A DNA stretch of 64,000 nucleotides. It comes from a virus. The stretch lies in the IMG/VR virus record IMGVR_UViG_3300007511_001396, positions 1 through 64,000 of that record; one strand, written 5' to 3'. Below are positions 1-64,000 of this stretch, piece after piece. How positions within the stretch are numbered: the stretch's first letter is position 1; each line of letters opens with the position of its first letter. The notes under the pieces are model-generated. The model made no database searches and was not told where the DNA came from. It was given only the letters and a program-made list of their open reading frames with translations. The translations under genes were made by a program, and so were the position numbers.

Positions 1-96
1 ATGGCAGCATTGAACAATAGAAGTTATATTGGTATCGACGTATCAGAAGAATACTGCGGCGTAGCCAAAGAAAGAATCGAGGGCTGCGGTGGATAA
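1..96 (+). CDS. C-terminal end of site-specific DNA methyltransferase (N4/N6 type), partial
   Basis: Frame 1 reads AALNNRSYIGIDVSEEYCGVAKERI, a typical N6/N4-MTase C-terminus; stop at 94-96. Confidence 0.7.
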   Translation: MAALNNRSYIGIDVSEEYCGVAKERIEGCGG

Positions 97-119
97 GCCA
101 TGGTACTTATATGTGGTAA

Positions 120-148
120 TTGTACCGAAGCAGTGTAATCAATATAGT
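120..148 (+). promoter_or_regulatory. Putative sigma70-type promoter TTGTAC-N17-TATAGT
   Basis: Near-consensus boxes, 17-bp spacer, 20 nt upstream of ORF 169. Confidence 0.4.
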
Positions 149-168
149 ATAGAGAGCATAAAGAATAA

Positions 169-447
169 ATGAGTTATAGAAATTACAACACAGACATTGA
201 AGTAGGAGATCTAATCAAATGGATTGAAGGTGGATACAGAAAACCATTTGGTGAAAGCTATGATCCTGATGCTAAGAGAATAGGAATAGTGAAGCGTATA
301 ATATGGTCAACACGTGGAGGACCCCCAACATTGATAGCACAAAGTTTGGACAACAAAGAGTGGACGATAGGTCTTGCACATACAGTAATTATATCGAAAA
401 CAAAGGAAGTACAAATAACCAGCGAGAGTAAAGGAAATAAATGTTAA
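169..447 (+). CDS. Small SH3/KOW-like beta-barrel hypothetical protein
   Basis: IEVGDLIKW...RIGIVKRI pattern shared with other small ORFs in the window. Confidence 0.6.
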   Translation: MSYRNYNTDIEVGDLIKWIEGGYRKPFGESYDPDAKRIGIVKRIIWSTRGGPPTLIAQSLDNKEWTIGLAHTVIISKTKEVQITSESKGNKC

Positions 448-539
448 ACTTGTTTATAGCAGCAATAGTATCGTCAATGTTTTCAATTATAGCATATGAG
501 GTAGTAGCATTGTATAAAGAGAGAGATTATAGAGAGTAA
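441..539 (+). CDS. 32-aa single-TM peptide (not in ORF track)
   Basis: AAGGA RBS; MLNLFIAAIVSSMFSIIAYEVVALYKERDYRE*; overlaps stop of the previous gene. Confidence 0.5.
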   Translation: MLNLFIAAIVSSMFSIIAYEVVALYKERDYRE

Positions 540-776
540 GAAGATATAAAGATATTATTACAGATGTATAGAGATATATGTGTATAGTGTGTATAGATTA
601 TAGAGATATTATAGAGAGAGAATAGAGTGATTTGTGTACGTAGTGTGCATAAGTGGGATAAAGTGGTAGATAGTGGAACATTGTGGAATAAGGTGACTGT
701 TACGCTGGAGGTGATGGTTGGTGATGGGTTGGCGGAAATGTAATCAGTGGTGTGAAGGCTGTGATGGTGTGTGGGT

Positions 777-805
777 ATTATGCCCCACCACAGGCCATCA
801 GTCAA
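777..805 (-). promoter_or_regulatory. Putative leftward sigma70 promoter TTGACT-N17-CATAAT
   Basis: Read on minus strand from 805; lies at the G-rich/C-rich boundary. Confidence 0.4.
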
Positions 806-914
806 GCAATACTTTCACTTATTTTCACCACCACAAAACGCCGCATACACCCACATAAGCCCCGATTTCCCCCGCAAATCAGCGACAGATAAACGACAAA
901 CCAAGGACAGATAA

Positions 915-1370
915 ATGATAACAAACACAGCAACCAACCCCGCCACAAACGAGCGTCTCCATCACGTAGACGACAAACTGCTCACATCGTTTGAAATATG
1001 CGTAATGCAACATATGCTTATTGCCTCATCTTACACTATCCCGTGTGGCAGTATTGGCAGAGATATAGAGAACTACGTCAGAACAACAGCAGAGATGCTT
1101 ATATTGTCTGGGTATGCTGGCTGGACTGACGACAGCTATACCACAATTGTCCCCACAGATGACGGCATTACTGTAGGAGATGCATATAAAGAATACTTTA
1201 AAAGCGTAACACAATCACTGTTACGGACATATTTGGACGCATATAGACTATTCATTGAGACATTGCCAGCACATGAAGGCTTGACAGCACATGAAGGCTT
1301 GACAGCACATGAAGGCTCGCCAGCACATGAAGGCTTGACAGCATATGAAAGAACAGTGCCAGCGTGCTAG
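915..1370 (+). CDS. Hypothetical protein, possible winged-helix-like region, with C-terminal (L-T/P-A-H-E-G)n repeats
   Basis: AAGGA RBS at 903; MLILSGYAGW...IVPTDDG resembles a wHTH wing; repeat-encoded tail. Confidence 0.45.
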   Translation: MITNTATNPATNERLHHVDDKLLTSFEICVMQHMLIASSYTIPCGSIGRDIENYVRTTAEMLILSGYAGWTDDSYTTIVPTDDGITVGDAYKEYFKSVTQSLLRTYLDAYRLFIETLPAHEGLTAHEGLTAHEGSPAHEGLTAYERTVPAC

Positions 1371-1477
1371 TCACAAAAGCTCTTCTCCCTATAAGGGCTA
1401 CCAAGCCTCACGGTATCAAAAAGCCCGATTTGCATGAAGGCTTGCCAGCACATGAAGGCTTGCCAGCGCATGAAGGC
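1263..1477 (+). repeat. 18-bp tandem repeat TTG(A/C)CAGCACATGAAGGC: 5 copies at 1263-1352 plus 2.5 copies at ~1431-1477
   Basis: Directly visible units at 1263,1281,1299,1317,1335,1442,1460. Confidence 0.95.
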
Positions 1478-2277
1478 ATATAACGCTACAAGCAACTACT
1501 TAATAGTGACGGCGCTCCTACGGCAGCCCGTTGCGATACAGTATCGTCCCAATAACCGCCCCTTTATGGATACATGGCTTTACACACAGCAGGGAATACA
1601 TCATAATCGCAGCAGGATGCCCACAGATAGCCTTCAAAAACAAGATGAGCCCCATCACAGGCGTACAAAAAGAGAAGGCCCACCAAGCCCCTCCAAGCCC
1701 CATTAACCCAACAACACATTGTTACGGTTATAACAACCCTCCAACTTTCAACAGAGAGTACATTAATGAGTTATTTGCGCCCTACTATCATCACGTATTT
1801 GTTACGTTTTGTTACAGACAGTAGAGGCTATTTGACGTTTAGCATACCACCTATCCAACCCATTGTCCCAATACACCCGAAGGAGCCAACAAAATGAACA
1901 CAGTAAATCTACGTGATAGAGTAGCAGCCAGAGTCTCAACCGTAACATTGAACGCCACACTGTTACTTGCCGTAACATTAGGTTGGATTGCAATCGTAAC
2001 AAGCAAAACAATCAGAGGTGAATAGATGTGTAAGTGTGCGTAATCATTGAGGTTTAATATGCTTTAGCGTAACATTTTTTGTTACGTGTAACAAGCGGTA
2101 CCCCCTACCCCCCTACCTAACGGAATGTATGTCCATACCGTAACTTGGCACGGGTCTTGCAGGCGTAGTCTCCGCAATAACACCCCGCAAAATTCCCAGA
2201 TCTAAAGCGTAACACCCGCGTAACAATGTTACAAAAAATGCCCAAAAAAAAATCCCACACTTTTAGAACACAACCTA

Positions 2278-2284
2278 CTATTTA
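2278..2284 (+). promoter_or_regulatory. CTATTTA putative phage late promoter (first of ~16 copies)
   Basis: Same CTA(T/C)TTA motif 15-50 nt upstream of starts at 4794,5100,8453,9658,13555,14666,15540,15849,18038,21153,21775,23293,24317,57594 and on the minus strand at 4518-4524. Confidence 0.7.
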
Positions 2285-2322
2285 CAATGTATTTTGAACA
2301 CAACCCCCACTGGAGACATCAA

Positions 2323-2643
2323 ATGAAAATCACGAAACAGCAGTTAATGCGCATTATCAAGGAAGAGTTAGCCAAAACAAACGAATGGCAAGCCTTCGCA
2401 AAAGATGAAGAAGAACCAATTCCTGATGATGATGACCTCGACAAAGAAGGTGAAGAATACGGTGCTGGTTGGAGATTCGCAAAGATGGAAAAATGGAATG
2501 ATACAGGCGCATTGCCTCCAGAGAATGCATCAGTACATTGGGAAGCTGGCTATAAAGCTTGGCAAGATAACGCATCGGGCAACATATATGAAGAAAATGT
2601 CGTCCAAAGTGTTATTGAAAAACTAGCGAATTCAAACAAGTGA
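2323..2643 (+). CDS. Acidic hypothetical protein with MKITKQQLMRIIKEE leader (putative internal virion protein)
   Basis: GGAG RBS at 2312 supports start 2323; leader motif shared with 2640 and 23320. Confidence 0.7.
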   Translation: MKITKQQLMRIIKEELAKTNEWQAFAKDEEEPIPDDDDLDKEGEEYGAGWRFAKMEKWNDTGALPPENASVHWEAGYKAWQDNASGNIYEENVVQSVIEKLANSNK

Positions 2644-2930
2644 AAATAAATAAATCTACATTGATGAACATAATCAAGGAAGAAATAAAAGAGGTGTTGG
2701 CAGAAGGTTGGTCTGACGATTCCATTCAGTCGCGAGTTGATGCTGCGGCAGCCAGAGCCTTCGACGTTGTTTCGCTTTGGGCAGATAAAAGCAACATAAG
2801 TCGACAAGAGTTTATGGACCAATATGAGCACCAAGGCGAAGAAAGTATTGTGAGAGGATTACTTTCGCTTAACAACGCTGACCCTCAAGAAGTCGAAGCC
2901 GAATTAGACTTCATCGAAAAACACATTTAA
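2640..2930 (+). CDS. Hypothetical protein with MKINKSTLMNIIKEEIKEVLAE leader
   Basis: GTG start overlapping previous stop; leader motif. Confidence 0.7.
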   Translation: MKINKSTLMNIIKEEIKEVLAEGWSDDSIQSRVDAAAARAFDVVSLWADKSNISRQEFMDQYEHQGEESIVRGLLSLNNADPQEVEAELDFIEKHI

Positions 2931-2943
2931 CAGAAGGTGACGC

Positions 2944-3165
2944 TTGATAACTCCATTACAGTTTATTGATATATACGAGAGAGCATCTTGCGTTATGATA
3001 CATGCTACTCAGTGCTTAGTGTTGCTCCCAGAGGTGTGTGAGTATGCCGTGAGCCTTGAGAAAAAGATAAAAGAGCTAGAGGGCAGGCTTGAAAATCTTG
3101 AGGGACTAGAGGGCAAGCCTGAGCTCATGCAAAAACACAAAGAGAGAAAACTTCCACCTTGCTAA
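2944..3165 (+). CDS. Hypothetical coiled-coil protein
   Basis: GAAGG RBS; LEKKIKELEGRLENLE heptads. Confidence 0.5.
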   Translation: MITPLQFIDIYERASCVMIHATQCLVLLPEVCEYAVSLEKKIKELEGRLENLEGLEGKPELMQKHKERKLPPC

Positions 3166-3187
3166 AAATACTTATCCGTGTTATAAT
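3159..3187 (+). promoter_or_regulatory. sigma70-type promoter TTGCTA-N17-TATAAT with extended -10 TG
   Basis: Boxes at 3159-3164 and 3182-3187. Confidence 0.6.
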
Positions 3188-3230
3188 AGAAGAAGCAGTT
3201 ACAGTAATATACAATAAGGTAAGCGACATA

Positions 3231-3443
3231 ATGAACCCCACACCAAATCTAGTCAAAGGCGACCTAGTTGTAAGACATTACAGACACTATCCTTTCATTA
3301 GGCCATCCAATTTCTTACAACTAGGAATAATAATGAATGAAATGGACGATAACGTTGTTGAAGTGTATTGGTTCCAAGCTAAAACAAACGAAAGAGTAAC
3401 AAAGAAAGAGCTGGATATAGTAAATGGGCATTCAGAAAAATAA
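3231..3443 (+). CDS. Small SH3/KOW-like protein
   Basis: LVKGDLVVR...LGIIM...VEVYW; start moved downstream of the promoter. Confidence 0.6.
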   Translation: MNPTPNLVKGDLVVRHYRHYPFIRPSNFLQLGIIMNEMDDNVVEVYWFQAKTNERVTKKELDIVNGHSEK

Positions 3444-3666
3444 AACTGCGCATATTATAAGAAAGTCTAGCCGAATGCTTAAGAAGGGTGACCTTGTGGC
3501 AAAAGACGCATATGTGTATAGCCCAGATCGTTATGGTATAGTGATAAATGTTGTCGACAAGAAGACGGTAGATGTATATTGGCTTGATAGCAATAGCTAC
3601 CCTTGGTATAGGCAACAGTCGTCTATGCAAACGAGACACCTGAGACTGTTGTCAAGTGTGGACTAA
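3424..3666 (+). CDS. Small SH3/KOW-like protein (start may be 3475)
   Basis: LKKGDLVAK...YGIVINV...VDVYW. Confidence 0.6.
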   Translation: MGIQKNKTAHIIRKSSRMLKKGDLVAKDAYVYSPDRYGIVINVVDKKTVDVYWLDSNSYPWYRQQSSMQTRHLRLLSSVD

Positions 3667-4499
3667 ACCTCTTCACAGATGATAAAGAGTCCACTTTTTG
3701 GCTTGTGTATTTCTTTAATGCGAACTTGGCCTTTCCTGATTACTTCTTGCTCGTCCGGGTAGACCGAAAAAGAAAAAACTGGAGCGCCTGTTTTCGGACG
3801 TCTAATCATCAACAAGCATCTAATTTTTGTTGAGTGTTCATCGGGTCCAACGTAGATAAAACTTCGAGCTTGTTCTTCATCAGCAGTCCATGAAGATAAG
3901 TCGCGACCAAACATCATTCCAACCTTTAACTCGCTTGCAACATCTTGCGGCAACATTATGCCACGATATATGCTTTGGATGTTGTTCGAAGAGCGTATGC
4001 TGCCTTGCGCCATAGCACTAATTAATGTGTTGGCGACTTGATACTCTCCCAAGCTTGTTTCTACGTCTCCAGCTTTATCGGATTCTCTCCCCAAATTCCT
4101 TAACGTATCCGCCAAGTGTCCAGTAGCCTTGGATTTATCTTTATTGAAATTAGACGGATCGCGGACAGATTCGACATTGCCGCCTGTAAATAAGGCAATA
4201 GACGTCTGTATTATCGTCTGAAAGTCGTCGGTGTTTTTTTGTTTTGCTAATGACTCCTCATCTGTTCCCAAATATGACTTATATTCTGCCCAAGTGCTAA
4301 AGAGTCCTTGTGACGCAAGCTGGTTGGCGACAATGCTGACGAAATCTTGTTCCGGTGATTCCTCCATCGAGAGGGAGTCTTGGAAGTTGTCGTCGATTGG
4401 CCTGCCGGATGCGTGTGTTGCCGATAGTATGTCGTCGAGTGTGTCGGTTGCGCTTGATTCTTTTATTAGTTTGCGCCAGTTTTCTATTATTAATTTCAT
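3663..4499 (-). CDS. R-S-E type mono-ADP-ribosyltransferase with MKLIIENWRKLIKE leader
   Basis: IYRG, LSSWT, DEQEV motifs in canonical order; only credible minus-strand gene. Confidence 0.8.
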   Translation of the reverse strand: MKLIIENWRKLIKESSATDTLDDILSATHASGRPIDDNFQDSLSMEESPEQDFVSIVANQLASQGLFSTWAEYKSYLGTDEESLAKQKNTDDFQTIIQTSIALFTGGNVESVRDPSNFNKDKSKATGHLADTLRNLGRESDKAGDVETSLGEYQVANTLISAMAQGSIRSSNNIQSIYRGIMLPQDVASELKVGMMFGRDLSSWTADEEQARSFIYVGPDEHSTKIRCLLMIRRPKTGAPVFSFSVYPDEQEVIRKGQVRIKEIHKPKSGLFIICEEV

Positions 4500-4543
4500 T
4501 TATTAAGCCTTTCATTTTAAATAGTGTGTGAAAGGCTTAATAA
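4500..4543 (-). promoter_or_regulatory. Perfect 15-bp inverted repeat covering the ART RBS, with CTATTTA in the 14-nt loop
   Basis: TTATTAAGCCTTTCA (4500-4514) / TGAAAGGCTTAATAA (4529-4543); TAAATAG at 4518-4524. Confidence 0.85.
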
Positions 4544-4557
4544 CTAGTAGTTAGTGT

Positions 4558-4788
4558 ATGAGAACAGGCACTTTAGTATCCTTAAAAAATATGAATGACT
4601 GGGAGATGTATGGTGGCCGTGAGAATGGCAAATATGGCATCATTCTTGGCGTTGGTGATGTGTGGGATTTCCACACGTCGCAACCGTTAACCGACGAGAC
4701 AGTTGGCTATCGTGTATTATGGCATGATGGACATTGCGATGTGTATTGGGAATATGAATTGCAAATAATCAGTGAAGTAAAGCCTTGA
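4558..4788 (+). CDS. Small SH3/KOW-like protein
   Basis: MRTGTLVSL...YGIILGV...YRVLW...ELQIISE. Confidence 0.65.
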   Translation: MRTGTLVSLKNMNDWEMYGGRENGKYGIILGVGDVWDFHTSQPLTDETVGYRVLWHDGHCDVYWEYELQIISEVKP

Positions 4789-4817
4789 GTCAGCTACTTA
4801 TTGTAGAGGCAATTGTA

Positions 4818-5084
4818 ATGACACGTAATGAAAATTTTAGAGCAATAATACTAGAAGAGCTAACAAAGACTGATAAAACTGAAATTAAGAAAATGATTTC
4901 GACTGAAGTTGAGAAAAATCTAAAGAAAGAGTTGAAAGATGCGCTTGCTGATGAACTAACCAAGGCGTTAAATTCTAAAGCAACAAAGGAAGACATTGCC
5001 GAAATAACCAAAAAAGTTATGAAGAAGCTTTATAAAGATTTATCTTACCATCATCCCTATATTATCGACCGAATAAAGGTCTAA
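4818..5084 (+). CDS. Helical hypothetical protein with FRAIILEEL leader-like motif
   Basis: CTACTTA at 4794 and GAGG RBS support start 4818. Confidence 0.65.
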   Translation: MTRNENFRAIILEELTKTDKTEIKKMISTEVEKNLKKELKDALADELTKALNSKATKEDIAEITKKVMKKLYKDLSYHHPYIIDRIKV

Positions 5085-5144
5085 ACAACTTCTGGTGCTC
5101 TATTTAAGGGCAATCAAAGCTACAAAGCTTAAAGGAATGAAGAA

Positions 5145-5408
5145 ATGAGTATTAAAATTGGTGCCTTATTGGCTTTTTTGGTGGTAGGCTCTTTGGGAAC
5201 GGGCACTGCAGCGGTTAATTTTAAATCTATTGAATCAAAAGATAATTTAAGAACAGTTGAAGACATTCAGGCAGCCACAATGTATCATGAAATGATTCTT
5301 GTTGCTCCGAATACTTGTTCAACAGAAGAGGTTACAATCGAGAAAAAAATTACGTGTTTTGATAATGAACTTGAATGGTTGATTATATCTGAGGAATCTC
5401 CTATCTAA
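5145..5408 (+). CDS. Secreted/membrane hypothetical protein
   Basis: N-terminal signal-like hydrophobic stretch; AAGGA RBS. Confidence 0.55.
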   Translation: MSIKIGALLAFLVVGSLGTGTAAVNFKSIESKDNLRTVEDIQAATMYHEMILVAPNTCSTEEVTIEKKITCFDNELEWLIISEESPI

Positions 5409-5414
5409 TAATGT

Positions 5415-5651
5415 ATGAGGATTATTTCGTTAAAAATAGGACAGTTGATTCAAGATACGGCCACAGGCGAAATAGGACTCCTTATAAGACGTTATAACGT
5501 TATTCCAGAGTGTGACCCCGCAGTCTGGGTGTGGGAAGTGCTGTGGACTGGTGCCCAATCTAGCGACCAGCGTCGCGTCGACATTTATACAGAAGAAGGT
5601 ATAAAAAATATGATATTGTCCGAAGTATTTCAAGAAATTAAAAGTATTTAA
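5415..5651 (+). CDS. Small SH3/KOW-like protein
   Basis: LKIGQLIQD...IGLLIRR...WEVLW; paralog of 5655. Confidence 0.65.
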   Translation: MRIISLKIGQLIQDTATGEIGLLIRRYNVIPECDPAVWVWEVLWTGAQSSDQRRVDIYTEEGIKNMILSEVFQEIKSI

Positions 5652-5654
5652 AAT

Positions 5655-5945
5655 ATGTACGATGAATACTTGCGAAAGAGCTTAAAAGATGTTATATTAA
5701 CTGTAGGCGATCTGATTATTGATATCGGAGGTGGACATATTGGAGTCCTTGTCAGACGAACCCATAGAATAGATATCATTGAAGATGATGTTTACATATG
5801 GGAGATCTTGTGGATCAGAGATATGACTCTACAGTCGATAGATGTGCCCAGAGATAGTCGATTAGAAGAAGATAATTTAAAAACATCAATAATAATGGGA
5901 ATTTATGACTGGTTCCCAGTAACAGGAGAGCAAAATGACATATAG
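5655..5945 (+). CDS. Small SH3/KOW-like protein
   Basis: LTVGDLIID...IGVLVRR...WEILW. Confidence 0.65.
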   Translation: MYDEYLRKSLKDVILTVGDLIIDIGGGHIGVLVRRTHRIDIIEDDVYIWEILWIRDMTLQSIDVPRDSRLEEDNLKTSIIMGIYDWFPVTGEQNDI

Positions 5946-6387
5946 TTGGAACGTTTACAAGCTATTTAAGAGCGGCAAAAGGGCAAAAGCGCCAGTTGTT
6001 ACATTTGAACATGAAAATGGAGAAGATGTAGATGATTTTTTCGATAATAATATTAAAACAACGTTTGCAGGGCGAGCACTTGAGGCCAAATATCTCTTAT
6101 TAAGGAGTGATTTGTCCCAAGTTAGCGAAATTAGACAAACTGATGACAAAAATAAAAAGTTTTTGGTTGAATGTGGGAGAATAGTTACTCAGAATTTAAC
6201 AGAAGCAGGCAAATCGGTTGAAAATTTAGGCAGTGCGCTTGTTTATTGTAAAGAAAGTCAATGGAAGTGGCAATGGGCGGCAATAGAACGTGGCACTGGT
6301 CATTATGCTCATGGCGCATCACCTCTTTTTAACAGTGGAAAGGAGGCAGATGAGTGGATGAACGAAAAGATATCTCAAAACACATAA
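5935..6387 (+). CDS. Hypothetical protein
   Basis: AGGAG RBS, 150-aa ORF in gene run. Confidence 0.65.
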   Translation: MTYSWNVYKLFKSGKRAKAPVVTFEHENGEDVDDFFDNNIKTTFAGRALEAKYLLLRSDLSQVSEIRQTDDKNKKFLVECGRIVTQNLTEAGKSVENLGSALVYCKESQWKWQWAAIERGTGHYAHGASPLFNSGKEADEWMNEKISQNT

Positions 6388-6590
6388 CTTGGGAAATTAA
6401 ACGTGGCGACCTAGTAAAAGTAAAACATTTTGACAAGACCGGGGATACATTTTATAGGTGTGGGTTAGTTTTAGAGAGAGAAATAACTAATCAACGAGAT
6501 TTATTCCCCCAAGCACGCATCTTAGTCTTCGCGACCGGCCAAGAGATACTAGTTTATCCAGCTTATGTTGATTTAATTTCAGCATCATAG
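6354..6590 (+). CDS. Small SH3/KOW-like protein
   Basis: AGGAGG RBS; IKRGDLVKV...CGLVLE. Confidence 0.6.
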   Translation: MDERKDISKHITWEIKRGDLVKVKHFDKTGDTFYRCGLVLEREITNQRDLFPQARILVFATGQEILVYPAYVDLISAS

Positions 6591-6641
6591 TAAAATTCAA
6601 ACATTTCACTTCTACGTATCTATATGTAGGAGTGTTTTTTT

Positions 6642-6812
6642 ATGTATACCCGTTTTCAAAAAATGGTGCTTTGGACTACCTTTTCGGCTATTTGTGTCAA
6701 TATAGGCATCCTTATGTATGCTAACTGGTCAAACAATTTCGAATTACAGATTATTTCTATTTTAAATATGATTTTATTGAGTTGTGTTCTCTTACGCGAA
6801 GATACAAAATAA
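6642..6812 (+). CDS. 56-aa two-TM membrane protein (not in ORF track)
   Basis: AGGAG RBS; MYTRFQKMVLWTTFSAICVNIGILMY...IISILNMILLSCVLLREDTK*. Confidence 0.6.
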   Translation: MYTRFQKMVLWTTFSAICVNIGILMYANWSNNFELQIISILNMILLSCVLLREDTK

Positions 6813-6828
6813 TAGGAGTGTTTTTAGA

Positions 6829-8427
6829 ATGAAACAGTATGTGAAATATATTTTTGTTCTGGCGGCTATTTTTACTAGCTGCACAGAATATGAACTTCAT
6901 GGTGATAAAAAAACGGTGGTAGTGCCCGAAGAGTCTCCTGATATCTCTGTATATCCTACACATATTGATTTTGGCTCTCTTAATGCGGACGGAGACATTG
7001 CATCAGAAGTAATAGTGATCACTAACGATGGACTTGATACTCTAAATCTTGACAACCTTGAAATGAAGGTTGGTAGTAGCGTCTTTTCTTTGTCCTCATT
7101 GGCCGTAGGATCGCTTGAGCCTGACGAAAAAACAGAACTGACCTTGACATACGATCCAGAAACTTATTCTAGCGACAGCGATTCTATCGTCATTTATTCT
7201 AACGACCCAGATGAACACATTTTAGAAATTCCAATTGTTGGAGAGGGTGCGGCTCCTGTGATTGATATTTCGCCAGAAGAACAAGATATGGGTATGACTT
7301 TAGTCGGCTGCGAAAATGAACAAATAATAAAGATCTCTAATTTTGGTAATGTTGATCTCGAAATAACAAGTGTTAATTATTTTGTTTCTTATCCTGCTGA
7401 CCTTTCTATCAGCACAGAAGAAAATATTAATGGTTTTCTGCCTTGGATTATACCACCAGGTGATTCTAAAATGGTCAAAGTGTATCATAACCCAATGGAC
7501 AGTGGTGCTGATTCAGGCTTTATCGAAATAGAGTCAAACGACCCCTTTGTTCCTGTTGCTGTTGCTGACCAAGACGCTTTTGGGGATTACACGGCGACAT
7601 TTGAAGAAAGATTTGAACAAGAAGAGATTGATTCCGTTGATGTCTTGTTTGTTGTTGATAACTCAGGTTCCATGGGATTCAATCAGATCAATTTATTGAA
7701 CAATTTCAATAGATTCCTAGTGTATTTAACATCTTCCGGAGTTTCATACAATATAGCTTTCATAACTACTGATGATCATGAGCTTGTTGGCCCTGTCATT
7801 AATTCTATGTTGGCAGATCCGTTAGCAGAAGCGTTGACACAAATAGGAAGTATCGGCACCAGAGGAAGCGCCCATGAACAAGGGTTTCAATCATCTCACG
7901 ATGCCCTACAGGCAGGTGGTCCAGCAGGAGATGGTGGGGACTTTTTCAGAAGAGATGCCAAATTAGTTATTATCTATGTTTCCGATGAAGATGATAGAAC
8001 ATATTCACACACACCTGCCACAATGTCTTCTTTTTTGTGGAGCTTAAAAAGCGATACTACGTTGGTAGTAGCTCATGCTATTGCTGGTGATGTGCCAGGG
8101 GGGTGTTCAACTAATGGTGGAGCAGATGAGGCACTAGAATACTTTGATTTGGTGGGATTAATGGGAGGAACATTCTTGTCTATCTGTGAAGATGATTGGA
8201 GTACACCGATGGAGAGCTTGGCTACTGCTTCTATTGTGTATGACACTTTTTTCCTCACCGAAACCCCCCTAGAGCGTACCATTCAAGTATTTGTAAATGG
8301 CGTAGAGGAATCTGGTTGGGTTTATAATAGTTCTGATAATTCTATTGTGTTTGAACGCTCTGCTATTCCATATGATGGCGATGACATTATTGTGGAGTAT
8401 GCTACCTTAGCTGAATGTATTGAGTAG
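6829..8427 (+). CDS. Lipoprotein with Ig-like (choice-of-anchor D-like) repeats and a VWA domain
   Basis: Lipobox IFTS-C; two xSNDP Ig-like repeats; MIDAS DVLFVVDNSGSM and VSDEDD. Confidence 0.8.
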   Translation: MKQYVKYIFVLAAIFTSCTEYELHGDKKTVVVPEESPDISVYPTHIDFGSLNADGDIASEVIVITNDGLDTLNLDNLEMKVGSSVFSLSSLAVGSLEPDEKTELTLTYDPETYSSDSDSIVIYSNDPDEHILEIPIVGEGAAPVIDISPEEQDMGMTLVGCENEQIIKISNFGNVDLEITSVNYFVSYPADLSISTEENINGFLPWIIPPGDSKMVKVYHNPMDSGADSGFIEIESNDPFVPVAVADQDAFGDYTATFEERFEQEEIDSVDVLFVVDNSGSMGFNQINLLNNFNRFLVYLTSSGVSYNIAFITTDDHELVGPVINSMLADPLAEALTQIGSIGTRGSAHEQGFQSSHDALQAGGPAGDGGDFFRRDAKLVIIYVSDEDDRTYSHTPATMSSFLWSLKSDTTLVVAHAIAGDVPGGCSTNGGADEALEYFDLVGLMGGTFLSICEDDWSTPMESLATASIVYDTFFLTETPLERTIQVFVNGVEESGWVYNSSDNSIVFERSAIPYDGDDIIVEYATLAECIE

Positions 8428-8489
8428 TTTATTATTTTTGGTTCTCTCCGATCTACTTATTAACGATATAAAGAAACAAGGAGTTTTAG

Positions 8490-9245
8490 ATGAACAGAGT
8501 AACGCTTATAATTTTTGCCATCGCTTGGGCGGCGGCCTTATCTTTCGGGTTGGCAACCGCAGCCGCCGCAGCAGAGCCTATCACAAGTAGTGGCTCTGAG
8601 AGCGTCTCAGCTTCTATGTCCCTGGTTGAAAAAAGAGTAAGGGAGGCTGCAGTGCAAATAGTTTTTGCGACAGGTGGACACGGCTCTGGCTCGCTTATAA
8701 AATATAAAGATTTACATCTTGTGATTACTGCCCAGCACGTTGCAGACGGGAGTTTGGGGAAAGTTTATCATGTTCAAAAGAGAGACGAGATAAAGAGAGG
8801 TGTTTTAGTTTATTCAGATGAGGCTCACGACATTGCAATTTTATTAATAACTCCGTCTAATCGTTTTGTGGGCATTAAACCTATCAAATACAACCCTCTA
8901 AAGGATATTGCTGAGGTGGGTACCAAAATTATTTATTCTGGCTATCCTTCGCACCACAGCACTCTTTCATTTAGAGGAGAGATTGTCGGGAATGAAGTTG
9001 TTAACGGCGCAGGAACAATGTTAATGATAGACGTGTTTGGCTGGTTTGGGTCATCTGGTTCTGTTGTGTACAATACAGATGGACAAATCGTTGGAATATT
9101 GTGGGGAGTAGATGTTGAAAGGCGACGAAATAATCAAGTGAACGAAAATATGGTCTGGGTTTCGCCTATACAAAATCTAGACATTGATTTAGCTATTAAA
9201 GCTTTGTGCAATGGACTAAATAAACCACCAAAAGCTTGTAGATGA
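8490..9245 (+). CDS. Secreted trypsin-like serine protease
   Basis: Signal peptide; TAQH, DIA, GSSG catalytic triad motifs. Confidence 0.85.
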   Translation: MNRVTLIIFAIAWAAALSFGLATAAAAAEPITSSGSESVSASMSLVEKRVREAAVQIVFATGGHGSGSLIKYKDLHLVITAQHVADGSLGKVYHVQKRDEIKRGVLVYSDEAHDIAILLITPSNRFVGIKPIKYNPLKDIAEVGTKIIYSGYPSHHSTLSFRGEIVGNEVVNGAGTMLMIDVFGWFGSSGSVVYNTDGQIVGILWGVDVERRRNNQVNENMVWVSPIQNLDIDLAIKALCNGLNKPPKACR

Positions 9246-9703
9246 TAAATATTAAATGGAAGAAACTCGTCGATAACGAGAAACTAAATACAGTGGCGTC
9301 TGTTATTTGCTCCGATGAAGATAAGATATTAGTTTTATTGAGATCAGAAACTGATAGCTTTGCACCATTACATTGGGATTTACCAGGTGGCCATGTAGAT
9401 GATTCAGATGCATCGATAGAGGCCGGGGCAATTAGAGAATTGGCCGAGGAGGCTGGATTAATAGCCAATTTAGATGATTTAAGATATGTAACCAAGAAGA
9501 GATTTAATAACACAAATAAATATTTCTTTATAATATCTGAATGGGATGGTGCTGTCAGGCTAATAAAAAATCCAAAAACTGGTATCCTTGAACACATTGA
9601 ATATAAATGGCTCACAATTAGTGAAATAAAAGAACTAGAAAAATCAATTATTCCCGCCTATTTATTGAAAAAAGGATTGGAGTTCTTAGATGACAAATTT
9701 TAA
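9242..9703 (+). CDS. Nudix hydrolase
   Basis: Nudix box GGHVDDSDASIEAGAIRELAEEAGL. Confidence 0.9.
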   Translation: MINIKWKKLVDNEKLNTVASVICSDEDKILVLLRSETDSFAPLHWDLPGGHVDDSDASIEAGAIRELAEEAGLIANLDDLRYVTKKRFNNTNKYFFIISEWDGAVRLIKNPKTGILEHIEYKWLTISEIKELEKSIIPAYLLKKGLEFLDDKF

Positions 9704-12401
9704 TAATGTTTGGAAAACTTTTTTAAACGAGAGTGGGTTCCAAAACGGACAATCTATTCAAGAAATCACAGACGACGAAGTAGAGCACATCCGCCCGATT
9801 CTTGACAGAATGGAAGAAGATCCAGACGCTCTCGCTTTTGGGGAATTATTCGATGGCAAAAACCGCCTCGTAATCGACTTTCCAACAACAGACGACACAT
9901 CAGAGATCGGTCGATTTATTGATATGATTGAAAACCAGCACGGCCTAACAGTCGACTACGCCAAGGGAATGGTTTCAGCAGAAAGAAAATTCAAGGCCGC
10001 CGCCCCAGACATTACTGGTGTGTCATATGCTTTAGGTGGAAAAGAGGTGACTAAAAAGTTCCAAATGAAGATTGGTAAGTATTTTGCCAAACTTGAAGAG
10101 CTTTTTTCGCGTTGGGCAGATATAATGCGAGAGGCGGACAAAACTTTGCAAAAGTCAAGTGGCCCAACTGCTCGACCCAAACTGGCTAGAATCTGGATTG
10201 GGCGCGGGGATTTCCCAAAAGCTTTCACTCCCGAAACTCTAAAAAATTATTTTAACACCGTAAACCAACTTGCGCTTTATACAAACATAAATCCCAGTGT
10301 TGTTGGCCATTGGAATCGTGCGGAGAAGTTTTTAGCCCCCACCGCTCGACGGAAATATGTCGCCGACGCTGAAGAACGGCGGCAAACCCAAGATGAAGAG
10401 GACAAGAGGAGGGGAAAAGAGCCTCGGAAGCGCAAACCTGTTGTTGCTCCAAGAACAGTGTTTGGTGTCTGGGCAGAATTCTGGGTTCAGAACGCTGATT
10501 ACATCAAGAAGAACATCGACGACATTAAGAGCGGCAACAAATACTCCATGGTCATCACTCGCCACCCCATCGATGTTCTCCGTATGGCTGACTTCGACCC
10601 TTTTGAATCTTGTCACTCGCCGCCATCACGACAAAACACTGAAAGCTATTATAAATGTGCTGTTGCAGAGGCTCACGGCGAAGGCGCCGTTGCTTATGTT
10701 GTCGAGACTGCTGATCTTCTAGCCACAACCGACTCTGGTACAATAGAAGAGGCCGAGGGCAAAATACAAGAGGGAGAGTTGTTCGCAGACGAGGCCCGGT
10801 ACGGTGTTCACGGACATCATGAGGAATTAGAGCCCGTCTCTCGTTTAAGATTGAGGTTGGCGAATGCTGTGATGGGCGGTGGCGAAGTTTCTGACATCGC
10901 TGTTCCCGAAGCTCGTGTATACGGTGAACCAATTGCTGGCCTCCAAGCTCGCCTATTGAAGTGGGCTCAAGAAAAGCAAGCACACATAGTCGAAAAGCTT
11001 CCGAGAACAAAAGACGGTAAATATGATCTCGGGAAAATACATTTCCGAGGAGGCTCTTATAGCGACTCTGGCGGCGAAGGCGGTCTTGGAGTGCGCTTTC
11101 GCGAGTTGATAGGGGTAGATCGAACTGAAACTATCGGGAACGTAAACAAGGATAATACAACTGAAGAAGAACTCCCTAGTCACGTTGAAGGCCTTATTGG
11201 TCGGTGGACAGAGGAGTGCACGGAGATCGCTGACAAATGGAACGACATGATGAAATACATCGACATGGGTTTCGACGTCGAAGACGACGGCGCTGGCGGT
11301 GTGTATATCCAACCATCTGCTAAAATTAGTATACAGATACCAAGAACAGATTTCTCTCGCCTTCCAAACCACAGCGACGTTAATGATTTAGTTTCCGAAG
11401 CCGGTGAGTATTTTAGAGATGTTGGGTATGGCTATGTGGGAAGTATAACATACTCACATATGCCAAGGAATCACATGATCGTCGGCTGGAACATCGATCC
11501 AGAGGCAGTGCCGGGAATGCCACAGCAGGACATCTATTTCGACCCAGAGATACTCGATGACCTCGGCGCAGAATTAAACAAAATCGATGATTTGGAAAAT
11601 GATTATGAGTTGTTCAGTAAAAAAGTATTGCAGCTGTTTAAACGTGACGGATGGATGTCAGGTGGCACCTTCCAGAACTGGGCCCTCGAACTTTATGATG
11701 ACAACGACCTGTATTATGAGTGGTCTGCGACGATTGATGAGCCTGACGAGCATGACGAGTTCTATGAGATTGAACTAAAGACCACCGACACCATAATCAA
11801 TCTTGCTGACTTCGTTGATAAGGACAAATACACGGTTAAGTGGAAATCCGGCAACCCAACAATAGCTTCTATCAATAACTATCCTGTGGCCTATGTTTAT
11901 AGTACAGGTAGGGGTGAAGAAGTCGAGGTCTCTGAAGCTCAAGAAGGTTTAAACGGGTATTACGATACATTTGCGAAAGCTAAACAAAACATTGAGGCTA
12001 TACTTGGAGAAAACGACTACGCTTATGACAGGATTATAAGTATTCTCAACAGCAGAGATTTTAGCATCGCTCTCAAAAAAGCCATGGGTGAAGGGAACCT
12101 TACTGATGGAATGTGGATGCCGAACTGGAATGTTAGTGCTAAAATGGCAGGCTCCTACGGCGATGAGGGCGACGTTGAAATAGAGATCGCAATGGCATCC
12201 GACGCCGACGACCCTGACGCTGCTGTTGCCTCGATGAAATCTGTGGCAGAAGAGTGGGACGACAACGACGAACTCAATGCAATGATTGCGAAGGTTGCTA
12301 AAGTTGTGCTGACCAAGGAATTGCAAGAGTCGAGGGTCAAAGGCAGAGTGAATGAGAACAAGAAAATAGTAAATACTTGGAAGGAATTTTTAAAATCATG
12401 A
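9690..12401 (+). CDS. 903-aa hypothetical protein, putative internal virion protein
   Basis: WKTFLNE N-terminal and WKEFLKS C-terminal motifs; CTATTTA upstream; ITRHPIDVLRM...SCH core. Confidence 0.75.
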   Translation: MTNFNNVWKTFLNESGFQNGQSIQEITDDEVEHIRPILDRMEEDPDALAFGELFDGKNRLVIDFPTTDDTSEIGRFIDMIENQHGLTVDYAKGMVSAERKFKAAAPDITGVSYALGGKEVTKKFQMKIGKYFAKLEELFSRWADIMREADKTLQKSSGPTARPKLARIWIGRGDFPKAFTPETLKNYFNTVNQLALYTNINPSVVGHWNRAEKFLAPTARRKYVADAEERRQTQDEEDKRRGKEPRKRKPVVAPRTVFGVWAEFWVQNADYIKKNIDDIKSGNKYSMVITRHPIDVLRMADFDPFESCHSPPSRQNTESYYKCAVAEAHGEGAVAYVVETADLLATTDSGTIEEAEGKIQEGELFADEARYGVHGHHEELEPVSRLRLRLANAVMGGGEVSDIAVPEARVYGEPIAGLQARLLKWAQEKQAHIVEKLPRTKDGKYDLGKIHFRGGSYSDSGGEGGLGVRFRELIGVDRTETIGNVNKDNTTEEELPSHVEGLIGRWTEECTEIADKWNDMMKYIDMGFDVEDDGAGGVYIQPSAKISIQIPRTDFSRLPNHSDVNDLVSEAGEYFRDVGYGYVGSITYSHMPRNHMIVGWNIDPEAVPGMPQQDIYFDPEILDDLGAELNKIDDLENDYELFSKKVLQLFKRDGWMSGGTFQNWALELYDDNDLYYEWSATIDEPDEHDEFYEIELKTTDTIINLADFVDKDKYTVKWKSGNPTIASINNYPVAYVYSTGRGEEVEVSEAQEGLNGYYDTFAKAKQNIEAILGENDYAYDRIISILNSRDFSIALKKAMGEGNLTDGMWMPNWNVSAKMAGSYGDEGDVEIEIAMASDADDPDAAVASMKSVAEEWDDNDELNAMIAKVAKVVLTKELQESRVKGRVNENKKIVNTWKEFLKS

Positions 12402-13231
12402 AATTATTAATGGAAAGGTGGCAAAGGTTTGTCATAAATGAAAAAGCCTGGATGGGGAAAGCCTTCCAAACGTTTAAGCGAAGGGTTGCTAAAGGTGAGC
12501 ATCCCCTAGCAGCAGCAAGGCGCACTTTAATAGGTGGCATAGATGAGAAAACAGGACAAGAATTAGAAGGCTCTACAAGGGTCGTATTTCAAATACCAAA
12601 AAACACAGATATGGTTGTCAAAGTCATCGCCGTTGATCTTTTAAAAAGGACAGGACAAGAATGGCTGCCACCAGACGAACCAGATTATGATAGAGGGAAT
12701 TTTAACAGACACCAAAAGATAATGTCAAATAAAAATGAAGCGTCTGTCAAACTTCAGATGAAATACCAAGATATATTTCCGAAAATATGGGAAGCGGCTG
12801 AGGATTACTCCTGGATACTAGTTGAGCGAGTAGAATTATTTGCTACACACAAAGAGATGATGGAGTTTCTTGGACTAGGAGAATTTTCTTTGAGTCGTCA
12901 AGAGTGGTTAGTTATTATGGAGGAAGTATTCAAACAATTACAGGGGCGAAGTAGGGCTGCGATCAATGCCAGAAATGACGTTTCAGAGAATGCCGATTTG
13001 GATGCCACAGTGGCAGATAACGGAAGCGAGAGGGAAGCTTTTATCACCAGAGATGAGCAAATGAAAGTTGTTGAACAATTAATAAATAATCATCACTTAC
13101 GTAGCATTTTTACTATCTTGGCAAAGACAAAGTTTCAGCCTAGAGAGTTTAGATATCAAAATGTCGGATATTCTAAAATAACTAACAAACTTATTTTATT
13201 AGATACTGGTGTATGGGACGAGAAACTATAA
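12398..13231 (+). CDS. Protein kinase-like fold protein with MKLLMERWQRFVINE leader
   Basis: GSTRVVF, VVK, NKNE, FPKI...ILVERV, REFRYQNVG, LLDTG. Confidence 0.6.
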   Translation: MKLLMERWQRFVINEKAWMGKAFQTFKRRVAKGEHPLAAARRTLIGGIDEKTGQELEGSTRVVFQIPKNTDMVVKVIAVDLLKRTGQEWLPPDEPDYDRGNFNRHQKIMSNKNEASVKLQMKYQDIFPKIWEAAEDYSWILVERVELFATHKEMMEFLGLGEFSLSRQEWLVIMEEVFKQLQGRSRAAINARNDVSENADLDATVADNGSEREAFITRDEQMKVVEQLINNHHLRSIFTILAKTKFQPREFRYQNVGYSKITNKLILLDTGVWDEKL

Positions 13232-13603
13232 ATGAAAGCTATTGTTTTCAAAAACAGTAAAATACCACAGCTGTTAAGTATTGTTATACCTGTGGGGGCT
13301 ATTACTTTATTTCCTTTTATTTTTATTAGGGGTGATGGAGATGAGCGTGTGATAAATCATGAAAGCATTCATATCGCTCAATATGCTGAACTCTGGGTAA
13401 TTGGGTTTTTATTTTTATATGCTCTCGACTATTTGCGGGGCTACATAAAATACTGGCACATTCGTAGTGACATTTCACCAGCAGCACATAAATTTGCGGC
13501 TTATAAAAACATTCGTTTTGAACAAGAGGCATATTCTTATGAGTATGATATGAACTATTTAGAGAATAGGGTGCCATATGCTTGGCGAAAATATAAGATT
13601 TAA
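13232..13603 (+). CDS. Membrane-associated HExxH metallopeptidase-like protein
   Basis: INHESIHIAQ and FEQEAY motifs; hydrophobic segments. Confidence 0.7.
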   Translation: MKAIVFKNSKIPQLLSIVIPVGAITLFPFIFIRGDGDERVINHESIHIAQYAELWVIGFLFLYALDYLRGYIKYWHIRSDISPAAHKFAAYKNIRFEQEAYSYEYDMNYLENRVPYAWRKYKI

Positions 13604-13606
13604 ACA

Positions 13607-13978
13607 ATGAAATTAATTTTTGAAAATTGGCGAAAGTTTGTATCCGAGGAAGAGGACACACAGCCCTCCGAGTATATTGATTTTAAAAGAGGTGACTGCT
13701 CTCTCTTGGCTAATGTAGTGGCAGATATGTTAGAACTGCCGACTTACGGCATTTTTGATAAAGCAGGCAACATACAGCATGTTTTTGTCTATGATCCTGA
13801 TACCGATGAAGCTATAGATTGTCGCGGAAGAATGCCAGTTAGAGATATAACCCAAAACATTCGTGGAGACGATTTAACTTATAGAAAAATAACACAACAA
13901 GAAATTAAAGATACATTTGGCACATATAGTGATGAAGAATACGAATATGCTGAAGAAGAGGCACACTCAATCATATGA
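13607..13978 (+). CDS. Small papain/transglutaminase-like (Cys-His-Asp) protein with MKLIFENWRKFVSEE leader
   Basis: GDCSLLA...QHVFV...IDCRG. Confidence 0.55.
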   Translation: MKLIFENWRKFVSEEEDTQPSEYIDFKRGDCSLLANVVADMLELPTYGIFDKAGNIQHVFVYDPDTDEAIDCRGRMPVRDITQNIRGDDLTYRKITQQEIKDTFGTYSDEEYEYAEEEAHSII

Positions 13979-14658
13979 AACTCCTACTTGAACAATGGCG
14001 ACAGTTCGTTAATGAAGAATATGAGCCGATTACAACTCTGCGAGTTTTTGATTTTGACGAAACAATAGCTCACACTCGTTCCGTAACACGTGTTACAGCC
14101 CCAGATGGTTCAACATTTTCCTTATCTGATCAGAAAGAATTTGACAGCTTTATGTCTTCTATGGCCGAAAAAGAGGGCATTAAAACATTTGATCCAGTTA
14201 GTGAGTTGATAAAGCTAGGATATAAAATGGATTTTTCTGATTTTGGAATTGTCAAAGAACCAACAGAAATAACAATTGTTACGGATGTGTTACGCACCTT
14301 CCCAACTAACTCTAAAACATATGTTATGACAGCAAGACGAGGCAACTCAATTGGGCCAATATTAGACTATTTAGAAGATATTGGTATAGACTCGTCAAAA
14401 GTTAGACCTATTGCAACCCAAGGTCAGTCAAAGGGGGCAACAATAGCACAAATGATAAGTAATAAAATAATGTCTACAGGTAAATCTAATATTACGCGAG
14501 TAGAATATTATGAAGATTCAGATAAAAACATTCAAGATGTTTTAGATCATATTTGTCGAGGAAATATTGATGCCATAAAAACAAAAGATTTTGAACTAGT
14601 CATATATAAAGTTATTTCTAATGGCGATGGATACACTTTTGAAAAGATTGGTTGCTAA
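13975..14658 (+). CDS. HAD-superfamily phosphatase with MKLLLEQWRQFVNEE leader
   Basis: FDFDET motif I, MTAR motif II, K, YEDS motif IV. Confidence 0.8.
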   Translation: MKLLLEQWRQFVNEEYEPITTLRVFDFDETIAHTRSVTRVTAPDGSTFSLSDQKEFDSFMSSMAEKEGIKTFDPVSELIKLGYKMDFSDFGIVKEPTEITIVTDVLRTFPTNSKTYVMTARRGNSIGPILDYLEDIGIDSSKVRPIATQGQSKGATIAQMISNKIMSTGKSNITRVEYYEDSDKNIQDVLDHICRGNIDAIKTKDFELVIYKVISNGDGYTFEKIGC

Positions 14659-14691
14659 TTTAGAACTACTTACGAATACGGAGATATTCTT

Positions 14692-15012
14692 ATGCCTATA
14701 GAAAACGGATGGGACACTTATTCTAAATTAGTCCTACAGCAACTTGAGTCAATGTCAAAAGGGATTGATGCCTTAAGAGAAGAGTTACACGGAGTAAAGC
14801 AAGAACTAACTGAGCTAAAAGCCAGAGAGGACAGAATATATGACCTCAAAGAATGGAAAGAAAAGATTGATGAAGTAGTATCGCCAACGCAACTTGGAAA
14901 AATAGTACTCGATGTAGAATCATTAAAGATTTTTCAGACAAAGGCAGTGACAATATTTATGGTTGTGCAATTTGTGATGGCAATCGCAGTAGTATATTCT
15001 CATTATTTGTAA
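14692..15012 (+). CDS. Coiled-coil protein with C-terminal TM helix
   Basis: Heptad region then AVTIFMVVQFVMAIAVVY; GGAG RBS. Confidence 0.7.
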   Translation: MPIENGWDTYSKLVLQQLESMSKGIDALREELHGVKQELTELKAREDRIYDLKEWKEKIDEVVSPTQLGKIVLDVESLKIFQTKAVTIFMVVQFVMAIAVVYSHYL

Positions 15013-15094
15013 ATGTTCAATATTTTAGACAACTATTAAACAAATAAGGTATTTTTGGATTATCGCTTTAGGCCACTGGTGGTATAGTTACTTT

Positions 15095-15382
15095 ATGACG
15101 TGGGAATATGTAGACAAATCAGTTATTACAAGAATAGTGAATCAAATTGCTGGAAAGATTTCAGAAGAAGATAATCTTGTAGAGCCATATTTTATCCAAG
15201 GTAGCGGTAATATATGGTGTTATAAACCAAATAGCAAAAGTATGGTACGATTACCACGAGGCATTTATGGATTTATTATTAGCCTCAAAGAAGATAATTT
15301 GGGGCGTGTTTTGTTCTATTCAGAATATGGGGACATAGTGGTTATAGAAAAGGAAGAGCTCATAACAATAGGATTTAACTAA
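15095..15382 (+). CDS. Hypothetical protein
   Basis: 95-aa ORF coupled to the next ORF (TAATG). Confidence 0.6.
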   Translation: MTWEYVDKSVITRIVNQIAGKISEEDNLVEPYFIQGSGNIWCYKPNSKSMVRLPRGIYGFIISLKEDNLGRVLFYSEYGDIVVIEKEELITIGFN

Positions 15383-15525
15383 TGCTATTTTCATTTAATA
15401 ATTTTTGGCTCTTTGCTGTTACTTTATTCGGAACATGGGCATTTTATGGACTGTTCGGATTTGACTTCACAATTGTCACTGTGTTGGCCATAGGTTTGTT
15501 CTCAAGCTTTACAAATAATGTTTGA
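15382..15525 (+). CDS. 47-aa hydrophobic membrane peptide (not in ORF track)
   Basis: TAATG coupling; MLFSFNNFWLFAVTLFGTWAFYGLFGFDFTIVTVLAIGLFSSFTNNV*. Confidence 0.55.
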   Translation: MLFSFNNFWLFAVTLFGTWAFYGLFGFDFTIVTVLAIGLFSSFTNNV

Positions 15526-15570
15526 TAAAGATAAAGCTTCTATTTATATTTAACAGGAAGTTTAAATGAA

Positions 15571-15822
15571 ATGAAAGAGAAAGCCATTTTTGGAGAAACC
15601 GCTGGGGGCGAATTTCAAATAGGTGATTTAGTCGAATGGGTACGCTGGAATAAAGAAGAAAATGTCTTTGAGCCACAATACGGATTGATCACAGAAGTAA
15701 AAAACGAGATAAAGTCAAATAGATTAGTGTCAGTCTCTAGGGTTATTCCACTGAACGCTCCTTCTTCCGAAAAGGAGTTTTTTACATTAAGTTTACGACT
15801 TGTCTCAAAGGGTGGCTTATAA
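15571..15822 (+). CDS. Small SH3/KOW-like protein
   Basis: FQIGDLVEW...YGLITEV...LRLVS. Confidence 0.65.
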   Translation: MKEKAIFGETAGGEFQIGDLVEWVRWNKEENVFEPQYGLITEVKNEIKSNRLVSVSRVIPLNAPSSEKEFFTLSLRLVSKGGL

Positions 15823-15878
15823 AGGTCTGATTTATCTCTTACTTATAACTATTTATGGTATATTTGGGACATAAAAAG

Positions 15879-16736
15879 ATGATTAACACTATAGAACCTC
15901 TAATTCGACAGTTTATGCCTTTCGCTCAAGAGCAACTTGGGTTTGAAAGACCACCTAAACTGTTTTTGAGACAAGATTCAGATAACGCTGCTGATCCTCT
16001 CGGTAAAACAGCTTTTTATGATCCAAATAAGCGTAGCATAACATTGTTTATCACAGATAGACACCCTAAAGACGTTTTACGCTCTCTGTCACATGAGCTA
16101 GTACATCATATTCAGAATTGTCGAGGCGACTTTGACAACACTATGGAAATGGGCGAAGGATATGCCCAAAATGATGAACATCTTCGTGAAATGGAGAGAG
16201 AAGCCTACGAAAGAGGAAATTTATTGTTACGCGATTGGGAAGACGGTATTAAAAACACTACTTATAGTGAACATTTGCAAAAAGGAGGCAAAAATCATAT
16301 GTCAAATAAAAGTTGGAAAAACAGGGAACTGAATGGTCTCCTGATGGAACGTTTTGGGTTTAATTTTAAACCACTAGTAGAAGGTTGTGGTTGTGAGGTT
16401 AACGAAGAAGATGTCAACGAAGAAGAAGTTATTGAAGAAGAAGATGTCAACGAGTGTGGAGAAATGGCACCCGACGAAATAGTATCTCTTGATGCGGAAG
16501 AAAGTGAGCCTGTAGCTGTTGAAGAACTAGCTGCTGAATTGTTAATAATCGCTCAAAAGATTTCTGATTCGTTTGGCGAAGAATCTAGTGATGTTGTTGA
16601 CTTGGGGCAAGATAATGGTGTGGTTGAATCGACGAACAAGACAGTCGTTTCAGAGGCACATGTTAAACAAACAGTTAAGACTATTTTGGTAAATAATCTT
16701 ATCAAACATTTAAAAAAGGAAACTAAAAATGGGTAA
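15879..16736 (+). CDS. Zincin metallopeptidase domain plus acidic C-terminal region
   Basis: RSLSHELVHHIQ, EREAY; CTATTTA at 15849 favours start 15879. Confidence 0.75.
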   Translation: MINTIEPLIRQFMPFAQEQLGFERPPKLFLRQDSDNAADPLGKTAFYDPNKRSITLFITDRHPKDVLRSLSHELVHHIQNCRGDFDNTMEMGEGYAQNDEHLREMEREAYERGNLLLRDWEDGIKNTTYSEHLQKGGKNHMSNKSWKNRELNGLLMERFGFNFKPLVEGCGCEVNEEDVNEEEVIEEEDVNECGEMAPDEIVSLDAEESEPVAVEELAAELLIIAQKISDSFGEESSDVVDLGQDNGVVESTNKTVVSEAHVKQTVKTILVNNLIKHLKKETKNG

Positions 16737-16956
16737 AAAATGGAAAAGAATGTTGGTGCATCGCAGGGCAGCTGCCAACAGTGGAGTAATATCGGATACG
16801 CCAGCCGCAGAGGTGGTTGTGCCTGCTGAAAAAACGGAAACAGTGGTAGAAGCCGTTGAAGAAAAAGTTATTGAGGAAGCGTCTATAGAGGCTGTTAAAA
16901 AGCCATTGCCTACTTCTCGTAAAAAGAGAGCTAAAAAGACTAAAAAGTCTGATTAA
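16729..16956 (+). CDS. Small charged low-complexity protein
   Basis: AAGGA RBS; basic ends, acidic middle. Confidence 0.6.
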   Translation: MGKKWKRMLVHRRAAANSGVISDTPAAEVVVPAEKTETVVEAVEEKVIEEASIEAVKKPLPTSRKKRAKKTKKSD

Positions 16957-16971
16957 TAAAGGGAGCAAGAT

Positions 16972-17235
16972 ATGTCGATGAATATAGATTGGCAACAGTT
17001 TATTATAGGTGAGGGTGTAGAAGATAAAAACATTTTTACCTATTTGCAGGGTCTTCAAGAGATCCTTAATAACTTGCGCCCTAAAACAATGACTGAACAG
17101 CGGCGAGTTGCTTTGGCTAAACAACATCTACGGGAAATAAAAAGAGCATCTCGAAAGATGCTTAATGAGATGAATGTTTTACAAGAAAAGATCAACATTC
17201 TGGAAGAAAGTAGGACAGAGACTGTCAATGACTAA
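16972..17235 (+). CDS. Hypothetical helical protein (NIDWQQFIIGE leader-like)
   Basis: GGGAG RBS; W-x-x-F motif near N-terminus. Confidence 0.65.
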   Translation: MSMNIDWQQFIIGEGVEDKNIFTYLQGLQEILNNLRPKTMTEQRRVALAKQHLREIKRASRKMLNEMNVLQEKINILEESRTETVND

Positions 17236-18067
17236 ATCTGTAGTGCATGAGATCGAAATTGATCTTTCTGATGACCCAAGGACAGTTGCCATTATTCCTG
17301 GTGCTTTCAAGCCACCGACACGTGCTCATTTGGGCTTAGTTGAATCTTATCTTACTATGGCCGATGAAGTTCTTATTTTAATTTCTGCTCCAACACGTAA
17401 AGGCAGATCGCTGCCTAATGGCAAAGAAGTGACTGCCGAAATCTCTAAACAGATTTGGGAAATGCTCTTATCTTCTGAGGCTCTTATGAATGTCAAGGTT
17501 GAAATATCTCCTCATGCATCACCAATTACTGCGGCATATGAGATGATTGGTGACGATGGACCATTTAAGGTCGGTGATACAATTATTTTGGGAGTTGGCG
17601 ACAAAGGCAATGATCCGAAGAGATTTTCTGGTGCTGGAAAGTATGTGAAAGAAGGCGTTAATTTTAAAGTCATTCCTGGTCAGCTTGATGGCCACAGTCG
17701 TGAATATTTAACCCTTTTGGATTCTTGGGATTCTTATGAACAGATGCCAAGTGCTGGTGGAGGTAACCCAGAGGCGATAAACGCCAGTGATTTACGGTTT
17801 ATTCTCGGAAAAGTTGATGAGGGCGATGATGTTGCTAGGCATTTGCTTGGTGATTTCGTATTTCCGGAGAATGTTGATAAGATTTTGAGTATTTTTGGCA
17901 TTTTGAATAACCTTGGAGAAATGTCGGCAGCAGGTGCTGGCGCTGTTAGTGGTTTTGCGGGGTCGCTTGGGACGATCAAAAAAAGAAAAAATAACTTTAA
18001 AGAGGTTGACGCCTCATTGGTAAATGAAATTTACAAACTATTTATAGAAAAAGGTATTATACAATGA
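17228..18067 (+). CDS. HIGH-superfamily (cytidylyltransferase-like) nucleotidyltransferase
   Basis: IIPGAFKPPTRAH (variant HxGH), GDKGNDPKRF, INASDLR. Confidence 0.7.
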   Translation: MTKSVVHEIEIDLSDDPRTVAIIPGAFKPPTRAHLGLVESYLTMADEVLILISAPTRKGRSLPNGKEVTAEISKQIWEMLLSSEALMNVKVEISPHASPITAAYEMIGDDGPFKVGDTIILGVGDKGNDPKRFSGAGKYVKEGVNFKVIPGQLDGHSREYLTLLDSWDSYEQMPSAGGGNPEAINASDLRFILGKVDEGDDVARHLLGDFVFPENVDKILSIFGILNNLGEMSAAGAGAVSGFAGSLGTIKKRKNNFKEVDASLVNEIYKLFIEKGIIQ

Positions 18068-18891
18068 ACACCAAAGAAGAAAAGATACTTAGAAATAGTA
18101 TACAAGAAATGATTCGCTTTGTCAAGAACAAAAGAGAAAATAAAATATCTTCTACAATTAGGGAAGCTCTCAATTCGGAAATAGCAATCTTACAAGAAGA
18201 AAAAGAACTTCGAATTATTATACGAAAAATGGTAATGTTGGAATCCAAAAAACTGGCAGAAGGTATGCCTGATGGAGATCCGACACCCAACAAATCTACA
18301 GGTATAAATGTATTAGAAGATTTATTAAAGAAGATTATCCCCGTTTTAAAAATTGATTTTAAACTCCTTACTACAAGTTCTGATCAGAGGCATTCGTATC
18401 GAGCGCATATCCTTAGCGCTGTGGTAAAATCTTTATCCCCTGCTATTGCTAATGATGAGGCTGGAGAGTCTTCAAAAAGCGATTTAGACGAAGAAGTTGA
18501 TATTGAAATTGGCGATGAAGAGCCTGTAGATGATAAATTCATTGATATTAGGACTGACGCTGAGCGGGATTCCGAGGACGGCAAACAAGAAGTTGATCCA
18601 CGTGATGAGTTTGGCTCTGGGTTTGAGGGTTCTGATCAGACTGGTCGAAACATGGCCTTCGAATCTTTCAAAAAAGTTGAAACTGGTATCTTAGATGCTT
18701 ATGATTTATTGTCTAATGATGAAGATCAAGAGCTATTTTATGACTATTTGATAGCCAACCTAAAATTGTATTTTGACAAATTTGAGAATGAAATGGCTGG
18801 AGAAATAGAAGAGCCTTCCAATCAAGCATATGATATGGCGAAACAACAGGAAGAACCTGAAATATCAGGCGGTGAAGAGTTAGAATTCTAA
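18064..18891 (+). CDS. Acidic hypothetical protein, likely virion-associated
   Basis: CTATTTA at 18038; ELRIIIRKMVMLES / LAE motifs. Confidence 0.65.
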   Translation: MNTKEEKILRNSIQEMIRFVKNKRENKISSTIREALNSEIAILQEEKELRIIIRKMVMLESKKLAEGMPDGDPTPNKSTGINVLEDLLKKIIPVLKIDFKLLTTSSDQRHSYRAHILSAVVKSLSPAIANDEAGESSKSDLDEEVDIEIGDEEPVDDKFIDIRTDAERDSEDGKQEVDPRDEFGSGFEGSDQTGRNMAFESFKKVETGILDAYDLLSNDEDQELFYDYLIANLKLYFDKFENEMAGEIEEPSNQAYDMAKQQEEPEISGGEELEF

Positions 18892-18921
18892 ATAAACTTT
18901 GTGACAATTTAACTTTTTTAC

Positions 18922-18950
18922 TTGACAAGATTAAAATTGTATAGTACATT
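18922..18950 (+). promoter_or_regulatory. sigma70-type promoter TTGACA-N17-TACATT
   Basis: Consensus -35 in AT-rich intergenic region. Confidence 0.5.
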
Positions 18951-19051
18951 ATAAATGTTGTTGCTAGCATGTGAAAGTTTGTGAAAGTTTAAACTAACAA
19001 TTACATTATAATATATTATATTAATACTATCAAGTATATTATATAAGAAAC

Positions 19052-19408
19052 ATGAAAGTTAAAAAAAATAAAAGATTAAGACCTTTAGAACATTTAAGTG
19101 TTTTAAAAAAACTTAGAAAAGAAGGAAAGATAGATGATAGCTTTCTGGTATGTTTAAATTCTTTAGAATTAGAAGATATAATAGCTATAAAGTTAGAATT
19201 ATCAGCTAGACTATTAAATCACAGACCTTATGGATTTGATATCTGGAAGAAAATACCAAAGATAGTTAAAGAATCAATATTAAAGTTTTCTATCTCTTCT
19301 ACAGCTTCAAAGAAAGCTGCTGCAAGGTTTTTAGGCTTAACATCACCAGAATTTAATTCTTTATATAAGAACTACGATATACAGAAATATTTCGATAAAA
19401 ACACATAA
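19052..19408 (+). CDS. Fis-type helix-turn-helix protein
   Basis: C-terminal SKKAAARFLGLTSPEFNSLYKNYDI. Confidence 0.65.
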   Translation: MKVKKNKRLRPLEHLSVLKKLRKEGKIDDSFLVCLNSLELEDIIAIKLELSARLLNHRPYGFDIWKKIPKIVKESILKFSISSTASKKAAARFLGLTSPEFNSLYKNYDIQKYFDKNT

Positions 19409-19419
19409 TGGAGGTTATT

Positions 19420-20742
19420 ATGAAATGGAAAAGTTTAGCTTTATTAGCATTGCTAGGTTGCGAAGAGGGTAAAATCACTGGTGAAGCCTCCGATGTGGAC
19501 GGAGCAGAGGACTCAGCTGACGAAGGGGCCGAAGAGGAGGCTCCAAAGGCCGTCAACGGTACTATTTCGGGGACGGTGGAAGTTCAGCTTTATCAGTCTG
19601 GCGATGACGGCGAACGGGAGTATGTCTCTTGGGACGAAGCCACTGGGGGAGTTTATATCTTCGGTAGTATTTTTGTATCGAGCTATTTTGTGGACGAAGA
19701 AGGTTTTGAGCACTTTACTGGGGACGCAGTGGTCGAAAACCCCGAAGTCACACCTAACGAATACACCTTGGAAATGGGGCTAGACGACGCAAGAGGTGTT
19801 TATGTGTACTCTATCGTTGATTACTGGCAGGACAGAATTATTGGCTCGTCAGAGCCTAAAGGCGTATACCCGCTAGAAGTTGATGTGGTTAACGGCGCGG
19901 ACGTAACCGACATCGATATGAACATTCTCACCCCTATTTACAGCGGTGGCGGTGGTTGTGGCGGTAGCGGCGGTGGTGGTGGAGAAGGCTCTGGTCTAGC
20001 TAGCAGTATCGAGATCAGCGGGGACGCTTACATCACGATGTCTTACGCTGGCGGTTCAGCCGCAGCAATGATTATGAACAGCAACAACGAAGGGCCTTAC
20101 TGGTACAACTGGTTTACACCAGAGAGCGCTGGTGGTGGAGCTGTTGGATCTTACGGAATGCGTACTTGCTCTGGATATGGCGAGATGCAGTTGGTGGCAG
20201 CTTGGGACTCTAATGGCAACAATATGATTGATCCTACAGACCGCTGGGGTGCATTCGCTCCAACTCCAGACGTAGATGGAAATCCGATTGATATCCAATA
20301 CGAAGACCTAGAAGGCTATGATTTACAGATTCCTCTCGGTGATGGGCCTGGGTTAAATATGGTTCCATTTGTACGCTTAACGGGTGATGTACACATTCCT
20401 GATGCCACTTTTGACGAGCTACCAAGCGGCACTACAGTTTACGTGGCGGCCTTAAAATACCGTCCAGACGGTGAGTTCTCTGTAGCAGAACTTGGTTCGG
20501 CCTACGACTTGGTAACCTATGAGTGGCCTGAATTAACTGGTGAAACCCAAAAGGACTACGCGTTAACGGTTCCAGCCAACACGATTGCGTACTTGTGGGC
20601 ATATGCTGACATGGATGGCAACGGTGTTGTCAACGAGTCCGGTGAGCCAATCGCAAGTGGTGGAGACGAGAATGGAAAAGTCCCAACTGGTACAACGCCA
20701 ACATCATCAAACGATTTAAGTTTGCACACTGCAAACGAATAA
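19420..20742 (+). CDS. Acidic lipoprotein with repeated beta domains and DxDGN-type Ca-binding loops
   Basis: GGAGG RBS; lipobox LLG-C; WDSNGNNMID, ADMDGNGVVNE; Gly-rich linker. Confidence 0.75.
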   Translation: MKWKSLALLALLGCEEGKITGEASDVDGAEDSADEGAEEEAPKAVNGTISGTVEVQLYQSGDDGEREYVSWDEATGGVYIFGSIFVSSYFVDEEGFEHFTGDAVVENPEVTPNEYTLEMGLDDARGVYVYSIVDYWQDRIIGSSEPKGVYPLEVDVVNGADVTDIDMNILTPIYSGGGGCGGSGGGGGEGSGLASSIEISGDAYITMSYAGGSAAAMIMNSNNEGPYWYNWFTPESAGGGAVGSYGMRTCSGYGEMQLVAAWDSNGNNMIDPTDRWGAFAPTPDVDGNPIDIQYEDLEGYDLQIPLGDGPGLNMVPFVRLTGDVHIPDATFDELPSGTTVYVAALKYRPDGEFSVAELGSAYDLVTYEWPELTGETQKDYALTVPANTIAYLWAYADMDGNGVVNESGEPIASGGDENGKVPTGTTPTSSNDLSLHTANE

Positions 20743-20751
20743 ACAATATAA

Positions 20752-21115
20752 GGGGGCGCAATGGTTTCGACTAGGTAAGAGAAACGAATAGTGCAAGTAG
20801 TCTAACGAATAACAGACTTAAAATGTAGTTCAAAAAAATAATTGCTAATAACAATAATTTCTACAACGACGCTGCCTTAGCAGCATAGTAGGGAGGTGCT
20901 TAGAGCCTTCTATCCAATCTAAGCTAAATGCCTGATTCACATTGACGTTATAACGAATCAAAATGGTTACCCTACTTGTAGTAGGTGGACCCAGAGACGA
21001 CATAAGGGTGGTTGAATACTGTCGTAACCTTTGCTGGGATTAGAAACCAGATAAACTTGTGAATGACTTGAAATGGAAATTATTTAGGACAGCGGTTCGA
21101 CTCCGCTCGCTTCCA
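20752..21115 (+). ncRNA. ssrA: tmRNA
   Basis: 5' GGGGGCGCAATGGTTTCGAC; 3' GGACAGCGGTTCGACTCCGCTCGCTTCCA; acceptor stem with G3:U; tag ORF 20844-20888 ANNNNFYNDAALAA*. Confidence 0.95.
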
Positions 21116-21172
21116 ACTCCACCAAAAAACCCGCCGTTTCCATTACTTTAAACTATTTATTATAAAGGAGTA

Positions 21173-21733
21173 ATGGAAATGGCCAAGGTTTTTATAAAGT
21201 GCGAAGTATGTGATTTAGAATTTGAAAGAAAAAGGGGTGAGGTAAACAGAAGTAAGAGATTAGGTAGACCTCAATATTGCTCAAGGAGGTGTTCCGCAAA
21301 GGCGAACGAAGGATCTTTAGGAGAGCATTTAGGCTCGGGCAGACCAGAAAACCTAATAAAAGGAAACCGGAGAGACAAATACTCGGAGTTTAAATGGTTT
21401 ATGAGGTGTATAAGACGAAGAAACAAAGAATACAACGTTGATTTAGAATTCCTAAAAAACTTATGGGAAGAACAATCAGGTATCTGTCCACTAACAGGTT
21501 GGAGCCTAATGTTGCCTAAACACTCAAGCAAATGGAAAACAAAACAAGAAAAACAGTATCGGGCTAGTATCGATAGAATCGACAATTCGAAAGGATATAC
21601 CAAAGGGAATATAAGGTTTATTTCAGTCATGGCGAATTATTGTAAGAACGACTTTACAGATGAAGAGGTTAAACTGTTTTGTGAAGCTGTCGTTAAAAAC
21701 GCCTCCACCTCGTCACCACCTCGTCACCACTAA
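21173..21733 (+). CDS. Free-standing HNH-type homing endonuclease with Zn-finger N-terminus
   Basis: CEVC...YCSRRC; GICPLTG, SIDRIDNSKGYTKGNIRFI...N. Confidence 0.8.
   Translation: MEMAKVFIKCEVCDLEFERKRGEVNRSKRLGRPQYCSRRCSAKANEGSLGEHLGSGRPENLIKGNRRDKYSEFKWFMRCIRRRNKEYNVDLEFLKNLWEEQSGICPLTGWSLMLPKHSSKWKTKQEKQYRASIDRIDNSKGYTKGNIRFISVMANYCKNDFTDEEVKLFCEAVVKNASTSSPPRHH
21708..21730 (+). repeat. 11-bp tandem repeat CCTCGTCACCA x2
   Basis: Visible right after CGCCTCCA at 21700. Confidence 0.8.
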
Positions 21734-21806
21734 CAGGTGACAAAAAAGTCACACACAAACTGACGAATAAGATACTATTTACTTTAGTCAACGGAGACAC
21801 GAGTGA

Positions 21807-22079
21807 ATGATTTCAGAAGAACTATTTTTGCAAGCTGGATTAATAGGAGCAGCCCTTACTGGGTGTTTTTGGGTAATCGGTGTTCATATTTATAGGGCAA
21901 TAATCTTTTCAATGTCGGCCACTAGACAGAAAAAAATAGAAGAAATAAATTTAATAGTTCAAGATTTATTAGATGAAGCAACAAACACTAATCGATGTGA
22001 TATAATTGATATTGAGGAATGTGAAATAGAAATTGTTCCTCATAACAGAAAACAAATAAGGAAAAAAAATGACAGATAA
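21807..22079 (+). CDS. Membrane-anchored hypothetical protein
   Basis: N-terminal TM; GGAG RBS; CTATTTA upstream. Confidence 0.6.
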   Translation: MISEELFLQAGLIGAALTGCFWVIGVHIYRAIIFSMSATRQKKIEEINLIVQDLLDEATNTNRCDIIDIEECEIEIVPHNRKQIRKKNDR

Positions 22080-22248
22080 TAGCGAAATCAAAAATTGGAA
22101 GAACGTAGGGACATTTGATACTTTTCAAGAAGCAAACGAATTACGAGATAATTTAAAAGATAGCTTTGGCGAAGACATTCAAGTAAAAATAAAACGCTGT
22201 GGTCATGCTGGTCTCAGATACCAAGTTAAGACTTATTATGGGGCTTAA
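22069..22248 (+). CDS. 59-aa SPOR-like small protein (not in ORF track)
   Basis: AAGGA RBS; VGTFDTFQEANELRDNLK pattern; abuts the next start. Confidence 0.55.
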   Translation: MTDNSEIKNWKNVGTFDTFQEANELRDNLKDSFGEDIQVKIKRCGHAGLRYQVKTYYGA

Positions 22249-22716
22249 ATGAAAGAAAAGAAAAACAAAACAGTAATGGTATCTGGCGGTATGGATCCTA
22301 TACATTTTGGTCATGTGCGTATGATCCAAGAGGCAGCCAAATACGGCGATGTCATTGTGGTCTTGAATTCAGATAAGTGGCTGTTTAGAAAAAAAGGCTT
22401 TGTTTTTATGAATTACGACCAAAGAGCCGAGATAGCCAACGCCATAAAAGGAGTCACAGTTGTATCAAAAGTAGACGACAAAGATAACACAGTTTGTGAA
22501 GCAATTGAACGCTTGAAACCAGATTATTTTGCAAATGGTGGAGACAGAGGGAGAACAAACACCCCAGAAGTAAATTTATGCAAAGAAATGGGTGTAGAAT
22601 TGTTGTGGGGTATCGGTGGTAACAGTAAGGTTGCCAGTTCAAGCGATTTAGCGTCTAAGGCAAGAAATTCACAGCCACATCCACCCAAAGCCAAAAGAAA
22701 GGTATCAAAAAAGTAA
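22249..22716 (+). CDS. Cytidylyl/adenylyltransferase (TagD/RfaE-like)
   Basis: SGGMDPIHFGH, NSD, FANGGDR, SSS. Confidence 0.85.
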   Translation: MKEKKNKTVMVSGGMDPIHFGHVRMIQEAAKYGDVIVVLNSDKWLFRKKGFVFMNYDQRAEIANAIKGVTVVSKVDDKDNTVCEAIERLKPDYFANGGDRGRTNTPEVNLCKEMGVELLWGIGGNSKVASSSDLASKARNSQPHPPKAKRKVSKK

Positions 22717-22810
22717 TACTATTGCTCTAGCGAAGGTATAGTTACAATAATGCTGGAGAAAACATTTGAAAGACATTGCAGGCACACATCCATTCCAGCA
22801 AGATATTAGA

Positions 22811-23323
22811 ATGAAAGCCTTAAAGTTGGACTCTTCTTATCGGCCAATAGAAATAATAGACGCAATAGAAGCTTTAGTTATGTGCTTAATGGGGAAAGCT
22901 CAAGCTGTTGAATCGTATGATAGAGAAATACGATCTCCGAGTAAATCATTTAAAATACCAGCAGTCGTAGTTTTGAAGCGTTATATTAAGAAAAATAGTT
23001 TATCGGTAACTCCGAATAGATTAAATGTTGTTTGGCGAGACCAAAATCAGTGTCAATATTGTGCGAAGAAATTTAAAACTTGTGATCTGACTATCGACCA
23101 CATCTTGCCTAAGAGCCGAGGCGGCACAAAGTCTTGGACAAATCTTACGACAGCATGCAAAAAATGTAATCAAGCAAAGGGAAATAAAACACCAAGTGAA
23201 TGTGGTATGTACCCTCTACGAAAGCCATCACAACCACAGTCTACAATAATGTTTTATTTGAAAAGGGGTGCTATAAATGATTTATGGCAAGACTACTTAT
23301 GGGAAAAGGTTATGGCTGAATGA
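22811..23323 (+). CDS. HNH endonuclease (McrA-like)
   Basis: RDQNQCQYC, TIDHILPKSRGG, NLTTACKKCNQAKG. Confidence 0.9.
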   Translation: MKALKLDSSYRPIEIIDAIEALVMCLMGKAQAVESYDREIRSPSKSFKIPAVVVLKRYIKKNSLSVTPNRLNVVWRDQNQCQYCAKKFKTCDLTIDHILPKSRGGTKSWTNLTTACKKCNQAKGNKTPSECGMYPLRKPSQPQSTIMFYLKRGAINDLWQDYLWEKVMAE

Positions 23324-24324
23324 TTATCACAACAGAAAGACTTAAACAAATAATAAAAGAAGAGGTCTCACAATATATTGTTGAAGGCGGCAATATTTTC
23401 AAAGGAGAGACCCAAAGCATCCCAAGAGAATCAATTAGGCCAACACTGGAGCGTTATTATAAGATCCTCAAAGATTTATTTCCTCAGAAAGCTGAAGTGT
23501 TCGACAAATTTGAACCTGTTGGCTCTGTGGGTAAAAAACCGGTGTCTGGTGATATTGACATAGCTCTTGACGCCAGAGAGATGTTCGATGGTGGTGAAAT
23601 AAACTCCGAAGAACTAATCAAGTGGAATGTAGACCCGCAACGCTGGGAAGAAGAGTTTCAAAAGATACACAAACGAGCTAGGACAGCATCAGAAAAAATG
23701 TCACGATGGAAAGCCTTTCTTAGATTAGTGGGAGAATACACAGAACAGAATGCTGAAATGATCAAGGTTGCTCCAGCTAAAGTAACTTATAATAATTTGT
23801 TTTCTTTATTCCCACAGTTTGATGTAGATGGTATTGAACAGCCATTTGGCGTTCAGATAGATTGGATGATTGGCGGCATCGAATGGTTGAAGTTTGCTTA
23901 TCACTCAGACCCTCCAGTCGATGGAGAGAACATTAAAGGCTTACACAGAACACAATTAATGTTGGCAATGTTTGGACAAAAGGGATATTCTTTCCAACAT
24001 GGCCGTGGAGTAATAAACAAAGAGACAAAAGAAATTGTGGTTGACACCCCAGAAGAGGCATTAAATCTGTTAGGTAATTTATATCACACCCCCATCACAA
24101 GAGAACAAACAAACAATTATCACAACCTTCATCAATACTTACTACAAAACGCGACAGAAAAAGAATACAATGATGTTATTGATTCTTATTTAAAGATTTT
24201 AGATTACACAAGGGCAGATATCCCATTGGACATTCAAGATAAATGGATCGAAAACAAAGAAAGATTAAAACTAACAGGAAGATATCTTCCAGATGATTCA
24301 AATCTAAAGAGATATGCTATTTAA
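23320..24324 (+). CDS. Pol-beta superfamily nucleotidyltransferase with MIITTERLKQIIKEE leader
   Basis: VGSVGKKPVSGDIDIAL (GS...DxD), VQIDWM third Asp. Confidence 0.75.
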   Translation: MIITTERLKQIIKEEVSQYIVEGGNIFKGETQSIPRESIRPTLERYYKILKDLFPQKAEVFDKFEPVGSVGKKPVSGDIDIALDAREMFDGGEINSEELIKWNVDPQRWEEEFQKIHKRARTASEKMSRWKAFLRLVGEYTEQNAEMIKVAPAKVTYNNLFSLFPQFDVDGIEQPFGVQIDWMIGGIEWLKFAYHSDPPVDGENIKGLHRTQLMLAMFGQKGYSFQHGRGVINKETKEIVVDTPEEALNLLGNLYHTPITREQTNNYHNLHQYLLQNATEKEYNDVIDSYLKILDYTRADIPLDIQDKWIENKERLKLTGRYLPDDSNLKRYAI

Positions 24325-24345
24325 GAATGACAACTCCGAGGTAAT

Positions 24346-25677
24346 ATGTCAGTAAAGAAAAACTATGTGTTAGATACAAGTGTTTATCTAACGGATTCCG
24401 ATTCAATTAATAAATTTAACAATCACGATATCTTCATTCCACTGAAGGTGCTTGAAGAAATAGATAAACACAAAAAGCGACAAGACCAAGTTGGTATTAA
24501 CGCTAGGCAGATTGTTCGTACCCTAGATAGCATACGAGAAAAAGGAAATCTACAGAAGGGAGTGAGACTAGGAAAAGGTAAGGGTATTCTCAGAGTTGTT
24601 TCTTTTGAGAGCTTAAACACTTCAGAGTTTCCAGCTGATTTAGATCTATCAGTTCCCGATCATGTTATCATAGCCACAGCACTTGCGATACAAGCAGAGA
24701 ACCCAAAAAGAAAAATGGTTGTAGTATCACGTGACATCAATATGCGCGTTATTTGCGACTCACTTGGCCTACAAGCAGAAGACTATATTAGCGAGAAGGC
24801 TGTTGTTTCTTCAGAGCAATTGTATCAAGGTATGGTAGTACATTTGGTTGATGATCAATTTGTAGATCGATTTTATGCCGGTGATGAACTTTATATCGAT
24901 GAAGATGAAGCAAAAAGTCAATGGTATCCTAATCAATATATTTTGATGGTGTCTAGTACCAATGAGAAGAAGAGTGCAATAGCACGCTTCTATAACCACC
25001 AGGAGCCTTTGAAAAAAGTAATCCACTCCAAGATATCTGATTGGAAAATAAACTCAAGGAACAAGGAACAGGCGTTCGCTATTGACCTACTATTAGACCC
25101 TACAGTTAAGTTAGTATCATTGGTTGGTAAAGCTGGTAGTGGAAAAACTTTAATAGCATTAGCATGTGGGTTACAACAAGTATTAAATGCCGGCGACAAC
25201 GACTATGATCGTCTCATAGTTGCTCGACCAGTCCAACCCCTTGGCAAAGATATCGGTTTTCTACCAGGTGATGTCAATGAAAAGATGCTCCCTTGGTTGA
25301 TGCCTATTCAAGATAATCTTAAATTCTTAATGGGCGGCAAGACCCCACTTGAGATGTATATGGACAAAGGTAAGATAGAGATTGAGCCATTGACTTATAT
25401 CCGTGGTCGCTCAATAGCAAATGCATTCATTGTCATTGATGAAACACAGAATTTAACAATGCATGAGATAAAAACAATCATAACCAGAATAGGTGAAGGC
25501 TCGAAGATAGTTTTAACCGGAGACGTGGAACAAATAGATAATATCTATGTTAATGAAACATCAAATGGCCTTGCGCACGCTGTAGAAAAGTTCAAAGAGT
25601 ACAGAATCGCTGGTCACGTTACTTTCAAGAAGGGTGAACGCTCCGAGCTTGCTTCACTAGCGGCAAAGGTGTTATAA
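24346..25677 (+). CDS. phoH: PIN-PhoH family ATPase
   Basis: PIN VLDTSV/EEID; Walker A GKAGSGKT; GFLPG; IRGRS; IDETQN; GDVEQID. Confidence 0.95.
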   Translation: MSVKKNYVLDTSVYLTDSDSINKFNNHDIFIPLKVLEEIDKHKKRQDQVGINARQIVRTLDSIREKGNLQKGVRLGKGKGILRVVSFESLNTSEFPADLDLSVPDHVIIATALAIQAENPKRKMVVVSRDINMRVICDSLGLQAEDYISEKAVVSSEQLYQGMVVHLVDDQFVDRFYAGDELYIDEDEAKSQWYPNQYILMVSSTNEKKSAIARFYNHQEPLKKVIHSKISDWKINSRNKEQAFAIDLLLDPTVKLVSLVGKAGSGKTLIALACGLQQVLNAGDNDYDRLIVARPVQPLGKDIGFLPGDVNEKMLPWLMPIQDNLKFLMGGKTPLEMYMDKGKIEIEPLTYIRGRSIANAFIVIDETQNLTMHEIKTIITRIGEGSKIVLTGDVEQIDNIYVNETSNGLAHAVEKFKEYRIAGHVTFKKGERSELASLAAKVL

Positions 25678-25684
25678 TTTTTAT

Positions 25685-25713
25685 TTGACATTCTATTGAC
25701 AACCTGTTATAAT
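25685..25713 (+). promoter_or_regulatory. Perfect sigma70 promoter TTGACA-N17-TATAAT, extended -10
   Basis: Exact consensus upstream of 25731. Confidence 0.85.
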
Positions 25714-25730
25714 ATTATTACGGAGAGAAA

Positions 25731-26012
25731 ATGAACAAAGAAAAAATAGTTACCGAAGAACAAATACACACAAATCCTATGTTAGCGATGAGAGTTGAAA
25801 AAGACTCAGAACTTAAAGAGTATCTTGTGGAATATGTCGGTACAAAACTAAATAACGAAAACGTAACCGTCAATATGATAGCAGAAGTGTTGGCATCAGA
25901 CTTTCCTGAATTTATGTTTTCATTCGCTGAAGAAAATTTCCTTCGCGGCTACCAATTAGGACTAGATGATGCTGAAATACTTAATAGAGACTCACAAGCA
26001 ACAAATGAATGA
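25731..26012 (+). CDS. Hypothetical protein
   Basis: GGAG RBS; FAEENFLRGYQLGLDD. Confidence 0.7.
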   Translation: MNKEKIVTEEQIHTNPMLAMRVEKDSELKEYLVEYVGTKLNNENVTVNMIAEVLASDFPEFMFSFAEENFLRGYQLGLDDAEILNRDSQATNE

Positions 26013-26658
26013 AATAACAGATTTCTATACACCAACTGGGATACACGTTTACTTTAAAGATAAAATGGTAAATGATGAAATTGATTTAGAAAAGGTAATA
26101 TCCAAAGTAGAGTCAATCGTTCCCATACATTGTTTAACAGAAGTTGAAATGATAATTGTTGGGTGGTTTGATGAATTTGAAGAGCGAAACCTAAGTGCAT
26201 TTTATAAAGATTCAGCTTTGTATGTCTCCAATATTCAACAGAGTAACGAAGAACTTTATGAGGTCATAATTCATGAGATAGCCCACTCGCTAGAGGGAGA
26301 TTATGGTTATGAGTTATATGGTGATGAGAAAATGAAAGATGAGTTCTTGAGGAAGAGAGAATATCTTCATGACATTCTCTGGAAGGCAGACTTTAAGGCC
26401 CCACTTTCGTTATTTATGGAAATAGAATATAATGAAGAATTTGATATGTTTTTGTTTGAAGATATTGGGTATGACAAATTAATAACCATTTTGTCAGGTG
26501 TCTTTATTAATGCATATGCTCCGACATCACTCAGAGAATATTTTGCTACAGGATTTGCTGATTATTTTATTGAACCAAATCACAAATTTCTTCAAAATGT
26601 GTCACCTTTGTTATATCAGAAAATAGAAAAAGTATTAAAAGAGCCAGATTTTACTTGA
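25966..26658 (+). CDS. HExxH metallopeptidase-like protein
   Basis: IIHEIAHSL and SLREYFA. Confidence 0.7.
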   Translation: MMLKYLIETHKQQMNEITDFYTPTGIHVYFKDKMVNDEIDLEKVISKVESIVPIHCLTEVEMIIVGWFDEFEERNLSAFYKDSALYVSNIQQSNEELYEVIIHEIAHSLEGDYGYELYGDEKMKDEFLRKREYLHDILWKADFKAPLSLFMEIEYNEEFDMFLFEDIGYDKLITILSGVFINAYAPTSLREYFATGFADYFIEPNHKFLQNVSPLLYQKIEKVLKEPDFT

Positions 26659-26683
26659 CAACTCAGGATAAGTAAGATATAAT
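26655..26683 (+). promoter_or_regulatory. Perfect sigma70 promoter TTGACA-N17-TATAAT
   Basis: Exact consensus upstream of 26713. Confidence 0.85.
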
Positions 26684-26712
26684 ACAAAGCAAACCATAAC
26701 AGAGGGGTTACT

Positions 26713-27486
26713 TTGCCTTACATTTCTTATTCGGCGCTTAAAGACTGGGCACAATGTGCTTTTTATCATAAATTAACACGAGTGGATGGCATTGAGCCGT
26801 TCGAAGGGAACGAATATACAGCGTTTGGTAGTGCTATACATTCTTTGTGTGAGAGAAAATTACTCAAAGAAGAAGTCAATGATGATGAATATTTCATAAA
26901 AGAGTTTGAAAATAATTTAGCCAAGCTACCAAATAGTCTTGAGCTAAAAACTGACCTAATCGAGAAAATGAAAGTTCAAGGAACAGAAATTGCCCCAGAG
27001 ATAGAGGGAGCACTTGATGAATATTTTGATGAATATGAAGTATTGGCAGTAGAAATGGCATTAGATGAACCAATTGATGGAGAGAGCGAATACACCTTTA
27101 AAGGTTTTATTGATGCGATAGTTGCCACACCAGACGGTAAAGTACATATCTTTGATTGGAAGTCTTGTTCTTGGGGCTGGGATCCGAAGAAAAAGGGAGA
27201 TAAAATAACAACTTATCAATTAACCCTTTATAAAAAGTTCTTCGCTCAGAAGATGAACATAGAGCCAAAAGATGTGGAAACACATTTTGCCTTACTCAAA
27301 AGAACAGCAAACAAAAATAGAGTTGAATTCTTTCGAGTGACAAGCGGGCAAAGAAAAACAGACAACGCTTTAAAACTTTTAAATACTGCTCTATACAATA
27401 TCAAGAATAAGCGGTATATTAAGAATCGACTATCCTGTACATCAGGCTATGGTTGCAAGTTCTACGGAACCAAACATTGTAAATGA
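26713..27486 (+). CDS. Cas4/RecB-like PD-(D/E)XK exonuclease
   Basis: SYS..C, GSAIH, GFID, DWKS, QLTLY, three C-terminal Cys. Confidence 0.85.
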   Translation: MPYISYSALKDWAQCAFYHKLTRVDGIEPFEGNEYTAFGSAIHSLCERKLLKEEVNDDEYFIKEFENNLAKLPNSLELKTDLIEKMKVQGTEIAPEIEGALDEYFDEYEVLAVEMALDEPIDGESEYTFKGFIDAIVATPDGKVHIFDWKSCSWGWDPKKKGDKITTYQLTLYKKFFAQKMNIEPKDVETHFALLKRTANKNRVEFFRVTSGQRKTDNALKLLNTALYNIKNKRYIKNRLSCTSGYGCKFYGTKHCK

Positions 27487-27503
27487 AGGAACAATATTGA
27501 ATA

Positions 27504-28790
27504 ATGAAAAAAACTAAAATCTTAACGATCTCAGATCACCCATTATCTCCTAGCGGAGTTGGAACACAGACTAAATACTTTATAGAAGCACTTCTCAAAA
27601 CAGGTAGATATGAATTTATCTCTTTGGGCGGTGCTATCAAGCATCAAAGTTATGAACCACAAAAAGTAGAGCCATATGGAGATGCTTGGCGAATTTTCCC
27701 AATAGATGGATATGGGAACCATGAAGTGATACGCTCTATAATACAAAAAGAGAAACCAGATGTATTATGGTTTATGACCGATCCACGATTCTTTACGTGG
27801 CTTTGGGAAATAGAAAATGAAGTTAGGGCCAATATCCCAATGGTATATTATCATGTTTGGGATAATAAGCCCCACCCACATTTTAATGGAATATTTTATA
27901 GATCAACAGATGTAGTGGCGTGTATTTCTAAAGTAACACACGATATATTACAAAATGTATCACCTGATGTTGAAAGTTGTTATCTGCCTCACGCAGTACA
28001 CTCCAACGTTTTCAAGCCATTAACCACAGAAGAAGATGTTTTAAAAATAGACATTCTTCGTGAAAGATTAACTGTTGAGAGCACAAAGAATCATAAGAAT
28101 AAAAATAAAAAAGTGTTTTTATGGAACAACAGAAATGCTAGGCGAAAGCAAAGCGGAACTCTGATCTGGTGGTTTAAAGAATGGCTCGATAAAGTCGGTC
28201 ACGATAAAGCATGTCTGTTAATGCACACAGATGCACGAGATCCACATGGCCAAGATTTACCACATCTTATTGAACAAGTAGGGGTCAATGATGGACAAGT
28301 GTTGTTGTCCACTGAAAGAGTAGGCGCAGAGAGACTGTCTTTACTTTATAATATGGCCGACTTTACTATTAATATATCAGATGCAGAAGGATTTGGTCTG
28401 GCTACTCTAGAGTCACTGTCTTGTGGAACCCCAATTATTGTAAATATGACAGGCGGCCTTCAAGAACAGGTTACCGACGGCCAGAATTGGTTTGGATGGG
28501 GGATACAACCCAGTTCTAAGGCTGTAATAGGTTCACTACAGGTGCCATATATTTATGAGGACCGTATTTCTCAAGAAGACTTTGAAAAGTCTTTAAACAA
28601 AGCATTAAAACTCCCGAAGACAAAATATAAGAAGATGTCCGAGGCTGGAATAAACCACGTTAAAACAAAATATAATTTTGAAACATTCGAAAAAAGCTGG
28701 GTTGACTTGATGGATAATATAGTTGAAACTCGTGGCTCTTGGGAAACTAGGAAGAATTATAAGCGTTGGCATTTATTGGAGGTAGCGTAA
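27504..28790 (+). CDS. GT4-family glycosyltransferase
   Basis: NRNARRK, EGFGLATLESLSCGTP. Confidence 0.9.
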   Translation: MKKTKILTISDHPLSPSGVGTQTKYFIEALLKTGRYEFISLGGAIKHQSYEPQKVEPYGDAWRIFPIDGYGNHEVIRSIIQKEKPDVLWFMTDPRFFTWLWEIENEVRANIPMVYYHVWDNKPHPHFNGIFYRSTDVVACISKVTHDILQNVSPDVESCYLPHAVHSNVFKPLTTEEDVLKIDILRERLTVESTKNHKNKNKKVFLWNNRNARRKQSGTLIWWFKEWLDKVGHDKACLLMHTDARDPHGQDLPHLIEQVGVNDGQVLLSTERVGAERLSLLYNMADFTINISDAEGFGLATLESLSCGTPIIVNMTGGLQEQVTDGQNWFGWGIQPSSKAVIGSLQVPYIYEDRISQEDFEKSLNKALKLPKTKYKKMSEAGINHVKTKYNFETFEKSWVDLMDNIVETRGSWETRKNYKRWHLLEVA

Positions 28791-30055
28791 TGAAAAAGAA
28801 AATTTTACTTAAGGCACCACTTTTGACTAGATCTGGATATGGAGAACAGAGCCGATTTGCGTTGCGTGCATTGCGCTCACGAGAAGATTTATTTGATATC
28901 TATGTTCAACCTCTTCAATGGGGAAAGACATCTTGGGTTTCATTGGTAGATGACGAAAGGAAATGGATTGATCAGACAATAGAAAAAACTATTGCTTATC
29001 TACAATCAGGTGGCCATTTTGATATGTCCCTACAGGTTTCAATACCAAATGAGTGGGAAAAAATAGCCCCCGTCAATGTAGGATATACTGCCGGAATAGA
29101 GACAACGAAAGTAGCTCACCAATGGATCCAAAAAGGCAATGAAATGGATAGAATTATTGTTGTTTCAGATCACTCCAAGAACACTTTCCAAGAGACAGAA
29201 TACACAGCTATCAATAAAAATGATCAATCTCAGCAGTTTAAAATTAAAATTGATACCCAAATAGATTCAGTAAATTATCCAGCTAAAACTTTTGACACCT
29301 TACCAGATCTAGAGCTAGAGTTATCCACAGATATTAATTTTTTGACTGTCGCACAATTCGGCCCTCGAAAAAATCTCCCAAATACTATTCGATGGTTTGT
29401 TGAAGAATTCAGGGACGAAGACGTAGGGCTCGTTGTAAAGACAAGTTTTGCGAAGAATTGCTTAATGGATCGTGAAAAGGTATTCAGTGAGCTAAAGAAA
29501 TTTCTTTCCACTTTAGGCGACCACAAATGCAAAGTATATTTGTTACACGGAGATATGGAGGATGATGAGATGCATTCACTTTATACTCATACTCAAATAT
29601 CGGCTCTAGTAGCTTTAACTCACGGCGAAGGCTTTGGGCTACCAATCTTTGAAGCGGCATATAGTGGCTTGCCGGTCATAGCCACAGGATGGTCAGGCCA
29701 GTTGGATTTCCTAGTAGATGAAAACAAAGCCGAGCACTTTTATAATGTTGCATTTGATATTAATCCAGTGCCCCCAGAGGTTGTCTGGGATGGTGTCTTA
29801 GTTAAAGAATCAGGCTGGTCATACCCTCGTGAAGAATCTGCAAAAGCTAAGATGAGAAATTGTTATGAGGATATTTTAAGTAACGAAAAAGACACTTTTG
29901 TCGCTAATGCTGAATCATATGCCGAATCAGTGCAAGCCAGATTTGCCGAAAGTAAACAAAACTCGTTATTCGTAGAAAGCCTTTTAGATTATGTCAGTAC
30001 CGAAGAAGAGAGGCAGTGGCAAGGTATCATTGACCAAGTGGTAGAATATGACTAA
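28790..30055 (+). CDS. GT4-family glycosyltransferase
   Basis: SGYG, RKN, GEGFGLPIFEAAYSGLPVI. Confidence 0.9.
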   Translation: MKKKILLKAPLLTRSGYGEQSRFALRALRSREDLFDIYVQPLQWGKTSWVSLVDDERKWIDQTIEKTIAYLQSGGHFDMSLQVSIPNEWEKIAPVNVGYTAGIETTKVAHQWIQKGNEMDRIIVVSDHSKNTFQETEYTAINKNDQSQQFKIKIDTQIDSVNYPAKTFDTLPDLELELSTDINFLTVAQFGPRKNLPNTIRWFVEEFRDEDVGLVVKTSFAKNCLMDREKVFSELKKFLSTLGDHKCKVYLLHGDMEDDEMHSLYTHTQISALVALTHGEGFGLPIFEAAYSGLPVIATGWSGQLDFLVDENKAEHFYNVAFDINPVPPEVVWDGVLVKESGWSYPREESAKAKMRNCYEDILSNEKDTFVANAESYAESVQARFAESKQNSLFVESLLDYVSTEEERQWQGIIDQVVEYD

Positions 30056-31703
30056 AGAGGTTATTTTTGTTTCTGACTTCTTCGCAGATGAAGTTCGTGG
30101 AGGAGCAGAACTATGTAATGATGCCTTAATCAAAATACTGGGCAGAGATTATAAAATAACAACAGTGAAGTCTCAGAATATCACTCCGAGAGACCTTGAA
30201 GATTCAGATAAAAAGATATTTGTAATAGCTAACTTTTTCTTATTACAAGAAGCAGTTAAATATGCTCTTGAAGATAAGACATATATTATTTTAGAACATG
30301 ATCATAAATATGTTGCTTCCAATAATCCATCTTTGTATCCTGATTTTTTGGCCCCCGAAGAGCAGATAATAAATAAAAGATTTTATACCAATGCGTTGGC
30401 CGTTTTGTGTCAAAGTAAAAAGCATTCAGAAATATTACAAAAGAATCTTTTAATAAACAATATTGTAAACCTTGGCGGCAACCTGTGGACAGAGGAGCAA
30501 TTATCTGTTCTTGAGCAGAACATCGACACGCCTCAAAAAACAGACTTTGCTGTTATAAGAACGAATAACAAAAACAAAGGAATGCCAGCAGCAATTGATT
30601 TTTGCAACAAACAAGGGATTGACTTTCAATTTATCGAAAGTCAACCATTTGAGAGCTTTATATCTACTTTGGCAAGCGTCAAGCATCTTGTGTTTTTTCC
30701 TCAATGGTTTGAGACATACAATCGGTTGTCAATAGAAGCTAGAGTAGTTGGGTGTAAATTGGTGACCAATTCTTTAATAGGGGCCGCCAGCGAAGAGCAT
30801 TTTAAATTAAAGGGCAGAGAGTTGTTGGATTTTCTACGCGAAAACAACACCACTTTAATTAAAAAATGGAAGGTTATCCTCAGTGAACAAGAAATAGCTT
30901 TTATACCCCCAGTAGAACTACCAAAGGTAACTATTTTTTGCCCCCTATATGCTGGCGAAAAATACATTAAAGGCTTCTTGGAAGATATTGAAAATCAAAC
31001 TATTTTTGAAGATTGTGAATTGATTATAATCAATGCAAACTCGCCAGAGAATGAAGAAGAAATTATTTTAGATTTTATGAAATCAAACAACAACGTAGTA
31101 TACAGGAAATTAGATTATCGAGCCACTGTTATGGAAACAGAAAATATGGCCATTGAAATGGCAACCGGTGACTTTTTTGCTCAAGCTTGCGTTGATGATA
31201 GACATTCAGCAACATATTTAGAAACAATGGCGAAACACCTTCATTATTCTAAGGGCGTAGACTTGGTATATGCTGATTGTTTCCAGACCACTGCCCCCAA
31301 CGAAACATTTGAAAAAAACAGCTCTAATGGGACACTATATGAGCACTCTAAAAATGCTTTTAGTAGAGAGAATATGATTAAATGTTTGCCTGGCCCAATG
31401 CCTATGTGGAAGAAGTCCATACACAAGACAGCAGGCCTCTTTAATGACTCTCTGTCCTATGCTGGAGACTGGGAAATGTTTTTAAGGATGGTTGAGGTAG
31501 GTTCTGTTTTTAAAAAGATTAAGAGGCCTCTGGGGCTGTATTTCTATAATGATGATGGTCTCTCAACATCAAAAGAACACTCGAAACCAAGACAGAAAGA
31601 AGAGGCGGAAGTATTCTTTAATTTTAAGGATATTTTTGGTCAGAAGAACTTTGAAGCTTATAAAAGCTATTTTCAACATTTAAGAGGAGAAGAAAATGAG
31701 TAA
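30048..31703 (+). CDS. Two-domain glycosyltransferase (GT-B-like N-term + GT2 C-term)
   Basis: GGAE, ETYNRLSIEAR; PKVTIFCPLY, VDD, AGDWEMFLR. Confidence 0.85.
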   Translation: MTKEVIFVSDFFADEVRGGAELCNDALIKILGRDYKITTVKSQNITPRDLEDSDKKIFVIANFFLLQEAVKYALEDKTYIILEHDHKYVASNNPSLYPDFLAPEEQIINKRFYTNALAVLCQSKKHSEILQKNLLINNIVNLGGNLWTEEQLSVLEQNIDTPQKTDFAVIRTNNKNKGMPAAIDFCNKQGIDFQFIESQPFESFISTLASVKHLVFFPQWFETYNRLSIEARVVGCKLVTNSLIGAASEEHFKLKGRELLDFLRENNTTLIKKWKVILSEQEIAFIPPVELPKVTIFCPLYAGEKYIKGFLEDIENQTIFEDCELIIINANSPENEEEIILDFMKSNNNVVYRKLDYRATVMETENMAIEMATGDFFAQACVDDRHSATYLETMAKHLHYSKGVDLVYADCFQTTAPNETFEKNSSNGTLYEHSKNAFSRENMIKCLPGPMPMWKKSIHKTAGLFNDSLSYAGDWEMFLRMVEVGSVFKKIKRPLGLYFYNDDGLSTSKEHSKPRQKEEAEVFFNFKDIFGQKNFEAYKSYFQHLRGEENE

Positions 31704-32121
31704 CCAAAGACGATATATGCCAACATTGGCAGAACTAATAGACAGACTAACAATTGTTCAATTAAAAGAAGTTTTAATAGCTGACCATAAGCCGGAATAT
31801 GCCCAAGAGATTTCTGATATTATGCATGATATAGATTTAATTCTAAAAGAGGGTAATATTGTTCTAGATGCAAAAGCTTTAAGAGCTTTGGTCGTAGTTT
31901 CACAATATAACTTACATATCTGGCACAATGAGTCGAACTATAGAAAGGGTATCGATGAAGGAAACAATTTAGAACTAACACATGGATTAAACGGCATTAG
32001 AAATAGGGCTAAAAACAGAATCCAAAACATGGTTAATGGTCGCAAGGATTACAAAACAGACTGCCTAGCAGCTGATATGCACTCTTGGGAACCATCTTGG
32101 AACAATGACCAAGAAGGCTGA
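31696..32121 (+). CDS. Helical protein resembling DUF6165-like glyco-cluster proteins
   Basis: LAELIDRLTIVQLK, NLHIWHNE, NGIRNRAK. Confidence 0.55.
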   Translation: MSNQRRYMPTLAELIDRLTIVQLKEVLIADHKPEYAQEISDIMHDIDLILKEGNIVLDAKALRALVVVSQYNLHIWHNESNYRKGIDEGNNLELTHGLNGIRNRAKNRIQNMVNGRKDYKTDCLAADMHSWEPSWNNDQEG

Positions 32122-33202
32122 CTTTGAAATAGTGATAGTCGGCGCTGGAGTCGTTGGCTTGGCTATTGCTGAAGAATTGTCCAAGACTTATGACAACATT
32201 CTAGTAGTCGACAAAGAAAGATCATTTGGCAACCACACATCTAGCAGAAATAGTGAGATTATTCATTCTGGGCTCTATTATCCTAAATCTACTCTAAAGA
32301 CAAAATTGTGTATTGAGGGCAACAGATTATTGTATGAGTTTGCCAAAGATAACAAATTACCACACAGAAGATGCGGAAAGTTAATTGTAGCCTCCGAAGA
32401 TAAAGAGATACCAGTATTAAAAAAGTTATTACTTCAGGGTTTAGAGAATGGAGTAAGTGATTTGGAAATGGTGTCTAGTGATTATATAAAGGACGTAGAG
32501 CCACAAATAAAAGCGATACAAGCCTTGAAAGTGCCATCAACTGGTATCATCGATAGCCACCAATTAATGGCAAGACTTGAATCTAACGCCGAAAATAGAG
32601 GAGTCTGTTTTTCGTATAACACAGAGATTTCGAATATTAATAAAAAAAATGATCTTTTTTGGTTGACAAGTGGCAACGATGATGTTATGATATCTTCAAG
32701 GGTATTAATAAACTCTGCTGGGTTGTGGTCAGATGAAGTGGCCGCAATGGCAGGAATAAAAGATTATAAGATATTTTGGTGTAAAGGGGAATATTACAAG
32801 ACCACAAAATATCGCAATATGAATCACTTAATATACCCAGTACCAGATCCAGATGGCAAATATCTTGGAATACACACAGTGTTAGATTTGGATGGAAATG
32901 TTTCTTTTGGCCCAAACGCCACATATGTTGATAATTTAGACTATTATCAAACAGAAGATAATATAAGACACTTCAAAAATTCTATTGATAGATATTTAGA
33001 CATTACTGAAAATGACTTAACGCCATCTATGGTTGGCATTAGACCAAAGATTCAAAGCCCATCAGAAACATTTAAAGACTTTATCATTAAAAATGAAGCC
33101 GACAACGGCTACAACAACCTAATCAATTTAATTGGAATTGAATCACCAGGCTTAACAAGCTGTCTAGCGATAGCAAAACTAACAAAAGGACTAATACAAT
33201 AA
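32105..33202 (+). CDS. FAD-dependent oxidoreductase, L-2-hydroxyglutarate oxidase-like
   Basis: GAGVVG, TSSRNSEIIHSG, KGEY, GIRPK, GIESPGLTS. Confidence 0.9.
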   Translation: MTKKADFEIVIVGAGVVGLAIAEELSKTYDNILVVDKERSFGNHTSSRNSEIIHSGLYYPKSTLKTKLCIEGNRLLYEFAKDNKLPHRRCGKLIVASEDKEIPVLKKLLLQGLENGVSDLEMVSSDYIKDVEPQIKAIQALKVPSTGIIDSHQLMARLESNAENRGVCFSYNTEISNINKKNDLFWLTSGNDDVMISSRVLINSAGLWSDEVAAMAGIKDYKIFWCKGEYYKTTKYRNMNHLIYPVPDPDGKYLGIHTVLDLDGNVSFGPNATYVDNLDYYQTEDNIRHFKNSIDRYLDITENDLTPSMVGIRPKIQSPSETFKDFIIKNEADNGYNNLINLIGIESPGLTSCLAIAKLTKGLIQ

Positions 33203-34131
33203 TGAATATTTTAATCACTGGCGCAGCAGGATACATCGGGAGCGAGTTGATAGATTACTTGCTCAAAGACAATCACACAGTAATTGCATATGACAACTTA
33301 ATGTATGATCCAACATCTCTCTTGAGATACACAAACAATCCTAATTTCTCATTCGTCAAAGGAGATGTAAGAAACTTAACGCTCTTGGGAGAACATATGA
33401 AAGATGCAGATGTGATCATTCCTTTGGCAGCTCTTGTTGGGTTCCCATTATGTGATCAAGACCCACGCGCTGCCCAAGAAATTAACCATGATGTTAACAC
33501 TTGGATAGCCAACAATAAAAGGCCAGAACAGAGGGTCATTTACCCTTGTACAAACTCTGGTTATGGAACAAGTGAAGATGGCTCTGTTTGTACTGAAGAA
33601 TCCCCGCTGAATCCGGTATCACTATATGGACGAACAAAAGTCGCCGCAGAAGAAGAATATAGAAAGGTTGATAACTTTGTAACATTCAGGTTTGCAACTG
33701 TTTTTGGCCCAGGGTCACGTATGAGGACAGATTTATTAGTAAACAATTTTGTTCTAGGAGCCCTAAGAGAGCGACTTTTAGTTTTATATGAATGCGAATT
33801 TATGAGAAACTATGTACATCTGCAAGATGTCTGCCGAGCATTTAAATATATTATTGATAATTGGGATACTTGCAAAAACGAAACATATAATATGGGTAAC
33901 GATAGTTTGAATATGAACAAATTGCAATTAGCTGAGAAAATTCAAGAACATATTCCTTTAGAGATTATTAAAGCAGAATTTAACTCAGACCCGGATATTA
34001 GGGATTACGAAGTCAGTAGTCAAAAGTTTTATGACAAGGGATTTGAATGCGCTTATGATCTAGATGACGGCATTCGCCAATTAGTGACAGCTTATAGTAT
34101 CATTGAATCACCGTGGTATGCAAACTATTAA
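33202..34131 (+). CDS. NAD-dependent sugar epimerase/dehydratase
   Basis: TGAAGYIG, YGRTK. Confidence 0.9.
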   Translation: MNILITGAAGYIGSELIDYLLKDNHTVIAYDNLMYDPTSLLRYTNNPNFSFVKGDVRNLTLLGEHMKDADVIIPLAALVGFPLCDQDPRAAQEINHDVNTWIANNKRPEQRVIYPCTNSGYGTSEDGSVCTEESPLNPVSLYGRTKVAAEEEYRKVDNFVTFRFATVFGPGSRMRTDLLVNNFVLGALRERLLVLYECEFMRNYVHLQDVCRAFKYIIDNWDTCKNETYNMGNDSLNMNKLQLAEKIQEHIPLEIIKAEFNSDPDIRDYEVSSQKFYDKGFECAYDLDDGIRQLVTAYSIIESPWYANY

Positions 34132-34141
34132 GGGAGACAAC

Positions 34142-35653
34142 ATGGAGCACGAAATAGATGTTTTATTTGTTCACCCAAATGGTTCTCCGATAATATACCA
34201 AGAACTTAGTAAAACATATTCTGCAATAGAACCACCTATTTGGGCAGGACTTTTGGCCAATAATGCCAGAAAGAATAATTTTAAAACTAAAATTTTAGAT
34301 TGTGAGGCAGAACGCTTTGGAGCAGAAGAGTCAGCAAACGCTATTAAAGCGATAAATCCAAGGCTAGTCGCCTTAGTGATTTATGGACAACAGCCATCCG
34401 CATCCACACAAAATATGATTGGTGCCCGTGTTCTACTAGAAGAGTTAAAAAACAAAGACTTCATAGGAAAGACAATATTAATAGGATTGCATCCATCTGC
34501 AACATCCCGCAACACTATGGAAACTGAGATAACTGACTTTGTTTGTCAAGGCGAAGGGCCACACACAATAAAGGCTCTTTTAGAGATAGATATGAACAAT
34601 ACTGAGCATTTATCAACAGTTCCGAGTCTCTGGTATCGCGATGATCAAGACACAAAATGTACGACTCCTGCTCCTATAATACCACAAGAAGAACTTGCAA
34701 CAGAACTTCCGGGTATGGCTTGGGATTTGTTACCGATGGACAAATATCGAACATCAAATTGGCACGCCATGACCAATGAAGATGACCGAAGCCCATTTGC
34801 ATCTCTGTATACTAGTCTAGGTTGCCCTTTCAAGTGTAGCTTTTGTTGTATAAATGCCCCCTTTGGAAATAACAATTTAGAGAATTGGGACTCAGCCCGT
34901 AATAAATTTCGCTATTGGGATCCTGAATTTATGATCACGGAGTTTGAAAAATTGCATGAAATGGGAATCAAGAATGTAAAGATAGCAGATGAGATGTTTG
35001 TATTATATCCGGATCACTTTATGAGACTGTGTGAGATGATTATCGATAGAGGGTATAAATTTAATATTTGGGCATATGCTAGAATAGATACGGTAAAAGA
35101 AAAATATTTAAGTACTCTCAAGAGAGCAGGAGTAACTTGGTTGGCACTAGGAATAGAATCTGGAAACACTATGGTAAGAAAAGATGTCACTAAAGGTAAA
35201 TTTACTGATGTTAAAATTAAAGATTTGGTTGAAAATATCCAAAATGCGGGCATCAAAGTAATAGGCAACTATATTTTTGGATTACCAGAGGACACAATGG
35301 AGACTATGAGAGATACTTTGGATTTAGCTAAAGAACTAAATTGTGAGTTTGCTAATTTTTATTCTGCAATGGCTTATCCTGGTTCTAAATTATATTTAGA
35401 TGCCTTACGAGAAGGCTGGGAACTGCCAGATTCATATGTTGGCTTCTCTCAACACTCTTATGAAACGAAGCCTCTACCAACTAAACATATCTCGGCAGCC
35501 CAAGTTTTAGGATTCAGAGATAAAGCTTTTGATGAGTACTACAAAAACGAGGATTATCTTGTTATGATAGAGGAGAAGTTTGGACACTCTACTAGGCAAG
35601 GCATAGAAGAGATGGTAAAGATTAAACTTAAACGAAAGATTTTAGGAGATTGA
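34142..35653 (+). CDS. Cobalamin-binding radical SAM enzyme
   Basis: B12-binding N-domain (GLHPS, QGEG); CPFKCSFC; GIESG. Confidence 0.9.
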   Translation: MEHEIDVLFVHPNGSPIIYQELSKTYSAIEPPIWAGLLANNARKNNFKTKILDCEAERFGAEESANAIKAINPRLVALVIYGQQPSASTQNMIGARVLLEELKNKDFIGKTILIGLHPSATSRNTMETEITDFVCQGEGPHTIKALLEIDMNNTEHLSTVPSLWYRDDQDTKCTTPAPIIPQEELATELPGMAWDLLPMDKYRTSNWHAMTNEDDRSPFASLYTSLGCPFKCSFCCINAPFGNNNLENWDSARNKFRYWDPEFMITEFEKLHEMGIKNVKIADEMFVLYPDHFMRLCEMIIDRGYKFNIWAYARIDTVKEKYLSTLKRAGVTWLALGIESGNTMVRKDVTKGKFTDVKIKDLVENIQNAGIKVIGNYIFGLPEDTMETMRDTLDLAKELNCEFANFYSAMAYPGSKLYLDALREGWELPDSYVGFSQHSYETKPLPTKHISAAQVLGFRDKAFDEYYKNEDYLVMIEEKFGHSTRQGIEEMVKIKLKRKILGD

Positions 35654-35654
35654 G

Positions 35655-36266
35655 ATGTTTACGAAAGAAGATTTAATAGAATATGAAAATGAGATTGCTG
35701 CTCGTTTTGACGATGCCCAAATAAGGGCACCAGTACATTTGTACAATGGAAACGAAGAACAAATTATAAAAGTGTTCAAAGAACAAGACATTGGTCAAGA
35801 TGACTGGGTTCTCTGTTCCTGGAGAAGCCATTATCAATGCTTATTGAAAGGAGTACCACCAGACGCTCTAACAAAAGCTATCTTGCAAGGCCGCTCCATT
35901 TCTCTTTGTTTTGCAGAGCAAAGAATCTTGTGTTCTGGCATTGTAACTGGCACGATACCAATTGCTGTTGGCATTGCATTAGATATTAAGCGAAAAGGTG
36001 GAACAAATAAAGTGTATTGTTTTATGGGTGATATGACATCTGAAACCGGTGTGGCCCACGAAAACATTAAATATGCAAGAAACCACGAGCTACCAATTCA
36101 CTTCATCATAGAAGATAACGGTAAATCAGTGTGTACTGACACGAGAGCAACATGGTCTCAAGATACTATGACCTTTGAGGGAATAAATGATGATTATGTT
36201 ACGTACTATAAATATAATTTAGATAAATACCCGCATGCAGGCGCGGGAAAGAGGGTTCAATTCTAA
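35655..36266 (+). CDS. Shortened TPP-dependent dehydrogenase E1 alpha-like subunit
   Basis: HLYNGNE, WRSH, GDM...IEDN TPP motif; 203 aa. Confidence 0.8.
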   Translation: MFTKEDLIEYENEIAARFDDAQIRAPVHLYNGNEEQIIKVFKEQDIGQDDWVLCSWRSHYQCLLKGVPPDALTKAILQGRSISLCFAEQRILCSGIVTGTIPIAVGIALDIKRKGGTNKVYCFMGDMTSETGVAHENIKYARNHELPIHFIIEDNGKSVCTDTRATWSQDTMTFEGINDDYVTYYKYNLDKYPHAGAGKRVQF

Positions 36267-36805
36267 TGGGACTATATTTTGATGAAATAGAGAGAGCTAT
36301 GACTTATCTCGGAAAGCAAGAAGATACAATTTTTCTTGGACAAGCTGTTGCCTATAAGGGTACTGCTATGACTAATACTTTGACAGGGGTTTCGAGAGAC
36401 AAGCTTATTGAAATGCCTGTCAACGAAGAGATGCAAATGGGGATCACTAACGGGTTGAGCATAGCAGGTTCTGTGCCGATTAGTATATATCCGAGATGGA
36501 ACTTTCTATTGTGTGCCGTTAATCAATTGGTCAATCATCTCGATAAGCTTAAAGAATATTCGCATGGTGAGTACGTCCCGAAAGCAATTATTCGAGTAGG
36601 TATTGGCTCGGAGCGACCACTAAACCCTCAGATCCAACACACAGGAGATTTCACAGAAGCTTTTAGAGCTATGACTACTAATATAGAAGTTATTCGTTGT
36701 GATGAGCCAGAAGATATTTTCCCTGCATATCACAAAGCTTATAATCGGACAGACGGTAAAAGCACAATAGTGGTAGAATATGGAGATTATTATGGAGAAA
36801 AATAA
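36266..36805 (+). CDS. Shortened E1 beta/transketolase pyrimidine-binding subunit
   Basis: EMPVNEEMQMG, NQLVN, QH; 179 aa. Confidence 0.8.
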   Translation: MGLYFDEIERAMTYLGKQEDTIFLGQAVAYKGTAMTNTLTGVSRDKLIEMPVNEEMQMGITNGLSIAGSVPISIYPRWNFLLCAVNQLVNHLDKLKEYSHGEYVPKAIIRVGIGSERPLNPQIQHTGDFTEAFRAMTTNIEVIRCDEPEDIFPAYHKAYNRTDGKSTIVVEYGDYYGEK

Positions 36806-37748
36806 TAAAGTTTTATTTGTTACAGAAAAGTGGTGTGATGCTGATCCAAATAAGGGCTTGACAAACAACTACCATAATCTTTTTGGAACCTTTCGGAACA
36901 CATTCCCAGATACACAATTTAATATTGTACATATGGACGAATACTCTCTTCGGAAGAAACAACATATTGATAATTTTTTGATGACTCTTATCGAGCGCTC
37001 GGAACCTGACATCGTTATTTTTTCTTTGCTAGGTAAGTCTAACCTTAATCCCACTAATATTAGTTTAAAATTTATTAAAGAAAGAGGTTGCAAAACTGTC
37101 TTTATGTGGCCAGATGTGTTCGATGGCTGGGGCATTCCAGAGATACAAGAACTAAATGTCGAAGGCTTGGCTGATTTGCATGTCTGCTGGGGTTCAGAAA
37201 AGAATTTTGAGACAGAACAAGATAATGTTGTTTGGTTATGGGCACCACAAGACGAAACACTGTACCACCCGTTGGAAAACAACATGCACACCTTGGAATC
37301 TAGCTTCCTCGGTAGCCCTAGATACCCCGAAAGACAAAAATTCTTAACACACCTTTTAACATCTGGTGCAAAAGTTTTTATTGGTGGAGGTCAGCGAGAA
37401 GAGGGCTTAACTCCAATGAAATATGCTGAACTGATGAGAAATAGCAAAATAAGCATCAACTTTCCACAGGGGCCAGATGGATATGATCAATGCAAGGGTC
37501 GAGTATGGGAGATTTTGGCAAGCAAATCTCTTTTGTTGGAAAGAAAGAATAATGCCACTGCTGCTCTATTAACAGAGGGTGTCCATTATATTGAATTTAC
37601 AGATGAGGAAGATCTTGCAGCAAAAATAGATTACTATCTTGAGAATGATGGCGAAAGAGAACATATCGCCGAAAAGGGCTATCAACGATTCAAAGAAGCA
37701 TTTACGGCAAAAGTGTTTTGGAACACAATTATGGAGAGAATAAAATGA
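36792..37748 (+). CDS. Glycosyltransferase (CgeB/Glyco_trans_1_2-like)
   Basis: SKISINF, KGRVWE, EREHIAEKGY. Confidence 0.8.
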   Translation: MEKNNKVLFVTEKWCDADPNKGLTNNYHNLFGTFRNTFPDTQFNIVHMDEYSLRKKQHIDNFLMTLIERSEPDIVIFSLLGKSNLNPTNISLKFIKERGCKTVFMWPDVFDGWGIPEIQELNVEGLADLHVCWGSEKNFETEQDNVVWLWAPQDETLYHPLENNMHTLESSFLGSPRYPERQKFLTHLLTSGAKVFIGGGQREEGLTPMKYAELMRNSKISINFPQGPDGYDQCKGRVWEILASKSLLLERKNNATAALLTEGVHYIEFTDEEDLAAKIDYYLENDGEREHIAEKGYQRFKEAFTAKVFWNTIMERIK

Positions 37749-38575
37749 GTTATAAGTATGATGTTTCGATTCTGATGCCAGCAATCAGAACACACCAATG
37801 GTTAATGATGTATGGCAGTTTATTCAATGCTTGTAAGAACTATTCTTGGGAGCTTGTGATGGTTAGCCCATTTGATTTACCACCAGAGATGCAACACTTT
37901 GATAATGTTAAATTGATAAAAGACTACGGCGCCCCAACAAGAGCCGCCCAAATAGGAGCAATTCAGTGTGAAGGAGAATATATGTATCATTGTGTAGATG
38001 ATGCTATTTTTCTCCCTGATGCTATTGACGATACTATGGACTTTCTGAGAGAACATAATAATAAAAAGTTTGTTGTCAATATGCGATACAGAGAAGGCGC
38101 CTTATATTCGGGAGGCACTCTTCCAATGGGATTTTGGACAGCACACTTCCACGACGAGTTGCGGCTTGCTGGGATACCGAGAGATTATAAGATCTCTCTT
38201 CATCACTTTATGAGAATGGATTATTTTAAAGAACTGGGCGGTTGGGATTGTCAATTTGAATACATTAATCATCCGTTACATGATCTGATGTTTAGAGTGC
38301 AGGCAGATGGCGGCAGATTATTTGACTCCCGCACAGACGCCACAACTTGTAATCACTACGTCAACAAAACAAAAGATCATGCTCCAATATATGATGCACA
38401 AACCTTTGGCGATAAACCAAAATTTGATGCTATTTATTCATCGCCCGATGCTGCATCTAAGAGAATCAAACTTGATTTAGATAATTGGCAGCAAACATCC
38501 CCAGTGTGGAAGCGTAGATTTGAATCTAAAAATGGCAAGTTACCACAGAGCTATAAGGAGCTAGGATATAAATGA
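37745..38575 (+). CDS. GT2-like glycosyltransferase, paralog 1
   Basis: SILMPAIR, VDD, LGGWD, WKRRF. Confidence 0.75.
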   Translation: MSYKYDVSILMPAIRTHQWLMMYGSLFNACKNYSWELVMVSPFDLPPEMQHFDNVKLIKDYGAPTRAAQIGAIQCEGEYMYHCVDDAIFLPDAIDDTMDFLREHNNKKFVVNMRYREGALYSGGTLPMGFWTAHFHDELRLAGIPRDYKISLHHFMRMDYFKELGGWDCQFEYINHPLHDLMFRVQADGGRLFDSRTDATTCNHYVNKTKDHAPIYDAQTFGDKPKFDAIYSSPDAASKRIKLDLDNWQQTSPVWKRRFESKNGKLPQSYKELGYK

Positions 38576-39357
38576 AAGTAGGAATAATAGGTGTTGGTAT
38601 TGTTGGAGGTGCATGTAAATTTGGCTTTGAGCTTTTAGGACACAATGTTTCGGTACATGATATTGCACTTGAGACAAAAATAGAAGATGTTTTGGATACT
38701 GAAGTGGTATTTGTGTGCGTTCCGTCCCCACAAGGAGATGATGGAGCTTGTGACATTTCAATAGTAGAAGAAGTTGTCAACAATTTAAACCAGTTGGGAT
38801 ATCAAGGGATTGTAGCGATTAAATCAACAGTTGTACCTGGAACAACCAAGGCATTAATCGAGAGCACACTTATGAATATTGTTTTTGTACCAGAATTCTT
38901 AAGAGAGCGTTGTGCAATTACTGATTTTACTGAAAACCATGATGTGTGCATAATCGGCTGTAGTGACCCCGAGACGTTTGAAAAAATAAAAGACTGCCAC
39001 GGACATCTACCTGAAAAGTTCGTCCGTCTTACGCCCTCTGAGGCCGAGTTCTGTAAGTATTTCAACAACGTCTATAACGCCACTCTTATTATTTTTGCCA
39101 ATAGCTTCTATGAAGCTTGTAAAGAGCAGGGCGTCGATTACACAAACATTAAAAATGCTGTTGTGAATCGTAAACACATTCACGGCAATTATCTCGAATG
39201 TAATGACAATTTTAGGGGCTTTGGGGGAATGTGCCTCCCAAAAGATGTGTCAGCTATGGCAAAACTAATGGAAAGCTCAAGTGTTGATTTTTTTGATGAT
39301 TTATTAGATGAAAATAGTAAATACAAAGTTACTGTATTTGAAGGAATGAGGAAGTGA
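38572..39357 (+). CDS. UDP-glucose/GDP-mannose dehydrogenase family, lacking C-terminal domain
   Basis: GVGIVG, CVPSP, KSTVVPGTT, PEFLRE, GFGGMCLPKD; 261 aa. Confidence 0.85.
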   Translation: MKVGIIGVGIVGGACKFGFELLGHNVSVHDIALETKIEDVLDTEVVFVCVPSPQGDDGACDISIVEEVVNNLNQLGYQGIVAIKSTVVPGTTKALIESTLMNIVFVPEFLRERCAITDFTENHDVCIIGCSDPETFEKIKDCHGHLPEKFVRLTPSEAEFCKYFNNVYNATLIIFANSFYEACKEQGVDYTNIKNAVVNRKHIHGNYLECNDNFRGFGGMCLPKDVSAMAKLMESSSVDFFDDLLDENSKYKVTVFEGMRK

Positions 39358-40373
39358 AAAAAATATTAATAACAGGAAGCCAAGGCTTTATTGGTTCATA
39401 TCTATGCGCAGAGTTTTTAAATAAGGGATATGAGGTCATCGGCCTAGATAACTTTTCTAAATATGGCCCAGTTGATAGGTCACATGACAACCATCCAAAT
39501 TTTAGACTCTTGGAAATGGACGCTATTAACTTAGATCCAGATAATATACCCCCAGAACTACAGGGCATCGAATATATAATAGCTGCTGCAGCAATGATCG
39601 GAGGAATTACTTATTTTCATAAATATGCCTATGATTTATTGGCTACCAATGAACGCATACTTGCTTCAACGTTCGATCTAGCTATTAAATTAAACAAAGA
39701 ACAAGCATTGAAGAGAATAGTCGTATTATCTAGCAGCATGGTGTTTGAAAACACCGATATTTATCCGACCCCTGAAGAAGAAATTAAAACTTGTGCCCCA
39801 CCAATGAGCACATACGGATTCCAAAAGCTTGCAGTAGAATATTTTTGTAAAGGAGCACTTGAACAATATGGTCTCCCGTATACCATTATCAGACCCTTTA
39901 ACTGTGTGGGTGTTGGCGAGGAAGACGCTATTGGAGAACACGAAGTAAAATCTGGCAACATTAAGCTAATGATGAGTCACGTATTGCCAGATATCATAAA
40001 TAAAATTCTCAAAGGCCAAAACCCTGTTCACATTTTAGGGACTGGCAATCAGATAAGGTGCTACACTAACGGTAAAGATATAGCTAGAGGCATACGCATG
40101 TGCTTAGAGAGCGAAAATGCAATCAATAATGACTTTAATATATCTACACCCTCGGCTACATCTGTGGTAGAATTAGCTGAGACAGTGTGGGACATTATAA
40201 ACCCAGGTGTCCCATTTTCGTTTGCTAGTGATGAAGCCTATCTCTACGATGTACAAAAGAGAATACCAGATGTCTCCAAAGCAAAGGACTTAATCGGATT
40301 TGAAGCGGAGGTTTCTTTTGAGGAATCAGTTCGAGAGGTTATTGATTATATGAGGAGTAAAGAAATTGGATAA
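39354..40373 (+). CDS. NAD-dependent epimerase/decarboxylase
   Basis: TGSQGFIG, SSSMVF, YGFQK, RPFN. Confidence 0.9.
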   Translation: MKKILITGSQGFIGSYLCAEFLNKGYEVIGLDNFSKYGPVDRSHDNHPNFRLLEMDAINLDPDNIPPELQGIEYIIAAAAMIGGITYFHKYAYDLLATNERILASTFDLAIKLNKEQALKRIVVLSSSMVFENTDIYPTPEEEIKTCAPPMSTYGFQKLAVEYFCKGALEQYGLPYTIIRPFNCVGVGEEDAIGEHEVKSGNIKLMMSHVLPDIINKILKGQNPVHILGTGNQIRCYTNGKDIARGIRMCLESENAINNDFNISTPSATSVVELAETVWDIINPGVPFSFASDEAYLYDVQKRIPDVSKAKDLIGFEAEVSFEESVREVIDYMRSKEIG

Positions 40374-41154
40374 GCCAGAAATATCTCTAATATTGCCAAG
40401 TATTAGGCCAGATAGATTAGAGGGGTTGTATGAATCTATTCTTAAATCCACCAATCGTTCATTTGAATTAATAGTGGCGGGTCCGTACCCATTACCACCA
40501 GCACTACAAGATATAAAAAATATCAAATATGTTAAAGATTATGGCTCACCTGTACGAGCTTCTAATGTCGCCGCGTCATTATGTGAAGGAGAAGTCTACA
40601 CATGGTTAGCAGATGATTGTATAATGTTTGAAGATTCACTTGATAAGTGTATGGACATATTTTATGAAATGGGAGATTCTAAAAATAATGTACTTGTGGC
40701 AAAGTACTTTGAGGGCGAAATGGGCTCCCAAGAGCGAACCAGTCTTCAGCCAGATAGTTATTTTAAAATTATTAATACCCCAGCTAGTTCTCCACATCTT
40801 CCAAAAGATTGGTGGCTCTTTAATATTGCTTTTATGCGTGCAAGCTTTTTTGAAAAACTTGGTGGTTGGGATGCGTCATATGAAGGCACTTGGGCATCTC
40901 ATGCTGATATGGCAATCAGAGCACAGTTTGCGGGAGCAAATGTAAAGATGGCTGATGTACCCTTATTTGTTTGTGATCATATGCCTGGTGGAACTGGTGA
41001 TCATATGCCAATCTTTATTTGCCAACACCAACACGATGAACCACTCTTACACCAAAGATACAGAGATCCACAATGGACTTTGAATTTACCCCACAGGATG
41101 AAAATTGACAACTGGAAAAACGCACCAATTATTTGGAAACGGAGATTTAAATGA
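40366..41154 (+). CDS. GT2-like glycosyltransferase, paralog 2
   Basis: SLILPSIR, ADD, LGGWD, WKRRF. Confidence 0.75.
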   Translation: MDKPEISLILPSIRPDRLEGLYESILKSTNRSFELIVAGPYPLPPALQDIKNIKYVKDYGSPVRASNVAASLCEGEVYTWLADDCIMFEDSLDKCMDIFYEMGDSKNNVLVAKYFEGEMGSQERTSLQPDSYFKIINTPASSPHLPKDWWLFNIAFMRASFFEKLGGWDASYEGTWASHADMAIRAQFAGANVKMADVPLFVCDHMPGGTGDHMPIFICQHQHDEPLLHQRYRDPQWTLNLPHRMKIDNWKNAPIIWKRRFK

Positions 41155-41927
41155 CGCATTATGATGTTTCTATATGCTTGCCAGCCCACAGGACACATTT
41201 GTGGGAGCGATTATATAATTCAGCCGCAGAAGCTGTTGGTCCCAATTATACTTGGGAACTTATTTTAGTAGGCCCTAACGAGCCACCACCATCTTTGTTA
41301 AATAAAAAGAATTTTAAGTTTTTTAAAGATTTCGGAACACCCTCTCGTTGTGCTCAGATAGCCACTACTCTAGCAGAGGGAGAATTAATGATGTGGGGCT
41401 CAGATGATGGTTATTTCTTGAAGAATACTATCAAAGAGTGTATTGACATGCACAAAAATCTTCCCTATCGAGATATTGTAATTATAAAATATGCCGAAGG
41501 TAGAGATCACTCAGGGAAATGTCCCGATGAGAGCTACTGGAAGGCTTGGACTCATCCAGATCAAAGATTACCGGGAATTCCACAAGACTTCTATATTACT
41601 TTGCTGGCTATGTATAAGCTAGATTACTTTCGTCAACTTGGTGGTTGGGATTGCTCTTTTGAACATTTAAATATGAATACCCACGATTTAGCATTTAGGG
41701 CTCAAAGAGATGGCGCAAAAATTCACTTTTCACCAAATTTGGTCTTGACGTGCGACTGGAATCCCAACGAGGGCGATCACGTCCCTGTACAAGAAGCATA
41801 TCATAATAATGATGCCCCTCTATTTCAAGCACTTTATAGAGAACCAAGGCCAAATAGAATAAGGATTGATTATTTTAATTGGACAAAGAGTCCACCAATT
41901 TGGAAAAGGAGATTCGGTAATGAATAA
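41151..41927 (+). CDS. GT2-like glycosyltransferase, paralog 3
   Basis: SICLPAHR, SDD, LGGWD, WKRRF. Confidence 0.75.
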   Translation: MTHYDVSICLPAHRTHLWERLYNSAAEAVGPNYTWELILVGPNEPPPSLLNKKNFKFFKDFGTPSRCAQIATTLAEGELMMWGSDDGYFLKNTIKECIDMHKNLPYRDIVIIKYAEGRDHSGKCPDESYWKAWTHPDQRLPGIPQDFYITLLAMYKLDYFRQLGGWDCSFEHLNMNTHDLAFRAQRDGAKIHFSPNLVLTCDWNPNEGDHVPVQEAYHNNDAPLFQALYREPRPNRIRIDYFNWTKSPPIWKRRFGNE

Positions 41928-42852
41928 AAAAATACTGATTACGGGCGCCAAAGGTCTTGTTGGTTCTGCTTTAAGAAATATACAGACAGACCACGATGAG
42001 TTTGATTTTGTGTTTTCTGGCCACCAAGAACATGACTTGACTAAAGAAGAAGATGTTAAGCGATTATTTGAAGAAACAAAACCAGATTATGTAATACATA
42101 CGGCAGCTCGTGTCGGAGGTATCGGTAGGAATTTATCAACACCGGCAGAGCAATTTTATTGCAATATTTTAATGAACACTTTTGTTATTCATTATGCACA
42201 ACTTTATAATGTTGAAAAATTATTAGCCTTCTCTTCAGTCTGCGCTTTTCCTGCCGGCGCAGAAAACTTTAATGAAGATATTTTGCACGATGGGGAACCA
42301 TACCAAGCTCATTACTCATATGCCTATTCTAAGAGAATGGTAGATGTTCAAATAGGTGCGTACAAGCAGCAACATCAAGTTAACTATTGTTCTGTCATAC
42401 CTGGCAATATCTTCGGCGAAAATGATAATTTTAATTTAGAAGACGGTCATGTTGTTCCGTCTCTTATTCATAAGGCATATTTGGCTGCAAGAGACGGAAC
42501 CTCGTTGGAAGTGTGGGGCGATGGTAGCCCATATCGAGAATTTTTGAGTTCAAGGGACATAGCTCGCGTGTGTATAGAGCTTCTTAAATCTAACAAACAA
42601 TTGCCCCAACGCATAATTGTCTCTGGAGAGAAAGAAACAAGGATTTCAGAGTTAGTTAAAATGATATGTGAGGCAACTGGTTTAAAAGATATCAAGTGGC
42701 TCACTGAAAAGCCAAATGGCCAAATGCGCAGACCGACTAATAAGAGTATCTTCCATTCAACATTGCCAGACTTTCAGCATGCTGATCTAAAAGATTCTAT
42801 TAATAAGACAGTAGAGTGGTTTGGTAAAAATTATCCCAATGTGAGGAAATAA
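41920..42852 (+). CDS. fcl: GDP-L-fucose synthase family epimerase/reductase (Fcl/ColC-like)
   Basis: [46 protein letters not shown]. Confidence 0.85.
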
Positions 42853-43841
42853 TGAAGACAGCACTCATAACAGGAGTTACTGGTCAAACTGGTAGTTATC
42901 TCGCAGAACTACTCTTAGATAAGGGGTATACTGTAGTAGGTATCAAGCGCCGCACATCATTATTGAATACTGCTAGGATAGATCATCTATTAGATAAAGA
43001 AAATTTTATTCTATCTTATGCAAATATGACTGATTCTGGAAACCTACACCGCATTCTGCAGAAATATAACCCTGATGAGATATATAACTTAGCGGCACAA
43101 TCTCACGTTAGGGTTTCTTTCGACACGCCATATGAAACAGCAGACATTACAGCTATGGGGACACTTAGAATGCTAGAGGCTGTGAGGAATGTTTGCCCTA
43201 GAGCTAGAATTTATCAAGCCTCTTCGTCTGAGATGTTTGGGGACAATCCCGAAACACCACAGAGCGAATCAACAGCATTACAACCAGCTAGCCCTTATGC
43301 TTGTTCAAAAGTGTTTGCTCACCACTTGTGCCGCAATTATAGAGAGAGTTACAAAATGCATATCTCTAGTGGTATATTGTTTAACCATGAGTCGCCTAGG
43401 AGGGGTGAAACATTTGTCACTCGTAAGATAACTCGTGCTGCAGCAAGAATTAAATTAGGTATTCAAGATAAGCTATACCTAGGAAACCTTGAAGCAAAGA
43501 GAGATTGGGGTTATGCTGGCGATTATGTTGAGGCGATGTGGCTGATGTTACAACAAGAAGAACCTAGTGATTATGTTGTTGCAACCGGCGAAACACACAC
43601 AGTGCGGGACTTTCTTCAAGAGGTCTTTGATCAAGCGGGCTTAGATATAAACACTTTTGTAGAAACAGATGAGAGATTATTCAGACCACATGAGGTGCCT
43701 TTACTCCTAGGAGACCCGTCTAAAGCAAGAGAGAAGTTAGGTTGGTCACCAACAATAAGATTTAAAGAATTGGCCAAAATGATGTATGATTCAGATTTAC
43801 AAGAAGCAAAGAATGAGGAGACAAAAAATGAAAAAACTTAA
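42852..43841 (+). CDS. gmd: GDP-mannose 4,6-dehydratase
   Basis: [44 protein letters not shown]. Confidence 0.95.
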
Positions 43842-44379
43842 TTTGGGATGTGGGGACAGGAAACTACACGGATTTATAAACATAGACGCCAGAGAAGAAG
43901 TATCACCAGATGTTATTTGTGATGTCACTAAAATTCATGAAAAATACTCAGATGCAGACTTAGTGTATGCTTGTCACGTCTTGGAGCATTTTCCGACAAA
44001 GCCGTTTGAATACCAAAAGGTATCTTGGGAAGAAGTCTTAAACAGTTGGTACAAATCGTTAAAGGTTGGTGGTATACTGAGACTATCTGTCCCAGATATT
44101 AAAGCAGCTTGTTCTTATTACTTAAGAACTAATGATTTTAAATCAGTACAGGCATTTTTCTATGGAGGTCAGAAATATGATTTTGATTTTCATTACCACG
44201 CTTGGTCAGAAGAAACTCTATCTGAGGCGCTCAAAAACATAGGATTTAAAACTGTAAAGAGATACGACTGGAGAAATACGGAACATTTTTACGTAGATGA
44301 TTACAGTCAAGCTTATTTACCACATATGGATAAAGTAAGTGGTGAATTAATGAGCTTAAACTTAGAAGCAACAAAATAA
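43828..44379 (+). CDS. Class I SAM methyltransferase
   Basis: [24 protein letters not shown]. Confidence 0.85.
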
Positions 44380-44389
44380 AGGATTAAAA

Positions 44390-45553
44390 ATGACTATCGA
44401 ATACCCATTAGCAAAAGAGACTATCAATGAACAAGACATTGATGAACTGTGTACTTGGCTCAAGAGCTACCCACGCCTCACAAAAGGTGATTTAACGTGG
44501 CAAGTAGAAGAAGATTGGGCTAACTACATCGGCACAGACTACGCAGTGTTTAACAATTCAGGCTCCTCGGCAAATCTGCTGATGATTGCTGCCGCAGTGC
44601 AGGCCGGCAGAATACCAAACAAAAAGATTGTAGTACCATCTGTTGGCTGGGTTACTACCATTGCCCCAGCAATGCAATTAGGGCTGCATCCTATAATGGT
44701 CGGAGCCGATAAAGAAACATTTGGAATGGATTTAGATCAGCTTGAAGAGGTATGTGAAAGAGAAAGACCAGATGCTGTTATCTTTGTTCAAGTTCTTGGG
44801 GTACCTCACCACCGAGACAGGATACTTGAGCTAAAAAAGAAGTATGGCTTTATTCTTTTAGAAGATGCATGTGCTGCTCTCGGCGCTTCATATTCCGATG
44901 GCGAAATGGTAGGCACGGTCGGTGATATGTCATCATTTTCATTTTACTTTGGCCACCAATTGTCAACGATAGAGGGGGGAATGGTAAACACAAACGATAA
45001 AGAGCTTTATGAAATGCTTCTTATGTTGCGCTCACATGGTTGGGCTAAAGACTTATCACCCGCAACTACTGAAAAAATGATGGCAAAGTACAACATTGAC
45101 GACTTCCATAGCCCATTCACATTCTTTGTACCAGGATACAATCTCAGATCTACTGATTTGCAAGCCTTCCTGGGCATCAGGCAGGTCAAAAAAGCAGATT
45201 GGACTGCTAACCAGCGAAACAAAAATCACCGCCTCTACGCCGAACTGCTGGACGGCTATGTAGACTTTCAGAGATGGGGCGAGCACAACCCAGTGTCTAT
45301 TTCTTTTGGCGCACTAGCAAACAGCACAGAACACCGTAGAGAAATTGTTGAGAGGCTTGTGGCTAACGGAGTGGAGACTAGAATCTTTAGTGCAGGTAAT
45401 CTGGGCCGCCACCCCTTTTGGGTTGACAAATACGGAACATTTGAAGATGAAATGAGCGACAAAATACATTCTTGTGGATTCTTTGTGCCGAACTATCCAG
45501 AATTAACTTCGGCAGATATAAGATTTATTTGTGATGTAATAAAGGGAAGTTAA
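44390..45553 (+). CDS. DegT-family PLP enzyme, ColD-like 3-dehydratase
   Basis: NSGSSANL, EDAC, SFYFGHQLSTIEGG (His at the Schiff-base Lys position), LRSHGW, GYNLR. Confidence 0.85.
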   Translation: MTIEYPLAKETINEQDIDELCTWLKSYPRLTKGDLTWQVEEDWANYIGTDYAVFNNSGSSANLLMIAAAVQAGRIPNKKIVVPSVGWVTTIAPAMQLGLHPIMVGADKETFGMDLDQLEEVCERERPDAVIFVQVLGVPHHRDRILELKKKYGFILLEDACAALGASYSDGEMVGTVGDMSSFSFYFGHQLSTIEGGMVNTNDKELYEMLLMLRSHGWAKDLSPATTEKMMAKYNIDDFHSPFTFFVPGYNLRSTDLQAFLGIRQVKKADWTANQRNKNHRLYAELLDGYVDFQRWGEHNPVSISFGALANSTEHRREIVERLVANGVETRIFSAGNLGRHPFWVDKYGTFEDEMSDKIHSCGFFVPNYPELTSADIRFICDVIKGS

Positions 45554-46299
45554 TGCGAATATTGGTTATCGGCGAGAGCTGCAGCGATATATATCAATAT
45601 GGAGAATGCGTAAGATTAGCACCCGAAGCGCCTGTTCCAATTATTAAGATTGATGATAGTAACAAAAAAGAGATGCCAGGGATGGCCATGAATGTATATA
45701 ATAATATATTTTCTCTGGCTGGGTCAGTAGGAGACATAGCTATCAAGACCAACCCAAATTGGAAAGAAGTAAAAAAGACAAGATTTGTAGACTATCGTAC
45801 CAACTATATTATTCTAAGGGCTGATGAAGGTGACGACGAGATCCAAAGGTGTGATGTAGAAAAAATAGACTTTTCAATCTATGATATTGTGGTTATTTCT
45901 GACTACAACAAGGGCTACTTATTAGAAGAAGACATAGAGTTCATATCTATGCAACATCCAGTAACACTCCTAGATACAAAAAAGATACTTGGCGACTGGT
46001 GTAAGAATATTACTTTCATCAAAATAAATGATTTTGAATTCAACAGGACAAAACATAAACTAACGGATCAAATAAGAGACAAAATGGTAGTAACATTAGG
46101 GCCAGATGGGGCTTCTCATAAGGGTGTAATATACCCAGTTCCGAAGGTAGAGATAAAAGATACTGCTGGAGCAGGTGATACTTTTATATCAGCATTGGCA
46201 GTAAGATATGCTCTCACCGAAGACATTGAAGAATCTATTCAATTTGCTAACAAGTGTGCAACTATTGTTGTTCAAAAGAAAGGGGTTTCTACTATATGA
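45553..46299 (+). CDS. PfkB-family heptose-7-P kinase-like (HldE/RfaE kinase domain)
   Basis: RLAPEAPVP, SDYNKG, GAGDTF. Confidence 0.85.
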   Translation: MRILVIGESCSDIYQYGECVRLAPEAPVPIIKIDDSNKKEMPGMAMNVYNNIFSLAGSVGDIAIKTNPNWKEVKKTRFVDYRTNYIILRADEGDDEIQRCDVEKIDFSIYDIVVISDYNKGYLLEEDIEFISMQHPVTLLDTKKILGDWCKNITFIKINDFEFNRTKHKLTDQIRDKMVVTLGPDGASHKGVIYPVPKVEIKDTAGAGDTFISALAVRYALTEDIEESIQFANKCATIVVQKKGVSTI

Positions 46300-46688
46300 A
46301 GAATGTAATATGGACTAACGGATGTTTTGATATTTTACATCGTGGTCACTTTGAGATGTTAAAGTATGCTAAGTCATTGGGCGACTACTTAATGGTTGGT
46401 ATAGATTCGGACGAGAAAGTAAAAAAAGATAAGGGTTATCACAGGCCATTTAATAGCCAAAATGATCGCAAGTTTGCATTAGAATCAATACGATATATTG
46501 ATGAAGTGGTTATATTTGATTCTAAAGAACAACTAGAGTCGCTTATAGAAGACATATCGCCAACTAAGATGGTAATAGGTTCTGACTGGAAAGGTAAAGA
46601 GATAGTTGGGAGCAAACACTGCACAGATGTTTGTTTTTATGATAGAATAGGTTCTTATTCCACAACCAAGATATTAGAGAGTAGATAA
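46296..46688 (+). CDS. Heptose-1-P adenylyltransferase-like (HldE/RfaE domain II)
   Basis: TNGCFDILHRGH, KGYHRP, GSDW, YSTT. Confidence 0.9.
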   Translation: MKNVIWTNGCFDILHRGHFEMLKYAKSLGDYLMVGIDSDEKVKKDKGYHRPFNSQNDRKFALESIRYIDEVVIFDSKEQLESLIEDISPTKMVIGSDWKGKEIVGSKHCTDVCFYDRIGSYSTTKILESR

Positions 46689-47023
46689 TGACATTAGTTT
46701 TTGACATAGATGGCACAATATGTAGAAAGCCAAAAGAGCTAGACTATAGCGATAGTGAGCCTATAGTGGAAAGAATACAAGAAATAAATAATTTATACGA
46801 AAGAGGTCACACTATTATCTTTCTAACAGCGAGAGGTATGGGAAGGTTTAACAACGATGCGGAAAAAGCGGAAGCCGAGTTTAGAGACTTGACAGTCGCC
46901 CAGCTTAAAGAATGGGGCGTGTTATATCATCAACTTTTTTTGGGAAAACCTTCGGGCGATTATTATATAGACGATAAGGGGATTAGAGATGTCGATTACT
47001 TTAGAAATGACACATGTAAATAA
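46688..47023 (+). CDS. Small HAD phosphatase
   Basis: FDIDGTI, TARG, GKP, YIDDK. Confidence 0.85.
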   Translation: MTLVFDIDGTICRKPKELDYSDSEPIVERIQEINNLYERGHTIIFLTARGMGRFNNDAEKAEAEFRDLTVAQLKEWGVLYHQLFLGKPSGDYYIDDKGIRDVDYFRNDTCK

Positions 47024-47348
47024 AGGTTGGGGCTGGGAGCGATGGATAGTAAACAATAGCGAATATTGTGGGAAACTATTATTCTTTAATAAGGGTAAAC
47101 GTTGTTCATGGCATTATCATAAGTTAAAAGATGAGGTTTTTTATCTTCAATCTGGCAAAATGATTGTTTATTATTCTGATGATGACGCCCTCGAAGAAGC
47201 AAAGCAACTTGTCTTAAATCCTGGCGATAACTTTCATGTCTATCGGGGATTAAAACACCAAATGGTGGCATTAGAAGAATCAGAATTGTTCGAGTTCTCT
47301 ACGGAACATTTCGACACAGACTCATATAGAATTTTAAAAGGAGATTGA
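46989..47348 (+). CDS. Cupin sugar isomerase-like protein
   Basis: KGWGWE, YCGKLL, SWHYHKLKDEVF, H. Confidence 0.8.
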   Translation: MSITLEMTHVNKGWGWERWIVNNSEYCGKLLFFNKGKRCSWHYHKLKDEVFYLQSGKMIVYYSDDDALEEAKQLVLNPGDNFHVYRGLKHQMVALEESELFEFSTEHFDTDSYRILKGD

Positions 47349-47349
47349 G

Positions 47350-47568
47350 ATGAAAACAAAAGAAATGAAATTATCAAACCAAGCATTAGGGGCTGTAATG
47401 ATGGCTTTACAAGAGTCATTATTAAATGAGCTAGACATTGTGCCTATTTTGAAAGGTTTTACGCTAGTAGAAACAGATGATGGGCTTATAGTCAGGAATC
47501 CACCAACTGTTAGAGTTTCTGATAATAAAGATATCACCAACGATGATTTGAAAAACTTAGGGGACTGA
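47350..47568 (+). CDS. Hypothetical protein
   Basis: GGAG RBS; coupled to the next gene. Confidence 0.65.
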   Translation: MKTKEMKLSNQALGAVMMALQESLLNELDIVPILKGFTLVETDDGLIVRNPPTVRVSDNKDITNDDLKNLGD

Positions 47569-47837
47569 TGCCAAGATATTGCTATAAATGTTCCAAATGC
47601 AGTCATGAACAAATATTGAGACATGGCATTACAGAGAAGCCTGTCTTGAATTGTAATAAATGTAAGGAGCCAGACTCTTTGGTAAAAGCTTTATCTACCC
47701 CAAGAGTGATCAACAAGGATAGCATTAGTAACAATGAATCTGTTGGCGAGGTCACTAAAGAATACATCGAACTCAACAAGCAGATTTTAAAAGAAGAAAA
47801 AGATAAAGCAAAAGAGAAGATATATGAGCCGACTTGA
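47568..47837 (+). CDS. FmdB-like zinc-ribbon protein
   Basis: MPRYCYKCSKC...CNKC. Confidence 0.8.
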   Translation: MPRYCYKCSKCSHEQILRHGITEKPVLNCNKCKEPDSLVKALSTPRVINKDSISNNESVGEVTKEYIELNKQILKEEKDKAKEKIYEPT

Positions 47838-48159
47838 AATTATATTAACTGCATCCATTACGCTATCAATATTATTAAATATTGGCTTGATGGTCTATGC
47901 CCGTAACGTAGTGACTACTCTATTATCAGTATCGGCTGAGTTTAGCGATTTAAAAAACATGACAGATAGTTTTGCTGAACATATAAAATCAGTCTATGAA
48001 TTAGAAATGTTCTATGGAGATCAGACATTATCTGCCTTAATGGCACATGCCACATCGTTTAATAATTATCTTGATACATTTGAATATATCTATGAACTAT
48101 CTGAAGACCTAAAGGACACAGAATTTGACAATAATCAGGCAGAAGAGACGACGAAGTAA
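47824..48159 (+). CDS. N-terminally membrane-anchored hypothetical protein
   Basis: TM helix residues 5-24. Confidence 0.6.
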   Translation: MSRLEIILTASITLSILLNIGLMVYARNVVTTLLSVSAEFSDLKNMTDSFAEHIKSVYELEMFYGDQTLSALMAHATSFNNYLDTFEYIYELSEDLKDTEFDNNQAEETTK

Positions 48160-48832
48160 GTCTAAAAAAAATTATTACTTCACTAAAGTACATGAAGACG
48201 CCATCATAAAATATGTTGCATCTGATTCATATAGAGAAAAGAATGAACTTTATATGGCTTTTATTCGACCTGCTTTTAGTGAAATGGTAGACAAGATTGT
48301 ATTTGCTTATAAGTTTACTACATTATCTAACATTGATTGTTTGCGAGAAGAGTGTAAGACTTGGCTTATAACAATATTAGACAAATATGATCCAGGAAAA
48401 GGTTCCAAAGCTTTTTCATACTTTAGTGTGGTAACAAAAAATTGGTTTATTCATAAGGTAAAGAAGCAACAAAAGAGATTGTCTAGGGAAATAGATTTCG
48501 ATAATGTCTCTAAATCGCATGAACAAGAATTTCTTTCGACCACTGAGTCATATATTTCAAATCGTGAAGAAGCTGAGTTTTGGATATCATTCCACAAAGA
48601 GCTTTCCTCGTGGGATGTATCTCAAATGAGAGAGACTGATTTGAAAGTTTATAAAGCCATTATAATACTCTTTGAATCCAAAGATGATATAGAAATTTTC
48701 AACAAGAAAGCGATCTATCTCTATTTAAGAGAGATAACCGGTCTCAATACTAAACAGGTTGTCAACTCATTGAAGAAATTCAAAAAGAAGTATTTTGCCT
48801 TTAAAAAAGACTGGGAGGGAGGTTTTGTATGA
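48125..48832 (+). CDS. Phage sigma factor, T4 gp55-like (late transcription)
   Basis: Region-2-like KYDPGKGSKAFSYFSVVTKNWF; located just before the structural module. Confidence 0.7.
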   Translation: MTIIRQKRRRSKSKKNYYFTKVHEDAIIKYVASDSYREKNELYMAFIRPAFSEMVDKIVFAYKFTTLSNIDCLREECKTWLITILDKYDPGKGSKAFSYFSVVTKNWFIHKVKKQQKRLSREIDFDNVSKSHEQEFLSTTESYISNREEAEFWISFHKELSSWDVSQMRETDLKVYKAIIILFESKDDIEIFNKKAIYLYLREITGLNTKQVVNSLKKFKKKYFAFKKDWEGGFV

Positions 48833-49128
48833 GCAAACAGGATTTAGAAACCTTAGTATCAGAAGCTTTAAATAATATACGAAACGATAGAAAGCTATCA
48901 CGTGAATTTTTAAATGACATAGCTAATATTATAGCCGCCGATGCAGAACAAAATAAGAGCCTAAGTGTGGTGGCAGCCAAACACATAGAGACGCTGCAGC
49001 GTTCTAACGAACAATTGGTGAAAATTATAGGCTTGCGACAAAAGACGGCTTCCCAAAGTAGTGAGTTGTCTAAAGAAGATAAGGATAGTTTATTTGATAT
49101 GATACAAGCTATACCAGATGATGTCTAA
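48829..49128 (+). CDS. Hypothetical helical protein
   Basis: GGAGG RBS; LQRSNEQLVK. Confidence 0.65.
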   Translation: MSKQDLETLVSEALNNIRNDRKLSREFLNDIANIIAADAEQNKSLSVVAAKHIETLQRSNEQLVKIIGLRQKTASQSSELSKEDKDSLFDMIQAIPDDV

Positions 49129-50221
49129 GTTAGACTATTCTTCATTTACTACTGACAAAGAGAAAATCTCGCTTTTGGCAGCTACCGTTTCAGGTAAGCT
49201 AACTTCTGGCACAGCCGGAGAAGTAAGAGAGTTCACTGCTATAGTGCTGAGCACAATTGGTGAACCCTACGAAGCAAGTTTTTTCGTGAGGGCAAAAATA
49301 GTCGGTGATAAAAACAACAAGCCACTCCCAGCTATAGAGAACCCACATTCCTTTTTACCAGATGTGTGTAATATAGTGAATGCGGAAGATGCTAATAATG
49401 TAGTAGCCTTGACTAAAATGTATACTAAATTTTATGCCTTAAATCCTTTATCCGGCCTCAGTGAGCCAGTTTCAGTAGGCGATATAATACGAGTATCTAT
49501 GACAAGAGATTCAGATGGTTTCTTGATTACAGAAAGGGGCTCTATCCTAAATGTGCTGACGAAAGCACCCAATGTCATCAAAAAAGATTTTAAATGTGAT
49601 AGTGTGCAAGCTTTGTTTGACAACGTTGGTTCTCTAAATCTACCGGTAGAATTAGATCCAATTCTACCAATTAATACACCATCGGATGTAAGTGAATTTT
49701 CTGAACGATACGACGCTGATGACACTATAGAAGAAAAGGATAAACACGCTAAATATTTAAAAATCTGCCACCCAGAAGTTATTCCGTATTTCAAAGCTTT
49801 TATTTATCGCGCTTGGTCAGAAAAGCAAGCACACATTTCAATTAATAGTACTTATCGTGACCTACCAGAGCAAAAAAGGTTATTTAATAAATGGATTAAT
49901 GGAACTAAAGAATATCAAGAAACACATGCCAAGCCGGTAAAACCTGGCTCCAGTTATCACAACGTTGGATTAGCTATGGATTTCAATCCTACCATATCTG
50001 GAAAGACTATTATGAGAGCAGATGACGTTACAACTTGGGAAGCCTCGGGCATACCAGCTATTGCAAGGTCAGTCGGATTGCGCTGGGGAGGAGCATTTGG
50101 AAACAATTACGATCCCATACACGTTGATCTAGGCAGCAGGGTCAATAATCAAAGTAAATTAAAAATGCTTGCAGATGCCTCTGAACAAAATGTGGCAGCT
50201 AACAGGGTAGAAATTACTTAA
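49118..50221 (+). CDS. Baseplate-hub-like protein with C-terminal M15 peptidoglycan peptidase
   Basis: STYR...Q, SYHNVGLAMD, WGG...DPIHV; OB-like N-terminus (VGDIIRV). Confidence 0.75.
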   Translation: MMSKLDYSSFTTDKEKISLLAATVSGKLTSGTAGEVREFTAIVLSTIGEPYEASFFVRAKIVGDKNNKPLPAIENPHSFLPDVCNIVNAEDANNVVALTKMYTKFYALNPLSGLSEPVSVGDIIRVSMTRDSDGFLITERGSILNVLTKAPNVIKKDFKCDSVQALFDNVGSLNLPVELDPILPINTPSDVSEFSERYDADDTIEEKDKHAKYLKICHPEVIPYFKAFIYRAWSEKQAHISINSTYRDLPEQKRLFNKWINGTKEYQETHAKPVKPGSSYHNVGLAMDFNPTISGKTIMRADDVTTWEASGIPAIARSVGLRWGGAFGNNYDPIHVDLGSRVNNQSKLKMLADASEQNVAANRVEIT

Positions 50222-50238
50222 AAAAAGGCTATTTTATA

Positions 50239-51204
50239 ATGAAAAAAACTCTATCAAAACCCGAAAATACCGAAACCGTCCAAGAGAAGCTAGATCGCGG
50301 AGGCAATGTAAACATAGCCACAGGTGGCTTAGCTCACTCTGATCCTTTGAGTCCTAGATATGCGTTCAATAGAGCCAGTAACGAGTACATTATTAGAAAC
50401 AACGATGCGTTTGTTGTGTTTGGCCAAGACAGACCATCGGATGAATCAACAGGTGCTGGCGCACTAGGGTTTCCGTCTGAAACTATAGATTTAGTTACTG
50501 GTCGAAAATCAAGCACCAATGATGGCAACGGTCCCAAATCAAATGAGATAGTTAATAATGATTTTGTCACAGACGCTGCAAGAATATATATTAGCAAGAA
50601 GACAAAAATAGATACTCACTTTGGAATAGATCGTGAAGACTCTAATAAAGAACAGTGGCGCTCTGCTGTGGCACTGAAGGCAGATCACTTAAGACTATTT
50701 GGGAGAGAACATATTAAAATAGTAACAGGTCACACAAAAGGAATTGCAGAGAAAAATTCAACAGGTGGTGACTATGAGCGAGCCGGCAGAATAGATCTAA
50801 TAGCCGGCAACCATGTTGGTTCTCAGATAGTTCAGTTACCAGAGATGGTGAAAAAACTAGGTAAAGCATTCTTTCCTCATTTTGAGCCAGAAGTGAAATA
50901 TCTACAGCCTCTAATAAAGGGCGATAATTTAGAAATAGCACTTAAAGAAATGAACGACCATATACAGAGCCTCACAGGTATAGTGCTGACACAGGCAACA
51001 ATGTTAACGGCTGTAATGGGAGCAATGGCTGTCAATCCATTACCTCACTATCCTGCTGCTTGTTCGGCATATATTACAGGGAATACGTTGGCAGCCACAA
51101 CGCCACTATGGTCATTGAAGACACAAATTGCTGCTTGGGAAACTAATTACTTGAACGAAAATGCAACTCGTTATATATGCAGCAGAAACGTTAGAACAAC
51201 CTAG
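50239..51204 (+). CDS. Putative baseplate hub/spike protein
   Basis: VVFGQDRP, DAARIYIS, ADHLRLFGRE beta-rich; context. Confidence 0.55.
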   Translation: MKKTLSKPENTETVQEKLDRGGNVNIATGGLAHSDPLSPRYAFNRASNEYIIRNNDAFVVFGQDRPSDESTGAGALGFPSETIDLVTGRKSSTNDGNGPKSNEIVNNDFVTDAARIYISKKTKIDTHFGIDREDSNKEQWRSAVALKADHLRLFGREHIKIVTGHTKGIAEKNSTGGDYERAGRIDLIAGNHVGSQIVQLPEMVKKLGKAFFPHFEPEVKYLQPLIKGDNLEIALKEMNDHIQSLTGIVLTQATMLTAVMGAMAVNPLPHYPAACSAYITGNTLAATTPLWSLKTQIAAWETNYLNENATRYICSRNVRTT

Positions 51205-51222
51205 GCCACAAGATTTTTAAAA

Positions 51223-54200
51223 ATGACTAAAGACTTTATTAAACAAATGCAAGATCCAGAAGGCACAGGCTTGTCAGACAATTGTAGTGACAAAGAGATA
51301 TCTCAGGATACAAATAAATATTGTTCACCATGTCGACCAAATCCAAAAGAAATAATACCTAATTGGACAAAACTGTCTAAATTTAAGCCATTTCTGAACA
51401 AAAGAATATGCAAATATCAAATCACAATAGAAACAGAATATGATAGTATTATTTCTAGGATCCCAGATGCCGATAGCAAAAGTGCCTCTCACTTAGAACA
51501 AGCAAGCGAAGAGATCCTTTCCGATACTTTTGGAGAATACAGAAGTGAGGCTATAGAACACTTGCTGAACTTCTTCAACAAAGATGATTCACAAGAGAGC
51601 AGCTTATTAGTTGAATCATCTTTGGAGAATACTGATTTTTATCTAGATATACGCCCAAAGAGCCGTATCAAATTGTTATTCTCTGTGCCATTTGATGTAA
51701 TTAATTCACTGGAAGATTCTTTAGGTGAAAATACTTGTGAAGAACAAAGTACCAACCTACAAGTTAGATATACGCCTGATGAACTCACAGACTGGCACAA
51801 GCGAGTAGGGACAATGCTGGGAGTATATTCCCGAAATTTAAAAGTGTTTCGAGCTATAGAGAATTCTAATATAGTTTTTGAAGATGGGCATTTATTCAAC
51901 TTAGAGGATTATGCTCTGAATGCTGGTCAATCGAAGACACTTTTTGGAAACCTAATACCAGAACTAATGTCATTCCTGAATAGCAAAGGACAAAGCACAG
52001 ATTCCATTGAATATCTAACCTTCCACCTTAGTCAGAATTACAATATAGAGAAACTATCTATCGAAACGACAGACGGCAAAAAGACTAATTTTATTAAAAA
52101 ACTAAAATTTCTAAAGACACCCAATAGTTCTTGGACAGATCCCACCGCCTTGGCTTATTTGTATAACCTTAGAAATATGAATGACGACTTAACGGCACGT
52201 GTGCCACCCAAGTGGACATCGTTTATAAAAAAATATACATACCCAGAGACTACCGAAAGGAGCTTCACAGAGGCTCCAAGTGACTCGTCTGGTTGTCTAC
52301 AGGAGGCCATGAAGAAAGCCGGAACCCAGCTAGGACAAGATCTGTTGGATCCAATTTTTGGCTTAGGAGATGCGGTAGCATATAATTTTAGAGAACTGCG
52401 ATGTAATGTTGACGCAGACACTCTAGCTAAACAGAAAGCACAATTAAAGAAACTTGGAATAGAAGACAAAGATATAAACACTGAAATGCTTTATTCTCTC
52501 GCCAAAGAGCAGTTATACGACTCTTTTGATGGAGACACGATAGTGAGTTGTGAGACTATATTCGGAGGTGGCACTACTGAAACAGCCTCTGATTTATTTA
52601 AAGAGATACGAGCCAATTTTGATAGATTAAAAATGTGCGGCCTATTAGATTTACTGACAGATGCCTATCGATGTCTGATGTCAGGACTCTCACTCGAACA
52701 ATCGCTATCATCGATAACACTAAGTGCCATAAACTCTATGTCAATTGGTAATTTAGGTAAACTATTCATAGGCTTACCGCTAGAAAAACAAGAAGAAATA
52801 GACTCATTGGTAAGAGATAATTTATCATCTGGCACCTTCTTTGGGGACGATAGCGCAAATAAAGAAGCTTTTGATGATATTGTGGGCAACTTTGATTACA
52901 ATCGCCCTTGGGAAGAAGACGATTCGGACAAACTAGATTCCATGTCTAGGCAGGAGGGTCCACAGAGCCAAGATTCATACGGTATTTCGTTTACAGTAGA
53001 ACAAAAGAGAGTTAGGACGCTGGGCGGCTCCACCACTATCGACAGAAAAGTAATATCCGTTGTCTTACAGGCCTACAGAGAAGCTATTGTTAAATCTTAT
53101 GCTGACGATCTACTGTCTTTGGTTGACTATCTCGGAAAGTTCCCAGGCTCCAGTTTGATATCATCAGCAATGCAAATTGGGCACTGTCCGTCGGTGCCAC
53201 TCTTTAATCCATCATTCCCTGATTATATTAATAGTTTTGAGTTACCTATTTGTAGAGACATGAAGGAAATTTCTTTTCCACGATTAGTGACACCTCCTTA
53301 TGATAAATTCGTTGATCTCTGGCAGTTGATTCTAAATGCTGCCAAGATAGCAATAGCTCAAATGATTCATAAATTATTGTTTATATTAATGAAAAGAGTT
53401 TGCGAATTGGCCAATGCTGGAGCTTGTGGTGCGCTTGATTTAGCGGGAGATCTGGCCAGAAATATATCTGATGAAAACAATACACTCAGAGAAGTTATCA
53501 GAGAATCAATATGTGACTCAACCACTGAAGAAGAAGTATTAGACGAAACTATAAAAGAAATATTTGGTTCTTTAGGCGGCGGCGACTGGGGTAATAGCCA
53601 AAGAGTTTCAGACTTCACGGCAGATATGTCACGCTCGACTACGCCAAAAGAAATCTCAGATGCCCTATTGGGAAACCCTTCTCCGGAGTTTTTAAATATA
53701 GTGGCAACCATAGCCGCCTATGAGTACCCCGAACTTGCCCCTTCTTTCAAGAACCACTTACAGACAAAGAGGTTATTTAAAAACATAGGTAATCTATTAC
53801 CACTAGACTTTAAAAGCCAGATGCGCCAAAAGATAGATAATGAAATATCATCAAACAGGATACCTGCTAACCCAAGTCTGTGTGCGTCTGATGAACAAAT
53901 AACTTTATTTAAAGATTATCGCTGTGAGTTGTTGGCTGGAAGAGTAACTCCGAATCAATGTGAGCATCTTCAGCCATCAAATTTAGACGATATATCCACA
54001 CTAGGTGACATTTTACAAGGCGGCGTTTCTGCCTTTATTGATGATAATATGCCACCTATGGTTTCTGATTCTGGCTGCGACGACGGCGTTTTTCCTCGTG
54101 AGCCAAAAGTTGTAGCTCAGGCTGTCTCTCTGTCGCTGACTAGCCAAATGGAAACCCTACAATCAGAATATATTACCGATATGCTTGGAAACGGCCCCAC

Positions 54201-57180
54201 TAAGAAGAACTGGGGCTTATTTAATATGATTCTCTCTGATACACTTGGTGCCCCTTTGAGCACACACCATAGAAAAACAGATAACAGGAGAAATAGGGTT
54301 GACTTTTATTCCGAAACAGAACCAGAAGAGGGCGACGAAAAGCCATTTTCACCATTTTTGTTAGCTTCGGCGTTGGCCGCCTATGCATCATCTCACCCCA
54401 AAATAGAAACTCAACGAGGAGCATATCCTCTCTATGTGGGAGAGTGGCTTAAAAGTCAAATGGAAAATGAATCACATACGTTTAACTTGGATAACCAAAT
54501 ATCAAGAGTTGACGATACAATACAAAAAACGACCCCTGGCATAGTTTACACTTTTAAAGACAATGCGAGAGGTATAGAAGATTATAAAGATTCATATGGA
54601 TATGGTTTTGAGATAAAACTCCACTTCTCGGAGCTAACGGATAATTTGATGGGTAAAGCAGTAAACAAAACAGCTGGCTACACCCCCACCAGTGAGCATT
54701 CTCCTGTGCCTAGTGATTTCAGTAGAATAGAGATAAATGAAATGTTCAATGCCTCTTTTAACCCAGATGCTTCTCTTTTATCGTTATTTCCTCTAGCAAA
54801 TCTTGTAGCCAAAAACCTTAGAGCTGATATGATTTTTAAAGAATCAAAATTTAATTTTATTGTATCAGAGGACACATTTGAAGACATCGACTTGAGGCCA
54901 TTTGCCAATTTCGTATCTACATTTTCAAGTTATCGGCCTGAGAGCCCACAGGCTACATTATTAAAAGATATTTTAGCATCCTCTGGTACAGAAGCCTCAA
55001 TGTCCTCAACAATAAGAACACTTAATTTAATACTAGGGGACATTAGTTCCGCAATATGGTCGAAAGTGACTGATAATGAGTCATCGTTTCTGTACGGAGC
55101 CAAATATGACTCCTTGACGACAAAAGATGCAGAATATGTGGTGTCCGATGGCCAAACAAATTCAGCTGGCGGAACCATATACTCCGAGGCAGAGATAATA
55201 TCAGAGGATGGAAGTCTGCGTAAAATAAACAATAAAGACGAGATTCTCGGCATGAGCAGAATGCAATATGAGATAAATAGTGGTATATATCATGACCCCA
55301 GTGCAACCAACAGAGTATATTTTTTAGAGCCTTCGAAATACGGAGGATCATATATAAACCCACCAGTATCCTTAGTACCTATTGAAAACGACGGCTGGCT
55401 AGGGTTCATGGAAGTATTGTTCCCAGAACACAATGAGGTAGTATCTGAGTCAAGTAATATAATTGGATTTGAGGACATAGGTTCCTTGATGGATAGTCTA
55501 TATCCTAAACTTTCTGATGATTTGCGTATGTCTAAGCTACAAAGTGATTTTGAGGAGTTGCCATACGATAGGTTAATGGTACGTTCATCGAAAGCCTTCA
55601 TGCATGGATTAGTGACGGCGGCCATCAGAATATTTTGTAGCACCAGTATTATCAAGAGTTTGAACGTTAACTCTGTTTTTCCAATTGATTCTTCAAATCT
55701 GTACGGTTCAACTTATGCCTCATATTTGGCCGAAACAATGAAAGATAGCTTTTTGGATCCGCAAGGTGCAGAATGGGACTGGATATCTGCTGGGATAGAT
55801 ACAGACTTCTGGTATGCGTTCTTGGAACAATCTGTGCAAATATATTCTCGTCGCATTGAGATGGGCGAAATAAATCCACCCAATAGAATTAAAGCTGCAT
55901 TAACCCGCTTAAATGATCTACAGGAAGCATATGAATACCCGAGTAGACAAGATTTAAAAACTGCAAAATATTTAAAACAGTCATCTCCCTTTGAGACTTT
56001 AAGGGGCTATCGTCTCGAACAAAACTTTGATGCAATAAAAGTATCTGAAGAAGATGCCAAAATGATTTTGATAGAGCTTATCAAAGAGCAGCTAGATTAC
56101 TTGGGCGCCAAAATAATAAAGCGAACACCTGCGTCAAAACAGAGTATGCAAATCTTTGATGCAGACTTATTTTTACTCAACGAGATAGCTGTCGGTGCAG
56201 ATATAAATGTAAAATCAAAATTGTCCGAGATTAAAGGCAGCACCATTGGTGAAATCGCAGACTATGGAGTAACTGACTATGAATCTAAGTCACTAGTGAT
56301 AGAAAAGTTTATTAGTATACAAGGAGTAAAATTCAGTAACGCTGAGGCATTAGAAATACTAAGCGAACATACATCTCCGTCAGATATGATTAGTGATGTT
56401 TATTTGGGTAATCTAAAGTTAATCAAAGATAAGTGTGACCACATTGTTGGCATAGACGGCAAAATGAGCATACAATATGGATTAGTCCTGTCAGTGATAG
56501 TTGACGGTAATAAGAGAGAAATAACTTCTATAGAGATGAACCCAGTAGACACTGAAGTACGACTGTTGCCTCCAATAGAATCAAATAGTGATTTATTATT
56601 GTGTTTAATAAAAAAACTCAAAGAAGATAACGTCTTTCGTCTGATATCAGAGTATATTTTCCCAACTAGAAAATTAGTCTCTATGGCAGCAATTTATGCC
56701 GATATGGGTTTACTTCCATCGATAGGAGAAAAGACGGTCGAAGATGGTGAGACTTGGAAAAAGACAACACTGACATCTTTGTTTGCAGGAGTCGATACCT
56801 TTGATGATTTGAAGAAGCCTGGCGTATACGCTTCTCCTGAATATGATGGCGAAGGAAACATCACCAATATAACGTTAGAAGGAAATGAAGGATGGTCATC
56901 TTCAAATGATCGCTCAACATGGTCACCATTCTATCTAGAATGGGACGAGTGGGACAAGGTACTTGTCAGAAATTCAAAAAGCAGAATTAAAAAATTGTTT
57001 AAAATGCATTATAAATCTAGAGACTTTGATATTAAAGATATAAATGACGGCGACTCTTCCCCTACTCGTGTTAAAGCCAAAGAGCTAAAAGAAAAGATGC
57101 AAGCTGCCCCTAGTGACAAGATATTGCCGTGGTACCGACGTCGCAATCTCCGCCCCAAGCCAACTATTTCTGATGATTAA
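51223..57180 (+). CDS. 1985-aa hypothetical virion/baseplate protein
   Basis: Long uninterrupted ORF between hub and gp25-like genes. Confidence 0.6.
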   Translation: MTKDFIKQMQDPEGTGLSDNCSDKEISQDTNKYCSPCRPNPKEIIPNWTKLSKFKPFLNKRICKYQITIETEYDSIISRIPDADSKSASHLEQASEEILSDTFGEYRSEAIEHLLNFFNKDDSQESSLLVESSLENTDFYLDIRPKSRIKLLFSVPFDVINSLEDSLGENTCEEQSTNLQVRYTPDELTDWHKRVGTMLGVYSRNLKVFRAIENSNIVFEDGHLFNLEDYALNAGQSKTLFGNLIPELMSFLNSKGQSTDSIEYLTFHLSQNYNIEKLSIETTDGKKTNFIKKLKFLKTPNSSWTDPTALAYLYNLRNMNDDLTARVPPKWTSFIKKYTYPETTERSFTEAPSDSSGCLQEAMKKAGTQLGQDLLDPIFGLGDAVAYNFRELRCNVDADTLAKQKAQLKKLGIEDKDINTEMLYSLAKEQLYDSFDGDTIVSCETIFGGGTTETASDLFKEIRANFDRLKMCGLLDLLTDAYRCLMSGLSLEQSLSSITLSAINSMSIGNLGKLFIGLPLEKQEEIDSLVRDNLSSGTFFGDDSANKEAFDDIVGNFDYNRPWEEDDSDKLDSMSRQEGPQSQDSYGISFTVEQKRVRTLGGSTTIDRKVISVVLQAYREAIVKSYADDLLSLVDYLGKFPGSSLISSAMQIGHCPSVPLFNPSFPDYINSFELPICRDMKEISFPRLVTPPYDKFVDLWQLILNAAKIAIAQMIHKLLFILMKRVCELANAGACGALDLAGDLARNISDENNTLREVIRESICDSTTEEEVLDETIKEIFGSLGGGDWGNSQRVSDFTADMSRSTTPKEISDALLGNPSPEFLNIVATIAAYEYPELAPSFKNHLQTKRLFKNIGNLLPLDFKSQMRQKIDNEISSNRIPANPSLCASDEQITLFKDYRCELLAGRVTPNQCEHLQPSNLDDISTLGDILQGGVSAFIDDNMPPMVSDSGCDDGVFPREPKVVAQAVSLSLTSQMETLQSEYITDMLGNGPTKKNWGLFNMILSDTLGAPLSTHHRKTDNRRNRVDFYSETEPEEGDEKPFSPFLLASALAAYASSHPKIETQRGAYPLYVGEWLKSQMENESHTFNLDNQISRVDDTIQKTTPGIVYTFKDNARGIEDYKDSYGYGFEIKLHFSELTDNLMGKAVNKTAGYTPTSEHSPVPSDFSRIEINEMFNASFNPDASLLSLFPLANLVAKNLRADMIFKESKFNFIVSEDTFEDIDLRPFANFVSTFSSYRPESPQATLLKDILASSGTEASMSSTIRTLNLILGDISSAIWSKVTDNESSFLYGAKYDSLTTKDAEYVVSDGQTNSAGGTIYSEAEIISEDGSLRKINNKDEILGMSRMQYEINSGIYHDPSATNRVYFLEPSKYGGSYINPPVSLVPIENDGWLGFMEVLFPEHNEVVSESSNIIGFEDIGSLMDSLYPKLSDDLRMSKLQSDFEELPYDRLMVRSSKAFMHGLVTAAIRIFCSTSIIKSLNVNSVFPIDSSNLYGSTYASYLAETMKDSFLDPQGAEWDWISAGIDTDFWYAFLEQSVQIYSRRIEMGEINPPNRIKAALTRLNDLQEAYEYPSRQDLKTAKYLKQSSPFETLRGYRLEQNFDAIKVSEEDAKMILIELIKEQLDYLGAKIIKRTPASKQSMQIFDADLFLLNEIAVGADINVKSKLSEIKGSTIGEIADYGVTDYESKSLVIEKFISIQGVKFSNAEALEILSEHTSPSDMISDVYLGNLKLIKDKCDHIVGIDGKMSIQYGLVLSVIVDGNKREITSIEMNPVDTEVRLLPPIESNSDLLLCLIKKLKEDNVFRLISEYIFPTRKLVSMAAIYADMGLLPSIGEKTVEDGETWKKTTLTSLFAGVDTFDDLKKPGVYASPEYDGEGNITNITLEGNEGWSSSNDRSTWSPFYLEWDEWDKVLVRNSKSRIKKLFKMHYKSRDFDIKDINDGDSSPTRVKAKELKEKMQAAPSDKILPWYRRRNLRPKPTISDD

Positions 57181-57229
57181 GCTATTCAAAATGACAGTTG
57201 ATGATATTTAGTAATAAGGAGAATATCTG

Positions 57230-57601
57230 ATGGCCACCATTTCTTTTAAAGCACCAGCATCACTAGATAAATTAGATGGACTGACAATGCTATCAAGCAT
57301 TGCCCCAACACTGAAACAAAATTTAAAAATGTTGCTGCTGACAATGCCTGGCGAAAGAGTAATGACACCGGATTTTGGCTGTGGATTAAAGAGATTTCTA
57401 TTTGAAATGCGAGCTTCGCCACATCTTGTGTCAGATATTGAACAAACAATACGAGAACAGGTCGCAGCCTATATGCCGGTTATAAAGATAGATAGAATTA
57501 TTTTTGATGACTTCAGCGGCGATGAGAATGCCTTGTCCGTTTCTATTTGGTACTCGGTTCCGTCATTAGCTATCTCGGATTCCATAATAACTACTATTTA
57601 G
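57230..57601 (+). CDS. Baseplate wedge protein, gp25/GPW family
   Basis: QNLKMLLLTMPGERVMTPDFGCGLKRFLFE. Confidence 0.9.
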   Translation: MATISFKAPASLDKLDGLTMLSSIAPTLKQNLKMLLLTMPGERVMTPDFGCGLKRFLFEMRASPHLVSDIEQTIREQVAAYMPVIKIDRIIFDDFSGDENALSVSIWYSVPSLAISDSIITTI

Positions 57602-57615
57602 TTGGAGAGTAATAA

Positions 57616-59412
57616 ATGCCTGACGACCAAAAAAAGATTGTACCGATAGATTATACGGCTACCGAATATGAAGGTATTCGCAAAGAACTAAATCAATTGG
57701 CTGAGAGATTTTATCCGGATACCTTTAAAGACTTTTCGGAAGCGTCTTTTGGTGCCATTTTGTTAGATGCTGTTGCATATGTTGGAGACCAGTTGTCTTT
57801 TTACTTAGATTACAATGTTAACGAAGCATTTTTGGATACAGCCTATCAATATAATAACATTTTGCGACATGGCCGTGCTATGGGCTACAAACACAAAGGT
57901 CGTTCCTCTACTTTTGGTAAAGTATCGTTGTTTGTACTTGTTCCAGCTACTTCTGTTGGCCTTGGTCCTGACCAGCGTTATATACCGATTATCAAAAGAG
58001 GAACCAGATTTTCATCTGACTCGTCATTGAGTTTTATGTTGACAGAGAATGTTGATTTTGCTAATCCGTCAAATACAACAGTAGTTGCAAGGACAGACAA
58101 CGCCACCGGAGCCCCGACTTATTATGCTATTAAGGCATACGGTAATGTTGTTTCCGGACATATAGGGCAACAAAAAATAAGTGTAACTGACTATGAAAGA
58201 TTTAAGCGTATTCGACTGACTGCAGCCAATGTTAGTGAAATTATAAGTGTAACTGACTCTGAGGGTCGTGAATATTATGAAGTTGAAAACTTATCCCAAG
58301 ATGTCATTTTTAAGGAAGTCCCGAATGATAATTTTAAAAATGATAATGTAGCTTCCATAGTGAAGCCATTTCTTGTCTCAAGAAAGTTTATTGTTGAACA
58401 TGATAGGTTCAATACGTATTTGCAATTTGGCTCTGGAAGATCTGGCGAAACAGACATAGTCGCAGAACCACAGTCAATAGCAATGGATGTCTTCGGAAAA
58501 GATTATATTTCAGATACCTCATTCGACCCGACGAGACTATCAAAGAATGAAAACTTTGGGATTGTGCCAACAAACACAACTTTAACAATTTCATTTCGAG
58601 TGACTAACCCAATGAGTTCAAACTCGGCTAGCAACTCAATCACCAATGTCTCGAAGGCTACATTTGAGTTTGCAGACAAAGAAAAGTTGTCCATTGAAAC
58701 ACTGAGAGACGTCAAAAACTCTCTAGAGGTCACAAACGAAGCCCCGATAATGGGTGACACTTCTGCTTTGTCGTCGGGTGAAGTAAAGCGACGAATACTA
58801 GACACTTTTCCGACGCAAAATCGTGCTGTCACTAAAGCCGACTACGAGAACATAGCATACAGGATGCCTAGCAAATATGGCTCGCTAAAGAGAGTATCTG
58901 CCCAAAAGGATCCCAACTCTCTGAAAAGAAACCTCAACCTATATGTCATATCAGAGGACAATTATGGCAAGCTGATTGCAACTAATTCTACTATCAAAAA
59001 TAATTTAAAGACTTGGCTTGAACATTATAGGATGATTAGTGATACAATCGATATCCTAGACACACATATTTTAAACTATGGGATTGAATTTATAGTCAGA
59101 CCGCTTTCACAAGTAGATAAATACGATCTGTTCAACAAATGTGTTGAAAAACTGAAAGAATATAATGCATCTGCTCTGTATATCGGGGAATCGATTAAAA
59201 TAAGTGACATCTATGGTGCACTCAGAGAAGTGCCTGGAGTAATGGACGTGGTATCAATTAAAATAATCAACAAACATTCTGGCAAATATTCTAATGTCAG
59301 AATAGACATTAACTCAAATATGTCTCCTGATGGCGGATATGTAAAAATACCGAAGAATGTCATTGCGGAAATAAAGTTCCCAGACGATGATATTAAAGGA
59401 AAAATTAGATAA
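57616..59412 (+). CDS. Baseplate wedge subunit (T4 gp6/baseplate J-like)
   Basis: DFSEASFG, AYVGDQLSFY, LQFGSG, QNRAVTKADY. Confidence 0.85.
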   Translation: MPDDQKKIVPIDYTATEYEGIRKELNQLAERFYPDTFKDFSEASFGAILLDAVAYVGDQLSFYLDYNVNEAFLDTAYQYNNILRHGRAMGYKHKGRSSTFGKVSLFVLVPATSVGLGPDQRYIPIIKRGTRFSSDSSLSFMLTENVDFANPSNTTVVARTDNATGAPTYYAIKAYGNVVSGHIGQQKISVTDYERFKRIRLTAANVSEIISVTDSEGREYYEVENLSQDVIFKEVPNDNFKNDNVASIVKPFLVSRKFIVEHDRFNTYLQFGSGRSGETDIVAEPQSIAMDVFGKDYISDTSFDPTRLSKNENFGIVPTNTTLTISFRVTNPMSSNSASNSITNVSKATFEFADKEKLSIETLRDVKNSLEVTNEAPIMGDTSALSSGEVKRRILDTFPTQNRAVTKADYENIAYRMPSKYGSLKRVSAQKDPNSLKRNLNLYVISEDNYGKLIATNSTIKNNLKTWLEHYRMISDTIDILDTHILNYGIEFIVRPLSQVDKYDLFNKCVEKLKEYNASALYIGESIKISDIYGALREVPGVMDVVSIKIINKHSGKYSNVRIDINSNMSPDGGYVKIPKNVIAEIKFPDDDIKGKIR

Positions 59413-61013
59413 TGGCGATTAAGCGATATACTGCTAGTGCAGACAACACAATTGTTAATGCTTTTAAATCAAACTTAAGAACTCGTGCTACTGGATCGAA
59501 TGCTGGAGCAGCTGATGTTGTCGAAGTGTTTTCTATTTATGCCCGTCAAGCAACGGGCTCAACTGAACTATCACGTGTCTTGATGAAATTCCCTGTTGAT
59601 TCTATCACTTCAGATCGCAATGCTAGCACATTACCTGCAAGTGGCAGCGTTAGTTTTTATCTGAGGCTTTTTAACGCCCCACATGCTAAGACAACTCCTC
59701 AAGACTTTGAGTTGATGGTGTTACCCGTTTCTAGTTCTTGGCAGGAAGGGCATGGCCTAGATCTAGAGTCTTATAAAGATGAAACTAAAGGCAACATTGG
59801 CTCAAATTGGATGAGTGCTTCCAATTCTGCTGCTTGGAATACTGTCGGCGGAGATTTTCTAACGGGTTCAGATATTCCAATTTTTAGCCAATCGTTTTCA
59901 ACTGGCCTCGAAGACATCGAAATAGATATAACATCGCTGGTAGAAAACTGGGTAGACGGCACAATAGATAATTATGGTGTAGGTATTCACCTATCTTCAA
60001 GTTATGAGGGTTATTATTCGAGCTCACTTGGAGTAGGTGTTCCGACTGGGAGTATATTGGACAACAGATCAGGTGCCACAGAATCATATTACACTAAGAG
60101 ATTTTTCGCAAGAGGGACTCAATACTTTTTCCTTAAGCCAACAATTGAAGCTAGATGGGACTCACGACGTAATGATGATCGCGGTGATGCACAATACAGT
60201 AGCTCTTTGGCGAACACAGAAGACAACCTCAATACTCTCTATTTATATAATTATGTGAGAGGGGCTCTTGCTGACATCCCATCAGCGTCTACTGGTTCAA
60301 TTTATGTTAGCCTATACTCTGGGTCGGCAAACAATTCTGCGCCGTCAGGCAGTGCCCTGCGCTTACCTACAACACTCCCACACTCTAATGTGGGCACCAA
60401 TAATCAATATGTAGTAACAGGCGGCTGGGTTGAGACAGGAATGTATACCGCATCGTTTGCCATCACGGCTGCAATGACCCCAATAAACACAGTCTTTGAT
60501 GTTTGGCATGACGGAACCGGCGATGCTGGCTCAACTGGAGCACTAGTTTCCGATAACAGCGTCCAATTCTCTACATCATCTTTTAAGCCAGCATCCTTGG
60601 TGTCAGCACAGACCACTAAGCGACCAACTTATTATTTAAATATCACCAACTTGCAAGATAAATATCGTAGCGATGAGACTGCTAGACTTGATCTCTTTGT
60701 GAGGAATAAAAATTGGAGTCCGACAATATACACAGTTGCTACAAACAAAGTAGAGTCCACTACAATCCACAGCGCATCTTACAGAGTATTCCGCTTACTT
60801 GATGCATATGAAGCAATTCCATATGGCACTGGCTCAGAAATGAGTACTGCCCTGTCTTACGATGTATCAGGCAGTTATTTTGATTTTGATATGAGCTTAT
60901 TGGAAGCTGGTTATGCTTATGCATTTAAGTTTTCATTTTATGACTCAAGTCGTAAATCTTGGATAGAGCAACAAGAAATGTTTAAATTTAGAGTAGAAGA
61001 ATATGAGTATTAA
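59412..61013 (+). CDS. Virion structural protein (baseplate/tail-associated)
   Basis: ADNTI, SRVLMKF, DITSLVENW..G...NYG, PTIEARWD; Ser/Gly-rich. Confidence 0.65.
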   Translation: MAIKRYTASADNTIVNAFKSNLRTRATGSNAGAADVVEVFSIYARQATGSTELSRVLMKFPVDSITSDRNASTLPASGSVSFYLRLFNAPHAKTTPQDFELMVLPVSSSWQEGHGLDLESYKDETKGNIGSNWMSASNSAAWNTVGGDFLTGSDIPIFSQSFSTGLEDIEIDITSLVENWVDGTIDNYGVGIHLSSSYEGYYSSSLGVGVPTGSILDNRSGATESYYTKRFFARGTQYFFLKPTIEARWDSRRNDDRGDAQYSSSLANTEDNLNTLYLYNYVRGALADIPSASTGSIYVSLYSGSANNSAPSGSALRLPTTLPHSNVGTNNQYVVTGGWVETGMYTASFAITAAMTPINTVFDVWHDGTGDAGSTGALVSDNSVQFSTSSFKPASLVSAQTTKRPTYYLNITNLQDKYRSDETARLDLFVRNKNWSPTIYTVATNKVESTTIHSASYRVFRLLDAYEAIPYGTGSEMSTALSYDVSGSYFDFDMSLLEAGYAYAFKFSFYDSSRKSWIEQQEMFKFRVEEYEY

Positions 61014-64000
61014 AAAGCTTTTCAATCCATCTGAAAAATCAAAAAATTACTTATCTGACACAACGAACAAAGAAGCCTTTTCTGATGTTGAGTCAAAACA
61101 TAATGTGAATGAAATAGTTTCTTCTCGGAAGGGGCATACGCCACAAGTAGATTACTCCAATCCCGCAAACTTTGCAAGATACGGCTCGGCCTACCTTTAT
61201 TATCAAACAGCTATTGAAAAGATTCATAATACGTATCCATATGATGGCTCTCATTTAGAGAAGAATAAATTTCTTAATGAAGCTTTGGACATCGATAAAT
61301 ACATTCTTGATAACCTCTATCCACGAACAAATGGATATGCCCGTTTAAGCAATAGCGGATGGGGAACTAGACAAGGTGCCCAGCGCGATGGGTATGGGCT
61401 ATCAGACTCTATTGAGTACATATCTTTTTTTGGCGGACCTGGCACTGGATCATATACAGGCTCTTTGCAAAATATGTTTCCGGATTCGTCCACGACAGCT
61501 AGGGCATCGACAAATATTTATGATTCCGACATTTACACAACAGAGGGTCTTGTTTCTGACTATGGAGTGGCAACAAGAGAATCAAATCTCAAGAGTGATT
61601 TCGATATAGGCGTTACAGTAGAATTTTGGTTAAAGAAACCAGCTTTCTCAACGAGCGATACGGAAAAAGAAATAATATTAGACATCTGGAACAACGAACT
61701 GTCCAGTAGTTCTGACTATGGTCGCATTTCTATTGCATTAACTGGCGGTGCAGGTAGTCCGTTCGTATTAACTGCTCAATCAGGCTCCACGGGTATATTC
61801 GAACAAAGTATAGGCTCAGGCGTTAGTACATCTTCTCTGACATCTTGGCAACATTATGCTCTGTCTTTTGAAAACTCTGGAAGCTCTTTTCACACCAAGC
61901 TTTATATAAATGGCAAATTGAACGACTCAAATAGTGTAGCTAGTACAATCAACAAGCTTCAATCAAAAAACATAATGGGTCGCATAGGTTCACTTATTAC
62001 TTCCCCGTCAGGATCTTCGGCAGCCGCTGGTTGGGGCAAATTGAGCGGCTCACTAGATGAGTTTAGATTTTGGAAAACCTCTAGAACTCCCGAACAAATA
62101 GATAGAAATTGGTTCTCCCCAGTCTATGGCGGCTCAAACGTTGATATCAACAACGCCGACTTAGGTCTTTATTATAAATTTAACGAGGGAATATCAGGGG
62201 ATTCTACGATAGATTCCAGCGTCTTGGATTATTCTGGCAGAGTATCCAATGGCTCTTGGTTTGGTTACGCTGTTGGAAACAGAAGTACTGACTCTGCTAT
62301 ATTGGAATCGTCTGCCTCATCTTCTGAATTCAAAGATCCTATCATTTATGCAACTCATCCCGATGTTGTATCACTGAAGTCATCTTTGTTAGAACGAGGC
62401 TCCTTTCATGACAACAACAACAACGGAACTTTCTCAACACTGTTACCGTCTTGGGTAACAGAAGAAGAATCAGAATCAAAAACAACAGATACTAAAAAAA
62501 TATCACATATTGTTGGAGCCTATTTCGATAAACTGTATCTTCAAATAGAGTCTCTTAATTCGATAAAGAGTCCAACTTATACTAGTGCATCTCATGCTCC
62601 ATATTCATTTGCTTCTCATTTACCGCAGTCAATGGGTCTATATGTACCAGAAATCTTCATAGATGCTGACGTGATGGAGAAAATGCTAAATCGCAATAAT
62701 GATAAATTGTTTGAGGGCGACTTAGAAGAGACTAAAAACTTAATTTATCAAAATTTATACAACAACTTGACTCACATTTACAAAAGTAAGGGAACTGAAC
62801 GCTCAATAAGAAACGTTTTACGCTGTTTCAACGTAGATGAACGATTGGTTCGATTGGGAGTATACTCTGATGGCCAAACGTATGAACTCAAGAATAATCT
62901 AAAACAGACACTCAGAAACGACAACCTATTGAACTTCAATCGATCTGGTAATGTAGGTGCAGTAGTTTATCAAGCTGTGAGCGCATCATCTCAAGACACT
63001 GGCGATTTTATTTCTGGCAGTTTGATAGCTGGCCAAGAAGACAAGTATGGCTTTACAATGGAGGCAAATGTTGTCTTCCCGTCGTTTCTATCCGACTCAG
63101 ATCAAGTTGACAGAAACACAACGACCATCTCGCTGTTCGGCTTAAATTCACCAGATATCATTAACCGTTCAGATACCACTTGGCAATCTGTTGATTCCTC
63201 TAACTTTGAAGTATATGCAATCAGAGATGATCGAAATTCAAAGAACGTATATTTTAAACTCACCTCATCTAACGATCCGTTCCCTATGCCAGAATTGACA
63301 AGTAGTGTCTTCTTTGGAGTCTATGATGACGAACGTTGGAACATCTCAGTAAGACTGAAACCTGACAAATACCCAACTGCTGATATTGTTTCTGGCTCAG
63401 ATGATTACAAATACACTCTAGAATTCAGAGGCACCAACACAATACTTGGCGCTCCAAGAAATACTTTTATGCTGACAGCTTCAGTGACACAAGATATAGG
63501 CCGAAGCTTCTTAAAGGGAGCAAAGCGAGCTTATATTGGTGCTCGGCGAACAAACGTTACCGGAGCACTGTTGGTGTCATCAGATGTACAATTTTCTAAT
63601 TTAAAATATTGGACAAAGTATATCGATGACTCTGACTTAAATCAGCATGCAGTAGACATTGATAACAAGGGAATTTCGAAAGCATATCGTTCAATATCTC
63701 CGCTTGACCCAGAAGCTCGCCGTTTTGAGATCACTAATCAAAATACCTTAGCACTAGATTGGAATTTTAATAATATAACTGGCTCTGGTCCGTCTGGAGA
63801 ACTGTATGTGCAAGACATTAGCTCTGGCTCACTTGATATGCGAAACAATTATGGCTGGATAGGTAATGTTGTCGGCTATCAACACACTGGTTATGGCTAC
63901 GGGTTTGACACAAATTCAACTGATGTGATAGCAAGGATTCCCATAAACTCATATAGATTTATAGATCCAGAGACTCCGATAGCATCAGAGATGGTACAAA
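61003..64000 (+). CDS. Large LamG/concanavalin-domain structural protein, partial (runs off window; not in ORF track)
   Basis: MSIKKLF... open to the end; TVEFWLK, WQHYAL, LYING, GSLDEFRFW LamG motifs. Confidence 0.8.
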   Translation, partial: MSIKKLFNPSEKSKNYLSDTTNKEAFSDVESKHNVNEIVSSRKGHTPQVDYSNPANFARYGSAYLYYQTAIEKIHNTYPYDGSHLEKNKFLNEALDIDKYILDNLYPRTNGYARLSNSGWGTRQGAQRDGYGLSDSIEYISFFGGPGTGSYTGSLQNMFPDSSTTARASTNIYDSDIYTTEGLVSDYGVATRESNLKSDFDIGVTVEFWLKKPAFSTSDTEKEIILDIWNNELSSSSDYGRISIALTGGAGSPFVLTAQSGSTGIFEQSIGSGVSTSSLTSWQHYALSFENSGSSFHTKLYINGKLNDSNSVASTINKLQSKNIMGRIGSLITSPSGSSAAAGWGKLSGSLDEFRFWKTSRTPEQIDRNWFSPVYGGSNVDINNADLGLYYKFNEGISGDSTIDSSVLDYSGRVSNGSWFGYAVGNRSTDSAILESSASSSEFKDPIIYATHPDVVSLKSSLLERGSFHDNNNNGTFSTLLPSWVTEEESESKTTDTKKISHIVGAYFDKLYLQIESLNSIKSPTYTSASHAPYSFASHLPQSMGLYVPEIFIDADVMEKMLNRNNDKLFEGDLEETKNLIYQNLYNNLTHIYKSKGTERSIRNVLRCFNVDERLVRLGVYSDGQTYELKNNLKQTLRNDNLLNFNRSGNVGAVVYQAVSASSQDTGDFISGSLIAGQEDKYGFTMEANVVFPSFLSDSDQVDRNTTTISLFGLNSPDIINRSDTTWQSVDSSNFEVYAIRDDRNSKNVYFKLTSSNDPFPMPELTSSVFFGVYDDERWNISVRLKPDKYPTADIVSGSDDYKYTLEFRGTNTILGAPRNTFMLTASVTQDIGRSFLKGAKRAYIGARRTNVTGALLVSSDVQFSNLKYWTKYIDDSDLNQHAVDIDNKGISKAYRSISPLDPEARRFEITNQNTLALDWNFNNITGSGPSGELYVQDISSGSLDMRNNYGWIGNVVGYQHTGYGYGFDTNSTDVIARIPINSYRFIDPETPIASEMVQ

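Follow-up and report, generated by a model that had tools for sequence, protein, structure and literature searches.

Only in a few model phages is it known which proteins enter the cell before the phage expresses its own genes. In T4 phage, every internal head protein reaches the core via a capsid-targeting sequence (CTS), the prohead protease gp21 cuts the N-terminal propeptides after Glu, and Alt, the packaged ADP-ribosyltransferase (ART), is cleaved at ITE-6 (PMC5694885). The internal proteins of T-even phages are diverse, with the conserved CTS as their sole common part (PMC3012670).

The locus described here lies on a 74-kb fragment (41% complete) of an uncultured marine T4-like myovirus, of which a stretch of 64 kb (hereafter the window) was analyzed. 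Around ten proteins in the window, with unrelated bodies, open with a short peptide of one of two interchangeable kinds, each ending in a T4-type head-protease motif. Given this ending, packaging into the head followed by trimming inside it is probable, as for the internal proteins of T4. The 74-kb fragment lacks the head module and prohead protease; synteny with the window is seen in two larger contigs, G002 and G005.

Leader-bearing genes in the window

The N-termini quoted in the initial annotation all occur where it placed them, at real ORF starts, and its statement that the leaders end in hydrophobic-x-E holds for each listed case. The W leader (consensus MKLLLENWRKFLNE) is found on four proteins, at 4499(-), 12398, 13607, and 13975, with degenerate forms on three more (Table 1); the 903-aa protein at 9690, previously listed as a full member of the class, has a degenerate form only and joins the weak cases at 9242 and 16972. 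These three score poorly with the leader profile hidden Markov model (HMM) by themselves and have homologues with canonical or short W-type leaders, those of the Nudix protein starting with M..KWNxFLTE or the canonical W leader. The 903-aa protein had no match in Pfam, PHROG, PDB, or cultured phages, and no carrier of a W leader was found among cultured phages. In AlphaFold2 modelling, as for the 13607 product, the leader forms a detached helix (residues 3-13) followed by a low-confidence linker, the length of which differs among orthologues.

The K leader (MKITKxQLKQIIKEE…) is carried by three window proteins, at 2323, 2640 (GTG start), and 23320. The 4818 product had also been placed in this class and does retain a K-like start throughout its family; however, the start is left unscored by the leader HMM, and its standing as a leader is doubtful, since large ORFs of two other viral contigs (L031 and L166) carry the same module at their C-terminus. 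K-like leaders are also present in the cultured relative immuto, for which no virion proteome appeared in the parts of the literature that our search reached.

Table 1. Leader-bearing genes and associated features of the window.
Feature	Coordinates	Strand	Basis and remarks
W-leader protein, 278 aa	3663..4499	-	Leader pattern and HMM; C-terminal R-S-ExE ADP-ribosyltransferase-like domain, residues about 150-278
W-leader protein, 277 aa, kinase-like (lead only)	12398..13231	+	Leader ends INE at residue 15
W-leader protein, 123 aa	13607..13978	+	Conserved Cys, His, Asp
W-leader HAD-type phosphatase-like protein	13975..14658	+	DFDET motif
Nudix hydrolase, degenerate short W-type leader MINIKWKKLVDNE	9242..9703	+	NUDIX E 9e-17 (Pfam)
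903-aa protein, degenerate W leader MTNFNNVWKTFLNE	9690..12401	+	Canonical W leader on ten homologues
87-aa protein, short W-type leader MSMNIDWQQFIIGE	16972..17235	+	Homologues start MS[LI]DxxW[RK]xFLxE; weak by HMM
K-leader protein, 106 aa, starts MKITKQQLMRIIKEE	2323..2643	+	K-HMM 37.8 bits
K-leader protein, 96 aa, GTG start	2640..2930	+	Leader extends to VLAE, then GW
Pol-beta-type nucleotidyltransferase-like body starting GGNIF	23320..24324	+	22-aa K-leader ending YIVE
Small charged helical protein, K-like start …FRAIILEEL	4818..5084	+	Start conserved in family; unscored by leader HMM
Untagged small membrane protein, HExxH motif	13232..13603	+	Inside leader cluster; homologue in G005 leader cluster
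CTATTTA late-type promoter-like element	2278..2284	+	Others: 4518-4524 (minus strand), 9658-9664, 13555-13561

The tagged genes are clustered in tandem arrays with rapid turnover of the cargo bodies. The sequence CTA(T/C)TTA had been reported upstream of most of them; among the 11 listed genes, CTATTTA is present in the 60 nt preceding 4 (2287/2323, 4499(-), 9690, and 13607), which is not most, and it also precedes untagged genes, namely PhoH and another at 21173. Copies of the motif show a strong coding-strand bias (19:2, 33:3, and 33:1) and occur ahead of the operon for scaffold and capsid, of tail genes, and of several leader genes. On this sequence evidence it appears to be a general late-type promoter element and not a mark of tagged genes, with late timing suggested by its position only.

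The enzyme labels first given to the cargo fared unevenly. The Nudix hydrolase was confirmed with Pfam, which gave no match to the HExxH protein. The ART candidate (3663-4499), with motifs YRG, SSW, and EQE seen by eye, had no sequence match in Pfam, PHROG, or PDB; support comes from the ESM Atlas, with scores of 0.93 for the features ADPrib_exo_Tox and Mod_ADP_RT and structure matches up to TM 0.77. For the HAD label (13975), the motif is joined by a homologue matching HAD_SAK_1 just below the cut-off, and other homologues form part of very long ORFs (2850-3350 aa) on other viral contigs. For the remaining labels, a T7-type kinase is a lead only for the 12398 product, the nucleotidyltransferase (NTase) at 23320 is purely a motif assignment, and the Cys-His-Asp protein (13607) has weak matches to papain-like folds. 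Across the whole tagged set, recognizable cargo includes ART, Nudix, Zeta-toxin-type and protein kinases, GNAT, HAD, NTase, and ParB_N; there are also kinase-like and thiol-enzyme-like proteins, many bodies have the look of ordinary metabolic enzymes (NT5C-type nucleotidases, P-loop kinases), and many others are small orphan proteins. The bodies are mostly acidic (median pI 4.9), with a pI <6 in 70-76% vs 46% of all ORFs.

Distribution and conservation of the leaders

Degenerate DNA patterns for each class matched the window three times, compared to none in 100 shuffles. We scanned IMG/VR for each leader, and the family counts rest on the stretches retrieved (at least 120 per leader). Among the matches listed, the W leader heads at least 134 proteins in at least 72 body clusters, and the K leader at least 177 proteins in at least 158 body clusters, bearing out the proposal of a modular tag, with the same leader on unrelated bodies of at least 70 (W) and about 155 or more (K) families. 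Prokaryote genomes (596 Gb) gave three leader matches only, one on a 116-kb contig of a metagenome-assembled genome with two genes for S77 (T4-type) proteases and two in which the protein matched a phage protein from IMG/VR (L050/L120) at every one of the 80 residues compared. The tag is thus essentially confined to phage DNA.

Conservation ends with the final Glu, mean pairwise identity being 0.71 at residues 1-14 vs 0.08 at residues 15-28. In a scan that left this residue unforced, E14 was found in 169/189 leaders, and most of the others had E15 with [LIV]-x-E retained. Positions left free by the search pattern were likewise conserved (N7 in 89/114, F11 in 110/114). The codons of the leaders differ at synonymous sites, and it is therefore the peptide, not the DNA, that is conserved. 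The tag is modular and under selection at the peptide level, ending sharply at the hydrophobic-x-E (h-x-E).

Leader exchange at a fixed junction

The two classes have a common skeleton, M-K-h-x4-h-x2-h-h-x-E, and we noted five body families in which a W leader is swapped for a K leader, or the reverse, with the exchange falling exactly at the hydrophobic-x-Glu. In the NTase family, for instance, the window protein reads ...YIVE|GGNIF vs ...FLNE|GGNVF in two other contigs (L007 and L113). Because the classes share this skeleton and interchange on the same bodies, the suggestion that they represent two separate docking routes is not supported.

To view the junction independently of the leader, NTase homologues were picked by their body regardless of what preceded it. 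In the best 120 of 1659 homologues, six start directly with MGGN and 114 have an N-terminal extension (median 13.5 aa), in which [LIVMF]-x-E abuts GGN directly in 113/114. The residue before the junction (P1) is Glu in the same number, and at P3, 74 have L, 26 have I, 8 have V, and 5 have F (L or I in 100/114). The extensions comprise 25 W leaders, 3 K leaders, and at least 40 short T4-CTS-like peptides, including MKSFREFIVE and MITFKEFITE, each identical at 6/10 positions to the T4 peptide MKTYQEFIAE. The latter was confirmed on two neighboring T4 genes, presumably ipII and ipIII. In principle, the conserved Glu might be part of the body instead; the six leaderless homologues starting with MGGN speak otherwise. 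The NTase of immuto is also leaderless and located among replication genes.

Prohead protease and head genes in relatives

All ten of the large leader-bearing contigs tested (172-293 kb), including G002 and G005, encode a Peptidase_S77, the gp21-type prohead protease. Together with the (L/I)-x-E ending of the leaders, this upholds in silico the proposed link to the T4 protease, at the level of predicted genes and sites. In an alignment to T4 gp23, the major capsid proteins of G002 and G005 show LLKE|A and LLRE|Y at the position of FLTE|A, the site where T4 gp23 matures. The gene directly after the protease in G005 has a K-like start (MNKEQLKKLLKPIV…), with related starts in G002 and G003, and its equivalent position in G004 is occupied by a gene containing WRTFLNE. 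The leader HMMs gave no match to scaffold and capsid proteins.

Function of the leaders

We consider it probable that the W and K peptides act as T4-like capsid-targeting propeptides, loaded and cut, with new leader sequences and mostly enzymatic cargo. In such a scheme, the tagged genes would be transcribed late, along with the head genes, and the free N-terminal amphipathic helix would dock each protein on the scaffolding core of the growing prohead. The gp21-type protease (Peptidase_S77) would then cleave after the last Glu of (L/I/V/F)-x-E, and the mature protein would be retained in the DNA-filled head, probably entering the host with the DNA, where the delivered cargo may act on the host. 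Points against this reading are the acidity of the cargo bodies, the many ordinary-looking enzymes among them, the leaderless NTase of immuto amid replication genes, the lack of leader HMM matches to scaffold and capsid proteins, the missing head module and protease on the window's own contig, and the CTATTTA copies before untagged genes. The broader picture, a widespread uncultured marine T4-like lineage in which interchangeable, protease-removable leaders load several hundred families (ARTs, protein and Zeta-type kinases, GNATs, Nudix, HAD, NTase) for delivery with the DNA, is put forward tentatively, as somewhat short of an even chance.

The structure of the leader, an amphipathic helix apart from the body, would also suit a docking helix for a partner outside the capsid (a multi-enzyme hub, a chaperonin, or a membrane or assembly site), with the Glu as part of a binding motif and not a cut site. 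The many metabolic-looking bodies (NT5C-type nucleotidases, P-loop kinases) and their acidity fit such a role, T4 gp23 and the capsid protein of the lineage both start with KW..LLEG, loosely like the W core, and the gp23 N-terminus is reported to bring fusion proteins to GroEL (PMC3012670). We nevertheless regard this as unlikely, as it gives no account of the (L/I/V/F)-x-E at the exact junction in 113/114 very different NTase extensions, of the T4-CTS-like leaders at the same position, or of the complete co-occurrence of S77 in the large contigs tested, and a search for a conserved partner gene found none. The evidence for loading and cutting applies just as well if the proteins are never delivered, and instead act within the prohead or head (assembly, DNA condensation, charge balance) or are degraded and expelled like scaffold fragments. 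The acidity of the bodies also agrees with this, T4 core-derived internal peptides being acidic. In addition, T4 core-protein fragments and propeptides exit the capsid (PMC5694885). Still, the recognizable cargo enzymes (ART, Nudix, Zeta-toxin-type and protein kinases, GNAT, HAD, NTase) would be meaningful only in a cell, and T4 Alt offers a precedent of an ART both packaged and injected, making non-delivery quite unlikely.

The window itself provides candidates for another enzyme that might recognize the leader for modification or processing: a protein that by eye resembles a B12-type radical-SAM enzyme (34103-35653), a trypsin-like protease (8490-9245), and, within the leader cluster, the small HExxH protein (13232-13603). 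The radical-SAM-like and trypsin-like genes have no homologue in the syntenic, leader-rich G002 and G005, the HExxH protein has one in only G005 of the two, and the trypsin-like protease has an apparent export signal by eye; we view recognition by such an enzyme as very improbable. Hardly credible is the idea that the shared 5′ ends are a functionless by-product of cassette shuffling, i.e., recombination at a common gene start. While the clustered tandem arrays and fast body turnover are what shuffling would leave, the peptide is kept though the leader DNA differs at synonymous sites, pattern-free positions are still conserved (N7, F11), and recombination would not preserve h-x-E across dissimilar leaders.

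Should the leaders function as the T4 CTS does, a motif of 14 residues would flag injected proteins in thousands of genomes of uncultured marine phages, exposing a very large, fast-evolving, and mostly uncharacterized set of candidate host-takeover and counter-defence enzymes. The leader would then be a sequence key by which the injected effector repertoire of uncultured phages could be read directly from metagenomes, and the tagged set of T4 (IPI-III, Alt) would represent the lower extreme of a far wider strategy. The single precise h-x-E junction across leader classes yields a clean prediction for mass spectrometry, and the leaders suggest a portable tag for packaging foreign proteins in non-coliphage capsids.

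Comparison with known systems

The closest likeness is to the T4 CTS on IPI-III and Alt, also a short N-terminal peptide on unrelated bodies. The initial annotation had likened the leaders to this sequence (MKTYQEFIAE), a likeness that holds for the MK start and the hydrophobic-hydrophobic-x-Glu end; the W and K leaders share only this skeleton, MK…h-h-x-E, with it. Further parallels are the S77 protease in related genomes, an ART among the cargo (predicted here, Alt in T4), small cargo genes in tandem fast-evolving arrays, and the T4-CTS-like leaders at the same position in the NTase family. The leaders here are new, comprising a 14-aa W class with an invariant Trp and a 14-22-aa K class, with two or more classes found together in one genome. 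The cargo is far larger, largely enzymatic, and mostly acidic, whereas the internal proteins of T4 are basic, and the lineage is uncultured, distant from T4, and known from sequence alone.

Many ejection and inner-body proteins of the giant phages phiKZ and SPN3US likewise have N-terminal propeptides cut after Glu by a gp21-related protease, and paralogues among them can have identical N-termini (PMC5694885). They differ in the protease (S80), in its motif (A/S-x-E), and in having no single short portable tag across hundreds of families. The polyvalent proteins of phages and conjugative elements, reportedly described by Iyer, Burroughs, Anand, de Souza, and Aravind in 2017, have overlapping effector-like domains (ART, ParB_N, Zeta-type kinase, and the 'Swiss army knife' HAD), and the very long viral ORFs that hold HAD homologues are a further likeness; there, the domains are modules of a giant protein, whereas here each gene encodes one domain with its own leader. 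Finally, encapsulins offer a functional analogy only, in that a short terminal peptide sends unrelated enzymes into an HK97-fold shell; their loading peptides are mostly C-terminal and are not removed by a maturation protease, unlike the N-terminal, putatively cleaved leaders of this lineage.

Distribution and Anatomy of the Leaders

The N-terminal peptides reported in the initial annotation, two short classes (W and K) heading otherwise unrelated proteins and ending in hydrophobic-x-Glu (h-x-E), are all present in the window, each at a genuine ORF start. This observation is confirmed and lies far above chance, with degenerate DNA patterns giving three matches per class in the window versus none in 100 shuffles. 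The leader codons vary at synonymous positions, showing that selection acts on the peptide. Pattern scans of IMG/VR returned at least 120 stretches per leader class. Among the matches listed, W leaders were found on 134 proteins, comprising 72 BLAST clusters once the leader was removed, and K leaders on 177 proteins (158 clusters), the latter mostly small (median 108 aa) and arranged in tandem arrays. An in-frame stop lies only a few codons upstream in nearly all leader cases among these matches, indicating that the leaders sit at true N-termini. Complete genomes carry ~12–17 leader genes among 200–230 ORFs, concentrated in one 10–15-kb block whose position matches 2–15 kb of the window, and a leader HMM search found no leaders on replication and structural proteins.

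The W leader comprises exactly 14 residues (MKL[LI][MLF]ENW[RNK][KR]F[LIV]xE), of which N7 and F11, though left free in the search pattern, are conserved in 89 and 110 of 114 W leaders, respectively, among the matches listed. Conservation collapses past E14, mean pairwise identity being 0.71 over residues 1–14 versus 0.08 over residues 15–28. When the scan was run without requiring the Glu, E14 was present in 169 of 189 leaders, and the rest mostly had E15 with [LIV]-x-E kept, as does the kinase-like protein of the window. The K leader reads MKITKxQLKQIIKEE, usually followed by [LI]xx[VL]LxE (MKIAKTKLKQIIKEE is a K-class leader from another genome), and both classes share the skeleton M-K-h-x4-h-x2-h-h-x-E. 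When the Cys-His-Asp protein was modelled with AlphaFold2, the leader formed a helix (residues 3–13) detached from the well-folded body, and the linker behind the Glu differs in length among the orthologues of this protein. In G002, a complete viral genome, a 333-aa ORF (L131, nt. 11642–12643) has an N-terminal K leader and, at residues 216–236, another complete K-type motif (…KITKSQLKQIILEELDSTLTE); two cargo genes may have fused here, or the ORF may contain a site of internal processing.

The weaker leader cases score poorly when taken singly but are supported via their homologue families. Canonical W leaders occur on homologues of the 903-aa, Nudix, and kinase-like proteins, and homologues of the Nudix protein and of the protein starting at nt. 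16972 begin with short forms (e.g., M..KWNxFLTE, MSLDxxWRxFLxE); together, the short and canonical forms define the W-leader core as W-x-x-[FY]-[LI]-x-E. The protein starting at nt. 4818 has a K-like start. Its module (nt. 4818–5084; …IILEELTKxDKxEIKKMI…) also forms the C-terminus of large ORFs in two other stretches (L031, L166); the L031 ORF itself begins with a W leader, and K-like motifs precede its module, an arrangement that hints at C-terminal or internal processing.

Three matches were obtained from 596 Gb of scanned prokaryote genomes. One is a W-leader gene located on a 116-kb contig in the 'Candidatus Pelagibacter sp. TMED166' MAG (L271, NHHP01000006.1). Given this gene and two T4-type prohead protease genes, the 800-kb MAG most likely contains mis-binned phage contigs. 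The other two matches, which lie on short contigs of unrelated MAGs (Woesearchaeota, Isosphaeraceae), are identical W-leader genes; their product agrees with the protein of the phage stretches L050/L120 at all of the 80 residues compared. Leaders had been expected in cyanophages; six cultured T4-like phages lack the exact sequences, the pattern search being empty in P-SSM2, Syn9, S-PM2, HTVC008M, and RM378. In Flavobacterium phage vB_FspM_immuto (immuto), it found no W leader, and three shorter K-like leaders (MKKSQL..IIKE) are present, on gp095, gp094, and gp080. A tblastn search of 20–30-aa leader peptides against the cultured-phage collection gave nothing useful, a word-based protein search of residues 1–40 recovered orthologues and no other tagged families, and the leader strings had no match in the literature searched.

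The Source Phage

Baseplate wedge proteins resembling gp25 and gp6, a lysozyme domain resembling that of gp5, and PhoH are encoded in the window, which also contains a tmRNA and a large island of sugar-metabolism genes. Its gene order is shared by G002 and G005, complete viral genomes of 181 kb and 184 kb, which encode a T4 gp23-type major capsid protein. On the basis of this protein, the closest cultured phages are Flavobacterium phage immuto, Microcystis phage Mel-JY01, and Rhodothermus phage RM378. The gp23-type capsid protein in the syntenic genomes and its cultured relatives indicate that the source phage is an uncultured, distant T4-like myovirus. The window makes up the first 64 kb of an IMG/VR record of 74,320 bases (CheckV completeness 41%), a fragment on which the head module was not found, and megablast of the region against the cultured-phage collection gave nothing useful. 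A 2263-aa homologue of the 3302-aa protein beside the baseplate wedge genes occurs in G002, and one of 4831 aa in G005.

Positions of leader genes and other features (window coordinates unless stated; single numbers in leader rows are ORF starts)
Feature	Position	Strand	Remarks
W leader	4499	−	ART-like (ADP-ribosyltransferase) protein
W leader	12398		Kinase-like protein
W leader	13607		Cys-His-Asp protein
W leader	13975		HAD protein
K leader	2323		
K leader	2640		
K leader	23320		NTase-like (nucleotidyltransferase) protein
547-aa protein	6784–8427	+	Ig-like (HYDIN/VesB-type) domain; mid leader cluster
Trypsin-like serine protease	8490–9245	+	Signal-peptide-like N-terminus; mid leader cluster
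Small HExxH protein	13232–13603	+	Within leader-gene cluster
Small HExxH protein, G005	11718–12113		Within leader-gene cluster
tmRNA	20752–21115	+	ARAGORN; tag peptide ANNNNFYNDAALAA
1985-aa ORF	51223–57180		Flanks baseplate wedge genes
3302-aa ORF	61003 to 70908 in record		Runs past window end; flanks baseplate wedge genes
(A)CTATTTA examples	2278, 9658, 13555, 21153, 24317, 57594		

The Predicted Cargo and Its Neighbours

Among the functions proposed from sequence for the tagged proteins, the Nudix label is secure via Pfam. The bodies (protein minus leader) of the ART, HAD, NTase, kinase-like, Cys-His-Asp, and 903-aa proteins gave nothing in sequence searches of Pfam, PHROGs, and PDB, and tblastn of the 903-aa protein against the cultured-phage collection returned nothing useful. 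The ART label draws on the C-terminal domain of the protein, which by eye has R / S-x-S / E-x-E motifs and matches ART clusters in the ESM Atlas, T4 Mod-like ones among them. For the kinase label, there is a lead to T7-type kinases; the HAD label is suggested by DxDxT and by a homologue narrowly below the HAD_SAK_1 cut-off; and the NTase label comes from a G-S…D-x-D motif. The top VIA-align rows for the Cys-His-Asp protein are papain-like Cys-His-Asp enzymes, a weak likeness (Z ≤ 4.5), and Foldseek with its model found no match.

Few Pfam matches were obtained for 102 W-tagged proteins (GNAT, HAD_SAK_1, NUDIX, Zeta_toxin, P-loop kinases, protein kinase, GDSL hydrolase, and ParB_N), and just two of the 60 longest K-tagged proteins had any match. 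The cargo bodies are unusually acidic, whereas T4 internal proteins are basic, which would be a real difference. Homologues of the HAD domain are also embedded at about residue 2000 of giant ORFs (2850–3350 aa) in other viral contigs (L003, nt. 3971–12520; L004; L005, nt. 2693–12742), which had no Pfam match.

Within the leader cluster, the small HExxH protein displays an N-terminal hydrophobic segment, HESIH or HETIH, and FExEAY downstream; it had no Pfam match and no homologue in G002. The trypsin-like protease had no homologue in G002 or G005, and the 547-aa Ig-like protein had a partial match in G005 only. Three candidates for a leader-processing enzyme, namely the trypsin-like protease, the HExxH protein, and the product of a radical-SAM-like gene, were dropped, as they are not conserved along with the leaders.

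Exchange of Leaders at One Junction

Five body families were found with either a W or a K leader. The NTase family is the clearest case: the protein of the window joins its body after a 22-residue K leader (…YIVE|GGNIF) and two homologues after a 14-residue W leader (…FLNE|GGNVF). Among the best 120 of 1659 NTase homologues, picked by body alone, six are leaderless and begin MGGN; the remaining 114 have an N-terminal extension (median 13.5 residues), which in 113 finishes in [LIVMF]-x-E immediately ahead of GGN (P1 Glu in 113; P3 Leu in 74, Ile in 26, Val in 8, and Phe in 5). In this sample, 25 extensions are W leaders, three are K leaders, and 40 or more are short T4-type leaders; some have two h-x-E sites in series. 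Two of them, MKSFREFIVE and MITFKEFITE, are identical at 6/10 residues to the T4 capsid targeting sequence (CTS; MKTYQEFIAE), which a pattern search confirmed on two neighbouring T4 genes, presumably ipII and ipIII. Our strongest result is that very dissimilar leaders, T4-CTS-like ones included, all join one body at a site that agrees with what is published on T4 prohead protease specificity.

In immuto (L277, nt. 106221–110455), the NTase homologue has no leader, and its neighbours include primase, exonuclease, and NadR. The NT5C nucleotidase beside it has an N-terminal extension ending in LLEE, and the NT5C-type body bears W leaders in uncultured phages.

Links to the Head Module and a Candidate Late Promoter

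Peptidase_S77, the T4 gp21-type prohead protease, scored above the Pfam cut-off in all ten large leader-bearing contigs tested (172–293 kb; seven rated at least 96% complete), and immuto also encodes it. When the capsid proteins of G002 and G005 were aligned to T4 gp23, LLKE|A and LLRE|Y fell at T4 FLTE|A, which we take to be the gp23 maturation site. A conserved gene directly downstream of the protease has a K-like start (MNKEQLKKLLKPIV…) in G005 and related starts in G002 and G003; the version in G004 contains WRTFLNE, and this genome has a canonical W-leader gene within its head module. The capsid propeptides of T4 gp23 (L266, nt. 8946–10511) and G002 (L136, nt. 15075–16997) have a common N-terminal segment, h-h-x-KW-x-K…LLEG, which loosely resembles the W-leader core. 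Mimicry of this segment by the W leader was considered; the leader HMM had no match there, leaving a weak lead only.

The motif (A)CTATTTA is strongly biased to the coding strand in the window, G002, and G005 (19:2, 33:3, and 33:1, respectively) and occurs just upstream of many genes, among them the operon for scaffold and capsid, the tail operons, and a number of leader genes. In form, as a short A/T-rich element without a second box, CTATTTA resembles the T4-type late promoters; it is a candidate late promoter. The initial annotation noted CTA(T/C)TTA upstream of most of the tagged genes; CTATTTA also precedes PhoH and another untagged gene (nt. 21173), and is therefore not specific to tagged genes. 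A candidate late sigma factor (nt. 48125–48832) had no Pfam, PHROG, or T4 match.

Interpretation of the Leaders

In T4, the internal head proteins all reach the scaffolding core via the CTS, the sole feature shared by the diverse set found in T-even phages, and gp21 then cuts gp23, gp24, Alt, and the internal proteins after a Glu, which frees them of their N-terminal propeptides (PMC5694885; PMC3012670). The W and K leaders probably constitute a load-and-cut system of the CTS type, a reading we hold with some reserve and which is suggested by the same logic, the same junction chemistry, the presence of the protease family in the genomes, and the gradation into T4-like leaders on one body family. 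The main rival reading, in which the leader is a docking helix for a partner other than the capsid, leaves the near-universal h-x-E at the junction unexplained. A further reading, the leader as a tag for a modifying enzyme, lacks a conserved partner gene in the comparison with G002 and G005.

The interpretation offered at the outset is partly supported: the T4-like logic, h-x-E junction, and S77 protease favour it, while the two docking routes it raised as a possibility are not supported, since the two classes share a skeleton and interchange freely. Delivery of the cargo into the host would be a further step, suggested by the nature of the enzymes and the precedent of Alt.

As with the T4 CTS, the logic is the same and so, as far as sequence can tell, is the junction chemistry. 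Unlike the T4 CTS, this putative system belongs to an uncultured lineage, and what appears to be new in it are the leader sequences, the coexistence of several leader classes, and the much larger size and largely enzymatic nature of the predicted cargo.

Follow-up and report, generated by a model that had tools for sequence, protein, structure and literature searches.

The question raised by this locus is how a phage keeps a potentially harmful enzyme from being made from the wrong transcript. An uncultured phage known from marine metagenomes carries, on the strand opposite to its other genes, a gene for an ADP-ribosyltransferase (ART) whose start codon is preceded by a perfect inverted repeat, and the loop of this repeat holds the heptamer CTATTTA, a putative promoter. 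In bacteriophage T4, genes e, soc, 49 and I-TevI possess an inhibitory RNA helix with a late promoter inside or beside its 5' strand (PMC3014915). An earlier note on this DNA had proposed that the ART gene is locked by the same logic. Here we describe a computational analysis of the gene, its hairpin and its promoter-like motif, and weigh a translational lock against other roles that the repeat might play in RNA or DNA.

The DNA analysed, referred to below as the window, makes up the initial 64 kb of an IMG/VR viral contig of 74,320 bp, whose completeness is estimated at 41%. It encodes PhoH, an endolysin, a gp6-like baseplate wedge protein and giant structural ORFs, and the gp6-like protein is about 30% identical to its counterparts in Microcystis phage Mel-JY01 and the Flavobacterium 'immuto' phages. 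The phage that hosts the ART gene is a marine myovirus, only distantly T4-like. Relatives of the locus itself were found neither by megablast with positions 3000-5500 nor by a scan of IMG/VR. The features discussed below are collected in Table 1.

Table 1. Positions of the ART gene, the two hairpins and associated features in the window and in related loci
Feature	Position or locus	Strand	Remarks
ADP-ribosyltransferase gene, 278 aa	3663..4499	(-)	stop codon 3665-3663
Catalytic ART domain, about residues 96-278	3666..4214	(-)
Catalytic codons	R179 3965-3963; S203 3893-3891; E250 3752-3750; E252 3746-3744	(-)
N-terminal leader MKLIIENWRKLIKES, codons 1-15	4455..4499	(-)	also on unrelated proteins
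Hairpin 3' arm TGAAAGGCTTAATAA	4500..4514	(-)	contains SD-like AAAGG 4512-4508; abuts ATG
14-nt loop CACACTATTTAAAA	4515..4528	(-)	holds CTATTTA 4524-4518
Hairpin 5' arm TTATTAAGCCTTTCA	4529..4543	(-)	upstream of promoter motif
Second hairpin	21133..21183	(+)	arms 21133-21149 and 21167-21183
Small proteins with GD(L/I)V...W	window 3424-3666 and 4558-4788; L008:2303-2560; L014:12-278	(+) in window
ACTATTTATAACTG directly before SD-less ATG	L002, L003, L005, L006, L008, L011, L013, L014, L015, L027
Fused ART-domain relatives	proteins P0060, P0063, P0084, P0086, P0121

A divergent ADP-ribosyltransferase on the opposite strand

All 47 ORFs of at least 150 aa in the window lie on the plus strand except the ART ORF and one shadow ORF within a 903-aa gene, which bears out the claim that the ART gene is the only credible minus-strand gene. 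It is convergent with a plus-strand gene (3424-3666), with an overlap of 4 nt, and its ATG at 4499 is backed by homologues that begin with the same MKL(L/I)(L/I)ENW. The GC3 of the gene (0.44) is above that of most genes and similar to that of its neighbours; owing to this resemblance, a foreign origin is not clear from composition.

Two further features of the surroundings were observed. Small proteins of 76-88 aa with a common GD(L/I)V...W motif flank the ART gene in the window and in relatives alike, and these are without PHROG or Pfam match. The product of a plus-strand ORF at 8490-9245 is a trypsin-like serine protease (PF13365, E 1.6e-14) whose N-terminus resembles a signal peptide; the ORF adjoins a Nudix gene (9242-9703) and the gene of a leader-tagged 903-aa protein.

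The ART protein is invisible to single-sequence searches: Pfam, PHROGs and phmmer against the PDB returned no match, Pfam none even at E up to 1, and tblastn against 50,697 phage records was likewise without a match. Its motifs occur in the order Y178-R179-G180, S202-S203-W204-T205 and E250-Q-E252, and in 33 metagenomic homologues, which are 35-40% identical to it, Y-R-G, S-S-W-T and E-x-E are invariant. A profile search of 1.8 billion representatives yielded 203 ART relatives (about 200 at 50% clustering), many of which have the ART domain at the C-terminus of longer proteins, and across 74 diverse relatives R179, G180, S203, E250 and E252 are at least 90% conserved. The 74-sequence profile matches Vis, an NAD+-arginine ART, with an E value of 5.6e-13 and with YRG, S-x-T/STS and ExE aligned; Tre1, Certhrax, HopU1, ART2.2, SpvB and C3 follow. 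Curated models match some relatives weakly (PF03496, 8 of 74; PF01129, 5 of 74).

Structure prediction agrees with the profile. An AlphaFold2 model of residues 90-278 reached a pLDDT of 93.4, for which the 74-sequence domain alignment was needed, the 17 close homologues having given a pLDDT of 40. The top structural matches in VIA-align are Vis (Z 12.2), HopU1 (11.8), ExoS (11.2), Tre1 (10.9) and C3 (10.7), and the best 50 PDB rows are ARTs throughout (Z 9-12.2). Foldseek assigned a probability of 1.00 with ARTs alone on top, and the best matches in BFVD are phage ARTs, including Alt, ModB and fusions to portal, minor-capsid or MuF proteins. The ART fold is present in the predicted structure, and the R-S-ExE assignment made earlier is upheld by fold, profile and conserved catalytic residues. 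Judged by the modelled fold and these residues, the window protein is a real but very divergent R-S-ExE ADP-ribosyltransferase, an assignment we regard as secure. The ExE motif in ARTs predicts arginine specificity, and by this family rule the enzyme is predicted to be an arginine-type mono-ADP-ribosyltransferase.

The Vibrio splendidus toxin Vis (PDB 4xzj) is the best match of the phage protein by profile and by structure alike. Identity to Vis and to C3, ExoS, Tre1 and HopU1 is nevertheless about 18%, and the phage protein differs from this group in its 95-residue N-terminal helical/leader region, in its phage context and in having no secretion or immunity partner nearby in the window. With T4 Alt, ModA and ModB it has the R-S-ExE ART fold in common but no sequence similarity detectable by PHROG, Pfam or tblastn, and it is 278 aa long as against about 680 for Alt. 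A third comparison is with MuF-fused phage ART toxins. Distant profile relatives carry Phage_Mu_F, and the structural matches to portal and minor-capsid fusions, together with this domain, link the ART domain to capsid delivery; the window ART, unlike these proteins, is free-standing, with a short leader and no fusion to a head protein. Some distant relatives are fused to Phage_Mu_F, Nudix plus 2H-phosphoesterase, kinase, Sigma70_r2 or DnaJ domains.

Two hairpins with a promoter-like motif in the loop

The raw count of CTATTTA in the window is not enriched (20 copies versus 17 expected). Between -60 and -5 of plus-strand gene starts, however, no heptamer is more enriched, and 11 of the 19 plus-strand copies lie there (binomial p 2e-9). 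Nineteen copies lie on the plus strand and two on the minus strand, and one of the latter is 18 nt ahead of the ART gene. The spacing to the start codon is 13-45 nt, usually with a Shine-Dalgarno (SD) sequence between; upstream of the motif there is no -35-like conservation, and the two bases that follow it are not conserved in the window genome. About a dozen genes of the phage are preceded by the motif, including those for the gp6-like baseplate protein, an endonuclease VII/HNH protein, PhoH and leader-tagged enzymes. In 26 related loci (69.8 kb) CTATTTA occurs 56 times on the gene strand and 5 times on the opposite strand, and ACTATTTATAACTG-ATG is found at 10 of 14 ART homologues, whose upstream contexts are of three unrelated kinds. 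These properties, and the fact that the motif flips with the ART gene, support the earlier reading of CTATTTA as a promoter. As a promoter-like signal it is well supported statistically, and it appears to resemble the T4 late promoters in type, that is, a single AT-rich element without a -35 element.

No mention of CTATTTA as a phage promoter was found in the papers searched. A T4 consensus on the reverse strand (CTATTTATA in the homologues reads TATAAATAG on the other strand) was rejected as the true signal, since the bases after CTATTTA are unconserved and the genes are all downstream when the motif is read as CTATTTA. The gp6-like baseplate, endonuclease VII-like and leader-tagged genes behind the motif suggest that its timing may be late, along with a sigma-like ORF at 48125-48832 whose signals are weak (Sigma70_r2, E 0.096). 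By analogy with T4, the ART transcript would be expected to start at about 4512-4510, some 6 nt past the motif.

At the ART gene the minus-strand order is TTATTAAGCCTTTCA-CACACTATTTAAAA-TGAAAGGCTTAATAA-ATG, and all 15 positions of the arms form Watson-Crick pairs. The perfect 15-bp inverted repeat reported earlier is thereby confirmed, as are the AAAGG ribosome-binding site buried in its 3' arm and the CTATTTA in its loop, in the orientation of the gene; the repeat was said to end 1 nt before the ATG, whereas the 3' arm in fact touches it, a trivial discrepancy. Folded as RNA, the hairpin has a free energy of -23.7 kcal/mol (z = -5.7), and none of 200 shuffled sequences folded as well. In a scan of the 64 kb it was the only perfect looped inverted repeat of at least 15 nt, and the best enclosing stem at 3000 random positions scored at most 12, as against 15 at the ART site. 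The hairpin is real and far beyond chance. The predicted probability of being unpaired over -15 to +5 is 0.25 at the ART start and about 0.7 in homologues, and a predicted transcript of the late type has a dG of 0.0, compared with -17.1 for the long form. Among DNA contigs of the natural population, no variants were found in or near the hairpin. An intrinsic terminator is ruled out by the lack of a U-run after either arm, and an inversion or insertion scar by the absence of flanking repeats.

A survey in which every motif site was folded from -45 to +12 revealed a second hairpin of this kind, which is new in this analysis and absent from the earlier note. Its stem has 17 bp, three of them G-U, and its 17-nt loop holds CTATTTA at 21153-21159. 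An HNH/endonuclease VII-like gene (21173-21733) has its GGAG and both its ATGs buried in the 3' arm. Across the 78 motif sites scored (21 in the window and 57 in relatives), the ART site scored 15, the HNH site 15.5 and the next 8, so that both hairpins exceed the maximum found at random positions. The second hairpin folds at -30.8 kcal/mol, with a z of -6.4 in the sense strand and -4.1 in the antisense strand; its three G-U pairs become A-C mismatches in antisense RNA, and these pairs and the weaker antisense z indicate that the sense RNA is favoured. Here too the RNA expected from a start about 6 nt past the motif is without structure (dG 0.0). The two hairpins have arms of unrelated sequence, which points to a convergent design and not to a repeated element. 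A tmRNA gene (20752-21115) ends 18 nt upstream of the hairpin, which makes read-through into the nuclease gene plausible. By analogy, the hairpin at the HNH gene is best read as an I-TevI-like lock on a mobile nuclease.

CTATTTA could also be regarded as an RNA-level signal, for example a nuclease processing site or the site of a translational regulator, and not as a promoter; the hairpins would in that case display it in a loop. In ART homologues only 6 nt separate the end of the motif from the ATG, a very tight fit for a promoter unless the mRNA has no leader. The spacing of 13-45 nt elsewhere, however, is what promoters usually show and ribosome-site operators do not, and only 2 of the 21 window copies lie in hairpin loops. 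The lone AT-rich element is like that of gp55-type promoters, and a sigma-like ORF, if of weak signal, is present. We therefore give an RNA-level signal very little credence and continue with the motif as a promoter.

A probable translational lock and its alternatives

We consider a T4-like translational lock at the ART gene likely, with a probability of roughly 55%, and the best explanation of the hairpin, mainly because the phage repeats the design on its nuclease gene. The CTATTTA in the hairpin loop would serve the ART gene as a compact promoter of its own. Were transcription to begin some 6 nt beyond the motif, the RNA would start within the 3' arm and lack the 5' arm, and it is predicted to be free of structure and open to translation. 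A longer minus-strand RNA entering from upstream would fold the hairpin and hide the ribosome site. One promoter class would in this manner control the translation of two potentially harmful enzymes, the ART and the HNH nuclease, and it is the identical design on the HNH/endonuclease VII-like gene that makes the arrangement look like a deliberate lock. The reverse orientation of the ART gene may add a second protective layer, since plus-strand transcription across it would yield antisense RNA. In this scheme the transcript start, its timing, the block to translation, and the packaging and target of the enzyme are what we infer.

The likeness to the T4 locks extends to several features. In T4, and by prediction in the window, the SD and AUG are sequestered by a helix, a compact AT-rich promoter that has no -35 element follows the 5' strand of this helix, and transcripts from this inner promoter lack the strand. 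The locked genes are potentially harmful, a nuclease in both phages and an ART as well in the window, and the HNH/endonuclease VII-like gene directly parallels T4 I-TevI and gene 49. The window differs in its promoter word, which is CTATTTA and not TATAAATA, in that the ART gene stands alone on the opposite strand with no evident co-directional early transcription upstream, and in being known from sequence alone. Of the T4-style logic put forward earlier, the anatomy thus matches that of e, soc, 49 and I-TevI (PMC3014915), whereas an upstream co-directional gene and a conserved hairpin were not found.

Within the window no co-directional genes and no other minus-strand CTATTTA lie upstream of the ART gene, and the number of sigma70-like matches on the minus strand (20) is what chance would give (15 +/- 3.5 expected). 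For the ART gene, then, the target RNA of the lock is hypothetical, unlike for the HNH gene at 21173, which has an upstream co-directional transcription feature in the tmRNA gene. Hypothetically, the silenced RNA could arise by spurious antisense transcription, or the lock could be a relic.

Because all 15 pairs are Watson-Crick, the plus-strand RNA of the ART hairpin folds as well (-35.8 kcal/mol with flanks, z -6.2), and extra helices containing G-U pairs reach the start codon of the plus-strand gene at 4558-4788. The hairpin might accordingly act in plus-strand RNA as a processing, stabilising or translation-tuning element for that gene, with its overlap of the ART start incidental. The stem-loop stands 14 nt ahead of this gene's ATG, and plus-strand transcripts of the neighbours cross the ART gene antisense. 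Gene 4558 has neither an SD nor a CTATTTA of its own, and for want of the latter must be read from long transcripts. The boundaries of the arms, however, fit the ART start exactly, with the SD inside and the end at the AUG, but stop 14 nt short of the 4558 AUG; the loop motif has the ART orientation; and the additional plus-strand helices are short and AU/GU-rich. The HNH gene, too, has its motif in the loop and its SD in the 3' arm on the sense strand, and the G-U pairs of its stem are specific to the sense RNA. A plus-strand role is on this evidence unlikely.

A perfectly Watson-Crick repeat is also strand-neutral, as would befit a palindrome acting as DNA, whether as the operator of a dimeric regulator, a cruciform that modulates the promoter, or a recombination or cassette-boundary element. 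The ART gene and its motif occur in at least three unrelated upstream contexts and are inverted in the window only, so that the gene behaves like a mobile cassette, and the other hairpin-bearing gene encodes a mobile HNH nuclease. Promoter-stem-loop cassettes occur in T4-type phages. Nonetheless, the two hairpins differ in arm sequence and so have neither a protein site nor a repeat family in common; the arms are confined to one end of the gene, with no matching repeats flanking the cassette; and arms of 15-17 bp with loops of 14-17 nt are unusual for operators. The HNH stem, moreover, needs G-U pairs, which exist only in RNA. We find a DNA-level role decidedly improbable and retain the translational lock as the preferred reading.

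Homologous loci, the leader and possible capsid delivery

The genomic contexts of ART homologues were taken from the metagenome scan. The ART gene points the same way as its neighbours in these relatives and is inverted only in the window. In motif-bearing homologues 6 nt lie between the end of CTATTTA and an ATG that has no SD, an arrangement implying that the mRNA is leaderless or nearly so (apparent 5-nt spacings between motif and start at other genes of the relatives stem from GTG ORF calls and were left out). Loci L007, L010/L012 and L016 have overlapping-stop coupling, TTG starts or a normal SD instead. The 10 homologous motif-bearing loci have no hairpin, and such a structure encloses not one of the 57 motif sites of related loci that were scored. 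The region upstream of the window ART has 12 extra nt, which create the SD and the 3' arm. The lock mechanism is already known from T4; the evolutionary twist would be that the gene is leaderless in relatives and has a hairpin and an SD here.

A broader but doubtful proposal is that promoter choice decides the translation of the ART by two separately evolved ways, and that the ART belongs to a leader-tagged, co-promoted and injected set of proteins. In the relatives, the CTATTTA placed 6 nt before the ATG would make only the promoter's own leaderless transcript translatable. The window phage would have gained a 12-nt leader with an SD together with a complementary upstream arm, and flipped the gene.

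Other features of the related loci were noted. In L011 a tRNA-Lys(UUU) gene (5853-5926, minus strand) lies on the opposite strand directly downstream of the ART homologue. About 1 kb without ORFs precedes the ART homologue in L008 (2560-3590), L006 (730-1300) and L014 (1220-2050), and its last 110 nt are nearly identical across loci. Without Rfam, tRNA or tmRNA match, this stretch may be a new RNA or regulatory region.

The first residues of the ART recur elsewhere in the window. Near-identical leaders of 15 residues are found on proteins at 12398-12442, 13607-13651 and 13975-14019 (plus strand), and the pattern MKL(I/L)(I/L/F/M)E.W(R/Q).(F/L)(V/I)..E is common to the ART and these three unrelated proteins. 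The leader-bearing genes sit in units headed by CTATTTA: the copy at 9658 heads 9690/12398, and that at 13555 heads 13607/13975. The leaders contain (I/L/V)-x-E sites and end in (I/V)-x-E, like the sites of the T4 prohead protease, and the concept of a capsid-targeting sequence has been described for T4 (PMC3012670). The prohead protease model PF03420 has no match in this 41%-complete fragment, and control genomes were unmatched as well, which makes this negative uninformative; the head module and any protease lie outside the fragment. From its pattern, the leader is a candidate capsid-targeting or protease-cleaved sequence. The ART would parallel T4 Alt in its putative late-type promoter and in a possible N-terminal targeting leader with (I/L)xE sites. 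That the leader is common to unrelated enzymes suggests, as a reasonable reading by analogy with Alt, that the ART may be loaded into the capsid and injected.

The ART family described here has been overlooked by curated models, and its relatives include fusions to MuF, Nudix/2H-phosphoesterase, kinase or sigma domains; in abundant ocean viruses it may serve host takeover as an injected effector. The two hairpins provide an internal handle, from sequence only, on the promoter of this phage and on its transcript starts. If the translational lock is true, the T4 promoter-in-hairpin design extends to distant uncultured marine phages with a different promoter word, and this would suggest a general phage solution to the problem of silencing nucleases and toxins on the wrong transcripts.
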